Origin: Schmidtea polychroa
Taxonomy: Eukaryota
Direction of reading: 5' to 3'
Assembly (NCBI GenBank): GCA_044892525.1
Contig: CM097885.1
Location: forward strand, 23,312,186-23,376,000
Length of the DNA: 63,815 bases
Of the stretch, positions 1 through 63,815 are shown piece after piece (within the stretch, counting starts at the first letter, position 1; each line of letters begins with the position of its first letter). Below the pieces are notes generated by a model. That model saw only the letters and a program-made list of their open reading frames with translations. It was not told the DNA's origin and did no database searches. The position numbers were made by a program, and so were the translations under genes.

Positions 1-6
1 TTTTAG

Positions 7-851
7 TTTTTATTCAAAGATACTGCTGAAGTAACTTATCTTTCATCCCAAGGAGTAAATGTGGGAAATGTCAGTTATTCCTTCCCATACAGCAAAGCCG
101 AATTTCAAATATCCGATCGTGGGCAGTACCTTTATGTCAAAGGAATCAAAGGTTGGGTTTTATGCAAAAGTTTCAGTTTTGATAGAAAATAATTTTATTT
201 AGATTTGAATATTTTCTACAACAAAAAAGGCTCGATTTTTGTATTTGCTCCAGCGACAATGAAAAAACAGGTTTGTGGTTTGTGTGGTCTCTATGACGGC
301 AACGGTGAGGATAAATTTGAAACAGTTGACGCTTCAATGAACCCGATAGCTACTGATTTGAATTTCATAAAAACTTGGCTATCAGTATCAAGAGAAAACC
401 TCTTGAAGCCTGATCCAGCTATTCAAATGGTTAATTGCGATCTGAATGAAGTATTTTGAATTTTCAATGAAATTTGATTATTTTTACACAAAACAAAAGA
501 TGACAACGTGCGAGAAAGTCGTCTCAATTTTCGGAAAGAAATTTGAAGAAATTTGTTACGCAGAATTGTGTCAAATGAAAAATCAGAAAAATTCGTGTGA
601 CCTATTGAGGGATATTGCCTTTTTGAGTTCACCGGAAAAAATCATCAGCGATTGGAGATATAAATTAGATTGCGGTACGGAAATAATTAAATGATTAAAT
701 AAATTTTTATTTGTTTATTTAGAAGAACCTATTTGTCCGAATAAAATGATTTGGTCTGACTGTGGGAATAACTGCAATAATAGATGTGGATTCAACAATG
801 ATGATGTGGACTGTTCAAAAGTTTGTACTCCTGGATGTTATTGTAGGAAAG
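7..851 (+). CDS. Mucin exons 7-151, 203-450, 500-674, 723-851: end of VWD1, degenerate C8-1, TIL1
   Basis: VCGLCGLYDGN; CPNKMIWSDCGNNCNNRC...CSKVCTPGCYC; introns of 51, 49 and 48 bp, all GT-AG. Confidence 0.85.
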
Positions 852-3800
852 GTACTTACTGTTTTATAATTGTCTCTTTATTAAAAATTTATTTTAAATG
901 ACTTAATAAATCTGAGCTTTTACTCAAAATTGAGTTTTCAGTATTAAGACAGTCTCCTCTCCCTCTTGTTCTATTAATGCTCCAAGTTTCTTTTTATACT
1001 AGTTCTCAGCAGAAATATTTAAGCGCGTGATTTAATTGGTCACCTTTTAAGTTTTGCTAAGTCAACTGTAATAAATAAGAAATAAAATCTTGACTCAAAT
1101 TTCATAAAAGAAAAGTTTATTTTTGGCATCAACTTATCAAAAAGAATAGGAAATAGTTCTGAAGCTGTCTCTTCGTGTTCACTAAAAAATCAGATAATTG
1201 ATCACGAGAAAGACCCGTTTACAATGAAGTATAATTTAAAATCTTTGAGTAGAAGTTCAAAGGATTTTACTCCTGATGTAGGTCTTTAATCCTATATTAT
1301 TAAGTAGTTTGTTAATTTCGCTCTTCTGACCAAGGTGGCAAGTTTTTTTGTTTATTTTTATTCATATATATTATTTTTATTAATCATCATTGTTAATGAT
1401 TTCTGTCATATCCATTTCAAGGGACAAATAAGTGGTTGGTGGTGCATTTCCTTCTAAATGTTTTAAGTAATTATTCACATAACATTAGGCTTATATACTT
1501 TTCATAATCAAAATCACTTGAAAAAGGCAGTGCCGAAAATTCGTGAATATCAAAAACATCGATATATTTACTGATTCATAGGCAAGCTTTTTAATAAATG
1601 CAATGTTATATACTTTTGGAAATATAAATTGTTTTAATTTGCGAAAAATTTACATTTTGACCAAATTAATTTTCTTATTACAAAATTTAAATATTATTCC
1701 AAATCTATCAATGAATTTTTGGTTAAAGACAAGAACTTTAACAAAAAAAAGACATGGGAATCGGACTGATACATCTACCATTGAAGAAGAGTATACAAAC
1801 TATGGATTTATCAAAATATAATAACAAGAGTCACCTATGAACAGACCGAAAACGAAGTACGATGAAAGTTAATTATATTTTGGATTTACATCTTTTGGAA
1901 ATTTAGATGTCCTTGATGTGTTTTATGTCATTTACATAATAAACAAATAAATAAACAAGGTGTTCCGTTAAAATTTCAGGATTGACGAAATTTTACAACA
2001 TATGTAAGAGGACAGACCTTTATTTCACTGCTATTTTTGTATTAAATGTTATAAACATAAATCTTATAAGGCATTTTTTTTATTTTCTTCGATATCCCCT
2101 TTATTTTTACAAAATATATTTGGTCACCGTATTCATAAGAGAAGGTTGGGAAACTCTGATTCAGAAAATAAAAATATATTTTATCAAATAATATTGTAGT
2201 TACATCTTTTATCTTATTCAAGATTGGTCTATTTATTTTCAATGTTCTGTATCTTCATTTCCTTTTACACTATATATCGATACTTTGTATTCTATTGATC
2301 GATAGTCTAAAAAGAAATAGAAATAATGGATATAAATGTTATTTATAAAATTCTTTAAAATAGATTTCTTTTGGTACAAAAATCAGTGCAAAAGAGCAGA
2401 TGAATGCCTTTGTGAATACAGAGCATCAGCAAAGCAAATAGATTCCTTTAAATTTGGTGATAAAATGAAGAAAGGCTGTCAAAACTGGTAAATGATAATG
2501 ATAATATATAAAAATTTTACCCTATTTTCTTTTCCTTCCAGTTTATGCGAGAGTAAAGGTCTATGGAAATGTGACACTCATGACCAGTGCTCATCAAGAT
2601 GTATCATCACCGGAGATCCGCATTTTATTACATTTGACAATCAGCACATATTCGTGGAAGGACAATGCCAATATATCGCTGTCATGCCAAAGGAAATAGA
2701 GAGTGATATGCCTCAATTATCAATTATCGTTGAAAATAAATTCTGCTTCAATTCCGAAGATATAACTTGCGCCAAAGGAATAAAAATACTTTTCGGAGAG
2801 GGCATAAATCAAACTGAAATCGAGTAAATTGATGAGACAAAATAATAAACGTTTATTTCAACTAAATTTAGAGTAAAATCCAAAGCAGAAGTATTCATAA
2901 ACAGCAAGCTTGCAACTATACCGTCCAAGGTCAACAAAGGTATAGAAATCTCAGTGTTTAAAGTGACAAGTGACGGCTTAAAGATCGAAGCCGGAGATTT
3001 GTTCAGTGTTTTTCGGAAAGACGATTCACGGATAGAATTAGTTTTGTCGGCTAAATATGCGAAGAAGGTGAATGGAAGCTAATGACGAACGAATTAATTT
3101 TAAGTTGTGTTAGGTAACCGGTCTATGTGGAAACTTTAATGGAGATCCTGAAGATGACAACATCATGCCTGACGGTGCACCAGCAAAAGATGACTCTGAA
3201 TTAGCAGGGAGATACAGATTAACTCAAACCTGTCATGGAGAAGTTTTAAGGCAGTCTTATCTTGGGTTATGCGAAACAAGCATTGAATGGGGGAAAATAG
3301 CCAATGAAGTTTGCGGAAAATTCGGACAAGGTGGAAATAATTTTGGCAACAGTTTTTTTTAACTTAAAGCTTTTAAGGTCAATTCAAAGATTGCGAAGCG
3401 TTAGTCCCATCCGAGAAATTTGTTACTCAATGTAAACATGATGTTTGCAACTGCGGTTTACTGAGAAATGCCAGCACCATAAATTGTGAATGCTCAGCGT
3501 ATTCGGCCTATGCTAGAATATGTTCAATTAAAGGAATTCAATTTCAGTGGAGAACTCCAGAATTCTGTCGTAATATTTTACTTTGACTTAGATTTTCTCT
3601 AACAGTATGATATTTACAGCTGTAACATGTCCAAAAAATATGGTTTACAAAGAATGTGGATCAAGTTGTTCGGCGACTTGTCGGCTAAGACAAAGACCAA
3701 ATTGTGATAACGATTGCATAGATGGTTGCCAATGTCCTGAAGTAAGTCTATAAGTATGGTGATGTCCTCTTGATTCTTGTACTTTAGGATATGGTTATTG

Positions 3801-6800
3801 AAGAAAAAACCGGAAATTGCGTTAAAGTTAATGATTGTAAGTGTGAGTATATGGGAAGAGATTATAATGCCAGAGAAGAAAGAAAAGATCGTTGTAATAC
3901 TTGCACATGCCTCAACGGATTATGGAAATGTACAACTAAAGATTGTTCATGTAATTAAAATCTGATAATTTATTGTTAAATTACACATAAAATGCAGCGC
4001 AAAGCTATTGTCCCAATGGGAAAGTATGGAAAGATTGTGGAGGCTGTCAAAGAACCTGTAGAGACATGAATTTAATTTGTGATCCGAATTCTTGTGAACC
4101 AGGATGTTATTGCGAAAGTGGAGAAGTTTATGACAACAACAAATGTATCCCTAAAGGAGAATGTCCATGTTTCTGGCAAAATCAAAGCTTCAACGAATCG
4201 ACTGTAATAACTCGTGGCCCATTTGAATGCCAATTGGCATGGTAAATAATTCTATAATTTTAGCCATATTTTAAATGTGAATTTCAACACAGCACTTGCA
4301 GAAGTGGAAAATGGGAATGCCCAAAAAGAGACTGTGCTGGTAATTAATCAAATCTTTTATAAAGAAAGAAAAGACAATAATCTTTTTTAATTTATTAAGG
4401 ACAATGCAAAGCCTGGGGCGAATCACATTATATGTCCTTTGATGGGAAGTTTTTCGATTTTCAGGGAGACTGCAGTTATGTTTTACTGGAAGACTATTGC
4501 AACAAAAAATCAGGGATATTCAGAATAGTAATCGAAAATGTAGAATGCGGTTCAAAAGGAACAAGTTGTACTAAGTCAATAAGATTTTACTATAAAGATC
4601 ACATTATTCATTTGATTCGTGGCGCCGCACCAATAATCGGTAGAAATCCAACTTGGTCACCTTATTTGGGAACGGGGATATTTTCCAAGCATGATTACAT
4701 CAGCAGTATTGTCATTATTACAAAAGAAGTCACCATTCAATGGGATAGGCAATTGTCCGTTGATGTAATTTTATCACCAGAATATAAAAATAATGTTTGC
4801 GGTTTGTGCGGCAATTTTGATGACAATGTTGACAATGACTTACGGTAATATTTAATTAATTATGTATTTATATATATATATATATATAAGTTTATCTTCT
4901 AAAAAACGTTTGTATTGTGGCTTAGGAAAATAATAATAATAGTAATTATGATGATGACAATAATAACAATAATAATAATAAAAATAAAAATAAATTAGAA
5001 TTAAAAATCTATTTAAAAGAAATTAAAAATAATAAAAATATATCTTTAATATATATTTTTATTATTTAACCAATGAAAGAGATACTTGGTTAAATTGGAC
5101 AAATTTATCATTATTCGATAGAGAAAAGTCTATTTTTAGATAACTTTAAAATTATTTATATTTTCCGAGTTAAACAATTATAGGCTGATAAATCAAAGTA
5201 ATGATTGCGATATTTATACAAAAATCCAGACATTCAAAAATATATCGAAACCATAAAACCGAAAATTCTTTAATTTCTTAGTTTATTAGGAGAAAAAATA
5301 CTTAAAAACGATAAACTCTGGTACCATTACATTTGTATCGTCCATTAATAGTTAAAATTCTAGATCAACGTTACTATTTTCAGCTCTCTTCATTGTTTCT
5401 TTACCAAATAATGAGTTAATTAATTTTGGAGATAATTAGACACATAAATCGAAGGTATGAATGGCATGTCTGTCCCCAACATTAAGTGATTAGATTTTAT
5501 ATCCTAACACCAACTTATTATTATGTTGGAAAAATTCAGTATTAGCTGAAATCAAGGAACACTTCAACTTCATTGTTTTTTTGGAAAGTAGCAGAAAGTA
5601 AAAAAATATCATTGACCTTTGCTAAGTACATAAATGGTTATTGAACAAAATTTAATGGATTTTCTTACCTAATAGGCTGACTGGGTTCTGTGCCATGGGT
5701 TAACAAACTTTTAGGGACCTACAAAATTTCAGAAAATGAGATAATGAAAAATGAAGTCAAGTAATTGAAAAAAATAATAAGAGATAATTAATGATAAATT
5801 TATTAATTGACCAGAAAATATTGCAATACAAATTTAATAACATTTTTGTACAGAAACGGCTTAAGTCAAACCGTGCTAAATTGAGTCAACTTTACGGTTC
5901 TCTTCCATTTAATTAATTAATTAATATAAAAACCTTTAAAGCATTTACTTTAAATATTATACAACATTGGCCATTTGTTTTCATACGAGAGATAATACTC
6001 ATCGCAGCAATACACATTTCAAAACTTTAATTGAGATATAACTTGTCTATGAATCAGTAAATATATCGATGTTTTTTTTGATATTCACGAATTTTCGGCA
6101 ATGCCTTTTTCAAGTGATTTTTCAGTGGTGAAAATTTAAAAAAGTTCTTAAAATTCGTGAATGGCGAAATCCAAAATTTTGAATTCGGGTTTTAGGGGCG
6201 CCAGATATATGAACCGCACATGTCGCAATAATCCCTTGTTACAGCCTTGAGCTTTTTAATAAATACAATATCAATTTAAAAGAAATCAGTGGTGAAATTT
6301 GAAAAATGTTTTTATAATTAAATTTAAGTTTTTCATTAAATTTTTTGTAAGATAAAATTAAGCCAATTATTTGAATATGCACTTAAATTGATAACGTTTA
6401 AATGATTAATAAATCAAAATTAAATTATGATTTTAGAAATCGAGCTGGAATAATTAATGGTGATGTGAATGCATTTGCAGACAGTTGGAAATTAAAGACT
6501 TCATGCCCATATCCCGAAGTATCTAAAAATCCATGTGATATTAACAAATTTAGAGAAAGCTGGGCTATTAAACGATGTTCTATCTTGAAGAGTGAAACTT
6601 TTGAACCTTGCCATAACACAGTCAGATATCAATTATATTATGAAAAGTGCGTACAAGATTCTTGCGCTTGTGATCGTGGTGATGATTGCCTTTGCGTATG
6701 TACAGCCATATCTCAATATGTCCATGAATGCAATAGGTACAATATTAAAATTCAATGGAGAAACTATGAAAATTGCCGTAAATATAATTGATATATTTTT

Positions 6801-9800
6801 TATATCTTAATTCAATAATTTTCAGCAATTATGTGTCCACCGGATCGAGAATATAAACCTTGTGAAAAGGTCTGTCCAGAAACATGTATTGGAACTAGAA
6901 GCTGCATTTCGGATTGTATGGAAGGATGCTATTGCAAAAATAATACATACTTAAAAGATGGTATGAATTATTATTAAATAATTAAACAATTAAATGAGAA
7001 TTTAAGCCTTTTGTTGCGAAAACTTTATTTAATACAAATGAAAAAAAATTCAACTATACAATAGTCCTTGTGAATTTATTGGAATTTAGTTTCTTCTATT
7101 TTCAAATGCTTTTTGATCTTCTTTTTCATTTCCTTTTTCTTATTTCTCATTGATTAAAAATAATATTAAACTTTTTTCTGAAGAATTTAAAATTTTAAAA
7201 ATATTTATTAAATATTCTATAAAATTCAAAACAAAACACTAAAAAAACATTTTTAAATTTTTAAAGCTTCTATAATTAGCTCATAGAAACCTCTTTTAAT
7301 AAATAATATCTTAAAATCATTATAAAAATATAGTTTCCAATAATACGCAATTTAAATATTTTTAAAAAAGTGTTTATATTTGATTTTTAAAAGTATATTT
7401 CCTTAAAATTTCTATATTATTTTAAATTATTATTTCTAATTTTTTAGAAGCTTTCCTTAAGGTCAATAACAACAAATAAAACTGATGGTTTCATTGATCT
7501 CTTCTTTAGTGTTGGGCGTCTGTTTATGTTTAGAATTGCTTCTTTAAATCTGACATATTTTTTGGATGTTTCCGTTGTCTAGGATTTCGATTGAAATATT
7601 TTTTCTTTCCTTCATTGGTTGACATATTTGGAGATGTCTGTATACCGAGGATTTTCCACCAGGATCTAGATGTTTTTTAACTTTTTGGTTCAGGGTCCTG
7701 AGCATACTTCATATGTATATTTCTTTGCATACGTTGCACGTGATGCAATAGACAATGTTTTTTCAAAAGCATATAGTTTTCGGTGTCTGACATTTTTTCA
7801 TTGCAATTGTTTTCTTTTTTTGTGTTGTTTGCCAGAGCTTTTTTAATGTCCAAGATTTATGTGCTAGACGAATTGGAATGCCAGCGCGTTTAAGTTCTTT
7901 CAGGATCTTGAAGTCGTGTATGTCACTGATGAATAAGATATTCAGATAAAAATATTTCTTCTTTTTTGTGTTATCTCCCTAGATCTTTTTGATGTAGAAT
8001 TCATTCTTTTAATGTCAATACATAGATATCCGTTTCTGTGTAGGATTTTATTGAAGTTTAATTGTTGTTTATAGTTGTCGATTTCTTCAGTACATCGATT
8101 GTCTATCCTTTGTTTTTCGTTTTTTATGACATATACTTTCTGGAAGTATGTAAGCTCTGATCTTTGGAGCATAAATATTTCTTTGCAATGGGGTTTTCTG
8201 TAGAACCCTTATGTTGGAGTATCTGCTTCTATTTTAATTTTTAAGTCCAGTAGATTGAGGGATCAATCTTCTACCGAATATTCGATTTCAAACTTAATAT
8301 CTCGGTGAGCCGCAATAAATATATGAAATATTTCTTCCTCTTCTTTACTGCTTTTGGTCACGATAAAGATATCATCTACATATCTTGCTTTCTCTTAATT
8401 TCTATTCTAAACATTTAATAGCATCTTTTGGTTTGATAGATGTGTATAGTGATACTAAATCAAGACTGAAGGGGTATTTGAATTCTTTATGAGTAGTTCT
8501 GTTATTAATAAATAAATTTCAGTAAATTATGTAAGGTAGATAAAACAATACTTTATATTTTTAAAAATTCGCATTTAGAATATATCTATGAAAATAAATA
8601 AAAATTTGAATCAATAATAGTTTTTGGTTTGTTGGTGATTTAAGATTTCAACTTTTATTAATCTTACTGATTGCTTTTTTTAATAACAAGAGTAACAAAC
8701 CCTTTTCATTATCAAATTTATTGATTCAATACAATTACAACTAATTCTTCTTTAAAAATACTCTAAATGAAATAATTAAACAGCCGCAATTTATCAGACG
8801 CAATTTATCAGTTGTTATTGCATCACTAATTTCAAATAGTACTATTTAACTCAAATTTACAATATCTTGATTCGGGTTTCAAAATATCGACAAGTTACAT
8901 TTAATTTTGTTTGTATTTCACAAGGATTTGAATAATTGATGTAACTAGAACTTTTCTGTTGTTTCGTAATCTCAAAAATATTCTCTTAAGTTTTCTGATT
9001 TCTTTTCTCAAGTTTAATCTGTCAATTTTCTCCATTCAAGTTTTCGTTCGATTTTGCAAATTTTTACTTTACATTTCTGATTCTATAAATAAAACTTATC
9101 AATTATACTTAGATAAACATTACTCGTATTTCTATCATCCGTTCATATTTTATTACAATTTCGATTTTGTTATTTAGATTAGATCTGTGCCTCCCAAAAC
9201 TTTCCATGTTATCTTACAATCTTTTTCAATCCATTCCAACAAATTTGCAAACTACGCCTCTCATCCTTAGATTCTTCTTTAGATGAGCTGTCAAGATAAT
9301 TTTCTGTTTTCTCTATTTTCGTGATTATTTACTAATTAATTAATAAACTTCGTTAACTTCATTAATAAACCTTTCTTTTCTTTATGGCTGGTGTTAATAT
9401 GACCTCCAATTTTATGTTTGTTGTCCTTGTTATTTTAATTGTTTCAACAATCATCTTAATCATCAACAAAATAAATATTTCTAAATTCTCAAAATATATA
9501 TTTTAGATCAATGTGTATCTGAAAAACCTCAATGCACATGCAAAGATGAAAATGGAAAAGAATATCCTTTAGGAGAAACAATAATTAAAAACTGCCATAA
9601 ATGGTTGTTTTCATTTTTTGAAATCCTTTTAATATTTATTTAGTACATGTAAGATAAATGGATTTGAATGCGATAAAGAATTGATACCTAACTGTCTCAC
9701 AACCGGTAAGCTATTATTATTTGTAAATAAATTTATATATTTTGTTAAATAGTTTCTACATCGACAGTACTGACAACAACTGTACCAACAATTACTTCAA

Positions 9801-12800
9801 CATTAAATAAAACAAGTGAGTTATTTGTTAATTATTATTTTATTAATCTAACAAATAAGTAAGGCTCATTAAAATTTTTATTAAGCAAAGTAATAATAGT
9901 GAAATTTTGTAAATGAAAAACTATTTCATCTATGAAATATAAATATTTATTTGAAAGACCTTGAATTAGTTTAAATAAATCGCATAAAACATTAAAACCT
10001 TTCAAAAATTTAGAAATTTGCTTATTCATTATTATTAAATATTAAATCATTGAACTGGTTATTTATTTACATCAAAATATAAATAAAATAAAAGATTGTA
10101 GTATTATTTTCTAAAATACCGATTAGCTTAACTATATAGAACTATTTTCTTTGTTAACTAGTATACTTAAATACTAAAAATGAATTTTTTTAGCGATTGT
10201 AAAATTATATCTTTTTAGCCACTTCCTCAACAGTCAAATCAACAACAACTAAATGTAAAGATTTTTTAATTCATTTTAATGCATTTGAGCTTCACTGTCA
10301 TTAGTCTGTGAGGTACCGGTCATTATATCGAAATGGGATTATGTGAAATCGATATCAGCTTCCTCAATAAGTGGTGTCAATGGAGGAGTGGAACAGATTT
10401 TGACAGAAAGCGGATGGGAACCGTTTATCAATGATTTAAACCCGATAATAAAATTGGAGTTCAGTAGTAAAATGTACATTAAAGGGATATCGTTCTTTTT
10501 TGTCAATGTCAATCGCTATTAGTACTATATTTTCATACCAGAAATACAAATTATTAATTTCTTGCAGTGTTTCCGTGATACGTACTGGCAATCAATGGAA
10601 TGATTTGATATCCAACTATGTAACAGATGAAAATCTAAGAATTTCCAATATAGATATGGAAGTCACCCAAATACAATTTACATTCGAGAGATCCATTCAG
10701 AATAAGAACATTTTAGTTAAGGTCACAATTGAAGGTTGTGGTGACAAAAAACCAACAACGACATTAATAACTCCGACTACAACGAAAACTGAAACGACTA
10801 CCACTTCAACAAGTATGAAATATAAAATTCAAAAAATCATTTATCTAAAATAAATTTATTATATTTCATAATCGGTTAATAAAAAAAATTTTTGAATTAA
10901 TTTTTAACAAAATTAAACTTGAAAATATTTTAATTAATTTTTAATTATTTTAACCATATCAAATACAACAATTTATTTATTAAAATATTATTAATAATAA
11001 TTAATAATTTATTCTTATAAAACAATTGTACAAAATTATTTATTATATTTACTAATTAACTAAATAAACAAAATAAATTTCTTTGATTAAATTTAAATAA
11101 TAATTATTATAAAATTAATGAATATTATAAATTAAAATATTTTTATTAAATTTTAATTAATTTAATCAAATTAAATCCTATTACTTATTAAATAAAATAT
11201 TATTAAATTAATAAATCAATAAAATTGTTTTAATCAAATTTAATCCTATTACTTATTAAATTAAATAATATTAAATTAATAAATCAATAAAATTGTTTTG
11301 ATTAAATTTTTTAAAAAAATTGTAAAAATGGTTAAAAAAATATATAAAATCAATTATTTATAATAAATTACATTTTTCATTTTAAATAGATTTTTTATTA
11401 GAAATTAAATATTAAAATTCAATTAAATTTATAACATAAAGATTTCCACAGTTTCAATGTCACAGTTTCAAATGTTATCAGGTAGAAAAGAAAAAAATTA
11501 TATTGTTTATATTGTTCAAATAAATAAAAAAATAATAAATTAATAATTTTTAAAAAACATAAAAAATATTATTTTTAATAATTCACGTAAATAAATTAGT
11601 AATTAAAACTATTAGATTTTTAAAAATTTTTATTAAATTAATAATAATAATTTTTACATTTTAACATATCAATTTAATAATTAAAATCATTTAAACAAAT
11701 TCAATATCCAAATTTTAAAATCATTCAAAACAAAAAATTTAATAGATTAATTTTCCAATTATTATATCAGATATGTAGTTTTAATAGTTTTCCGGACAGT
11801 ACTTATGAAAATTCCACAAAAATTTCAATCTTTACCGAAGTGACCGCGAAATATTTAAATTATATCAAGTTTTTTCATTAGAGCTATGCGTTTTATAAGG
11901 ACAAACTTTCTACTAAGTTTTATTATAATTCTGCATTTTTTATTCAAATCTTCTTTGATTTTTCATTTTCTGTTTATTCAGTATCATATATTATTCTTTG
12001 AAACTTATTTATTTATCTTGTGTTTACAATGTTTTATATCCTCTTTCAAATATTTTTATTTTATTAATTTTCATTCCTAAAACCAATCTTCAAATCATTT
12101 TTTGAAGTTTTAATAATTTCCATTTCATTGTTCTATTGTTTTCCCGTTTTCTATATTTTAACAATGCATTAATTTAATATCTGGAAGCTTGAAGCTGCCT
12201 TCAATTAGTTATTAATTAGTTATTATTGGGTGACAGTGTAGTTTCATCGGAGGCCACGTCACCCATTTATAGATGATGACCTTAAACTATTTTAGAACTC
12301 TGTAACCTAAATGTAACCTAAATAACCTAAACATTTATTTCCCACATCTTTGGCTTCTGGTTCACAATTTGGTATATGATTGGTTGCCTCCAGAGGAAAT
12401 TAAATGATGAAAGAACTCTAATTTCGTTTATTAAAGAATAACTTACAAACAAAAAATATAGAATTCTCCCAGTATAATACCTAATAAATATAATACCTTT
12501 TTACTAAATAATTTTCATATTAGTGACAATTAAAGCTGCAGAAATAAGTACCTTTATAAGTACAAAAGTAAATGCAAAAATAAAATGACATGTAGAAAAA
12601 AATATAAATGAAAAATAATTAAAGTTTCACTATAAATTTTTATTTTATTTACCATCACATTGAGAGCAGTATGTAAATAATTTTATAGTATGCTTTATAC
12701 TATAAAGTTTATAGTATGCTTAATCAGTACTACCGCAAAGGATATAAAAACACAGATTTAAATCAGATTAGTAGAAAGTAGTTAATATAGCCAATGGGTA

Positions 12801-15800
12801 CGATGAGCACAATTACATTATCCAAGCTCAAAAAGTAAAATCAAACACAAAGACATACAAGAATTAACAATGCCATCTCGCGTTCTTAGATCTTACGGAC
12901 GTCTTCGGGAGCATACTTCACGAAATAATCTGGCAAACTCTCCAAGAAAAGGAACTGAACAAAAAAACAATAAAACTACTGCAAGAATGTTATAAAGACT
13001 GCTCCACCATCTATCAAAGTGGAAGCACAACATCTAGCAAAATTAAACAAGTTAAAGGTATAAAGCAAGGATGCCCACTGTCCATGACTATCTTTAGCCT
13101 CTATATAGAATATCTTATACAAACAGCCTTCAACAGCAACAAAAGAATACAACTGGCAGGAGAAAAGATAAGTATACTACCATACGCAGATGGTCTAGAT
13201 CTTAATGGCTCCAGAGTGCCGCATAATACAGGAAATGCTAGATATAATAGTGGAAGAAGCTAATCTAGTACAGCTAACTTTCAAACCCGAGAAATGCAGA
13301 TATTACAGAAATAAATCAGATGACATTGGATGGGAAAATAGCATTTACACCAACGGATCAAATATTAAGCACATCAACGAAGCTAACCTCTATACTTATT
13401 TAGGTGTATCAATAGACAACACAAAAATAATTGACTTTAACGAAATATTTCAAAAATTCGAAACAAAAACAAGAAATATATTCGAATCACTACTAAGACC
13501 CCAACAAAAGATTGAAACATAAAAGATCTGTTGCCACTCAAAATTCGTCATCATTCTACAAACCGAAGAAATAGCTAAGTCCAAATCGAAAAATTCGACG
13601 ATAAAATAAGAATGAAGAAATAAAAGCCCCCTTATGGATGCAGTAATATATGGACCCAAATAAAAGGGATGTTTAGGTATCACAAAGGTAGTCAAGAAAC
13701 AACTAATACAAGCTACCAACAGATTCCTGAAACTAATCAATAGCAATTATATGACAATCTAAGATATAACAGATGCTTGCAAATGNNNNNNNNNNNNNNN
13801 NNNNNNNNNNNNNNNNNNNNNNNNNNNNNNNNNNNNNNNNNNNNNNNNNNNNNNNNNNNNNNNNNNNNNNNNNNNNNNNNNNNNNNNNNNNNNNNNNNNN
13901 NNNNNNNNNNNNNNNNNNNNNNNNNNNNNNNNNNNNNNTGAAGTCATGGTTGGACAGAGTTAAAGATGTGATAAAATCTCTGAACAAATCCCATGAAATA
14001 GCGATAACATTCATCATGAGAAAAATCCCAAACACAAGAAAAATCAAAAAAAGTATTCCAACCTCATTTAGATGAGATTTCAAAGAACCTACATTGGATG
14101 ATTCGGGAGGCATATTTTAGAAATGCAGAAACTATTATAACCCTCACGAACCATCCATACATACACTAAACTAGAGGAACTAGAATGAGGACCAACAAAC
14201 ATCATGAAGTTCAAAAAAATACGTCGAATATCAACCAACCAAGACCAAAATGATCGTAAAAGTAATCAAAAGATCGCGGAAGACCTCCGAAAATCATCGA
14301 AGCTTCATCAATAAAAAGAAAAGAAGTATTACGATGGTTTTACCGGCATCGCAAAAATGACACACTAGTGAACTCATAGCCCCATATAATAGCTCGCTAT
14401 TATATATTTTCCGTGCAAATTAATTATGCTTTTATACGTTTTCATTAAGAAATGTTTTGACCTCTTTTTAATAAATATTTAAGAAAACAACATACATCGA
14501 AATCTGTCCATGCGGACACTTTTTGGCTCATGCTGATTTTCAGCATTGTATGACTCCCCGCTATAAAAAGAAACTATTATTAACTAAAAATTTGTAAAGA
14601 CCTAATCTATTATCCGGGATATGCAGATATTCTCAAACAAATTTCCTTTTTACCTGCAAACAAACTTTCTTTTAAAATTATTAAACATTTTTAACGAAAC
14701 TAGGTATTTTAAATAATATAAAAATAAAGAGAAAATACTCTAGAAAAAAAGCTGTTAATATCGTTTCTTTGGAAAACCGATTATTAGTTGTAGAAATTCG
14801 ATTTTAAACCAATTATCGTTTCTTAATGACCTTCTTATAAACATTAAAATAAAAACCAAGTTACTTTATATGTTATCATTGTTATGTATCGTTACATAGA
14901 TACATGAAAGACAATGTCAAATCCAAATTGTTTATTTTGAACTTAGAGATTAAATAGACATATTATAGTAGAGTATTTAATATCGGTTTTTGGTTAAACG
15001 ATTATCATTTTCAAAACAAATAATCAAATTTTTAATTTTCATTTAACATGAATACGAGAAAATGACAAAATTCATGACATTATTGTACTATTAACCACTT
15101 GCCGGGCGATTTTTTTTTCATGTTTTCGGTCAAAAAAAAACTATTTTTTTTAAATCATTAATTAATAGTATATAATCAAAATATAACGTAAATATTTTTT
15201 TTTAATTTTCCGAGTTTGTATTCACTAATTATTAAATATTGTTATTATATAAAAAAATAAGAGCCACTGTGTAGATATCATCTCTTAGGATATTAAATAA
15301 GAGTCCCATCATAAAATTAGTCAACTGTGAGGTTATAAATAATGAACCCGCTCGATGAACCCATTTTATAAATCAATAAAATATATTTTTAACAGTTAAA
15401 AATTAAATAGTTCAAAGTGCGCACACACACACGTACACAAACAAAAAACAGTTTGAAAAACACAAAATGTCCGAAGAACGAAGTGAAACAATTCAAAAAC
15501 GATGCAGTCGCGCGCGTGGTTATTGGACAACTGATATTTAAGAAAATATGAAAAAAATACGAACCTGGAATTCATGTGTGTATAGCCGAAAATTCACATG
15601 TGTTTATAAAAAAAATGACCTAAGAAATGGCAGTTTAGAACATAAATATCGTATAATAATGTTGTTCGAAATATCGCTCATATGTTAGTCCACGCCCGGG
15701 ATCAGATTTCTATTTCAAAGGACAATATTTTTTCTATATGAGTTTGCGCTCACATGTGAGCGCTCGCCTGGCAAGTGGTTAAACATTTTAAAGATAAAAT

Positions 15801-18800
15801 TTAGAATGTAATAATAAATAAATCATAATAAAAAATATTATTTATTTACTTATTTCGTTATTGGCAGTCAAAGTGACAAAAGATCTGCATAACGTTTTTA
15901 AGTGACTCAAAACTACATTTCCATATATCAAAATATATTTTACATAAATTTTGTAGATAATGTAGATAAAGTGGATAATATAAATAACACAACAAATTTT
16001 CATTTTTAGTCTCTACAACACCAACAACTTCGAAAACTCCTCAAACTACTACAACACCATCAGGTTATATATATTGGATGATTATTATTAAAAAAAAATT
16101 GATTCAGTTTGCAAAGAAACTTTAACATTAGTTTCAACAAAAGAATTTATAAGTGAAATATTAACAAGTAGCAACTACAAAAACAAAGAAAATATTATTA
16201 CGGAATCTTGGACTTCGAATGTAGAGGATGCCACACCAAATATAAACATTAATTTCTACAAGCCAATAACAATAACAGAAATAATCTTTGAAAATCAGTC
16301 CAACATCGGAAGATACACGTATGCTATCTACATTGAATGCAAATAATTCAGTTAATCTTTGATGATAGGATAATTATAACAGAGCCAAACACTTTTCAAT
16401 CCAAAATACTTAAAGCTAACGAAGAAAATAAAAGTTATAATGAAAAAATTAAAACTGAAAATATCAACATCCAAATTATAAGTTTATCAATAACGTTAAT
16501 CAAAAGAAATAAATCGGATGAAGTAAAATTAAAATTAATAATTATTGGATGCATAAAGAAAGGAACAAAAGAAACAACCACAACAATATCGACTCAAACT
16601 CCCACTGTTACAAGTACTGGCTCAAGTTCACAACCGATATCATCAACAACGACCTCAAGAATAACAGGTAAAATATCGAAATTATAATAATTTACACATT
16701 TTTACCATTTCTTTGGATTGGCCTTGTAACTTGGTTTTTTAATCTTTCTTTTTATGTTTGACAATGTTGACGTGTTTCAGGTTGCAAAGAAAAGTCTGTT
16801 TTGATTTCAACTAAAGAGTATGTGAAAGAAATCGTTGTACCGAAAAATGGAACATCAGAAACCAGTTTGATAACCGATATTTGGAATATAACTGTAATTA
16901 AAACAGAACCGAAATTCGAAATCAAATTCTACAAACCTGTCATCGTTACGAAGATCAAATTTGAAAACATCGTGAATATCCAGACATTCAAGTAAAATTT
17001 GATTATTGAAATCAAAGATCGAAAATGTTAATATAAACTTTAGTGTACTTGTTCTTTATGAGAACGAAAAAGACTATAAAACATTCGAAACAGGACTTAA
17101 TGTGAAATACATAAAGGAATACGAGGAAATTGAAAGGATTGTTGAGAAAGTGTCAGCTATAAAGATTACATTTATTTTGACATCTCTGAAAGAGAAAGTG
17201 TCATTAAAAGTAACAATTGAAGGATGCGGAGAACAGGAAACGACTACAGAAAAATCTACAACAATATCTATTTCCAGTCCGACTGTGTCATTAACTAGAA
17301 CTGGAACTAAATCGACAGAGTCTACTGCCACGACCACACCATATTCTTCGCCATCAACAACAACTGGATCCACGACCTCTGAAACTACAACGACTCAATC
17401 AACATTGACAGGAACTATAACGACTCCTTCATCTACGGCCACGACCACAACATATTCCTCGCCATCAACAACAACAGGATCCACGACCTCTGAAACTACA
17501 ACGACTCAATCAACATCGACAGGAACTATAACGACTCCTTCATCTACGGCCACGACCACAACATATTCCTCGCCATCAACAACAACTGGATCAACGACCT
17601 CTGAAACTACAACGACTCAATCAACATCGACAGGAACTATTACGACTCCTTCATCTACGGCCACGACCACAATGTATTCCTCGCCATCAACAACAACTGG
17701 ATCCACGACCTCTGGAACTACAACGACTGAATCAACATCGACAGGAACTGCTACGACTTCATCATCAATTGTCACTAGTAGTGAATCATCTTCTTCAACA
17801 ACAACTACAACTCAAACTCCCACTGTTACAAGTACTGGCTCAAGTTCTCAACCGATATCATCAACAACGACCTCAAGAATAACAGGTAAAATATCGAAAT
17901 TATAATAATTTTCACATTTTAACCATTTCTTTGGATTGGCCTTGTAACTTGGTTTTTTAATCTTTCTTTTTATGTTTGACAATGTTGGCGTGTTTCAGGT
18001 TGCAAAGAAAAGTCTGTTTTGATTTCAACTAAAGAGTATGTGAAAGAAATCGTTGTACCGAAAAATGGAACATCTGAAACCAGTTTGATAACCGATATTT
18101 GGAATATAACTGTAATTAAAACAGAACCGAAATTCGAAATCAAATTCTACAAACCTGTCATCGTTACGAAGATCAAATTTGAAAACATCGTGAATATCCA
18201 GACATTCAAGTAAAATTTGATTATTGAAATCAAAGATCGAAAATGTTAATATAACCTTTAGTGTACTTGTTCTTTATGAGAACGAAAAAGACTATAAAAC
18301 ATTCGAAACAGGACTTAATGTGAAATACATAAAGGAATACGAGGAAATTGAAAGGATTGTTGAGAAAGTGTCAGCTATAGAGATTACATTTATTTTGACA
18401 TCTCCGAAAGAGAAAGTGTCATTAAAAGTAACAATCGAAGGATGCGGAGAACAGGAAACGACTACAGAAAAATCTACAACAATATCTATTTCCAGTCCGA
18501 CTGTGTCATTAACTAGAACTGGAACTAAATCGACAGAGTCTACTGCCACGACCACACCATATTCTTCGCCATCAACAACAACTGGATCCACGACCTCTGA
18601 AACTACAACGACTCAATCAACATCGACAGGAACTATAACGACTCCTTCATCTACGGCCACGACCACAACATATTCCTCGCCATCAACAACAACTGGATCA
18701 ACGACCTCTGAAACTACAACGACTCAATCAACATCGACAGGAACTATAACGACTCCTTCATCTACGGCCACGACCACAACATATTCCTCGCCATCAACAA

Positions 18801-21800
18801 CAACAGGATCCACGACCTCTGAAACTACAACGACTCAATCAACATCGACAGGAACTATAACGACTCCTTCATCTACGGCCACGACCACAACATATTCCTC
18901 GCCATCAACAACAACTGGATCAACGACCTCTGAAACTACAACGACTCAATCAACATCGACAGGAACTATAACGACTCCTTCATCTACGGCCACGACCACA
19001 ATATATTCCTCGCCATCAACAACAACTGGATCCACGACCTCTGGAACTACAACGACTGAATCAACATCGACAGGAACTGCTACGACTTCATCATCAATTG
19101 TCACTAGTAGTGAATCATCTTCTTCAACAACAACTACAACTCAAACTCCCACTCTTACAAGTACTGGCTCAAGTTCTCAACCGATATCATCAACAACGAC
19201 CTCAAGAATAACAGGTAAAATATCGAAATTATAATAATTTTCACATTTTAACCATTTCTTTGGATTGGCCTTGTAACTTGGTTTTTTAATCTTTCTTTTT
19301 ATGTTTGACAATGTTGGCGTGTTTCAGGTTGCAAAGAAAAGTCTGTTTTGATTTCAACTAAAGAGTATGTGAAAGAAATCGTTGTACCGAAAAATGGAAC
19401 ATCTGAAACCAGTTTGATAACCGATATTTGGAATATAACTGTAATTAAAACAGAACCGAAATTCGAAATCAAATTCTACAAACCTGTCATCGTTACGAAG
19501 ATCAAATTTGAAAACATCGTGAATATCCAGACATTCAAGTAAAATTTGATTATTGAAATCAAAGATCGAAAATGTTAATATAACCTTTAGTGTACTTGTT
19601 CTTTATGAGAACGAAAAAGACTATAAAACATTCGAAACAGGACTTAATGTGAAATACATAAAGGAATACGAGGAAATTGAAAGGATTGTTGAGAAAGTGT
19701 CAGCTATAAAGATTACATTTATTTTGACATCTCCGAAAGAGAAAGTGTCATTAAAAGTAACAATCGAAGGATGCGGAGAACAGGAAACGACTACAGAAAA
19801 ATCTACAACAATATCTATTTCCAGTCCGACTGTGTCATTAACTAGAACTGGAACTAAATCGACAGAGTCTACTGCCACGACCACACCATATTCTTCGCCA
19901 TCAACAACAACTGGATCCACGACCTCTGAAACTACAACGACTCAATCAACATCGACAGGAACTATAACGACTCCTTCATCTACGGCCACGACCACAACAT
20001 ATTCCTCGCCATCAACAACAACAGGATCCACGACCTCTGAAACTACAACGACTCAATCAACATCGACAGGAACTATAACGACTCCTTCATCTACGGCCAC
20101 GACCACAACATATTCCTCGCCATCAACAACAACTGGATCAACGACCTCTGAAACTACAACGACTCAATCAACATCGACAGGAACTATAACGACTCCTTCA
20201 TCTACGGCCACGACCACAATATATTCCTCGCCATCAACAACAACTGGATCCACGACCTCTGGAACTACAACGACTGAATCAACATCGACAGGAACTGCTA
20301 CGACTTCATCATCAATTGTCACTAGTAGTGAATCATCTTCTTCAACAACAACTACAACTCAAACTCCCACTGTTACAAGTACTGGCTCAAGTTCTCAACC
20401 GATATCATCAACAACGACCTCAAGAATAACAGGTAAAATATCGAAATTATAATAATTTTCACATTTTAACCATTTCTTTGGATTGGCCTTGTAACTTGGT
20501 TTTTTAATCTTTCTTTTTATGTTTGACAATGTTGGCGTGTTTCAGGTTGCAAAGAAAAGTCTGTTTTGATTTCAACTAAAGAGTATGTGAAAGAAATCGT
20601 TGTACCGAAAAATGGAACATCTGAAACCAGTTTGATAACCGATATTTGGAATATAACTGTAATTAAAACAGAACCGAAATTCGAAATCAAATTCTACAAA
20701 CCTGTCATCGTTACGAAGATCAAATTTGAAAACATCGTGAATATCCAGACATTCAAGTAAAATTTGATTATTGAAATCAAAGATCGAAAATGTTAATATA
20801 ACCTTTAGTGTACTTGTTCTTTATGAGAACGAAAAAGACTATAAAACATTCGAAACAGGACTTAATGTGAAATACATAAAGGAATACGAGGAAATTGAAA
20901 GGATTGTTGAGAAAGTGTCAGCTATAAAGATTACATTTATTTTGACATCTCCGAAAGAGAAAGTGTCATTAAAAGTAACAATCGAAGGATGCGGAGAACA
21001 GGAAACGACTACAGAAAAATCTACAACAATATCTATTTCCAGTCCGACTGTGTCATTAACTAGAACTGGAACTAAATCGACAGAGTCTACTGCCACGACC
21101 ACACCATATTCTTCGCCATCAACAACAACTGGATCCACGACCTCTGAAACTACAACGACTCAATCAACATCGACAGGAACTATAACGACTCCTTCATCTA
21201 CGGCCACGACCACAACATATTCCTCGCCATCAACAACAACAGGATCCACGACCTCTGAAACTACAACGACTCAATCAACATCGACAGGAACTATAACGAC
21301 TCCTTCATCTACGGCCACGACCACAACATATTCCTCGCCATCAACAACAACTGGATCAACGACCTCTGAAACTACAACGACTCAATCAACATCGACAGGA
21401 ACTATAACGACTCCTTCATCTACGGCCACGACCACAATATATTCCTCGCCATCAACAACAACTGGATCCACGACCTCTGGAACTACAACGACTGAATCAA
21501 CATCGACAGGAACTGCTACGACTTCATCATCAATTGTCACTAGTAGTGAATCATCTTCTTCAACAACAACTACAACTCAAACTCCCACTGTTACAAGTAC
21601 TGGCTCAAGTTCTCAACCGATATCATCAACAACGACCTCAAGAATAACAGGTAAAATATCGAAATTATAATAATTTTCACATTTTAACCATTTCTTTGGA
21701 TTGGCCTTGTAACTTGGTTTTTTAATCTTTCTTTTTATGTTTGACAATGTTGGCGTGTTTCAGGTTGCAAAGAAAAGTCTGTTTTGATTTCAACTAAAGA

Positions 21801-24800
21801 GTATGTGAAAGAAATCGTTGTACCGAAAAATGGAACATCTGAAACCAGTTTGATAACCGATATTTGGAATATAACTGTAATTAAAACAGAACCGAAATTC
21901 GAAATCAAATTCTACAAACCTGTCATCGTTACGAAGATCAAATTTGAAAACATCGTGAATATCCAGACATTCAAGTAAAATTTGATTATTGAAATCAAAG
22001 ATCGAAAATGTTAATATAACCTTTAGTGTACTTGTTCTTTATGAGAACGAAAAAGACTATAAAACATTCGAAACAGGACTTAATGTGAAATACATAAAGG
22101 AATACGAGGAAATTGAAAGGATTGTTGAGAAAGTGTCAGCTATAAAGATTACATTTATTTTGACATCTCCGAAAGAGAAAGTGTCATTAAAAGTAACAAT
22201 CGAAGGATGCGGAGAACAGGAAACGACTACAGAAAAATCTACAACAATATCTATTTCCAGTCCGACTGTGTCATTAACTAGAACTGGAACTAAATCGACA
22301 GAGTCTACTGCCATGACCACACCATATTCTTCGCCATCAACAACAACTGGATCCACGACCTCTGAAACTACAACGACTCAATCAACATCGACAGGAACTA
22401 TAACGACTCCTTCATCTACGGCCACGACCACAACATATTCCTCGCCATCAACAACAACTGGATCAACGACCTCTGAAACTACAACGACTCAATCAACATC
22501 GACAGGAACTATTACGACTCCTTCATCTACGGCCACGACCACAAAATATTCCTCGCCATCAACAACAACTGGATCCACGACCTCTGGAACTACAACGACT
22601 GAATCAACATCGACAGGAACTGCTACGACTTCATCATCAATTGTCACTAGTAGTGAATCATCTTCTTCAACAACAACTACAACTCAAACTCCCACTGTTA
22701 CAAGTACTGGCTCAAGTTCTCAACCGATATCATCAACAACGACCTCAAGAATAACAGGTAAAATATCGAAATTATAATAATTTTCACATTTTAACCATTT
22801 CTTTGGATTGGCCTTGTAACTTGGTTTTTTAATCTTTCTTTTTATGTTTGACAATGTTGGCGTGTTTCAGGTTGCAAAGAAAAGTCTGTTTTGATTTCAA
22901 CTAAAGAGTATGTGAAAGAAATCGTTGTACCGAAAAATGGAACATCTGAAACCAGTTTGATAACCGATATTTGGAATATAACTGTAATTAAAACAGAACC
23001 GAAATTCGAAATCAAATTCTACAAACCTGTCATCGTTACGAAGATCAAATTTGAAAACATCGTGAATATCATGACATTCAAGTAAAATTTGATTATTGAA
23101 ATCAAAGATCGAAAATGTTAATATAAACTTTAGTGTACTTGTTCTTTATGAGAACGAAAAAGACTATAAAACATTCGAAACAGGACTTAATGTGAAATAC
23201 ATAAAGGAATACGAGGAAATTGAAAGGATTGTGGAGAAAGTGTCAGCTATAAAGATTACATTTATTTTGACATCTCCGAAAGAGAAAGTGTCATTAAAAG
23301 TAACAATCGAAGGATGCGGAGAACAGGAAACGACTACAGAAAAATCTACAACAATATCTATTTCCAGTCCGACTGTGTCATTAACTAGAACTGGAACTAA
23401 ATCGACAGAGTCTACTGCCACGACCACACCATATTCTTCGCCATCAACAACAACTGGATCCACGACCTCTGAAACTACAACGACTCAATCAACATCGACA
23501 GGAACTATAACGACTCCTTCATCTACGGCCACGACCACAACATATTCCTCGCCATCAACAACAACTGGATCAACGACCTCTGAAACTACAACGACTCAAT
23601 CAACATCGACAGGAACTATTACGACTCCTTCATCTACGGCCACGACCACAAAATATTCCTCGCCATCAACAACAACTGGATCCACGACCTCTGGAACTAC
23701 AACGACTGAATCAACATCGACAGGAACTGCTACGACTTCATCATCAATTGTCACTAGTAGTGAATCATCTTCTTCAACAACAACTACAACTCAAACTCCC
23801 ACTGTTACAAGTACTGGCTCAAGTTCTCAACCGATATCATCAACAACGACCTCAAGAATAACAGGTAAAATATCGAAATTATAATAATTTTCACATTTTA
23901 ACCATTTCTTTGGATTGGCCTTGTAACTTGGTTTTTTAATCTTTCTTTTTATGTTTGACAATGTTGGCGTGTTTCAGGTTGCAAAGAAAAGTCTGTTTTG
24001 ATTTCAACTAAAGAGTATGTGAAAGAAATCGTTGTACCGAAAAATGGAACATCTGAAACCAGTTTGATAACCGATATTTGGAATATAACTGTAATTAAAA
24101 CAGAACCGAAATTCGAAATCAAATTCTACAAACCTGTCATCGTTACGAAGATCAAATTTGAAAACATCGTGAATATCATGACATTCAAGTAAAATTTGAT
24201 TATTGAAATCAAAGATCGAAAATGTTAATATAAACTTTAGTGTACTTGTTCTTTATGAGAACGAAAAAGACTATAAAACATTCGAAACAGGACTTAATGT
24301 GAAATACATAAAGGAATACGAGGAAATTGAAAGGATTGTGGAGAAAGTGTCAGCTATAAAGATTACATTTATTTTGACATCTCCGAAAGAGAAAGTGTCA
24401 TTAAAAGTAACAATCGAAGGATGCGGAGAACAGGAAACGACTACAGAAAAATCTACAACAATATCTATTTCCAGTCCGACTGTGTCATTAACTAGAACTG
24501 GAACTAAATCGACAGAGTCTACTGCCACGACCACACCATATTCTTCGCCATCAACAACAACTGGATCCACGACCTCTGAAACTACAACGACTCAATCAAC
24601 ATCGACAGGAACTATAACGACTCCTTCATCTACGGCCACGACCACAACATATTCCTCGCCATCAACAACAACAGGATCCACGACCTCTGAAACTACAACG
24701 ACTCAATCAACATCGACAGGAACTATAACGACTCCTTCATCTACGGCCACGACCACAACATATTCCTCGCCATCAACAACAACTGGATCAACGACCTCTG

Positions 24801-27800
24801 AAACTACAACGACTCAATCAACATCGACAGGAACTATTACGACTCCTTCATCTACGGCCACGACCACAATATATTCCTCGCCATCAACAACAACTGGATC
24901 CACGACCTCTGGAACTACAATGACTGAATCAACATCGACAGGAACTGCTACGACTTCATCATCAATTGTCACTAGTAGTGAATCATCTTCTTCAACAACA
25001 ACTACAACTCAAACTCCCACTGTTACAAGTACTGGCTCAAGTTCTCAACCGATATCATCAACAACGACCTCAAGAATAACAGGTAAAATATCGAAATTAT
25101 AATAATTTTCACATTTTAACCATTTCTTTGGATTGGCCTTGTAACTTGGTTTTTTAATCTTTCTTTTTATGTTTGACAATTTTGGCGTGTTTCAGGTTGC
25201 AAAGAAAAGTCTGTTTTGATTTCAACTAAAGAGTATGTGAAAGAAATCGTTGTACCGAAAAATGGAACATCTGAAACCAGTTTGATAACCGATATTTGGA
25301 ATATAACTGTAATTAAAACAGAACCGAAATTCGAAATCAAATTCTACAAACCTGTCATCGTTACGAAGATCAAATTTGAAAACATCGTGAATATCATGAC
25401 ATTCAAGTAAAATTTGATTATTGAAATCAAAGATCGAAAATGTTAATATAAACTTTAGTGTACTTGTTCTTTATGAGAACGAAAAAGACTATAAAACATT
25501 CGAAACAGGACTTAATGTGAAATACATAAAGGAATACGAGGAAATTGAAAGGATTGTTGAGAAAGTGTCAGCTATAAAGATTACATTTATTTTGACATCT
25601 CCGAAAGAGAAAGTGTCATTAAAAGTAACAATCGAAGGATGCGGAGAACAGGAAACGACTACAGAAAAATCTACAACAATATCTATTTCCAGTCCGACTG
25701 TGTCATTAACTAGAACTGGAACTAAATCGACAGAGTCTACTGCCACGACCACACCATATTCTTCGCCATCAACAACAACTGGATCCACGACCTCTGAAAC
25801 TACAACGACTCAATCAACATCGACAGGAACTATAACGACTCCTTCATCTACGGCCACGACCACAACATATTCCTCGCCATCAACAACAACAGGATCCACG
25901 ACCTCTGAAACTACAACGACTCAATCAACATCGACAGGAACTATAACGACTCCTTCATCTACGGCCACGACCACAACATATTCCTCGCCATCAACAACAA
26001 CTGGATCAACGACCTCTGAAACTACAACGACTCAATCAACATCGACAGGAACTATTACGACTCCTTCATCTACGGCCACGACCACAATATATTCCTCGCC
26101 ATCAACAACAACTGGATCCACGACCTCTGGAACTACAACGACTGAATCAACATCGACAGGAACTGCTACGACTTCATCATCAATTGTCACTAGTAGTGAA
26201 TCATCTTCTTCAACAACAACTACAACTCAAACTCCCACTCTCACAAGTACTGGCTCAAGTTCACAACCTATATCATCAACAACGACCTCAAGAATAACAG
26301 GTAAAATATCGAAATTATAATAATTTTCACATTTTAACCATTTCTTTGGATTGGCCTTGTAACTTGGTTTTTTAATCTTTCTTTTTTTGTTTGACAATGT
26401 TGGCGTGTTTCAGGTTGCAAAGAAAAGTCTGTTTTGATTTCAACTAAAGAGTATGTGAAAGAAATCGTTGTACCGAAAAATGGAACATCTGAAACCAGTT
26501 TGATAACCGATATTTGGAATATAACTGTAATTAAAACAGAACCGAAATTCGAAATCAAATTCTACAAACCTGTCATCGTTACGAAGATCAAATTTGAAAA
26601 CATCGTGAATATCATGACATTCAAGTAAAATTTGATTATTGAAATCAAAGATCGAAAATGTTAATATAAACTTTAGTGTACTTGTTCTTTATGAGAACGA
26701 AAAAGACTATAAAACATTCGAAACAGGACTTAATGTGAAATACATAAAGGAATACGAGGAAATTGAAAGGATTGTTGAGAAAGTGTCAGCTATAAAGATT
26801 ACATTTATTTTGACATCTCCGAAAGAGAAAGTGTCATTGAAAGTAACAATCGAAGGATGCGGAGAACAGGAAACGACTACAGAAAAATCTACAACAATAT
26901 CTATTTCCAGTCCGACTGTGTCATTAACTAGAACTGGAACTAAATCGACAGAGACTACACCATATTCTTCGCCATCAACAACAACTGGATCCACGACCTC
27001 TGAAACTACAACGACTCAATCAACATCGACAGGAACTATAACGACTCCTTCATCTACGGCCACGACCACAACATATTCCTCGCCATCAACAACAACTGGA
27101 TCAACGACCTCTGAAACTACAACGACTCAATCAACATCGACAGGAACTATTACGACTCCTTCATCTACGGCCACGACCACAATATATTCCTCACCATCAA
27201 CAACAACTGGATCCACGACCTCTGGAACTACAACGACTCAATCAACATCGACAGGAACTGCTACGACTTCATCATCAATTGTCACTAGTAGTGAATCATC
27301 TTCTTCAACAACAACCACAACTCAAACTCCAACTGTTACAAATACTGGATCAAGTTCGCAACCGATTTCCTCGACACGTTCTGTATCTTTAACTCCTTCT
27401 CAAAGTAGTTCATCCATTAGTTCATCTAAAAACACTTTATCATCCAGTGTGTCGACTCCTGGTTTGTTATTTTTCATTTTAAATATAAATATTTTTTTAT
27501 TTCTTTAGCTCCTTGCAAAATTGTGGAAACGTTTGAGTATACTGATATTTTAGCTTCACACCAAGTTCTTTCCTTAGTTACCGGAGTCGATCGTTCAGTT
27601 ATGCTTTCTGCTTTACGTTCTGGTTCTGTAGTAGAGTTTTATCCAAATAAATTTTCTCTGACGTTCACATTTGATGGAAATTCAGCCCTTCCTTTTATAT
27701 CCAAGGTTTAGAATTTATTTTTTGAGATATTTTTTATTTATTTTATTTCAGATATTTATTGGAGAAAATATTAAATCTGTTGTTGTGACCTATTATGATT

Positions 27801-30800
27801 CAAATTCCATTGGTCATTACTCACATTTATCGTCACCCAATAATGGCAAAGTCTTTTTGGAAATAAACACAAACATTTCATCCCTATCTATCAGTGAACT
27901 CTCGGTTTTTGAAAATCAAACTGTTGCATATTTTTCAATGAAAGTATTCGGATGTTTTAAAGTCTCTTTTTGTATTGTTGAAGGTAAAAAGTATTGGGTA
28001 TGATTATCATTTATTTTTTTAATATTTAAATGAAATATTAAATTATTCAAAATTTATGTAATCAGTCTTTATTCTGTTTCTTCGAGATATGCTTTTACTT
28101 CTGTTTATATTATTATAAGAACTTTTATTTCTTCCAATTTCACCACTGATTATTTTGCCATTGAATTTATTAAAAAGACAGCTTGAAGACTATAAATCAG
28201 TAATATATCGATGTTTTTTTGATACTCGCGAATTTTCGGCACTCCTTTTTCAAGTGAATTTTGTGAATTCAATTTATTATTAAAAGTTTAATCTTATCAG
28301 TATAAAATTCCTATTCGTCTTTTGATGCATTTTTATATATCCATAAATTGTTTTTCCAAAATATCCTTAAATGGATCCTTAACAATAAAGAAAAGTTAAG
28401 TTTTCATCCTATAAATCTGACAGTGATTCCTATACTGAAGCCCGCGCTCCGTTGAGGTCCGCGAAGAGATTTTATTGTAAATGTTGTGAATGGAATTTTT
28501 TAGATTTCCAAGCACTTTTACGGTTTAAATAATGACTTCATATTTCGCTGTGCTTTTTAATCACGATTTATTTGTTATAAATGGATAAATTGAACAGTTT
28601 TATTTTAATTTCGAAATAAGAAAACAATCGACAGATTTTTATCTTTGTATTATTAATATTTTATATTTATTTTATATATTTTAAAATTCTTAATTTAGCA
28701 GTTTACGGCGTTTAATATATAAAGTATTTCACAAGACTAATTCTTATTATAAATAATTCCTTTAATCGTAGGAAATCACTGATTTCATTTAGCATTGTTT
28801 AAAACTTATTAGAATTCAGTTATAAGTCATTTAGCATCTTTAACCCTTTCGCGGACGCACTTTTTTAGTTGCTGTTGCAGAACGCAGTAGTATGACGTGT
28901 ATACACGTCATTGTCCATTAAAGGGTTAAATATAGTATTTTTATTAATAATAAGCTTGTTTTGTAAACCACGAGGCTTCTTATAAAATTATTATCATAAA
29001 TTGCAAACAGCAATAAATTTATCATGAGAATTCTTTTGATTTTAATTTAAAACAATTTTAATTAATGATATTTAATTTTTAAGGGGACTATCATTCAAGA
29101 AATTTAAAAAAATTGGGAACCACTAGTATATAGTATGACTTTTCCGTAACTGTTTGATGGGAATCGTGATACAATTCAAAGCGAAATTGGTGTTGATGGT
29201 GTGTATGAATAGTGAATGAATAATAAAATTCAACTAAAACCATAATAAATTTTTAATTAAAATCATTCGTTAAAATAAGTCATTAAAAATGAGTCTAAAA
29301 TTTTGTACAATTTATATCAATCTATATTCAACATAAATTACAGAGTTTGTATTTATTGATAAGTAAAGTTTTTTGTTTTTGAAAAGATTTAACCGAGTTA
29401 GTTTTTCTTTTACGTAGATATAAAAGAAATTAGAGGAAGATTGTTATCAATATCAAGACTTAAAGAATTTTATTTTGATTATAGTTTTAAAGTTCTACAC
29501 ACAACTGAACTAATGACTGCTATTATGTCTAACATTTTTGAGATTTAACTAACAAAAGGTTGTTCGGTATACAAATTAATCTTCATTTTATCATCCTTAT
29601 CCATTCCTATATTCGTTTGATTGTATTTTAGGATTATTTATGACTTGAACTTTTATTCTGTTTAATCTATTTTATAAGGTTTGCTCTTTTAACCTTTAGA
29701 AAAATCAAACATGAATCAAAAAATGATATAAAATCATTCATAATAATGTATTATGAATAGGTAATTAGTTCAAGTTTTTATATTAATAATTTGTATTAAA
29801 TTCACGGACATTTGAATATGTTAAATTAAATTTTATATTCAATCTAGAACCAGCAAATCATTTCTTTCGAACCTTTCAGTGCATGTATGAGAAAATCATG
29901 TATTTGTGACAATGGAGAAGAAAGGTGCCAGAGATTAGACAAATCAAATTGTGCGAATTGTACTGAAGTAAGATAATTTTCTTTTTAATATAAGTTATTC
30001 GAAATTTTCTTTTATAATTATTCATTTAATCTGCTTCTAATGCTTGATATGTCTTCCTCACCAATCAAAAGTTCAAACAGAACAGTAAGAGTACGCCACA
30101 AAATTGAAAAATTCCAAATATTTTTTTTATTTTATTAAGAAAAAAAATCTCTGAAGCATAATACAAATATAATAGTCTTTCTTTTTATGACAATAAGTAA
30201 TCTAATAATTAAATTGCTTAATTAATAATTATCGTTAATGGTTTGATACGTGAGTATGTTATTGTATGTTTAAAACATTTCACATATTTCATGTTCATTA
30301 TTATATATTAGTCTTCGATCCTAACGAGATAAATACTTGAACTGTTATGTCATAAAATTGATATTAGAAAATTTTAGATCTTGAATTATTTAGCATATCA
30401 ATAAAAAATGTAATTACATTATCGATACAATCTTAATCAAGTGTGACACGACAGATCTTAGTCTATCTTATATGATCTTATATGAGAATTATCATTTCCG
30501 ATACTCAATTTCCAACGANNNNNNNNNNNNNNNNNNNNNNNNNNNNNNNNNNNNNNNNNNNNNNNNNNNNNNNNNNNNNNNNNNNNNNNNNNNNNNNNNN
30601 NNNNNNNNNNNNNNNNNNNNNNNNNNNNNNNNNNNNNNNNNNNNNNNNNNNNNNNNNNNNNNNNNNNNNNNNNNNNNNTGTAGCATTTAATACAGAAGTC
30701 TGTATGAATATGTTTTGGGGCCCGAAATTCTTCTGGGCATTCAAAATAATGTCGGTTTGAAATCAAATGTAAACAGCTTAATCTGCCAATATATTTGAAA

Positions 30801-33800
30801 ACATAAATTTCATTTAGTCTAAAAGATTCCCATAGCTTTCCATACCGAATTCAATCAAAATATTGTTTTCTTAATATACAAATTTCTTATAGAAATTTCG
30901 GTTTTTGCTAGTAAAGTTTTCTAAAATAAAAATGATATTAACTCGAGGACGGGAATATAATAAATATTTATGATCATTATAAAGTATATTTCTGTTATGA
31001 TTAATTTAATTTAAAAGTTAAAATATTTTCTTTATAAATATATCATTTACAAACAAAGTGTTGACTTTAGAAGATTATTGCACTCACATGTAGAAAATTC
31101 TCAATCCTTAACAAATTTTTACAAATGAGAAACCGGGTCCTAAATGTTTGTAAAATGTTTTCTAAACCCTGCTTAAAGCCATAATTGTTGGAACATTTAT
31201 TCTATCAGTTATGATCCTAGAATTGTTCAATAAGTATTAGGCTAGTTAAATTATATTTTGGAACAATTTTATTGAATTTTATTTTAGTCATTATTTACAA
31301 ATTTTTAAATATTAAAATATTTGGTATTTTGTGTCGTGACAAAATAAAAGCTTGTAATCTACTTTTAACCAAATTTCATGGTATTTGTTAGTTTTATCTG
31401 TTATATGTTCAACTTATTCGAATGCAGATAGTTTAATGAGTTTCATCTTTTATTACATCCTAGGGAATGTTTATCATATTTGTTTTTCGAAATTCAAAGG
31501 CACCTGATTAAAGAATGATACATAATAACTTTGAAAAACATCTAAAGTTTTAATTTTAGAGGCACATCGATGACAAAAGATGGGTAGATGTAGAAATTTA
31601 AAGTTATGAAGAAATTTTATTTTATTAACATGTATTTATTTACGAATTATAGTTAAATCCAAATTATAACACTTAAATCTTACCAATCTTGTTAATTTAT
31701 AGTTAAATATAGATTTTGTAAATGATAAATTTTTATTGAATTAGTTTTTTCAAAATAAATAATGTAAAAATAAAATAATTTAGCCGTATCAAAAGCACTT
31801 CAAATAAAATTTATCTGTAAATATTTTTTTCACTATTGATCGAATATATTCCATTTTTCTATTTATCTTCAAATGACTGTAGATCAATAAATTCAAATTA
31901 TAAACGATACATTCTTTTGTTACAGGCCTTTAAGTATTATTGAAAGATAATTTATATTAAAGAAATCCAATATTTATAATTTATTCATACAGAAAAATTA
32001 CCATCTAAGTTATGATGAAAACGGGTGTTGTTCATGCAATGCTGATCAAAATGTAACGAAGACCTGTGAAATAATGGCTAAATGTCATAAAGACTGTGGT
32101 AACTGTGAAGATTTGCCTGTGATTGTGAAGAATGTTACAAATGATGCCGACTGCAAATGTCCTCCTGGAATTTTCTCTATCATAAATCCAACTGATAACA
32201 AAAACAAAGTTGCAGTGACGTGTTACGATACTTTCAAAAATGAGAATAACTGCAATGAAAAGAAGACATCTACGATTAAACAAATTTCCACAACTCGTTC
32301 ATGTATATTTTTATTTATAAATTTATAGATTGATACACTGAATAAATTTTTACCTATTCTTAGATATTATTGAGAGCAGTAATGAACTCCCAACATTTAT
32401 AAAGTCGAAATTACTCTTCATTATGACATCATAGAAACAATCTAAATATAAAATTCTCTATGTATATATGTGAATAAGTGATTATGAAATAAAGCTTAAT
32501 TAAAATCACCAACAAATTTTATTATAACTTTTAATTTTGATCGACAACATGGTATTTGTATTTTAATATTATCTGAAAATCGACTTTCTTCTATCGAATG
32601 ATGCACAATTTTCCCTATTTGGACCATTAATTCTTTATTCCTTATGTTACTCATTTTTGCTTTAATAAATAAGAATTAAACTAAATATTGAATCTTTTTT
32701 TTTTAATGTACAAATCTATGGAGAATTATGTATTTGGATTGATAAAATGATTCAGTCATTTTTAACTGTTTATAGCTAGTATTGCATTATAAATGTCGTC
32801 TTCGTTTATAAAGGGCTTTAATATTGTATATAGGAATACCAAAAAGTATTATAGGACCGGGGAATATTACAATATTTTGAACTTATAAAGTATTATTATC
32901 CTTAATAAAATATTATTTTAGTTATAAATATTTATACAAAAACGTAGCACTTGTCGAACAATTTACAGTTTGATCTTACATTACAGATGGTAATTATTAT
33001 ACATCTAATTATTTTCATATTTATGTGAGAAACATTTGCTCCACTATTATTTGTTTATTTCTTTATACTCAAACTATATTTTATTTCTTAATTACGGAAC
33101 CGTTTTGACATGATTCTAGCTAGTAGAGCAAATGGGGCATGCATTTCGGTGGCTGATGTAACTTAAGAATGTAAAATATAATTAAATTAGTTTTATATAT
33201 CCATTGAGATATAACAATACGAAAATAATGAATAAATTGAAAAAATTATCAAGTGGTAGTACAAGAATTAAATAAAAACTTTACACTTAAAATAATTTAT
33301 TTATTAACTTTAAGTAATTATTTAATAAAATGTTTTCCACTACAATTTGTTGTAGTAACTACCAGTAATTGATAATTCCAATATGCCTACTCAAAACAAG
33401 TTCAATTTACAACACAAACATCATGTTTATATTACATCTAATAATTTAAAAATGACAATCAAAATTTATTTATTTAAAAAATCTGCCAGTTGTTCAATCA
33501 AATATTCAAACAACTTCCACTTTGAAGATTTTGGGTATTTTCTTAAACATTGTTGAATTGATACAATATAATATAAGATTCTATTATTACATTCAGTCAG
33601 TGTTATCCAAACTTTTTTGAGCCACGGCACACTTAGCTGATTTTAAAATTTTCGCGGCACACCTAAATTTTTTATCGCACTTTTACTAATCTTTTAATAA
33701 GAAATGAAAAACTTATTTACTTGATATAAATGTAATGTAAAAAATTTTAAATTTAGAAAAATTAGTGAATAAAAAATTCATAAAACATAGTTTTGACTTT

Positions 33801-36800
33801 TTTTAAAAAAATTTCACGGCACACCTGGGCACCCGCCACGGCGCACAGTTTGGACAACACTGCATTAAGTTATCCACATGGTCTCTAATATTTAATTTAA
33901 TAATAGTTGATTTTAGATATTACAATAATCCAGTTACAATAATTTAAAATTTGATTAATTTAATATTATTAATCCTTACATTACCAAAGAATAAACAATA
34001 TCAAATTAAATCTAGTAGTCTTGATTATAGGTATAAATATTTTTAAATTAATTAAGCTCAGAAATCTTAATTTTTTATAAATTTAAGATGAAGTTGGTAA
34101 TTTATCTCAGTTGTGTCTCGTTGGTACTAATAATTAAAACTTGTATAAAAAACAATTTAAATCACTGAATTGTTTTATATTTTGTTAAATACTGTTTAGG
34201 CAAACCAAGATGCGTTACGAGCATAGATTGCGAATGGACAGAAAAGATAATCGACTTGCCAATCACTGACATTAAACAAAAAGTCAATGATTCGTGCATT
34301 TTAATGCAAAACGAAACGGAAAATGTTTGTAAATTTTGTCCTCCAGATACAACAGATAAATTTGGATATTGCTTCAAGTTCGTTATTTATTATATTTAAA
34401 TTTCTTGATAAAATTGTTTATATTTGTTTTTATATAAGTTATAACTTTTTTGTGAAAAAAATTCTATAATTTGTTTAAAGATTTCACCAGCACAATACAA
34501 TACACGTATTTATCGAGAGATTTAATCTAAATACATAATTCTGTTGGTAACCTCTGTATATATGATGATAATGTTTCTACTGGCTTTTCATACAAATAGG
34601 TAACTTGTAAGTACGCAAATTTAATAAAATTTAATATTCGAAAGAGATTAAGTAAGAGCATCTGATATGAATATAATATGATTTTTTATAATATGAATAA
34701 TCAAACTCCGCAAGGTTTTTGTTAAGAGCACTTTGTATCAAGTTTCGTTTTTTGAAAACGCTCGCACCTTTACCAAAAATATTGTATTTAAAAAATTGTT
34801 AAATTAAGTATTTTGCATTATGAAATTGTAAACCTTAGAGCATAAAAATAAATAATTGACCTAAACCTGAAATTCAAACAGAACAGCCATAATTTTAGAT
34901 GGGTTACAGCTACTTTAACATAATTTTATTACTATATTGTAATGTATGTTAATGTGAATATCGGGATAGAAATGATGCGCTTGCTCCCCCTGAATTTCAA
35001 TAAACAGTAAACATTCAAGAATTATATCTGTGTTTGAAAAATAATATGAGATTAAATTTTCTGAAACTTTAGTAGGCAGAAGTTAAATAAAGTTAATAAT
35101 CCTAAAATTATTGGTGAAATGAAAATATTTTTTAAGGGGATCTAGACGAAAGTCGGGAGAACCGTCAAAGTTTAGGATAACATCTTGCCATGTGCTGAAT
35201 AATCATTAAATATTTGCCTACTTCAGTGTCGGTTATCTATTATATATATATATATATATAGGCCCGGCGTGAGGTGGGTACAATGCGTGATTTTCACGCA
35301 GGCGCCACGGCGGAAAAATACAAAAGGCGGCAAAATTGTACAGAAATTTGTTATTTTCATAAGATTTTTATGTTTTTATAATAAATATGAATTAAATTAA
35401 AAGTAATAAAGTTATATTGTATTGTTATGTATGCATTTATCGTTTTTTTACTCTTATTATGGAATGCGAAGGCGGTAATATGCAATTTTCACACATCATC
35501 TGAAACTCTAGCGCCGGTGCTGTATATATATATATAAACCGAACTGAACATTTTAAATAAGTTTTAATGTGATTACTTGCTGAATAGAATTTTAACAAAG
35601 TTTATATCCTGCATTATATTTAAAAATGCCAAGTCGCTAATTATGAAACTTATATTTTAAATAGTCAAGACCTTTGGATGAAATTAGAAACCTGTTCATC
35701 TATTTTAGACCATATCGAAGAATTTATGTACTTCTACTTTAAATAAAGATGTGGATATAGATATATAATAACTTCAAAACTGTCTTAGCGATAAATAAAA
35801 TCACCATTTTCATATTTTATGGCCACAGTATGCTGTAAGTACTGTAGTATTGTGATGTTGCGTAAATATGTACAATGCATTAATGTAATTATTGGAAATC
35901 ATCCAAAATTCTTCTTAAACAATCTCCAAAGATTTTCTATGTTTTGATATTCCATGTCCATTTTTCTGCGGAAAATGCCATAAATTATCAATAAGGGATA
36001 AATCTGCATTCTGAACTGGCCAGTATTGCCTTTTTTGCAAGTATTTCATTCGCAATAATGTATGGAAAGATGCTATACTTTGTTTTCTAATATATGTTCC
36101 ACAATAAAGATGCGCCAAGATTTCAAAGAGTACCGTTTAACATATCTTTGAATTACCTGTGAAAACGACTCGTTTTATGACGCGTCTTCTGTCAACTCGA
36201 GTACATTCCTACATTAACACATACTATGAGAAATCCTTTGTTTTGATAACAGTTTTGGCATCCATTTTTTTGTGACTTCTAATGACATACTAAAGCCCAT
36301 GAGAAACTTCGATCTTCGAAAGTCTGTAAATAAGCTCTTACCAAAATCAGAAACTTCACAGTATTTCCGCTATTGGTACTGTGATATTCGAATTTTTGCA
36401 TATTTTTGAAGTAAGAACTCTGCTGAAAAGTTTAGCATACTTGAAAATACGTTTAACAGTAAAAAAATTACTTTAATTGTTGTCATTGGTTTGTCTTGAA
36501 GGAATTATTTTTCATGAACTGAATAATCAGATTGTTCTTTTAACAATAAATGATTTTAGAAAGATTTCATAACTTAATGAATATGTTCTAAATTGCACAT
36601 CTGCGTATCAGAAGTCTTTTAAATATTGTATATATTTGTGTTTTGACAGCTTTAGCACACAAAACAATATTTTTCTGAAAGACACATTTGCCTTTATCCG
36701 ATTCCCAAAACTTAGAATATTTAACACAGATTTTAAACATTACAGCAAATATCTTTTCTATTTCTAATATTCTTCATGAAGGAATCGTTATTTTTCACAC

Positions 36801-39800
36801 CGTCAATTTTAAAATCTAAAGACTTATTTTCTATAAAAATAAAAATAATATAATCTTCAGTCGCACAAAAATGCATTTCTGTAAAACTCGAGTATACAAG
36901 TTTATAGATGGAAGGTTTAAATATTTTCAAAATAAAATTAAGGAAGCACTTCACTTGACCAATGCTCGGGCTAATCTTAATTATGTATATTCGCTCTTCT
37001 TTATTATATCCATCATCTTAATTTGAGAGAGCATAATTTTTATAAACGCCAACTGTTCACGACAGTGCTGTCTTTTGAAATTTGGAGCCCCCGTGTTAAG
37101 AATTATAAGTTATCTTCAAAATATATTTTCAGAATTTTTATTTTTAAAAGTAATAATTTTACTCATTAAAAAATGTTTAAAGTCAATAACAAAAATGTGG
37201 AAAAAAAGTTTTAAAAATTGAAAATTTTGACTTTTGTTAGATTTTTTTATACATTAATTTTAACACAAAAGATCTATTTATAATATTTACGGACAACTCA
37301 CATTATTCTGGTGCAACTCTACTCAGCATTTTTAGCATCAAGGATAAAACTACTCTGGTTCAGGATATCTAATTGTTTTCATAGTATTTTCTCACGGGAG
37401 CACTATGTAATATTCAATTGAAAACCATTTGTATTTTTTATGATTCTAGCTGTCTAGTTGCATCAATACAGGATCCATGTATTCATTATACATTTTAAAA
37501 TCAACCTTTTCTATTATAATTATATTAATGATCAATGAAAATTTTTCGTCATAGATAAATACCCCTTTTTCTATATTATTAAATTGAATATATTTGTCAG
37601 AATTCATCCAACATAAATTTTATTTCAATAAGCTTTTCAATTCAATCTCCATAATTCTCTCTAATTATTCCTGACCAAACACAATAGAAAATATTTGGCA
37701 TAAATTTTATTAAAATTCTGGTGACACCTCTGATGTATATTTTTTGTTGACACAGGAAGGATAAATTAACTTATTGATAGAAACTCAATTCTATAAATGT
37801 TTACAACAATTTTAATTATATTCATTTAATTATTTTCATGAAATTTAAAATGTTTTTAAACAGTACAACCAAAATCTGTCCCACAACGAAACCACAGTGT
37901 ATAAGTAAATAATTTTTCCAATTAAATTATAAGTTACTTATTATAACAATAGTACCGAAATATTGCTTGTATGAAAAAACTTGCGAAGAATCTTGCCAAA
38001 AAAATTTTCTAATAAACAATAACAATACGAATAACTGCCAATATCAAATTGAACAATGCAGTTGTCCAACTGGGTATGTAAAAGATGTCGTAAATAAATT
38101 ATGTGTTAAATCAACGAATTGTAATTGCCCATGTTTATGCAATGCCAACGGAACATTAGTTGAAAGAAAGGTAACCTAAATTTTCAAAATGTTATCTATA
38201 CAGATTAATTCAATAGGATGGAGAATTATGTCAAATAAATGAATGCCAAATATGTCAATGTCAAACGGTGGAAGAAACAAATGAAAAGATATGGGGGAAT
38301 TGTAGAACAACATTGAAATGTTTATCGACAAGTACCGAAATAACCACAAGTGCATAACTTTGATAAAAAGAAATCTTTTATTGTTTTAATTTTGATTTAG
38401 CGTTACTCAGTACTTCAACACAAACACCAACAACGGTATCCGTAACACCTACAACAACTGTCACCCACGGTATGATTACAGAATATATTATAATATAACA
38501 AAATATTTCCAAATAGGGGAAAGCCCATAATGTGGCCTAAATTAATAATTTCAAATGATTCTAAACTACTTATAAATGTAACTAATATATAACGTAAGAA
38601 AAGTATTTACCAGAGTAATAATATTTAAATTAACAAAATCTTTTTATCTTACAATATTAAAACAAGTTAATTTCCATTACATACCCCGAAGATTTTTCAG
38701 AATCTTATATCCTAACACTCATATGCGACGCAGCATGGATTTGTAATGTTATTATAATCAACTAAATTTTTACAGTTCACTCTGTTTTAATTATCTTTCT
38801 TGGAATACATTGTTGGTCACATCTTGCTATCTCATTCGAATCTCAGATTTTAATCATCTGACATTTCTATTCGTCCGTTATATCTGAAAATTAAATAAAA
38901 CCGCAATATTTTATTCGCGAAGACGTCAAATTAGACCAATAAACTTCTACAATAGCACATCTACTTCGTTCAGCAATTATCTTAATAAATTTAGGCCTTC
39001 TACCTATTATTCCGTTACCAGATAGACTCGACTATACACAAACTTAATTTTCCGTTTTTCTATTTATCCATTAACGTAACCATTTCAGAAGATTTAAATA
39101 ACGTAAAATTGTCCATTATAACTTTACTTGGTGCATAAATTTCATAAAAGATGTAATTGAATTTTTCGCTAACAACTTTTGAACTTTTACACTTTATTTG
39201 ACACCAAATCATTATTCTTGATGTTTCACAATTAAAAATGTTGAATTTGAGATGGCGATAAATTCGAAAATTATTTATTGAAAATTTAAAAATTATCCGA
39301 ATCAGTAAAAGATATTGTGAGACTTATTTTAATAGCAAGTTTACCGAGCAAAGTTTCCTGAGAACTGCTCAAGCATAAGTATATATCAATGAATGAATTG
39401 TGTATCAGTGGGAACATGAGATGTTTTTATACTTCTAAAATGATAAATATGTATGTAATAATCAAAATGAATAATATATCCATGCTCGGTAGAATCAGAG
39501 TGGATGATTCAATAAAGTTTAATTGAGAGAAAATAGTCGGTGTTAGTTCTCCATCAATCGTCATTGAAAAAGATTATTTCAGTACAAAATTTGATATGAA
39601 TTGCGAAGTGGAATAGATTTGGTGGAATTTAACATCTATAATTTTGCCATATATTATATTTAAAACAATCAAAAATGATGAATGGAAGATAAGTCAAGAT
39701 TGGTTGAATAACCTAATAAATTCCGAATCACCCGGTAAGATCGGAGAAACAGTATTAGCTCTATCAAAATTCAGCATCTTCCAAAGGAATAAAGACAATG

Positions 39801-42800
39801 TACATAAGAAAGTTAAACAAATATATATGTGAAAATAATTTGCGAGATTGGCAAAACAAATCCGTTAAATTTCTTATGATAGATCTTCAAAATGTATTAA
39901 ACGAATAGACATGCAACCGGATATGTAAAAGCTCAGTCTCCAATTTTGAAGGTGAAACGATATGTCCAGCAAACATATAGAGAAAAATACATGATTTCAC
40001 GAAATCCATTTATTTCATTATACGAAAACAAGTCTAATCTTCTAAAATTCATTAATGAAAAACATATAAATCATTGCAAAGGATGATCACAAATCTTTTG
40101 GTTAAAAACAATAAATATGATAACTACCTTGTAAAAAATTACAAACAGCCAAAATTAATTTTAACAATGTAAAAATAAAGAATTGATATCAAAACATGAA
40201 AATATGTAAATAATTTCTAGCATTATTTACTATGTTTGACAATGTTAACGTGCTTCAGGTTGCAAAGAAAAGTCTGTTTTGATTTCAACTAAAGAGTATG
40301 TGAAAGAAATCGTTGTACCGAAAAATGGAACATCAGAAACCAGTTTGATAACCGATATTTGGAATATAACTGTAATTAAAACAGAACCGAAATTCGAAAT
40401 CAAATTCTACAAACCTGTCATCGTTACGAAGATCAAATTTGAAAACATCGTGAATATCCAGACATTCAAGTAAAATTTGATTATTGAAATCAAAGATCGA
40501 ACATGATAATATAAACTTTAGTGTGCTTGTTCTTTATGAGAACGAAAAAGACTATAAAACATTCGAAACAGGACTAAATGTGAAATACGTAAAGGAATAC
40601 GAGGAAATTGAAAGGATTGTTGAAAAAGTGTCAGCTATAAAGATTACATTTATTTTGACATCTCCGAAAGAGAAAGTGTCATTAAAAGTAACAATCGAAG
40701 GATGCGGAGAACAGGAAACGACTACAGAAAAATCTACAACAATATCTATTTCCAGTCCGACTGTGTCATTAACTAGAACTGGAACTAAATCGACAGAGAC
40801 CACACCATATTCTTCGCCATCAACAACAACTGGATCCACGACCTCTGAAACTACAACGACTCAATCAACATCGACAGGAACTATTACGACTCCTTCATCT
40901 ACGGCCAAGACCACAACATATTCCTCGCCATCAACAACAACTGGATCCACGACCTCTGAAACTACAACGACTCAATCAACATCGACAGGAACTATTACGA
41001 CTCCTTCATCTACGGCCACGACCACAACATATTCCTCGCCATCAACAACAACTGTATCCACGACCTCTGAAACTACAACGACTCAATCAAAATCGACAGG
41101 AACTATTACGACTCCTTCATCTACGGCCACGACCACAACATATTTCTCGCCATCAACAACAACTGGATCCACGACCTCTGAAACTACAACGACTCAATCA
41201 ACATCGACAGGAACTATTACAACTCCTTCATCTACGGCCACAACCACAAAATATTCCTCGCCATCAACAACAACTGGATCCACGACCTCTGAAACTACAA
41301 CAACTCAATCAACATCGACAGGAACTATTACGACTCCTTCGTCTACGGCCACGACCACAACATATTTCTCGCCATCAACAACAACTATATCCACAACCTC
41401 TGAAACTACAACGACTCAATCAACATCGACAGGAACTATTACGACTCCTTCATCTACTTCCACGACTACAATATATTCCTCGCCATCAACAACAACTGGA
41501 TCCAAGTCCTCTGGAACTACAACGACTCAATCTACATCGACAGGAACTGCTACGACTTCATCATCAATTGTCCCTAGTAGTGAATCATCTTCTTCAACAA
41601 CAACTACAACTCAAACTCCCACTGTTACAAGTACTGGCTCAAGTTCACAACCGATATCATCAACAACGACCTCAAGAATAACAGGTAAAATATCGAAATT
41701 ATAATAATTTTCACATTTTAACCATTTCTTTGGATTGGCCTTGTAACTTGGTTTTTTAATCTTTCTTTTTATGTTTGACAATGTTGACGTGTTTCAGGTT
41801 GCAAAGAAAAGTCTGTTTTGATTTCAACTAAAGAGTATGTGAAAGAAATCGTTGTACCGAAAAATGGAACATCAGAAACCAGTTTGATAACCGATATTTG
41901 GAATATAACTGTAATTAAAACAGAACCGAAATTCGAAATCAAATTCTACAAACCTGTCATCGTTACGAAGATCAAATTTGAAAACATCGTGAATATCCAG
42001 ACATTCAAGTAAAATTTGATTATTGAAATCAAAGATCGAAAATGTTAATATAAACTTTAGTGTACTTGTTCTTTATGAGAACGAAAAAGACTTTAAAACA
42101 TTCGAAACAGGACTTAATGTGGAATATGTAAAGGAATACGAGGAAATTGAAAGGATTGTTGAGAAAGTGTCAGCTATAAAGATTACATTTATTTTGACAT
42201 CTCCGAAAGAGAAAGTGTCATTAAAAGTAACAATCGAAGGATGCGGAGAACAGGAAACGACTACAGAAAAATCTACAACAATATCTATTTCCAGTCCGAC
42301 TGTGTCATTAACTAGAACTGGAACTAAATCGACAGAGTCTACTGCCACGACCACACCATATTCTTCGCCATCAACAACAACTGGATCCACGACCTCTGAA
42401 ACTACAACGACTCAATCAACATCGACAGCAACTATTACGACTCCTTCATCTACGGCCACGACCACAACATATTCCTCGCCATCAACAACAACTGGATCCA
42501 CGACCTCTGAAACTACAACGACTCATTCAACATCGACAGGAACTATTACGACTCCTTCATCTACGGCCACGACCACAACATATTCCTCACCATCAACATC
42601 AACTGGATCCACGACCTCTGAAACTACAACGACTCAATCAACATCGACAGGAACTATTAGGACTCCTTCATCTACGGCCACGACCACAACATATTCCTCA
42701 CCATCAACAACAACTGGATCTACGACTACTGAAACTACAACTACTCATTCAACATCGACAGGAACTATTACGACTCCTTCATCTACGGCCACGACCACAA

Positions 42801-45800
42801 CATATTCCTCACCATCAACAACAACTGGATCCACGACCTCTGAAACTACAACGACTCAATCAACATCGACAGGAACTATTACGACTCCTTCATCTACGGC
42901 CACGACCACAACATATTTCTCGCCATCAACAACAACTGGATCCACGACCTCTGAAACTACAACGACTCAATCAACATCGACAGGAACTATTACGACTCCT
43001 TCATCTACGGCCACGACCACAATATCTTCCTCGCCATCAACAACAACTGGATCCACGTCCTCTGGGACTACAACGACTCAATCAACATCGACAGGAACTA
43101 TTACGACTCCTTCATCTACGGCCACGACCACAATATCTTCCTCGCCATCAACAACAACTGGATCCACGACCTCTGAAACTACAACGACTCAATCAACATC
43201 GACAGGAACTATAACGACTCCTTCATCTACGGCCACGACCACAATATATTCATCGCCATCAACAACAACTGGATCCACGACCTCTGAAACTACAACGACT
43301 CAATCAACATCGACAGGAACTATAACGACTCCTTCATCTACGGCCATGACCACAATATATTCCTCGCCATCAACAACAACTGGATCCACATCCTCTGGGA
43401 CTACAACGACTCAATCAACATCGACAGGAACTATTACGACTCCTTCATCTACGGCCACGACCACAATATCTTCCTCGCCATCAACAACAACTGGATCCAC
43501 ATCCTCTGGGACTACAACGACTCAATCAACATCGACAGGAACTGCTACGACTTCATCATCAATTGTCCCTAGTAGTGAATCATCTTCTTCAACAACAACT
43601 ACAACTCAAACTCCCACTGTTACAAGAACTGGCTCAAGTTCACAACCGATATCATCAACTACGACCTCAAGAATAACAGGTAAAATATCGAAATTATAAT
43701 AATTTTCACATTTTAACCATTTCTTTGGATTGGCCTTGTAACTTGGTTTTTTAATCTTTCTTTTTATGTTTGACAATGTTGACGTGTTTCAGGTTGCAAA
43801 GAAAAGTCTGTTTTGATTTCAACTAAAGAGTATGTGAAAGAAATCGTTGTACCGAAAAATGGAACATCAGAAACCAGTTTGATAACCGATATTTGGAATA
43901 TAACTGTAATTAAAACAGAACCGAAATTCGAAATCAAATTCTACAAACCTGTCATCGTTACGAAGATCAAATTTGAAAACATCGTGAATATCCAGACATT
44001 CAAGTAAAATTTGATTATTGAAATCAAAGATCGAAAATGTTAATATAAACTTTAGTGTACTTGTTCTTTATGAGAACGAAAAAGACTTTAAAACATTCGA
44101 AACAGGACTTAATGTGGAATATGTAAAGGAATACGAGGAAATTGAAAGGATTGTTGAGAAAGTGTCAGCTATAAAGATTACATTTAGTTTGACATCTCCG
44201 AAAGAGAAAGTGTCATTAAAAGTAACAATCGAAGGATGCGGAGAACAGGAAACGACTACAGAAAAATCTACAACAATATCTATTTCCAGTCCGACTGTGT
44301 CATTAACTAGAACTGGAACTAAATCGACAGAGACCACACCATATTCTTTGCCATCAACAACAACTGGATCCACGACCTCTGAAACTACAACGACTCATTC
44401 AACATCGACAGGAACTATTACGACTCCTTCATCTACGGCCACGACCACAACATATTCCTCACCATCAACATCAACTGGATCCACGACCTCTAAAACTACA
44501 ACGACTCAATCAACATCGACAGGAACTATTAGGACTCCTTCATCTACGGCCACAACCACAACATATTCCTCACCATCAACATCAACTGGATCCACCACCT
44601 CTAAAACTACAACGACTCAATCAACATCGACAGGAACTATTAGGACTCCTTCATCTACGGCCACGACCACAATATATTCCTCACCATCAACAACAACTGG
44701 ATCCACGACTACTGAAACTACAACGACTCATTCAACATCGACAGGAACTATTACGACTCCTTCATCTACGGCCACGACCACAACATATTCCTCACCATCA
44801 ACAACAACTGGATCCACGACCTCTGAAACTACAACGACTCAATCAACATCGACAGGAACTATTACGACTCCTTCATCTACGGCCACGACCACAACATATT
44901 TCTCGCCATCAACAACAACTGGATCCACGACCTCTGAAACTACAACGACTCAATCAACATCGACAGGAACTATTACGACTCCTTCATCTACGGCCACGAC
45001 CACAACATCTTCCTCGCCATCAACAACAACTGGATCCACGTCCTCTGGGACTACAACGACTCAATCAACATCGACAGGAACTATTGCGACTCCTTCATCT
45101 ACGGCCACGACCACAATATCTTCCTCGCCATCAACAACAACTGGATCCACGACCTCTGAAACTACAACGACTCAATCAACATCGACAGGAACTATAACGA
45201 CTCCTTCATCTACGGCCACGACCACAATATATTCCTCGCCATCAACAACAACTGGATCCACGACCTCTGAAACTACAACGACTCAATCAACATCGACAGG
45301 AACTATTACGACTCCTTCATCTACGGCCACGACCACAATATCTTCCTCGCCATCAACAACAACTGGATCCACATCCTCTGGGACTACAACGACTCAATCA
45401 ACATCGACAGGAACTGCTACGACTCCATCATCAATTGTCCCTAGTAGTGAATCATCTTCTTCAACAACAACTACAATTCAAACTCCCACTGTTACAAGTA
45501 CTGGCTCAAGTTCACAACCGATATCATCAACAACGACCTCAAGAATAACAGGTAAAATATCGAAATTATAATAATTTTCACATTTTAACCATTTCTTTGG
45601 ATTGGCCTTGTAACTTGGTTTTTTAATCTTTCTTTTTATGTTTGACAATGTTGACGTGTTTCAGGTTGCAAAGAAAAGTCTGTTTTGATTTCAACTAAAG
45701 AGTATGTGAAAGAAATCGTTGTACCGAAAAATGGAACATCAGAAACCAGTTTGATAACCGATATTTGGAATATAACTGTAATTAAAACAGAACCGAAATT

Positions 45801-48800
45801 CGAAATCAAATTCTACAAACCTGTCATCGTTACGAAGATCAAATTTGAAAACATCGTGAATATCCAGACATTCAAGTAAAATTTGATTATTGAAATCAAA
45901 GATCGAAAATGTTAATATAAACTTTAGTGTACTTGTTCTTTATGAGAACGAAAAAGACTTTAAAACATTCGAAACAGGACTTAATGTGGAATACGTAAAG
46001 GAATACGAGGAAATTGAAAGGATTGTTGAGAAAGTGTCAGCTATAAAGATTACATTTATTTTGACATCTCCGAAAGAGAAAGTGTCATTAAAAGTAACAA
46101 TCGAAGGATGCGGAGAACAGGAAACGACTACAGAAAAATCTACAACAATATCTATTTCCAGTCCGACTGTGTCATTAACTAGAACTGGAACTAAATCGAC
46201 AGAGACCACACCATATTCTTCGCCATCAACAACAACTGGATCCACAACCTCTGAAATTACAACGACTCAATCAACATCGACAGGAACTGCTACGACTCCA
46301 TCATCAATTGTCCCTAGTAGTGAATCATCTTCTTCAACAACAACTACAACTCAAACTCCCACTCTTACAAGTACTGGCTCAAGTTCACAACCGATATCAT
46401 CAACAACGACCTCAAGAATAACAGGTAAAATATCGAAATTATAATAATTTTCACATTTTAACCATTTCTTTGGATTGGCCTTGTAACTTGGTTTTTTAAT
46501 CTTTCTTTTTATGTTTGACAATGTTGACGTGTTTCAGGTTGCAAAGAAAAGTCTGTTTTGATTTCAACTAAAGAGTATGTGAAAGAAATCGTTGTACCGA
46601 AAAATGGAACATCAGAAACCAGTTTGATAACCGATATTTGGAATATAACTGTAATTAAAACAGAACCGAAATTCGAAATCAAATTCTACAAACCTGTCAT
46701 CGTTACGAAGATCAAATTTGAAAACATCGTGAATATCCAGACATTCAAGTAAAATTTGATTATTGAAATCAAAGATCGAAAATGTTAATATAAACTTTAG
46801 TGTACTTGTTCTTTATGAGAACGAAAAAGACTTTAAAACATTCGAAACAGGACTTAATGTGGAATATGTAAAGGAATACGAGGAAATTGAAAGGATTGTT
46901 GAGAAAGTGTCAGCTATAAAGATTACATTTAGTTTGACATCTCCGAAAGAGAAAGTGTCATTAAAAGTAACAATCGAAGGATGCGGAGAACAGGAAACGA
47001 CTACAGAAAAATCTACAACAATATCTATTTCCAGTCCGACTGTGTCATTAACTAGAACTGGAACTAAATCGACAGAGACCACACCATATTCTTCGCCATC
47101 AACAACAACTGGATCCACGACCTCTGAAACTACAACGACTCATTCAACATCGACAGGAACTATTACGACTCCTTCATCTACGGCCACGACCACAACATAT
47201 TCCTCACCATCAACATCAACTGGATCCACGACCTCTAAAACTACAACGACTCAATCAACATCGACAGGAACTATTAGGACTCCTTCATCTACGGCCACAA
47301 CCACAACATATTCCTCACCATCAACATCAACTGGATCCACCACCTCTAAAACTACAACGACTCAATCAACATCGACAGGAACTATTAGGACTCCTTCATC
47401 TACGGCCACGACCACAATATATTCCTCACCATCAACAACAACTGGATCCACGACTACTGAAACTACAACGACTCATTCAACATCGACAGGAACTATTACG
47501 ACTCCTTCATCTACGGCCACGACCACAACATATTCCTCACCATCAACAACAACTGGATCCACGACCTCTGAAACTACAACGACTCAATCAACATCGACAG
47601 GAACTATTACGACTCCTTCATCTACGGCCACGACCACAACATATTTCTCGCCATCAACAACAACTGGATCCACGACCTCTGAAACTACAACGACTCAATC
47701 AACATCGACAGGAACTATTACGACTCCTTCATCTACGGCCACGACCACAACATCTTCCTCGCCATCAACAACAACTGGATCCACGTCCTCTGGGACTACA
47801 ACGACTCAATCAACATCGACAGGAACTATTGCGACTCCTTCATCTACGGCCACGACCACAATATCTTCCTCGCCATCAACAACAACTGGATCCACGACCT
47901 CTGAAACTACAACGACTCAATCAACATCGACAGGAACTATAACGACTCCTTCATCTACGGCCACGACCACAATATATTCCTCGCCATCAACAACAACTGG
48001 ATCCACGACCTCTGAAACTACAACGACTCAATCAACATCGACAGGAACTATTACGACTCCTTCATCTACGGCCACGACCACAATATCTTCCTCGCCATCA
48101 ACAACAACTGGATCCACATCCTCTGGGACTACAACGACTCAATCAACATCGACAGGAACTGCTACGACTCCATCATCAATTGTCCCTAGTAGTGAATCAT
48201 CTTCTTCAACAACAACTACAATTCAAACTCCCACTGTTACAAGTACTGGCTCAAGTTCACAACCGATATCATCAACAACGACCTCAAGAATAACAGGTAA
48301 AATATCGAAATTATAATAATTTTCACATTTTAACCATTTCTTTGGATTGGCCTTGTAACTTGGTTTTTTAATCTTTCTTTTTATGTTTGACAATGTTGAC
48401 GTGTTTCAGGTTGCAAAGAAAAGTCTGTTTTGATTTCAACTAAAGAGTATGTGAAAGAAATCGTTGTACCGAAAAATGGAACATCAGAAACCAGTTTGAT
48501 AACCGATATTTGGAATATAACTGTAATTAAAACAGAACCGAAATTCGAAATCAAATTCTACAAACCTGTCATCGTTACGAAGATCAAATTTGAAAACATC
48601 GTGAATATCCAGACATTCAAGTAAAATTTGATTATTGAAATCAAAGATCGAAAATGTTAATATAAACTTTAGTGTACTTGTTCTTTATGAGAACGAAAAA
48701 GACTTTAAAACATTCGAAACAGGACTTAATGTGGAATACGTAAAGGAATACGAGGAAATTGAAAGGATTGTTGAGAAAGTGTCAGCTATAAAGATTACAT

Positions 48801-51800
48801 TTATTTTGACATCTCCGAAAGAGAAAGTGTCATTAAAAGTAACAATCGAAGGATGCGGAGAACAGGAAACGACTACAGAAAAATCTACAACAATATCTAT
48901 TTCCAGTCCGACTGTGTCATTAACTAGAACTGGAACTAAATCGACAGAGACCACACCATATTCTTCGCCATCAACAACAACTGGATCCACGACCTCTGAA
49001 ATTACAACGACTCAATCAACATCGACAGGAACTGCTACGACTCCATCATCAATTGTCCCTAGTAGTGAATCATCTTCTTCAACAACAACTACAACTCAAA
49101 CTCCCACTCTTACAAGTACTGGCTCAAGTTCACAACCGATATCATCAACAACGACCTCAAGAATAACAGGTAAAATATCGAAATTATAATAATTTTCACA
49201 TTTTAACCATTTCTTTGGATTGGCCTTGTAACTTGGTTTTTTAATCTTTCTTTTTATGTTTGACAATGTTGACGTGTTTCAGGTTGCAAAGAAAAGTCTG
49301 TTTTGATTTCAACTAAAGAGTATGTGAAAGAAATCGTTGTACCGAAAAATGGAACATCTGAAACCAGTTTGATAACCGATATTTGGAATATAACTGTAAT
49401 TAAAACAGAACCGAAATTCGAAATCAAATTCTACAAACCTGTCATCGTTACGAAGATCAAATTTGAAAACATCGTGAATATCATGACATTCAAGTAAAAT
49501 TTGATTATTTAAATCAAATATCGAACATGATAATATAAACTTTAGTGTACTTGTTCTTTATGAGAACGAAAAAGACTTTAAAACATTCGAAACAGGACTT
49601 AATGTGGAATACGTAAAGGAATACGAGGAAATTGAAAGGATTGTTGAGAAAGTGTCAGCTATAAAGATTACATTTATTTTGACATCTCCGAAAGAGAAAG
49701 TGTCATTGAAAGTAACAATCGAAGGATGCGGGGAAAAGGAGACAACAACAGAAAAATCTACAACCAAAACTATATCCAGTACTACCTCATCTCCAGCAAG
49801 CACTATTTCACAGCGAGTTACTTCTTCTTCAACACCATCTATATTCGGTTATTTTTTCCATTTTAATATCTTTTTTTTTCTTTTTAATTATTTTTCTCTT
49901 TCATGAGCTTTTCTGATTCTTTGTGTTTTTTATTTTTTTTCGTTTTTTTAGCATACACCCTATTCCTTGATTCGAATGGTGGGATTTATATTCATTTTTT
50001 GCGATCTTTTTATTTTTTGAAATTTTCTGATTTACAACTAAATAATTTAATTAAGAGATATTTTATTTATATTTTCACTCCCGCATAACATTTTGAATTA
50101 GGATAATGTCGGTTTTATTTTTCTCGAACTTTCGAGGCTGAATGCCGAAAATAATAAAGGTCTTAATGGAGTAATTGGTTTTCCATTTGGCGATAGGAAA
50201 TAATATTTCTTACTAAGCACCATAATATAAAGAATCTTATGTTTCATCGCTTTTACTTGATAGGCCAGACTACCTGATGAAGAAAGACAAATGTTACGTT
50301 TCCGTAATTTAGATCGCTATATTGATATATGTTTTAAATTAAATAGACATTGTGCTTCTTGTCTCATAATTATTATTCAACAAATCCCTTCTTTAAATGA
50401 AAACATTTTTGATTCCACCTAACAAAACTTATTGAAAAATCAAAATAACAATTTAAATAAATTTTTAACAAATGCAGATTTTCAAAATTTAAAGAATATA
50501 TTTTATTAGATCTTTCAAAATGATAAAATCAATTTTTTACCCTTCTGGGGTTTTTCGCGACCCACACTTTCAGCACCGCTGATATACACGACGATTGTAA
50601 ACTAATTTTTCAGAAATTAAAATAAATAGAAAAGTTACAATCATATTCAGTTTAATTTCATTCAAAAACATTTCAATTCAGATTTTTAGTTTTATCATTT
50701 GTTATGTTGACTATGAAAATATTTTCCATCGCTCTGGTCAATTTCATGCATTCAATATATGATTTTAGATTTGTCATTTCTCTCCGATATTATTTACACT
50801 TGTCGATTAGCTCTTGATTTTTGGTTTGACAAGATTTAGATTTTTATTCATTCATCTTTTATCTTTATTCATTTATCTTTTCATTTTATTTACTCTTTTT
50901 CCCCTTTAATATTTTGTTCTTCCTTTATTCTCAGTTTTTTATTTCACTATTTTTATTTAATTTCGTTAATTTAAATTTGATTTATTAAGTTTCTTCTATT
51001 TTTATTCTTTTATTTAGGTTGTCTGGAAGTCCTTAGATTATCTACTTTTGATTATGTGGAAAAGACTTTTACATCAAGTATGATAGATTTTGATATTCCT
51101 ATTTTGGGTCAATGGGAATCCTGGAAAAACGATTCTAATCCATTCATCAAAATTATCTTCAAACGCAATTTATTTATTACTCAAATTCAACTCGATAAAA
51201 CAAATAATATTCGGAAATATTCGTAATCATTATGCCATTTTAATGAAATGTAATATTATTTAATTTAGTCTTTTCGTTCAATATGGGGGAAACAGTTCTT
51301 GGTATTCCATAGCGGAAAGCAACCTGTTAAATCCTGATTCTCCGGGCACTGTTAATATCAGTTTATTGGTATCAGCTGTGAAAATTGAAATTGTAAAAGA
51401 AAATATTGATGAATCCGTCAGAGCTTTTCTGTTAATATTCGGTTGTGAGAAGCAAGTAATTTCTACGGAATCCACTCCTATATCAAGGATAACAGAACAC
51501 ACCGAGTCAACACCATTAAATGTAACCACTGTATCGGAACAACATACAACTATTGAAACTACTTTAACCACAACTCTACCGATTAAGAAAGAAAACTGCT
51601 CATTTGTTTTGGAATCAAAATCGAGAATCAAACATGGAAATTGTATTTCCATCGAAGAAATCGAAACCGGTTATTGTTTTGGAGGATGTGCAAGTCGAAG
51701 TTCGATTGACCATTTAACTGGTTCTGTGGATAGCAAATGTTTATGTTGTCAGCCGTCTAAAATTAAGAAAAGCTTAAGATTTACCTGTGGTTAGTTTCTT

Positions 51801-53375
51801 GTTTTCATTGATAGCTTATTTAATGATATTCTGATCATTTCTAAAATCATTTAAAATTGACTGAAATCCTTATTGCACTTATTTTCAAGGTTTTTATTTT
51901 CTGTATTTTGAAACAGATTTTAGTGCACATTGGTAATTGTTTTAGTGATTTTTTTAAAGTAAATTTTAAGATTGGTTATATTCTTAGTTTAATTCATCTT
52001 TATAATCCCGTGTACCATCTATATGTCATATATATTTCAATTGTTTCTAATGAATTTAACTTACCTTACAAAATATCAATTCTTTTTTACTGGTTTAGTT
52101 AAAATTCACTGTTTATGAGGGTGTTGTTAATACCCTCCCTGGAAGTTATATGCGGAAAAATACGATAATACTATAAGAAAATTATATTTATCTTCAGTAT
52201 TTTAATAACCTGTTTAATTTCTTTATTGTTCATGGACAATATTGGTAGCAGCCAAACTTCTGAACTTGAAGAATAAAAGAATTATCTTTTTCTTTGTAGA
52301 ATGATAATAATTTCTATTCGAAGTAGCAAATAATTACATAGGGTTATTAAACTAATGTATTAATGAAATAGTCAATGATATCAACAAGCTGACAGAGAGC
52401 AGCTCATTTGGTATGGATCAAATGTACCTGTTAAAAATAAATTGAGAATTTTTGGAAAAGTATTTCAATAATAAATAATTGCAGTGTCAAACACAAAACA
52501 TTAACCCTTAAATGCATGATTTTTTGTATGGCATTAAAAAATGTTTATTAAAAAAAATTATTATTGACAAAAAACATAGACAAAAACATAGATTTTATTT
52601 TTATTTTCACTTGAATCCATAGACCAGTGTTTCTCAGACTTTTCTCGCTCGCGGCACACTAAAAAATTTTAAAAAGCTCGCGGCACACCTGCCCAAAAAT
52701 CAAATATTTTTACAATTTTTTTGACTTTCCAATGATATACTGATATCCTAAAATACAATGATATACTTTTTAGTCTATACTAATTAAATATGATAAGGTA
52801 ATTTTTATAAGGTAATAAGGACAATTCTTAGTGATTTTGATTCACAGAAGCGACTTTTTCACAATAAAAAGCTTGATATAGTTTTTGTAATTTTTTTTTA
52901 TTACCAACTTTTTTTGGGGAAAAGTCTCGCAGCACACCGTTTGAGAAACACTGCCATAGACAGACAGTTTATCTTATTGCCAGACCTAAAATATATATGG
53001 CTCTCATTAATCATAAATGATTATATTTAAATATTTGGTACGATGGAAATTTCCATCACACTGCATTGAAGGGTTAATATTTTAAAGTTTTATTAATGTG
53101 ACCCATCTCAAGTTCCTCACAACCCTAAATACCAAATCATTTGTAACATTACGAGTATGATCATTGTTATCAATTTTCCTCTCAAAAATACGAATTTTAT
53201 TTATAATGATATACTGATGTAGAGCAATAAATGTTTGATATCTCAATTGTATACTGTCAGTACCTATAATTGTCATTATTCAGATCGTCAATACAAACTT
53301 GTGGAAGTTTACATTATTTCAGCCTGTCAATGCAATTCCTGTCAACAAACAGTGATTGATAAATGCAAAACTTAA
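7..53375 (+). CDS. Giant gel-forming mucin / VWF-hemolectin-like secreted glycoprotein (5'-partial, 69 exons in window, about 8,224 aa): D1-D2-D'-D3, 20 discoidin-like domains with PTS segments, central Cys-rich linker, C-terminal cystine knot
   Basis: Exons joined by hand at GT-AG sites. Phases match at every junction and total 24,675 nt, ending in TAA at 53373-53375. Motifs include CGLCG, GDPHF.TFD, C8 (CVQDSCAC..DCLCVC), TIL, PTS repeats and CTCK. Confidence 0.9.
1516..1605 (+). repeat. Dispersed ~80-95 bp repeat family, copy 1
   Basis: acttgaaaaaggcagtgccgaaaattcgtgaatatcaaaaacatcgatatatttactgattcatagg; homologs at 6041, 28160 and 61607. Confidence 0.8.
2364..3950 (+). CDS. Mucin exons 2364-2487, 2542-2823, 2872-3067, 3114-3330, 3378-3569, 3620-3741, 3788-3950: E1, VWD2, C8-2, TIL2, E2
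   Basis: CIITGDPHFITFD; VTGLCGNFNGDPEDD; CKHDVCNC...CECSAYSAYARIC...WRTPEFC; CPKNMVYKECGSSC; introns 46-54 bp. Confidence 0.9.
3998..4844 (+). CDS. Mucin exons 3998-4241, 4293-4339, 4400-4844: TIL'-E' (D') and VWD3
   Basis: CPNGKVWKDCGGCQRTC; CKAWGESHYMSFDGK...GDCSYVL...ENVECG...VCGLCGNFDDN. Confidence 0.9.
6041..6117 (-). repeat. Dispersed repeat family, copy 2 (inverted)
   Basis: Reverse complement of the 1516 copy with few mismatches. Confidence 0.8.
6437..6960 (+). CDS. Mucin exons 6437-6777 and 6826-6960: C8-3 and TIL3
   Basis: FADSWK...CSILKSETFEPCH...YYEKCVQDSCACDRGDDCLCVCTAISQYVHEC...WRNYENCPIMC, closely matching the D3 C8 pattern of MUC2/VWF. Confidence 0.92.
7490..8480 (-). mobile_element. 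Decayed Penelope-like retroelement (RT + GIY-YIG endonuclease)
   Basis: Minus strand reads FSLDLVSLYTSIKPKDAI, ARYVDDIF, IKFEIE...LLDLKI...FYRKP, then NIVYCITCNVCKEIYI*...RTL...KHL...SSVYRH, with stops and frameshifts. Confidence 0.85.
9507..10254 (+). CDS. Mucin exons 9507-9603, 9644-9705, 9753-9815, 10219-10254: E3 and first short Thr/Ser linkers
   Basis: CTCKDENGKEYPLGETIIKNCHKCTC; Thr-rich micro-exons with phase-1 boundaries. Confidence 0.8.
10305..10812 (+). CDS. Discoidin/F5-8C-like domain 1 plus PTS (exons 10305-10521 and 10568-10812)
   Basis: CEVP...ISASS...GWEPFINDLNPIIKLEF...IKGI...KVTIEGC. A 46-bp phase-2 intron removes an in-frame TAG and restores the frame. Confidence 0.75.
11161..11298. 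repeat. 68-bp tandem duplication in an extremely AT-rich intron tract
   Basis: tttaatcaaatt.aatcctattacttattaaa...ttaataaatcaataaaattg occurs at 11161 and 11229. Confidence 0.7.
12790..14200 (+). mobile_element. Decayed R2/R4/NeSL-like non-LTR retrotransposon RT fragment (spans N gap)
   Basis: NGYDEHNYIIQ; HLAFLDLTDVFGSILH; GIKQGCPLS; LPYADGL (degenerate YADD); LTFKPEKC; YTYLGV; LRPQQKI; with frameshifts. Confidence 0.85.
13786..13938. other. Assembly gap (153 N)
   Basis: Run of N. Confidence 1.
15095..15778. mobile_element. Non-autonomous piggyBac-type element (684 bp)
   Basis: TTAA on both sides; TIRs ccacttgccgggcga / tcgcctggcaagtgg with one mismatch. Confidence 0.8.
16010..16667 (+). 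CDS. PTS micro-exon 16010-16063 and discoidin-like domain 2 (16108-16318, 16369-16667)
   Basis: CKETLTLVSTKEFISEI...FYKPITITEIIFEN...KLIIIGC. Diverged homolog of the array domain with the same 211-bp first exon. Confidence 0.8.
16781..17885 (+). CDS. Array-1 module 1 (discoidin-like + 3 full 37-aa repeats)
   Basis: Exons 16781-16991 and 17044-17885; phase 1-2-1 GT-AG junctions. Confidence 0.85.
17999..19214 (+). CDS. Array-1 module 2 (4 full repeats)
   Basis: Same two-exon structure; period 1329. Confidence 0.85.
19328..20432 (+). CDS. Array-1 module 3 (3 full repeats)
   Basis: Same two-exon structure; period 1218. Confidence 0.85.
20546..21650 (+). CDS. Array-1 module 4 (3 full repeats)
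   Basis: Same two-exon structure; period 1218. Confidence 0.85.
21764..22757 (+). CDS. Array-1 module 5 (2 full repeats)
   Basis: Same two-exon structure; period 1107. Confidence 0.85.
22871..23864 (+). CDS. Array-1 module 6 (2 full repeats)
   Basis: Same two-exon structure; period 1107. Confidence 0.85.
23978..25082 (+). CDS. Array-1 module 7 (3 full repeats)
   Basis: Same two-exon structure; period 1218. Confidence 0.85.
25196..26300 (+). CDS. Array-1 module 8 (3 full repeats)
   Basis: Same two-exon structure; period 1218. Confidence 0.85.
26414..27461 (+). CDS. Array-1 module 9 (2 full repeats, unique Ser-rich tail)
   Basis: Exons 26414-26624 and 26677-27461; donor G|GTTTGT. Confidence 0.85.
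27509..27997 (+). CDS. Highly diverged discoidin-like domain 12 and start of a VWC-like module (exons 27509-27705, 27752-27997)
   Basis: PCKIVETFEY...FSLTFTF...SMKVFGC followed by FCIVEGKKYW; 46-bp phase-0 intron. Confidence 0.7.
28160..28256 (-). repeat. Dispersed repeat family, copy 3 (inverted)
   Basis: Reverse complement of the 1516 and 61607 copies. Confidence 0.8.
28844..28925. mobile_element. 82-bp piggyBac-type mini-element
   Basis: TTAA|ccctttcgcggac ... gtccattaaaggg|TTAA. Confidence 0.75.
29848..38469 (+). CDS. Central Cys-rich linker exons 29848-29967, 31993-32302, 34200-34377, 37864-37904, 37953-38170, 38217-38349, 38401-38469 (VWC-like and TIL-like modules)
   Basis: CMRKSCICDNGEERC...CANC; ENGCCSC; CHKDCGNC...CKCPPG; CEESCQ...CSCPTGYVKD...CVKSTNCNC; phases chain 0-0-1-2-1-0-1-1. 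Confidence 0.72.
30519..30678. other. Assembly gap (160 N)
   Basis: Run of N. Confidence 1.
33598..33862. mobile_element. hAT-type MITE (265 bp)
   Basis: TIR cagtgttatccaaac / gtttggacaacactg; 8-bp TSD cattcagt / cattaagt; repeated gcggcacac subterminal motifs. Confidence 0.85.
35259..35522. mobile_element. Probable degenerate MITE inserted in a (TA)n tract
   Basis: GC-richer ends taggcccggcg / gcgccggtgctg are imperfectly inverted and flanked by (TA)n on both sides. Confidence 0.4.
35915..36420 (-). mobile_element. Fossil Tc1-like transposase fragment
   Basis: Minus strand WPVQNADLSLIDNLW resembles Tc1 WP..SPDL.PIENLW; upstream LFTDFRRSKF resembles LFTDES.F; disrupted. Confidence 0.6.
40259..41684 (+). 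CDS. Array-2 module 1 (6 full repeats)
   Basis: Two-exon module; 873 + 6 x 111. Confidence 0.85.
41798..43679 (+). CDS. Array-2 module 2 (10 full repeats)
   Basis: Two-exon module; 885 + 10 x 111. Confidence 0.85.
43793..45551 (+). CDS. Array-2 module 3 (9 full repeats)
   Basis: Two-exon module; 873 + 9 x 111. Confidence 0.85.
45665..46424 (+). CDS. Array-2 module 4 (no full repeat)
   Basis: Two-exon module; 873 bp. Confidence 0.85.
46538..48296 (+). CDS. Array-2 module 5 (9 full repeats; copy of module 3)
   Basis: ORF-track protein differs from module 3 at one residue (YSSP vs YSLP). Confidence 0.85.
48410..49169 (+). CDS. Array-2 module 6 (copy of module 4)
   Basis: ORF-track protein identical to module 4. 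Confidence 0.85.
49283..49847 (+). CDS. Array-2 module 7 (discoidin-like + short unique PTS)
   Basis: Exons 49283-49493 and 49546-49847; donor G|GTTATT. Confidence 0.82.
51018..51789 (+). CDS. Discoidin-like domain 20, short PTS and first part of the C-terminal cystine knot (exons 51018-51222, 51269-51789)
   Basis: GCLEVL...WESWKNDSNPFIKIIF...LLIFGC; then CSF...GNCIS...GYCFGGCAS...SKCLCCQP...FTC. Confidence 0.88.
52505..53073. mobile_element. piggyBac-type non-autonomous element hosting a nested hAT MITE
   Basis: TTAA|cccttaaatgca ... tgcattgaaggg|TTAA. Confidence 0.78.
52625..52953. mobile_element. hAT (Charlie-like) MITE, 329 bp
   Basis: TIR cagtgtttctca / tgagaaacactg; perfect 8-bp TSD ccatagac; gcggcacac motifs shared with the 33598 element. 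Confidence 0.9.
53284..53375 (+). CDS. Terminal exon completing the cystine knot
   Basis: ttcag|AT CGT...: (D)RQYKLVEVYIISACQCNSCQQTVIDKCKT*; phase 1 matches the donor at 51790. Confidence 0.88.
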
Positions 53376-53391
53376 CTGAAATTTCATTATT

Positions 53392-53397
53392 AATAAA
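53392..53397 (+). terminator. Candidate polyadenylation signal AATAAA of the mucin gene
   Basis: AATAAA 17 nt after the stop. The genome is AT-rich, so a chance match is possible. Confidence 0.5.
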
Positions 53398-53599
53398 ACT
53401 TGCAAAATATTTTCTTTCTTGATCAATTGTGATAATTAATGATCACTATTCGTTTATAAAATTCTTCGTAATTTAATTTCAATGTCATTTCTATTCGGGA
53501 TTTCATTTTCCCATATTTATTGTTTGTTTCAATTATGTTAATTGATGGGTTCCAATGTTAACAGCAAGGTCTTTAATTTGATGTTGTAATTTGTAATTC

Positions 53600-54760
53600 T
53601 TAATGATAACCACAAATGTTTGGCACAGAATTTATCAACTGTTAGTTCTATGAACTCTACTAATCTTGTCATTTATTTGCATCTAAATGTCCTACCATAT
53701 TTCTTATTAAATGGGGTTTTTGAGGAAATGTGCAAGATTATTTTGTCTATTGTTCGTTGTTTGAAAGAAGTTCTTCAAAAGTGACTTTCAGCTTTCTAAT
53801 GCATAGGATATCTTCCATGTTAGTTATTTCTAAAAGTTTAATTCTAAATAATTACTTTGTATCAACACTTCAGATAACCAGTTTAGTTTAATTTTACCAA
53901 CTATTATTATTTTATTATTTAACCTTTTCGTTCCATAAGACTCTCGCTTTACTATTCCCTGGGGATTTTTTGTTTCCAGATAATTGCTCTCTCTCATCGA
54001 CTCTTGGTATGTCTATTTGTTCTGATTGATTTCTCCATTACTGTCACAAATACTCATGAATCCAACAAAATTTCACAAACATTCACCTCCATTAAACATC
54101 ATTTCTATCCATTTATCCTCTTATACAATCACATACCCCTTTAACCCATTTCATTTTCAACCGAGATTTAATTGTTCAAGCCTACAGATGAAATGAAATG
54201 AATGTGATCCTCAAGGTTTTTTATGTATCCCTTTATTGATAAATTGTTCTCTTCACTAGGATGAGCTTTCATAATCATAGTTGTTGTCTATTGTAGCCCG
54301 TACAGATAACATATCCTATTGATGTGGGTTTTCTTACGATAAATCATGCTTTTATTTTGCCTTGAATGGGAATTTCCTTATTTCTCTACAATTTAAACAG
54401 GTTTCAATGGTGATAACCCACAGCTTCCATTATATAATTTGTTTGTAATACTTTTCAACGACATTTAACTCTTTCGTTGCTATAATTTTCAATAGACAAT
54501 TGTAAAAGTTTTATCACCGTGAACACAATGGGAACATTTAAAAATTACTATCTTGATAACTCGGTATATAATTGTTGGACATGATATCTTCTTGATTATT
54601 AGTTTTATTTTCTCTACTTTCAACCTTTTCATAACTGTTTATTTGAATTATATGAGTATTCCTAATCTAGGATAGTGATGTGATATTTCCATACCCTTTT
54701 GGAACGGATCTAACTTCATTCATTTTTTATAATGATTTTAAAATCCGTTTGTTTGACTTT
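53600..54760 (-). mobile_element. Possible heavily decayed Penelope-like relic
   Basis: Scattered minus-strand remnants: YPRLG, IMSNNYIPSY, IYRKKTHINR, KYGRTFR...RLVE. No continuous frame. Confidence 0.35.
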
Positions 54761-56686
54761 TAGTAATGGCATCAATATTTGCGGCATCGTAGCCAGATAT
54801 TAATTTTTGTAATTCAGACTTCAAATAATATATTTGACTTCTAAATTCAAAATTATATTTTATTACGCTTAATATTAAAACAATAACTAATTCAACTTGG
54901 AATTCCAATTATAATATCTTTTCAAACTGATTTTAATAATAGAACAAGAAGTAAGGACTTAAATTCGAGAAAATAATTGACATACGTTTTTACTTGTGTT
55001 CTCTCATTTTTAAGATTCAATTGAAAATATATTCTCAGTGGGATACTATGTCCTCTTTATTGATGAAACGGGACAAAGGCCGTGAAGCGGAAGAAGATTA
55101 TTAACATTTATTATTATTATTACTATTATAATTATTCTACAAACCTATGAAGACAGGATGAAACAAAATTAAGAATGTGTGTGAATATGACCAAACCATT
55201 GAGCGCTCAACAGAGCTTGCGTTTATTTGTTAGATATAACGACTGTGCCACCTCTAAGAGGGTTGTCAAAAGGACTTTTATAAGTTTTTTATAAACAAAA
55301 ATACTATTTGCAGAGGTCTCAAACTGGCTAGATCACATACCTCACAACGACGACCATATTTTTTATAAATATTTAATTAACAGGATACAGCGGATCCCGC
55401 CAAAGACCATTATATTACAAATAAAAAACAATTGCCTAAGTTTCGGTCAATGGATCGTTCCAAAAATCTGTATTGATTTCATTGAATCTCATTTTAATTT
55501 CTCTCGAACGTTTTCATAGTTTTAATTCTTGTTAATTTCGGCCAGTTACTGACAAGCGCGATTTCTGTATAAATGGAATAGGCTTTCAAATAAATACAAT
55601 TATTTAATGCAAATAGCATTATTAAAACTATTAAACTTTTTTCAAATTTAATTTTTCATTAAAAATATAACTACTTTCATTCGTGTCAATAGATTTTTTA
55701 TTTCGAATGAGAGCAGGTTGAGAAACAGATCTTCAATGCCTTTTCTTTCTTGAAATTTTAATTTAAATATTTATTTTGTATGTATAGTTTCTGTCAAAAC
55801 CATGATCTATAATGTTTTCGGTCGATTTAAATGTTCAGTATTTTGGATAAACCGTTCAGTAATTAAATTAAAATGTTCAGTATTTTTTATACAGGAAAAT
55901 GGATTAAATGTTCAGTAAATAAAATTAATTTTCATTAAATGTTTGTTAAATGTTCATTAATTTTTAAATAAATTACCCTAATAAATTACCCTATTGCATT
56001 ACATTATTACCTTCATTTTACGGTTAACTTTCCATCCATTCTACTTTTCATTCAAATATCTATCATTTTACACCAATTTGATAAGCTGTTTACATTTTCA
56101 TTTTTTAATTTTATTTGCGTAAACTTTGACTTTAATCAGTAACAATTGAAGATGAGTCTTTATTAATGTCCGCAGTAATGCGTATAATTCAAAAAAAATA
56201 AATAAAGCATAAATCTAGGAATCCATCAAAACATTCCTACATACGAAGATATTGAATTTACTGGTTTTTACTTAATTTGAAAAATTCGGACTTGACGAGT
56301 CATAATCGAGTCCCAAAGCCCTATGGGCTTCCCTAAATTATTTTAATAGGAAATATTAATTTTAAAAATTTTTATTTTAATAAAAATTTAATTTTTAATT
56401 TGTGAAGAATATTTCTTAATTTTAAAATGAATTTCCATTAGAATATTTATCAAACCTCCGCAAAACAATTGCATTTATTGCATCTCAGCAAATGCGACCA
56501 TATCAATTATTTTTCAAACGAAAGCTGCAGATCTCGCTCTCAATGTAAAATTCCTACAATCAGGAAGCTCTCTTCATTCGCTTTACTTTAGCTTATAATT
56601 ATACGTCAGCCAATAAATACAAAGCTGTCATTTAAAATTTAAGAAAATTTCATGTAATCTAAGTAGAATTTCCCTTTAATAGTTTC

Positions 56687-56876
56687 ATGATTTCTTCAGT
56701 GAATTTTATTTTACTTTTTGCAGTTTTTTTCCCGAGTCAAACTCGACTAGTAAATAAAATAGGTGTTGAAAAAACAAATGAAATTTTGGCCACAACAGAT
56801 AAACTGTTAGAATTCATGTTTTCAAGGGCTACATTTTTAAATTTGGATGGACTGATTGGGATCAGAATTTATCAAG
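56687..56876 (+). CDS. First exon of a UPF0764 / C16orf89-like secreted protein
   Basis: Signal-like MISSVNFILLFAVFFPS, then ILATTDKLLEFMFSRATFLNLDGLIGIRIYQG resembling the recalled C16orf89 motif NLDGMVGVR; donor G|GTTAGT. Confidence 0.55.
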
Positions 56877-56892
56877 GTTAGTTGATTCATTG

Positions 56893-57076
56893 NNNNNNNN
56901 NNNNNNNNNNNNNNNNNNNNNNNNNNNNNNNNNNNNNNNNNNNNNNNNNNNNNNNNNNNNNNNNNNNNNNNNNNNNNNNNNNNNNNNNNNNNNNNNNNNN
57001 NNNNNNNNNNNNNNNNNNNNNNNNNNNNNNNNNNNNNNNNNNNNNNNNNNNNNNNNNNNNNNNNNNNNNNNNNNNN
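56893..57076. other. Assembly gap (184 N)
   Basis: Run of N. Confidence 1.
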
Positions 57077-59107
57077 TAATTATTGGTATAGTATATTCTC
57101 GATAAGTGTCACAAGGAGTGAATGAATTATTTTTAAATCCATATAATATAAGAAGTGACAGTTAGAGAATTTTAATTAACCAATTTTTTTTTCATTTTGT
57201 GAGGGCTTCATTTATCTAGTAATATATAGTTATTGAGTGTAACACTTTTTAAGATTTCGCTATATTATTATTTTTATTATTATTATCATTCAAATTATAA
57301 TAATTTATTAATTTTTGTTAGATTTAGTTAAGTTTAGGTAATTTTCTAAATAATTAGGGTAACACTTTTTAAAAGTCAGCCAGTTTTGTCATTACAGCAT
57401 GAGTGGTTTGGATATCTAATAGGTAGATCATGATGGTCAGGTGGAATACGTAATGTCTTATCTTATGGTTTTGATAGTATTGATATTTTGTCACAGTAGA
57501 CTTGTTTCAAGCTCAAAACTGTTATTCGTAACGCCTAAGATTTTAATACATAAAACTAAGAGCTCATCTCATTAAAGTTCAGTGAGCGGTGTGGAATGAG
57601 CAAAATAAATTCATCGACTCAGTTTGCATAGAATCCTGATAGAAATATTATTATAGCCAAAAGATGGTTTCCCAAGGCGATTTCTTGATTAACATGAATA
57701 GACGAATATAACCATAACCACAAATTGGTTATAATAATTGTGTGGTACGCACAAAGATTGAACAACGAAGTTAGCCCAAATCAAAATACCGTCATAGACA
57801 ATGTGAAATTTGCGTTAAAACAATCTATTTAGGCAGGACACAAGGAGGTAAAGTTTTGGAAAGAGAAAAATCTTTTCTCAAATAATATATTTATATCGAC
57901 CACCGATTGCCGTACTCATTAGTCAGCGGTTCATTCGACCTTACAACTTAAGCGATTAAAAGCATCGCGTTACCGGAAATAAGAGATTATCCATTTTCTC
58001 ATCAGTAACTCCTCCGCCATGAGTTCAATTGACATATTATCTTCTACTAGAAATCAACCTTGATACCCCTGATACCATAGGCACCGACATTAGATAGCCA
58101 TGTTAATTTATGTACTAATCAGTATAAGGTCTACTATCAGACCAGTGAGGTACTACAATAGCAGGCAATGTCGTTAACATCCAGCCGAGTAACATACGGG
58201 CAAATACATAACTATTTTCATTACATGTTAGAATCACGAAAAATAATCGCAAAAAGGACGACATTTCTCGAAGATGGCCACCTCGATCGATACGACAGGG
58301 GGTTAAATTTGGATTTCTACTATCTAATTTTTCATTTTACATTTCAGTTGAACACAATACTAAAACTTTCGCTAGTTCATTGTTAAGTCTACCACGATCA
58401 CATGACCCAATAGCCACCTCGTTAATCCATCCCAATGAATGACCACACTAAATTAAAGATCCAGCCAAAAAATAAAGCCCGTTTATCTCCTACTGAAATC
58501 AAGTCATTACACAACAAATCATCATATAAATTTATTCAAAAATTCACAGTAATTGTTGTTTCCACTATTTGAAGCACTCCTAGCGATCTCTTTCCAGTCA
58601 AGCTCTAACCGTTCACCTTAGCATCAAGCAATAATATTGTAACTACATGATCTTTTGAATAATTTTATATGTACTTTAGTTGAGCAGGTCAATTTTAGAC
58701 ATCAGCATTATGCTAAATCAAAGTAAGATGAAATGGTAATAAATATACGAAACGAATAGAAATGAAAATCATAAGTTTCACAATGAAATGCTTGTAATTT
58801 ATTTGATAAATGTGTTTATATTTAAAAAAAATGCAGATTTTAATCAGTTTCTAGATATTTGTATACATTGGGTTCATATGCAAATAAAATCATTCAACAA
58901 AGGTTTTGCTACTAGGATTGTGTTAACAAGGTTCACTTACAGGTTGAGAAACATGATTGAAAAGAGTTAGATGAAATTGTAATAAATATATAAATAGGGA
59001 TGAAAACAATAGGTTTTATAATGAAATACTTATTGTAAAAACATGATGATTTTAATAGCATTATAGTCAATTTGAATATGTTCTGTATTTGGTTTAATAC
59101 AAATCTT

Positions 59108-59474
59108 GGTACTTCCGTGTTATCTTACCCCCAAAAATTAAATTAAAAAAGAACACATATAATTATTATATTTATTTTCTAAATCACAGTTACAAACTCA
59201 GCCAATGTTTGTAAAGAGTTTGTAATTGGTCATCCAGGTGGCCAGAAAACCACAATGTCGTTGAGAATAGTGTCGAACACATCGGCACTGTTGCTTAGAA
59301 CACGTTTGCGCCACATAAACTCACATAATCACATAAATCACAGATAGCCTTAATAAATTCATGTTCAATAATGTTCAATAACGTCATCAATAATGTATTC
59401 TCTCATTTTTTATATTGTTATTTTAATTGTATTTTATAATTTAATTTTTGGGGGTAAGATAATACGGAAGTACC
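59108..59474 (-). mobile_element. Non-autonomous Merlin-type (IS1595-related) element with a transposase C-terminal remnant
   Basis: About 38-bp TIR ggtacttccgt.ttatcttacccccaaaaattaaatta; 8-bp TSD caaatctt / caaatctc; internal minus-strand EFMWRKRVL...VFDTILNDIVVFWP. Confidence 0.75.
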
Positions 59475-60154
59475 CAAATCTCCATTCAATAGGTTCGATC
59501 TCTTTCATCAAAGTTTATTTTTGATTGCGGTATATGATTGATAAAAGGTAGATAAAGTAGTAATAATTCAGGAATATGAATGAAAATATTTGGTCTTCAT
59601 TCTTTCATTTGCTTTAGGAATTAATTTTTGTTAGGAATATAATAGTGAGTAACTATTTTATGAAAAACATGTATCTTCAAATGTGGCAACATTAAGTTAA
59701 TTGAAAATCAGTCAAAATCGTAACGTATCAATCTTTAGCAAACTCACATAGTAAAAGCTTTATAAAAACCAGTTAAGTTATAAAATAATTGAACAAATTT
59801 ATTTATACAACATTAAATATATACAAACTGATATTCTTCAATTTATTTACATTACAAATTTCACACGTACTAGTTCTTCTGAAACCAGTAAAACAAATTA
59901 TTAGATGCCTACAAGGTAAATATAAACTAGATAAACTAAGCATCTCTTCTTGTTTCTTCCAATTTATCAAGGATTTTTATTTCTATTTTACCCACATTAT
60001 TAGACGCAATTAAATTTAAATCTGTTTCCAACATTTTTTTATTAATTAAAATTTTCCCGTATTTTCTGAAAATTTTAACAACTGAGGCGTGATAATTATT
60101 AATATTGATTTAACTATTGGTCACAAATATAATTAGTGAATTTAAAATAATTTA

Positions 60155-60370
60155 CCGTATTTTAGCGCATATAACGCGCACGTTATACGCACTTTTACAA
60201 ACCATGCACCCCCCATGCGCGGTATCTGTGGGTGCGCGCTTTATGATTTATATTTTACACGTGGCGGCATTGCCAGTGGAAATATTTTTATGATGTGTCA
60301 GTAACCCTACCATCGGTTTTATTGTTTATTGTAATCAGATACCGTGCGCGTTATATGCGCTAAAATACGG
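60155..60370. mobile_element. pogo/Tc1-mariner-type MITE (216 bp)
   Basis: Perfect 28-bp TIR ccgtattttagcgcatataacgcgcacg; TA TSD. Confidence 0.9.
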
Positions 60371-60862
60371 TAATATCAATTCTAATATTCAAATTAAACA
60401 CAAATAGTTATTTCAACTATCTGATGACACTTATAACATTTAAACTATATTATTTTTAAATAGGAGTTTTGGAACTCCGTACACACATTAACCATGATAG
60501 ACTGGATAAGATCTCGACATTTTCCAAATCTGAAATTCATGCATGGCCAGAAACTAGTGAACATATTAATTTCTTTAGGAATAATATTATTTAAACTATA
60601 TAAATATTATACAACTCGATAATTTCATCAGTCATTAATTGAATCCGAACAAATTTACTAATCTTTCAACTACTTCATGTTTAAATGATTTATCAATTAT
60701 TGAAAATGTCTGATTCCATTTAATAAATAATTTTGTAATGCTAATTTACACAATGAGTATAAAATCAAACCTCTATATCTTTAGAAGATATTTTCATATA
60801 ATAAACTTTGAAAGCTTAACTAATTCTATTTTATGTGAGTAAATGTTATATATATATATATA

Positions 60863-61604
60863 TAGTCAAATCTTGTTACTATGCCACTCTCGCTATTATA
60901 CCACATTTACTAGGTTCCAACAAAATTTAATATAAAATAAATTTACTATACCACTCTCTATTCTCGCTACTATGCTTATATATTGTGTAACTCTCAAAAG
61001 GCATATTATGATTGTGTCAAGGTCAGACACGTGATGCTTCTCGCAGATAACAACTACAACAAGCCAATAACAAGATGTACAACGACAAGTTCTCAACCGA
61101 AGCTAATAAGGGAATATAAAAGCGCGAGCATACACATAATAGTGACGTAATTTGTTTTCAAATTCAACCCACAATGTCAGCTCAGAAACGCAAGCGAACT
61201 AACTTTACCCTAAAGGAAAAAAAGGGAAATCATCGATACGGCGAACAGTGAGCTGAATCAAACCAAGTTGGCCAGGGAGATGAGCAGGAAATTGGGCATC
61301 GAAGTTAAGAGAACCACTCGGGTAGAACCACCGAGACTGCAATAAAATCTGATGTTCCATCTAACCGCATGAACTTGACACAAGCACACGACTCTAAGCC
61401 TGATCAGTGAGTGCTCATATGGTTGAAGCAAGCAAGAGAACAAAATTTGCTTGTCAGTGGTGATTTAATCAAGGAGAAGGCGATAAAACTGGCAGAGGTG
61501 ATGCATATTCCAGACTTCATGGAAAGTGGCGGTTGGTTAGACAATTTTAAAAACGCCACGGCATCACGTTCAAGACGATGCATGGCGAAGCTGGAGTAGT
61601 AGAT
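60863..61604 (+). mobile_element. Truncated Tigger/pogo element: left end plus disrupted CENP-B-type HTH transposase N-terminus
   Basis: ATG at 61174 gives MSAQKRKRTNFTLKEK; IWLKQAREQNLLVSGDLIKEKAIKLA...GGWLDNF, then frameshifted KRHGITFKTMHGEAG; start (ta)gtcaaatc after (TA)n. Confidence 0.82.
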
Positions 61605-61606
61605 TT

Positions 61607-61703
61607 ACTTGAAAAGGCAGTGCCGAAAATTCGTGAGTATCAAAGAACATCGATATATTACTGATTTATAGCCTTGAAGCTCTCTTTTTAATAAATTCAA
61701 TGA
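61607..61703 (+). repeat. Dispersed repeat family, copy 4
   Basis: acttgaaaaggcagtgccgaaaattcgtgagtatcaaagaacatcgatatattactgatttatagcc. Confidence 0.8.
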
Positions 61704-62099
61704 AATTATATAATTAGATTAAACGATTAAATTAGAAAATGTAAATTATTTTTGTTTTCTAACTATTTCCTATCAAATTTTATGTGGGAAAATATTTAAT
61801 TTTATGGCAAAAATTTATATTTTACACAAAATTATTATTTTAGTTTTGCCTAGTAAAATCCATTTTTTTCAAAATTCGCAACAATTAAATTTTTGTTAGA
61901 AAATCGTTATAACTTTTAACGGTTAAAAATTTTACTGAAATTTTGCTAATAAATTTTTTGACTTTTTATATGTTTTGTACTGAAACTAGTTGAAATGTTG
62001 TCTATTTGAAAGGTGGTTTGATTAATATAAATTACGGTAAAATATATTTTTAGGTGATACCAGATAATTGTTGTAGACTCCACGGTCCGTTTTTAATTA

Positions 62100-62316
62100 C
62101 CGTATATACTCGCGTATAAGTCGAGTAAATTTTAAGAGGTTTTTAAGTCCTAAATTGGAAACCCGCGTATAAGTCGAAGTAACAAAAATAAAAGAAAGGT
62201 TTAATGATTTCATTAAAAATTTATTTGTACGTTTTTTACCCGCGTATAAGTCGAAGTGGCTATTTTGACTTGAAAATTTGACGTAAATTTCTCGACTTAT
62301 ACGCGAGTATATACGG
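62100..62316. mobile_element. pogo/Tc1-mariner-type MITE (217 bp)
   Basis: Perfect 26-bp TIR ccgtatatactcgcgtataagtcgag; TA TSD; internal cccgcgtataagtcgaagt twice. Confidence 0.9.
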
Positions 62317-63334
62317 TAAAAAGAATTAATTGATTCATGGGCGCCGGTAGGATTTTTTGAAAGGTGGTGCAAAGAGAATTGATGGCAACGAAAAGGTTGT
62401 GAACGCTTCCATATTAAAGTTTGCAGAGAAACTGAGAAGATTACAATTTTTATTTTTAGAAAATGACAAAAATAAATGACAAGTTTAATTTAAAAATCTT
62501 ATTTTGTTTTAGATTTATTTTTTTTAATATTCATATTATATAAATGAATTTTTTAGAAGGAAAGTTTTTTATAATGTGTCAATTAAAATTTCAAAACGTT
62601 TTTGTATTTTATTATTTAGAAAATGAAAGGAGGTGGCGCCTTTGGATACAATATTCACTATATTATGTACATGCCAAAGAAAAATGATGAATATAATAAT
62701 ATGTTTAAATGACGCACTTTTGTTTAAAATATAGCCAAATATTCGAAAATTTCAGAAATAATCCTTTCTAATTAATAAATAAAAGAAATAACTTGGACAT
62801 CATTAACCGAGGAGATTTGAGATTTTAAACCTAACTAAATCGATACCAAATGTTGAAAATTTATTATTAAAGCATCAGGTTGATCCCTCTCACTAAAAAC
62901 ATTTATTTATTTCTTAGTTTTTTATGTAAAAAATACTAAATTTTAATTTGGTTCGTTTTAATTTGAATTTAATTATAAAAATTAATGCATAAAACTTACT
63001 ATGTGTTTTTTTAATTTTTCACACTAGACTACAGTAAGAAATTTAAATCTTTCAAAGTGAGTAGCAATATACCAGCTGTCAAAAAACGACATTTGACATA
63101 AAAGATTTTGCAAAAAATCATTATATCCAGTGTTAGAAGATGGAAAACGTTAAAGGCTTTGAAGCTGAAATACTATCAAATATTATCATCATTATTATTG
63201 TTATTTTTATTATTAGTATTTTTATTATTATTATGTACAGATTATTATTGGCATGGTAGCAGTGCTAAGTGCACTATATTTATTCAGAGCACGGAATGCA
63301 CTATATTTATTTAGTGTTGGCTCAAAATATTTAA

Positions 63335-63815
63335 ATGATTGATTTGTTTTTTCTAAAAGTGGATTAGTTTTGATATGGTATATTCGAAATGGTGCTGACA
63401 ATGTTACAAAGTCAAAAAATGAATTCTTTAATTAAATCAATTGTTTTACAAGATAAAATTAGTAAAAATCCATATAATCATGAATTAGTTTCATTACAGT
63501 ATTATATGGATAATCAATTTGATCTAGTATATGTAGTGACATATCAAAGTGTTTTAAAGTTGAGTTATACTGATAAATTTTTAACAACTATAGCTTTGGA
63601 GTTTAAAAATAAATATAAAAATGTGCTTGAATCTTAAAACTTTCCTTGGGACTTTTCTGATTTAGTACTAATAGTTGATTCCACGTTTTTGACAGTAAAA
63701 AATAATTTTATGTCTAAGCCAAAAAAATGAAATGAAATATTTTCAAGAATCATATAAAGCGGCTAAAACTTTAAAATCAATGACAAACAAAAATATATTA
63801 AAGAGGCTGGATAAA
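63335..63815 (+). pseudogene. SRPRA: Disrupted copy of SRP receptor alpha subunit (N-terminal longin domain)
   Basis: MIDLF / FSKSGLVL / MNSLIKSIVLQDK...HELVSLQYYMDNQFDLVYVVTYQSVLKLSYTDKFL / MKYFQESYKAAKTLKSM match the recalled SRalpha N-terminus, but lie in three frames with an in-frame TAA at 63635. Confidence 0.78.

Follow-up and report, generated by a model that had tools for sequence, protein, structure and literature searches.

The question raised by this locus is whether a long run of small exons, in which one two-Cys domain returns again and again between Thr/Ser tracts, belongs to a single gene for a gel-forming mucin, and what kind of domain it is that interrupts the tracts. The window (the whole stretch of DNA that was analysed, 63,815 nt) is AT-rich animal DNA with a GC content of 28% and three N runs, and an Rfam scan of its entire length returned no matches. 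The locus holds a genuine gene that is expressed and codes for a giant protein of the mucus type; the window covers about 8,180 of its residues. We put a probability of roughly 75% on the reading that the product, most of which is encoded here, is a single secreted glycoprotein of very large size, which belongs to the gel-forming-mucin/VWF type and carries divergent F5/8C domains (called beads in what follows).

An exon chain was made by dynamic programming over every AG...GT open segment, independently of the initial annotation, and exon bounds were then adjusted by means of bead-copy homology and RNA joints. The gene lies on the plus strand and the chain has 67 exons (GT-AG in 67/67) with a median intron of 52 nt; its coding total of 24,540 nt makes 8,179 codons with no internal stop and ends in a stop codon at 53373-53375. 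The window start falls within the VWD domain of the first D assembly, and the 5' end of the gene and any signal peptide are upstream, outside the window. The initial annotation had described one phase-consistent spliced CDS of about 8,200 aa in an unbroken series of 69 exons, with 20 repeated domains in two arrays. The independent chain, free of internal stops down to the stop codon, reproduces the CDS as well as the count and layout of the domains, and its 8,179 aa in the window agree with the proposed size; it has 67 exons in place of 69, and RNA joins four of its middle exons. An 'adapter' exon, an 88-nt GC-rich pseudo-exon (35262-35349) that kept the frame in an early version of the independent model, is skipped by the RNA and was discarded on the basis of the RNA joints. 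Retrotransposon exons (12890-13403) in the first chain were removed according to Pfam RVT_1 and bead-copy homology, and exons past the real stop were removed as well.

The head of the predicted protein consists of the following parts:

7-842, plus strand: D1, truncated by the window start, with the end of a VWD domain containing CGLCG (7-175, 254-450), a C8-like exon (500-674) and a TIL (723-842).
2364-3950, plus strand: D2, with VWD (2542-2823, 2872-3067, 3114-3330), C8 (3378-3569), TIL (3620-3741) and a VWF-type E module (3788-3950).
3998-9705, plus strand: D'D3, with TIL (3998-4241), an E' module (4293-4339), VWD (4400-4844), C8 (6437-6777) and TIL (6826-6960).
9507-9603 and 9644-9705, plus strand: Cys-rich E-like exons of D'D3.

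Pfam recognises VWD (E 1.2e-6, 193-456) and TIL (E 3.8e-6, 725-841) in D1, where the C8-like Cys-rich exon 500-674, scanned alone, has no match. D2 is matched by VWD (E 8e-10 and 1.8e-5), C8 (E 1.2e-14, 3380-3568), TIL (E 1.6e-8, 3622-3741) and a VWF-like E module (E 2.6e-4), and D'D3 by TIL (E 3.9e-9, 4000-4239), VWD (E 3.6e-32, 4399-4845), C8 (E 2.2e-18, 6402-6788) and a second TIL (E 1.1e-6, 6828-6959). Altogether, the head contains VWD at three sites, two C8 and four TIL domains, all above curated cut-offs, and its domain order, D1-D2-D'-D3, is that of VWF and the gel-forming mucins. The D3 exons are joined to bead 1 in P0005, a protein of 683 aa that is predicted in a related genome and is 82% identical. 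The D'D3 of P0005 shares 33-40% identity with fish and amphibian MUC5AC, MUC2 and MUC5B, which are its best named relatives, and this together with the Pfam VWD, C8 and TIL matches bears out the VWD-C8-TIL head (D1-D3) that had been proposed.

A similar head could also belong to a protein of the hemolectin/hemocytin or SCO-spondin type, which would serve clotting, wound sealing or an extracellular fibre and would not be a mucus mucin. SCO-spondin is marked by numerous TSP1 and LDLa repeats and by an EMI domain at its N-terminus, whose place would be before the window start. Among the nearest head relatives of P0005, some indeed bear the name SCO-spondin-like, and VWD-C8-TIL units combined with F5_F8_type_C domains, sometimes with a small PTS region, are described for the hemolectin type in the available part of a comparative survey (Lang et al., 2016; PMC4948705). 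However, the top head matches are to MUC5AC, MUC2 and MUC5B, and the locus lacks the 3+2 VWD arrangement of hemolectin, with neither a VWD open frame nor a VWD Pfam match found downstream of 4844. TSP1 and LDLa matches number zero across the exons scanned, and 53% of the residues lie in Thr/Ser tracts, as opposed to the 'very small PTS' of insect hemolectins. We consider this explanation improbable and return to the mucin-type reading.

Between head and tail, about 7,000 residues are taken up by beads alternating with Thr/Ser tracts, most of which belong to two arrays:

10305-10521 and 10568-10812, plus strand: bead 1, divergent; the second exon closes in a short Thr-rich tract.
16010-16063, plus strand: PTS mini-exon.
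16108-16318 and 16369-16667, plus strand: bead 2, divergent, followed by PTS.
16781-27461, plus strand: array 1, nine near-identical modules, in each of which a 52-nt intron separates the N-half exon (211 nt) from an exon with the C-half and PTS.
27509-27705 and 27752-27997, plus strand: bead 12, divergent; its internal intron is in phase 0, not phase 2.
40259-49847, plus strand: array 2, seven near-identical bead and PTS modules with a period of 873-1995 nt.
51018-51222 and 51269-51789, plus strand: bead 20, divergent; the second exon holds its C-half, PTS and the first two thirds of a cystine knot.

The 20 beads thus comprise 16 near-identical copies (nine from 16781 and seven from 40259) and four divergent ones (10305, 16108, 27509 and 51018). 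By eye, bead 1 is the most discoidin-like copy (ISASS...GWEP motifs). From the first Cys to the closing GC a bead measures 128-133 aa, and every bead has a 46-52-nt intron at the same site and is followed by a Thr/Ser tract. The repeat unit is made of an exon starting with GCKEKS, a 52-nt intron (GTAAAAT...TTTAG) and an exon that closes the bead at KVTIEGC and continues with Thr/Ser codons. Each bead has one Cys at either end and none elsewhere, which may form a disulfide staple, and the main bead carries two N-glycosylation sequons. The period of array 1 varies from 1107 to 1329 nt in steps of 111 nt, that is, one 37-aa PTS repeat, and identity within this array reaches 99.3% with introns counted. 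Two modules of array 2 form a block of 2,745 nt (43793-46537), and a second copy, 99.93% identical to the first, follows at 46538-49282. Because bead units are 97-100% identical, introns included, and this block is repeated almost exactly, the count of 20 depends on the assembly. The divergent beads share 17-41% identity with the main bead and keep its core motifs; therefore, the bead family predates the recent expansion of the arrays, and the motifs kept in four such divergent copies indicate that the fold has probably been under selection.

The Thr/Ser tracts, also 20 in number, are built on a 37-aa repeat unit and account for 4,357 of the 8,179 residues (53%). The chain as a whole contains 25.5% Thr, 16% Ser and 4.3% Pro, and the tracts are rich in Thr/Ser rather than in Pro.

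The family to which the bead belongs was approached through profiles and structure models. Pfam scans of bead half-domains gave no match at E<=1, and the spliced bead of P0001, a further protein from a related genome, matched F5_F8_type_C (PF00754) with E 0.004 and 17.7 bits, below the gathering cut-off of 28.2 bits. An hmmsearch of a profile of five N-halves against 1.84 billion proteins matched nine: P0001 and P0005, three exon-sized fragments (two from ENA and one from JGI/IMG), a Ciona intestinalis protein annotated as 'mucin-5AC-like', and three unrelated repetitive or multi-domain proteins. The ENA contig examined is a metagenome scaffold, and on a metagenome contig with a bead-like N-half (L001) the C-half exon was not evident. 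In the Ciona protein, which has five F5_F8_type_C domains (Pfam E 3e-58), the N-half profile matched the F5/8C domains in four stretches (E 6.6e-5). When eight spliced beads were aligned with these five domains by hhalign, the probability was 95.6% (E 1e-8); the 123 aligned columns begin at the first Cys and end at the closing GC, and the two Cys of the bead align with their counterparts in the Ciona domains. The bead is about 20 residues shorter than a typical F5/8C domain, and the Ciona alignment places gaps within the C-terminal half.

Structure-based comparisons point in the same direction. In the ESM Atlas, P0001 is placed next to F5_F8_type_C clusters by its features and, by structure, next to F5/8C and further domains of the galactose-binding-like type (TM 0.72-0.80). 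An AlphaFold model from a bead-only alignment reached pLDDT 69 and pTM 0.71, and a second model, whose alignment included Ciona F5/8C rows, reached pLDDT 75, so that both are of middling confidence. With the first model, a Foldseek search of the PDB retrieved (E ~1e-5) the F5/8C domains of chitobiases, muskelin discoidin, CBM32, neuropilin b1, factor VIII C2 and DDR1. For the second model, VIA-align returned Z 12-14 and rmsd 2.3-3.5 A over 117-131 of 133 residues, with IFT25, CBM32, galactose oxidase domain 1, neuropilin-2 b1/b2, DDR1/2 and factor VIII C2 as partners. Structural neighbours of the bead include CBM32 bound to galactose and to Tn antigen. A phmmer search of the bead against PDB sequences returned only noise. 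The assignment of the bead to the galactose-binding-like beta-sandwich is sound, and its membership of the F5/8C family at the profile level is supported by sequence comparison, according to which the bead is a short, divergent F5/8C branch that lies below the thresholds of curated models. The F5/8C-like domain of the initial annotation is thereby upheld by the hhalign result and by the similarity of the model to discoidin folds; with regard to the fold checks envisaged for the spliced bead, Foldseek and hhalign give F5/8C, but Pfam stays sub-threshold.

Whether head, arrays and tail form one gene depends largely on the middle of the locus and on a few long introns, where the following features are placed:

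10813-16009, plus strand: predicted intron of 5.2 kb with an RVT_1 fragment (12868-13519, Pfam E 2.5e-11) and gap 1 (13786-13938).
29848-29967, 31993-32302, 34200-34377, 37864-37904, 37953-38170 and 38217-38349, plus strand: middle Cys-rich region, about 370 aa with 44 Cys.
38401-38469, plus strand: PTS exon after the Cys-rich region.

The Cys-rich stretch of about 370 aa lies between array 1 and array 2. Scanned singly, its exons had no Pfam match, and compared with the Ciona protein it showed no significant similarity (E 0.37), though the string 'NGCCSC' is common to both. Over 32100-38099, the weakest stretch of the model, RNA contigs were obtained from three runs of two studies, X1 (1,716 nt), X3 (1,150 nt) and X4 (757 nt), showing the joints 32302>34200, 34377>37864 and 37904>37953. 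The 41-nt exon 37864-37904, revealed by RNA, restores the frame exactly, and its first base differs between strains (T>C). Four middle exons are thus joined in frame by RNA, and a single transcript was seen for those four only. The X1 and X3 contigs both stop 302 nt past 38099, a distance equal to the 273 nt left of three modelled exons plus 29 nt; judging from these lengths, the stop is as expected of a k=31 assembly that enters the repeated bead. RNA run X1 contained 42% of the words sampled at bead 1, and the runs X1-X4 contained 45-62% of those sampled at the 3' end.

It might be argued that two or more genes are present here, or that the arrays have been inflated or collapsed by assembly, in which case the chain of 8,200 aa and 20 beads would be a chaining artefact. 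The consistent frame says little against this, because every bead and PTS module is of phase 1-1 and any subset of them would stay in frame. N gaps 1 and 2 lie within long introns (gap 2, at 30519-30678, inside the predicted intron 29968-31992), the exons bordering the intron 10813-16009 are both of phase 1, and P0005 goes from the PTS of bead 1 into a transposase-like stretch; moreover, the exon at 34200, if unspliced, meets a stop 15-20 nt downstream, and the duplication of the 2,745-nt block at near-complete identity fits an assembly effect. On the other hand, RNA is spliced in frame through the most suspect place (34377>37864>37953), and the ends of the X1 and X3 contigs, inferred from their lengths, fit entry into a repeated bead. 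The stretch between the arrays revealed no exon that combines a start codon with a sequence resembling a signal peptide, and bead 20, PTS and the CTCK pattern occur in one exon. The gene model takes no letters from gaps 1 and 2, both of which are in predicted introns. We regard a division into separate genes or an assembly artefact as unlikely, and one continuous gene as the better account, with links of unequal strength: those across introns of 46-113 nt, within and between modules, can be taken from the sequence as secure, and the links 10812>16010, 27997>29848>31993, 38469>40259 and 51789>53284 are predicted by the gene model.

The exon 51269-51789 is a single open frame that combines the C-half of bead 20, a Thr/Ser tract and the Cys pattern of a CTCK domain, and the gene model completes it as follows:

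53284-53375, plus strand: predicted terminal exon, with the C-x-C-x-x-C end of the knot and the stop codon.

The spliced tail contains 12 Cys and the motifs CxGGC, CLCC and CQCNSC. On the partial tail exon, the Pfam Cys_knot model stayed sub-threshold (E 0.009), and a phmmer search of the tail against the PDB retrieved only VWF CTCK structures (4nt5 and 9qrv, E 2e-5), in agreement with the C-terminal cystine knot proposed earlier. P0001 has the same bead-PTS-CTCK layout in spliced form, running from the last main bead through bead 20 to the CTCK. A homologue search with the last large exon as query gave no match under a length filter that leaves out longer relatives such as P0001, and this blank does not speak for their absence.

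By analogy with MUC2, MUC5AC, MUC5B and VWF, the CTCK knot would dimerise the tails in the ER and the D assemblies would link the heads by disulfide bonds in the Golgi. The Thr/Ser tracts, as in known mucins, would carry dense O-glycan brushes, and dimerised tails, linked heads and brushes together may yield a linear or net-like polymer. The product is likely to be a mucus or an adhesive secretion. With about even odds, the beads would act in the place of CysD as folded, disulfide-stapled and probably N-glycosylated nodes, and they may supply many weak sites for glycans or partner proteins, which would tune the cross-linking of the gel or its stickiness. The lectin-like beta-sandwich in the CysD position that had been put forward stands as far as the F5/8C fold and the position are concerned.

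The beads could instead be inert spacers, folded and protease-resistant knots that interrupt the glycan brush and bind no ligand. Their length, about 20 residues short of a typical F5/8C domain with the gaps in the C-terminal half, would suit such a role, as would a divergence great enough for Pfam to miss the family and the near identity of the 16 main copies, which shows no sign of diversified specificities. However, the closest solved folds are the carbohydrate-binding CBM32 and the ligand-binding neuropilin and DDR domains, and the four divergent copies retain the core motifs despite their low identity. In the F5/8C family, glycan, lipid or protein ligands are bound by loops at one end of the barrel, and no motif for binding is shared by all members. 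We find inert spacers a serious possibility, but one on the less probable side. A much bolder proposal is that the beads are lectins that bind mucin-type O-glycans of a neighbouring chain or of the same chain, giving a reversibly self-cross-linking gel or glue. In flatworm adhesives, a VWD protein that bears a lectin domain is paired with a partner that is glycosylated. If the proposal were true, one polypeptide would be ligand and receptor many times over, and gelation would differ from that of the vertebrate network based on CysD and disulfides; we think it doubtful.

Among known proteins, MUC2, MUC5AC and MUC5B resemble the product of the locus in having a D1-D2-D'D3 head, a long PTS region broken by small Cys-containing domains, and a CTCK. 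They differ in the interrupting domain, which is CysD, with 10 Cys, in the vertebrate mucins and an F5/8C-like beta-sandwich with two Cys at the locus, and in the arrangement of PTS, which occupies one giant central exon in vertebrate mucins but is split over many exons here. No CysD-type Pfam match occurred in the exons and relatives scanned, and neither D4 nor a recognisable VWC was found before the knot at the locus. A precedent for exchanging the bead is offered by the Xenopus gel-forming mucins FIM-A.1 and FIM-C.1, whose Cys-rich modules, according to the available part of their description, are TFF and not CysD domains (PMC7177656); there the module is TFF instead of F5/8C and the lineage is vertebrate.

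A counterpart of the central region is the Ciona intestinalis protein already mentioned (XP_026696163.1, P0010), an uncharacterised protein whose name is an automatic annotation. Its five two-Cys F5/8C domains alternate with Thr/Ser tracts, after which come TIL/VWC modules rich in Cys and further PTS. In contrast to the locus, it has five beads instead of 20, its domains are longer (140-168 aa) and recognised by Pfam, and it has no VWD head and an LDLa-like end in place of the CTCK, although the model may be partial. Outside tunicates, the F5_F8 domain is stated to be characteristic of lophotrochozoan mucin-like proteins, and hemolectin is described with three VWD-C8-TIL units, F5/8C domains, two further units and at most a very small PTS, in the available part of the survey (Lang et al., 2016; PMC4948705). 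As far as that part goes, hemolectin and the lophotrochozoan mucin-like proteins share VWD-C8-TIL units and F5_F8_type_C domains with the locus (PMC4948705), which differs from hemolectin in its lack of a second VWD block, its 20 beads and its PTS content of half the chain.

In flatworms, the planarian proteins Smed-muc-like-1/2/3 have three N-terminal VWD domains with Cys-rich/TIL regions and are expressed in peripharyngeal secretory cells (Forsthoefel et al., 2020; PMC7117911). Their heads alone are described, with F5/8C beads and the central region unmentioned (PMC7117911), and they are possible orthologue candidates of the locus. The adhesive Mlig-ap1 and its relatives combine a lectin domain with VWD-C8-TIL in a secreted adhesive (PMC8621496); unlike the locus, Mlig-ap1 has a C-type lectin domain and EGF repeats, and PTS arrays, F5/8C and CTCK are unreported for it (PMC8621496).

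A literature search found no description of a mucin with a long regular F5/8C-PTS array. The novelty that the initial annotation ascribed to the architecture was nevertheless overstated, given that the F5_F8 statement of Lang et al. (2016) and the five-bead Ciona model precede it: the layout is an extreme form of one noted in surveys and not a new kind of protein. What is new at the locus is the degree and regularity of the pattern (20 beads, half of the chain PTS, no second VWD block) and the divergent bead subfamily. Because the bead is sub-threshold in Pfam and only nine matches occurred among 1.84 billion proteins, the number of similar mucins in spiralian genomes has probably been underestimated, and automatic annotation misses this F5/8C bead family. 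The locus may further serve as a template for engineered multivalent mucin-like materials. What defines a mucin is a head and a tail that polymerise, together with a brush of glycans. Across these systems, the interrupter of the brush, be it CysD, TFF or, as here, F5/8C, probably sets both the cross-linking of the gel and what the gel sticks to, and the locus, with 20 regularly spaced lectin-fold domains and a tunicate counterpart, offers a tractable case for studying what such beads do.

The giant mucin gene (window 7-53375, + strand) carries within its second bead array a 2,745-nt block made up of two modules, each a discoidin-like bead with its Thr/Ser tract. The block spans 43793-46537 and is repeated in tandem at 46538-49282 with only 2 mismatches (99.93% identity). 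This tandem copy arose by duplication very recently, or else it is an artefact of the assembly.

Fragments of two mobile elements were detected in and near the gene:
12868-13519, + strand, reverse-transcriptase fragment (Pfam RVT_1, E 2.5e-11)
61411-61596, + strand, partial DNA-binding domain of a pogo/Tc5-type transposase (Pfam HTH_Tnp_Tc5, E 4.4e-10)

The reverse-transcriptase fragment, on the same strand as the mucin gene, lies inside the 5.2-kb intron 3' of bead 1 and is adjoined by an assembly gap (13786-13938). In P0005, the protein predicted from a related genome, a transposase-like stretch likewise comes after the Thr/Ser tract of bead 1; insertions of mobile elements thus seem to recur in the bead-1 intron. 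The Tc5-type fragment is located downstream of the gene, as is a third assembly gap, about 3.5 kb beyond the mucin stop codon and outside the mucin locus:
56893-57076, assembly gap of 184 N

Two short intronic stretches are covered by RNA contigs:
33666-33868
35284-35526

Contig depth reaches 150-440 at these stretches versus about 15 at mucin exons; both strands are represented, and loose ends continue into unrelated sequence. Neither stretch matched Rfam; transcribed repeats or unannotated small RNAs are the probable explanation. A GC-rich piece at 35262-35349, which the exon finder took for an exon, was a false call. At two exonic sites, all three RNA runs covering the site differ from the assembly, reading T where it has C at 34317, and C where it has T at 37864 (synonymous, AAT>AAC); in this comparison, made from RNA runs alone, both seem to reflect strain variation that separates the RNA samples from the individual assembled, rather than editing.

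Relatives of the bead N-half were found as exon-sized open frames on short ENA and JGI/IMG contigs (P0002, P0003, and P0008), and the single readable ENA record among such contigs is a metagenome scaffold. One such frame is:
locus L001, 91-321, bead N-half-like open frame on a short contig

These frames imply that the bead family has further members, in other genes or in related animals with DNA in the ENA or JGI/IMG samples, P0003 and P0008 being 40-49% identical to bead N-halves.

Follow-up and report, generated by a model that had tools for sequence, protein, structure and literature searches.

The window analysed here, a stretch of 63,815 nucleotides from Schmidtea polychroa (assembly GCA_044892525.1, contig CM097885.1, positions 23,312,186 to 23,376,000), is probably the middle part of a single giant gene on the plus strand, which encodes a secreted glycoprotein resembling the gel-forming mucins and has grown by nested duplication. 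It harbors two arrays of exon-intron modules, and the 16 modules alone encode approximately 5,950 residues.

The smallest tier of the repetition is a unit of 111 bp (37 amino acids) that is rich in serine, threonine and proline and is nested in exon-intron-exon-intron modules of 0.87-2.0 kb. Our own scan located 74 such units in 15 blocks, and the array positions agree with TRF as well as with the original prediction. As counted in the assembly, nine near-identical modules (M01-M09) make up array 1 (16592-27461; TRF, unit scan and intron spacing), and seven (M10-M16) make up array 2 (40231-49745; unit scan and intron spacing). A module of array 1 runs in the order PTS tail, 113-bp intron, 211-bp exon, 52-bp intron and long exon, where the 211-bp exon encodes the first half of a domain, and the long exon its second half followed by three to five units of 111 bp. 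Threonine, serine and proline together account for 50-71% of the long exons, with the exception of M16 (33%). Measured from one 52-bp intron to the next, the spacing is 1218, 1329, 1218, 1218, 1107, 1107, 1218 and 1218 bp in array 1, and 1539, 1995, 1872, 873, 1872 and 873 bp in array 2. The proposed rule for these periods, including every value of n, fits exactly: they equal 885 + n x 111 in array 1 (n = 3,4,3,3,2,2,3,3) and 873 or 885 + n x 111 in array 2 (n = 6,10,9,0,9,0), and a 12-bp (four-codon) indel in the first unit accounts for the difference between 873 and 885. Homology of array 2 to the modules begins inside the last 29 nucleotides of a copy of the 113-bp intron, such that the acceptor site is kept (AG at 40257-40258).

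Above the modules, self-comparison revealed a super-repeat (44004-49493) in two copies of two modules each, 44004-46748 and 46749-49493; over their length of 2,745 bp, these have 5 differing positions. Each copy consists of one module with nine extra units and one with none, the unit-type strings of both are identical, and near-identity to the +2745 copy extends from approximately 43500 to 47000. Arrays 1 and 2 are themselves copies of each other, with a mean divergence of 1.7%. The nesting that had been claimed thus stands, but with units, modules, super-repeat and array copies it comprises four tiers instead of three.

Repeats of this kind are hard to assemble and easily homogenised, which applies to the super-repeat with its five differing sites and to M03 and M04, which are identical across 1,218 bp. 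With respect to the copies, it may be that the architecture is real, while the numbers of modules and units or their near-identity result from repeat assembly and polishing. The three N gaps in 64 kb show that the sequence was scaffolded, short-read polishing may inflate the likeness of repeat copies, and the assembly is the single source for copy number, copy identity and the scaffold join discussed below. On the other hand, the variants are structured by position, with block-wise sharing, diverged edges and an ordered succession of unit types (ABCD, ACBCD or ACD in array 1), frame and splice sites are intact in every copy, and the unplaced contigs contain no stray copies. An assembly artefact in degree is unlikely, though it has to be reckoned with.

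The regions flanking the arrays point to a mucin-type protein. Upstream, there are three N-terminal VWD domains, each of which is above the Pfam cut-off in a genome scan. The first is present with its C-terminal part (49-456, Pfam VWD E 3e-6, profile 115-153; partial genome scan match at 49-327, profile 75-153), and the gene begins upstream of the window. Exons of the second lie at 2492-3076 (E 8e-10, profile 1-64; genome scan match at 2600-3076, profile 1-137), and the third is found at 4405-4845 (E 5e-27; genome scan 112 bits, profile 1-151). In the open frames scanned, which cover part of the head, C8 gave one match (6402-6788, E 2e-18) and TIL none. At the other end, an exon of cystine-knot-like (CTCK) type runs from 51624 to 51790 and terminates at a donor site. 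Its match to Pfam Cys_knot is weak, with 17.3 bits (E 0.006) where the cut-off is 24, and the cysteine pattern is conserved in P0001, a database protein of a relative. No second VWD block was found downstream of the repeated domains.

An assembly gap (30519-30678) in a presumed intron separates the arrays; the final unit of array 1 lies 3.2 kb ahead of it, and array 2 has its first exon 9.6 kb beyond. Since the gap lies outside both arrays, no period is affected by it, but it places the arrays on different contigs joined by scaffolding, and the reading as one gene would span this join, which is known from the assembly alone. Candidate exons on the plus strand, chained from X1 to X3 and from X4 to X6, lie on both sides of the gap. 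The last candidate before the gap is the Cys-rich X1 (29880-29967, phase-0 donor); after it come X2 (31993-32302, Cys-rich with 12 Cys, phase-0 acceptor, phase-1 donor), X3 (34200-34381, Cys-rich, phase-1 acceptor) and a group at 37953-38469 that comprises the Cys-rich X4 (37953-38170) and X5 (38217-38349) as well as X6 (38402-38469), which is small and Thr-rich and has a phase-1 donor compatible with the first exon of array 2. None of X1, X2 and X4-X6 matched a Pfam family.

The gap, together with a misfit of phases between the domain copy that closes array 1 (Dt1, described below) and X1, leaves room for the possibility that array 2 and the cystine-knot end form a separate transcription unit or were misplaced behind array 1. 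Yet the candidates flanking the gap match in phase (0 and 0), and phases are also compatible along X1, X2 and X3, along X4, X5, X6 and M10, and from M16 to the last domain; for five junctions, the agreement within the first two chains is expected by chance in about 1 in 243 cases. Furthermore, the interval from 28 to 40 kb showed no VWD domain, no start exon and no signal-like exon, array 2 opens inside an intron copy that has an acceptor site only, the strand is constant throughout, and the window offers neither an alternative tail for the VWD head nor an alternative head for the cystine-knot tail. Two genes or a mis-join hence appear improbable.

The modules can be regarded as exon-intron cassettes, because every copy has GT..AG borders, both introns contain in-frame stops, the phases are conserved, and the homologous junctions are spliced in P0001. 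The 113-bp intron is of phase 1, with an in-frame stop seven codons in (shown for 17886-17998; the others start at 16668, 19215, 20433, 21651, 22758, 23865, 25083 and 26301 in array 1 and at 41685, 43680, 45552, 46425, 48297 and 49170 in array 2). The 52-bp intron is of phase 2, with a stop codon overlapping the donor site (18210-18261; the others start at 16992, 19539, 20757, 21975, 23082, 24189, 25407 and 26625 in array 1 and at 40470, 42009, 44004, 45876, 46749, 48621 and 49494 in array 2). In 16 of 16 modules, the exons are open, both introns are bordered by GT..AG, and the phases are compatible; in total, there are 32 exons without stop codon or frameshift and 31 intact GT..AG pairs. Judged from sequence, both introns are presumably removed by splicing in S. 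polychroa.

These introns had been described as almost invariant, and the copies indeed show at most four mismatches from each other, both for the 52-bp intron (16 copies) and for the 113-bp intron (15 copies). Diversity is 0.009 in intron 1 and 0.013-0.021 in intron 2, as compared to a pS of 0.012-0.041, and variable sites amount to 4-10% of the length of introns and 1.4-9% of that of exons. Mean divergence within the arrays is 0.7-1.3%. The edge modules M01, M09, M10 and M16 are the most diverged (1-3.5% from the others), those in the interior differ by 0-0.65%, and within an array divergence grows with distance (r = 0.42, a value reached in none of 5000 permutations). Intron diversity comparable to synonymous diversity, diverged edges and the correlation with distance together argue that the introns are so homogeneous because, as had been suggested, the copies arose recently or undergo unequal crossing-over, and not because of protein selection or of constraint on the introns. 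The coding sequence is not free of selection: pN/pS is 0.3-0.45 in the domain, which thus is under mild purifying selection, and 0.87 in the 111-bp units.

The near-invariance of the introns might in principle also come from a function of their own, for instance as splicing enhancers or as carriers of an embedded RNA. This is very improbable, since intron diversity is not below the synonymous diversity of the adjacent exons, variable sites per length amount, as just given, to 4-10% in the introns against 1.4-9% in the exons, and the introns at the same positions of the diverged copies D0b, Dt1 and Dlast are unrelated in sequence and have lengths of 51, 46-47, 46 and 1,170 nt. That the arrays are a decaying or untranscribed satellite that resembles a gene can be dismissed with near certainty, in view of the intact exons and splice sites, a domain pN/pS below 1, a 3' end that is covered in spliced form by the relative's protein, and a share of sampled words in four runs guessed to be RNA (9-21%) that is close to the exonic share.

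The 16 copies are mutually at least 98% alike, but share only 72-74% identity with the relative's copy; the corresponding value for the last domain, which was not amplified, is 88-90%. Expansion after the species split and concerted evolution would both fit this pattern of copies, for which one relative was compared. Elsewhere in the 781-Mb assembly, no module copies were found.

The repeated domain, of which the window contains 20 copies, is reasonably assigned, at the level of fold class, to the discoidin beta-sandwiches (F5/8 type C, galactose-binding-like) as a strongly diverged member, as predicted from a model of the diverged last copy in the relative's protein, where it is contiguous (P0001:138-280), and not of a repeated copy. 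This ortholog of the last domain matches Pfam F5_F8_type_C below threshold (E 3e-4, 21.3 bits against the PF00754 gathering score of 28.2), and a Pfam scan of the exons of a repeated copy gave no match to PF00754. The AlphaFold model of P0001:138-280 (pLDDT 78.9, pTM 0.73) superposes on discoidin/CBM32 structures as an eight-stranded jelly-roll beta-sandwich. The top 50 Foldseek matches are all galactose-binding-like folds (E ~1e-6, TM 0.6-0.7), VIA-align gave Z 11.6-13.8 with an rmsd of 2.4-3.0 Å over 112-123 residues (best match Z 13.8, 2.6 Å, 117 residues), and the ESM Atlas neighbours of the domain carry PF00754. The term binding domain that had been used for it accordingly seems reasonable as a discoidin/CBM32-like fold class. 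Among 1.84 billion cluster representatives searched with HMMER, this family of beads had two credible matches, P0001 and P0004, such that it appears almost private to this lineage.

The link from the repeated to the folded copy is transitive, with 42% and then 33% identity, and both share length, Cys positions and intron positions. The intermediate is D0b, which adjoins array 1 on its upstream side (16108-16552) and is 42% identical to the repeated exon (E 4e-10) and 33% to the last domain (E 2e-7); its 51-nt intron (16320-16370) corresponds in place and phase to the 52-bp intron. An old, diverged copy, D0a, followed by a short Thr-rich stretch, was detected with a local HMM at 10305-10751, where its two halves gave E 4e-6 and 5e-3, respectively; it is 30% identical to the last domain (E 6e-7) and has a phase-1 acceptor just before its first Cys. 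Array 1 is closed by Dt1 (27509-27980; exons 27509-27705 and 27752-27980), with short introns at the corresponding places and HMM E-values of 2e-20 and 1e-42, though it was among the seeds of that HMM. Dlast (51018-51450) follows M16 across a 1,170-bp phase-1 intron (49848-51017), has exons at 51018-51222 and 51269 to ~51450 with a 46-nt phase-2 intron between them, and is 88-90% identical to P0001 residues 132-280. All four diverged copies and the repeated copy have a Cys after the phase-1 acceptor and a Gly-Cys pair near the end, where Dt1 has two Cys. In F5/8C domains, a disulfide between Cys near each end ties the termini together.

In the one-gene reading, the ancestral unit would already have contained two introns and would have encoded a Cys-bracketed, discoidin-like bead of ~135 residues and, behind it, a spacer rich in Ser, Thr and Pro. 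Tandem duplication and unequal crossing-over would have amplified it at several nested scales: 111-bp units in the long exon, whole modules, the two-module block of 2.7 kb, and the entire array, which would thus be present as two copies 13 kb apart. The introns would have been copied along with the DNA around them and would therefore be as alike as synonymous sites, either because the copies are recent or because ongoing exchange keeps them similar. The VWD/C8 head and the putative cystine-knot tail would polymerise the protein via disulfides, the spacers would be O-glycosylated and keep the beads at distances of 100-475 residues, in 37-residue steps, and the beads would bind a glycan or another ligand. 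A rather speculative extension is that the beads are lectins for the spacer O-glycans of neighbouring molecules, giving non-covalent self-cross-linking, and that their number and spacing are tuned by unequal crossing-over. If so, individuals or populations would differ heritably in the mesh size or stickiness of their mucus, and this would be a rapidly tunable material gene in which bead spacing is altered in 37-residue steps.

Among the closest systems are protostome mucin-like proteins with VWD-C8-TIL units and F5_F8_type_C domains, such as insect hemolectin/hemocytin and lophotrochozoan proteins (PMC4948705), where the F5_F8 domain is characteristic of the lophotrochozoan members (Lang et al. 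2016, PMC4948705). Common to both are a VWD/C8 head and a discoidin-type middle; some of those members also have PTS regions, and their cystine-knot end would correspond to the putative one here. In contrast, the discoidin-like domain here is too diverged for Pfam, its 20 copies alternate with PTS spacers and include 16 that lie in near-identical exon-intron cassettes, and a second VWD block was not seen behind them. MUC2, MUC5AC and MUC5B are similar in that VWD units, three in number, stand at the N-terminus and small folded domains interrupt a core of PTS tandem repeats; their C-terminal cystine knot would again correspond to the putative one here. Repeats within repeats, too, are found in vertebrate gel-forming mucins, as in the super-repeats of MUC5B. 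However, the interrupting domain is CysD (Mucin2_WxxW) in vertebrate mucins and a discoidin-like sandwich here, where the core is moreover split into 32 exons by homogenised introns.

Cassette copying is already known as a way for such genes to evolve. Exon-plus-intron tandem repeats also occur in the kringle IV-2 units of human LPA and the SRCR/SID units of DMBT1. Tandem repeats in which exons and introns evolve in concert have been described for spider Flag silk, exon 2 of Schistosoma mansoni SmPoMuc and Coccidioides SOWgp (PMC2576457); there, introns are as homogeneous as exons or more so, which was explained by unequal crossing-over and/or gene conversion, and edge repeats are expected to diverge (PMC2576457). 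In the window likewise, the unit includes exons and introns, the introns are as alike as the exons, copies within the genome are closer than copies between species (one relative), and edge repeats are more diverged than central ones. Unlike in those genes, the cassette encodes a complete folded domain interrupted by an intron and includes a 111-bp VNTR, which adds further tiers of nesting and quantises the length of the spacer in steps of 37 residues. Mlig-ap2 (PMC8621496), a protein for temporary adhesion in the flatworm Macrostomum lignano, is likewise a secreted glycoprotein of very large size and has interaction domains, vWD among them, at either end, but its repeat units differ in length and content, and the analogy would be one of layout. 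As a minor observation, the host genome is AT-rich.

Tandem Repeats Finder (TRF) reports 14 arrays of the 111-bp unit in the window, with 93-97% matches, and our own scan of the window counts 74 such units in 15 blocks. The 113-bp and 52-bp stretches that belong to each module occur in 15 and 16 copies, respectively, each with at most four mismatches. From one intron copy to the next, the modules of array 1 (M01-M09, 16592-27461) are spaced by 1218, 1329, 1218, 1218, 1107, 1107, 1218 and 1218 bp, and those of array 2 (M10-M16, 40231-49745) by 1539, 1995, 1872, 873, 1872 and 873 bp. The original prediction stated that every complete period equals 873 or 885 plus n times 111 bp, with n being 3, 4, 3, 3, 2, 2, 3 and 3 in array 1 and 6, 10, 9, 0, 9 and 0 in array 2, and the measured distances in both arrays give exactly these values. 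The 12 bp between 873 and 885 correspond to a four-codon indel in the first 111-bp unit. The repeat observation as a whole is confirmed.

In all modules, both short stretches have GT..AG ends, and the 69-codon exon between them is open throughout. The long exon is likewise open in every module, over 100-539 codons, and 50-71% of its residues are threonine, serine or proline, except in M16, where they make up 33%. When either short stretch is read through, the frame runs straight into a stop codon, so that its removal is required for the frame to continue. The two stretches are therefore predicted to be spliced out as introns in S. polychroa, and the 16 modules combined encode approximately 5,950 residues.

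The repetition had been described as three nested tiers. The nesting is present, but the tiers number four, namely the 111-bp unit, the exon-intron module, a block of 2,745 bp in array 2, and the array itself. In the block, a module that has nine extra units is followed by one that has none, and the two copies of the block carry identical unit strings and differ at five positions. In array 1, the unit types are position-specific (strings ABCD, ACBCD and ACD), and the differences in module length amount to interior 111-bp units gained or lost. Array 2 starts within the final 29 nt of a copy of the 113-bp intron and retains the acceptor site, the AG of M10 being located at 40257-40258. Variants are common to the first modules of the two arrays (M01 with M10-M15) and also to the last modules (M09 with M16). 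This sharing could stem either from an ancestral array having been duplicated as a block, or from exchange or conversion between the arrays. It was further observed that the sharing is mosaic, occurring at offsets -222 and -135 in the first modules, and at offsets -385, -11/-10 and +214 in the last modules.

Why are the introns so alike? Special preservation of the introns is not what the data indicate, since their variability is about that of silent sites: the mean pairwise difference among modules is 0.009 for the 113-bp intron and 0.013-0.021 for the 52-bp intron, as compared to 0.007 for the first and 0.016-0.019 for the second domain exon, and the synonymous diversity among modules is 0.012-0.041. 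The pN/pS ratio is 0.3-0.45 for the domain and 0.87 for the 111-bp units. Furthermore, in the old domain copies the corresponding positions are taken by introns of unrelated sequence and of other lengths. Modules diverge by 0.7-1.3% within arrays and by 1.7% between them; interior modules are 0-0.65% apart and edge modules 1.1-3.5%, and divergence grows with distance inside an array (r = 0.42, 0 of 5000 permutations). All 16 homogenised copies are 72-74% identical to the copy in a relative's protein, as against 88-90% for the unamplified last domain and its counterpart. The pattern is the textbook one for recent tandem amplification and unequal crossing-over, with the edge repeats escaping, and SmPoMuc, SOWgp and spider Flag silk have been described as showing it too (PMC2576457). 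The proposal that the near-invariant introns stem from recent expansion or unequal crossover is thus borne out by an intron diversity close to the synonymous one and by the edge modules being the most diverged. Taken as a whole, the earlier interpretation is largely supported in silico, apart from the points of one-gene status, copy number, polymorphism and splicing in S. polychroa.

The folded part of each module is a beta-rich domain of approximately 135 residues with a cysteine at each end, which is preceded by the 113-bp intron and split by the 52-bp intron. The window contains 20 copies of it, four old ones (D0a, 10305-10751; D0b, 16108-16552; Dt1, 27509-27980; Dlast, 51018-51450) in addition to the 16 homogenised ones; in a search of the genome, its profile matched outside the locus only one half-domain, on another scaffold. 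The exons of the repeated domain gave no match in Pfam. A word-index protein search returned a single relative, P0001 (462 aa, MetaClust/UniParc), which covers half 2 of one repeated copy, a short spacer and the complete last diverged copy as well as the cystine-knot region, and which is spliced at junctions homologous to both introns. When its contiguous last copy (P0001:138-280) was used as a HMMER query against 1.84 billion cluster representatives, the only credible matches were P0001 itself and P0004, a metagenome protein with two copies of the domain. Two further matches were rejected as relatives, P0002 (aphid, 3,945 aa, E 1e-21), in which the weak scores of 14 identical coiled-coil-like repeats are summed, and P0003, an FN3 array and repeat artefact. 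As a caveat for such searches, a repeat-built protein like P0002 can reach this E value merely by adding up 14 weak matches.

The last copy of P0001 matches the Pfam family F5_F8_type_C with E 3e-4, which is below threshold. Its fold was modelled with AlphaFold (pLDDT 78.9, pTM 0.73) from an alignment in which P0001, P0004 and the window exons stood as rows, the exons being entered as separate partial rows and left unjoined; the second-half exons were omitted because MAFFT misplaces them when given as fragments. The best 50 solved structures found by Foldseek with this model are all galactose-binding-domain-like, among them IFT25, the muskelin discoidin domain, DOC/APC10, CBM32 and factor VIII C2, and VIA-align gave Z scores of 11.6-13.8 with 2.4-3.0 Å over 112-123 residues. 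Among the nearest ESM Atlas clusters, the majority carry PF00754. A direct BLASTP comparison of the repeated exon with the last domain was not significant (E 0.057), and the homology between the two is only transitive via D0b, to which the repeated copy is 42% identical and which in turn is 33% identical to the last copy. The repeated and the folded copies are also alike in length, in cysteine positions, and in the positions and phases of their introns. By extension of the model along this chain, the repeated domain would be a discoidin-type sandwich, an assignment tied to the last copy of the relative.

Upstream of the arrays, on the same strand, lie three VWD domains and a C8 domain, and downstream there is a cystine-knot-like exon whose Pfam score is under the cut-off. 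The assembly comprises 781 Mb and contains scaffolds of at least 247 Mb; the window has a G+C content of 19-41%. Runs of N are found at 13786-13938, 30519-30678 and 56893-57076, the second of them within the 13-kb stretch between the arrays, 3.2 kb past the final 111-bp unit in array 1 and 9.6 kb ahead of the first exon of array 2. Neither the modules nor the units nor the intron copies reach this gap, and none of the periods therefore depends on it. That the repeats lie in one gene, as originally predicted, does hinge on it, as each array is carried by a different contig and the two were joined by scaffolding. The exon candidates nearest the gap agree in phase (X1, 29880-29967, with a phase-0 donor; X2, 31993-32302, with a phase-0 acceptor), a weak and indirect hint of continuity across the join.

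The stretch between the arrays is occupied by Cys-rich exon candidates (X1-X5), for which a Pfam search gave no family; X4 looks TIL-like by eye, a likeness without support from any tool. In the predicted exon chain, splice phases agree from X1 through X2 to X3, from X4 through X5 and the small Thr-rich X6 to M10, and from M16 to Dlast. They disagree between Dt1, with a phase-1 donor at 27980, and X1, which begins at 29880, such that at least one exon or an alternative donor is absent from the gene model in 27981-29879. Between 28 and 40 kb, ahead of array 2, no VWD or start-like exon was seen, and the most economical reading of the predicted exons is hence that both arrays belong to one gene.

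Mucin-like proteins headed by VWD and carrying F5/8C domains have been described as typical both for lophotrochozoans and for insect hemolectin (PMC4948705), jointly homogenised exon-intron cassettes are already known (PMC2576457), and a flatworm is known to have an adhesive glycoprotein with vWD at either end and two repeat arrays in between (PMC8621496). Our literature search for a gel-forming mucin combined with discoidin and VWD found no paper. The gene follows a known way of growth and opens no new kind of biology. Particular to it are the divergence of the bead, that is, the discoidin-like domain, its place, where vertebrate mucins have CysD instead, and the very regular four-level nesting. 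It offers a clean, readable case of how a giant mucus or glue protein grows by nested copying of exon-intron cassettes and short coding units, in which the variant pattern still records the order of events, and in which a domain invisible to Pfam is, by structure modelling, a discoidin-type sandwich at the CysD place. Because the cassettes are near-identical, short-read or RNA-seq analysis of the locus is confounded; the locus may serve well as a length-polymorphic marker.

Some minor observations concern neighbouring sequence and other loci. An open frame at 13205-13522 (+), near the gap at 13786-13938 and inside the intron between D0a and D0b, resembles a fragment of a non-LTR retroelement reverse transcriptase, with no Pfam match at E 0.1, and another at 61411-61599 (+) looks by eye like the region of a pogo/Tigger-type transposase that binds DNA. 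Beyond the locus, the bead profile matched only G000:C2:1474059-1474238 (-), with an E value of 2e-6. Clustered VWD exons (C2:1525468-1532282, -) lie approximately 50 kb away from this match, which is probably a paralogous mucin-like gene. Two VWD matches of equal score, G000:C3:74071430-74071855 and C3:74095183-74095608 (both +), are 23.7 kb apart, each within a 5,277-codon open frame, and resemble a giant-exon VWD gene that has been duplicated.
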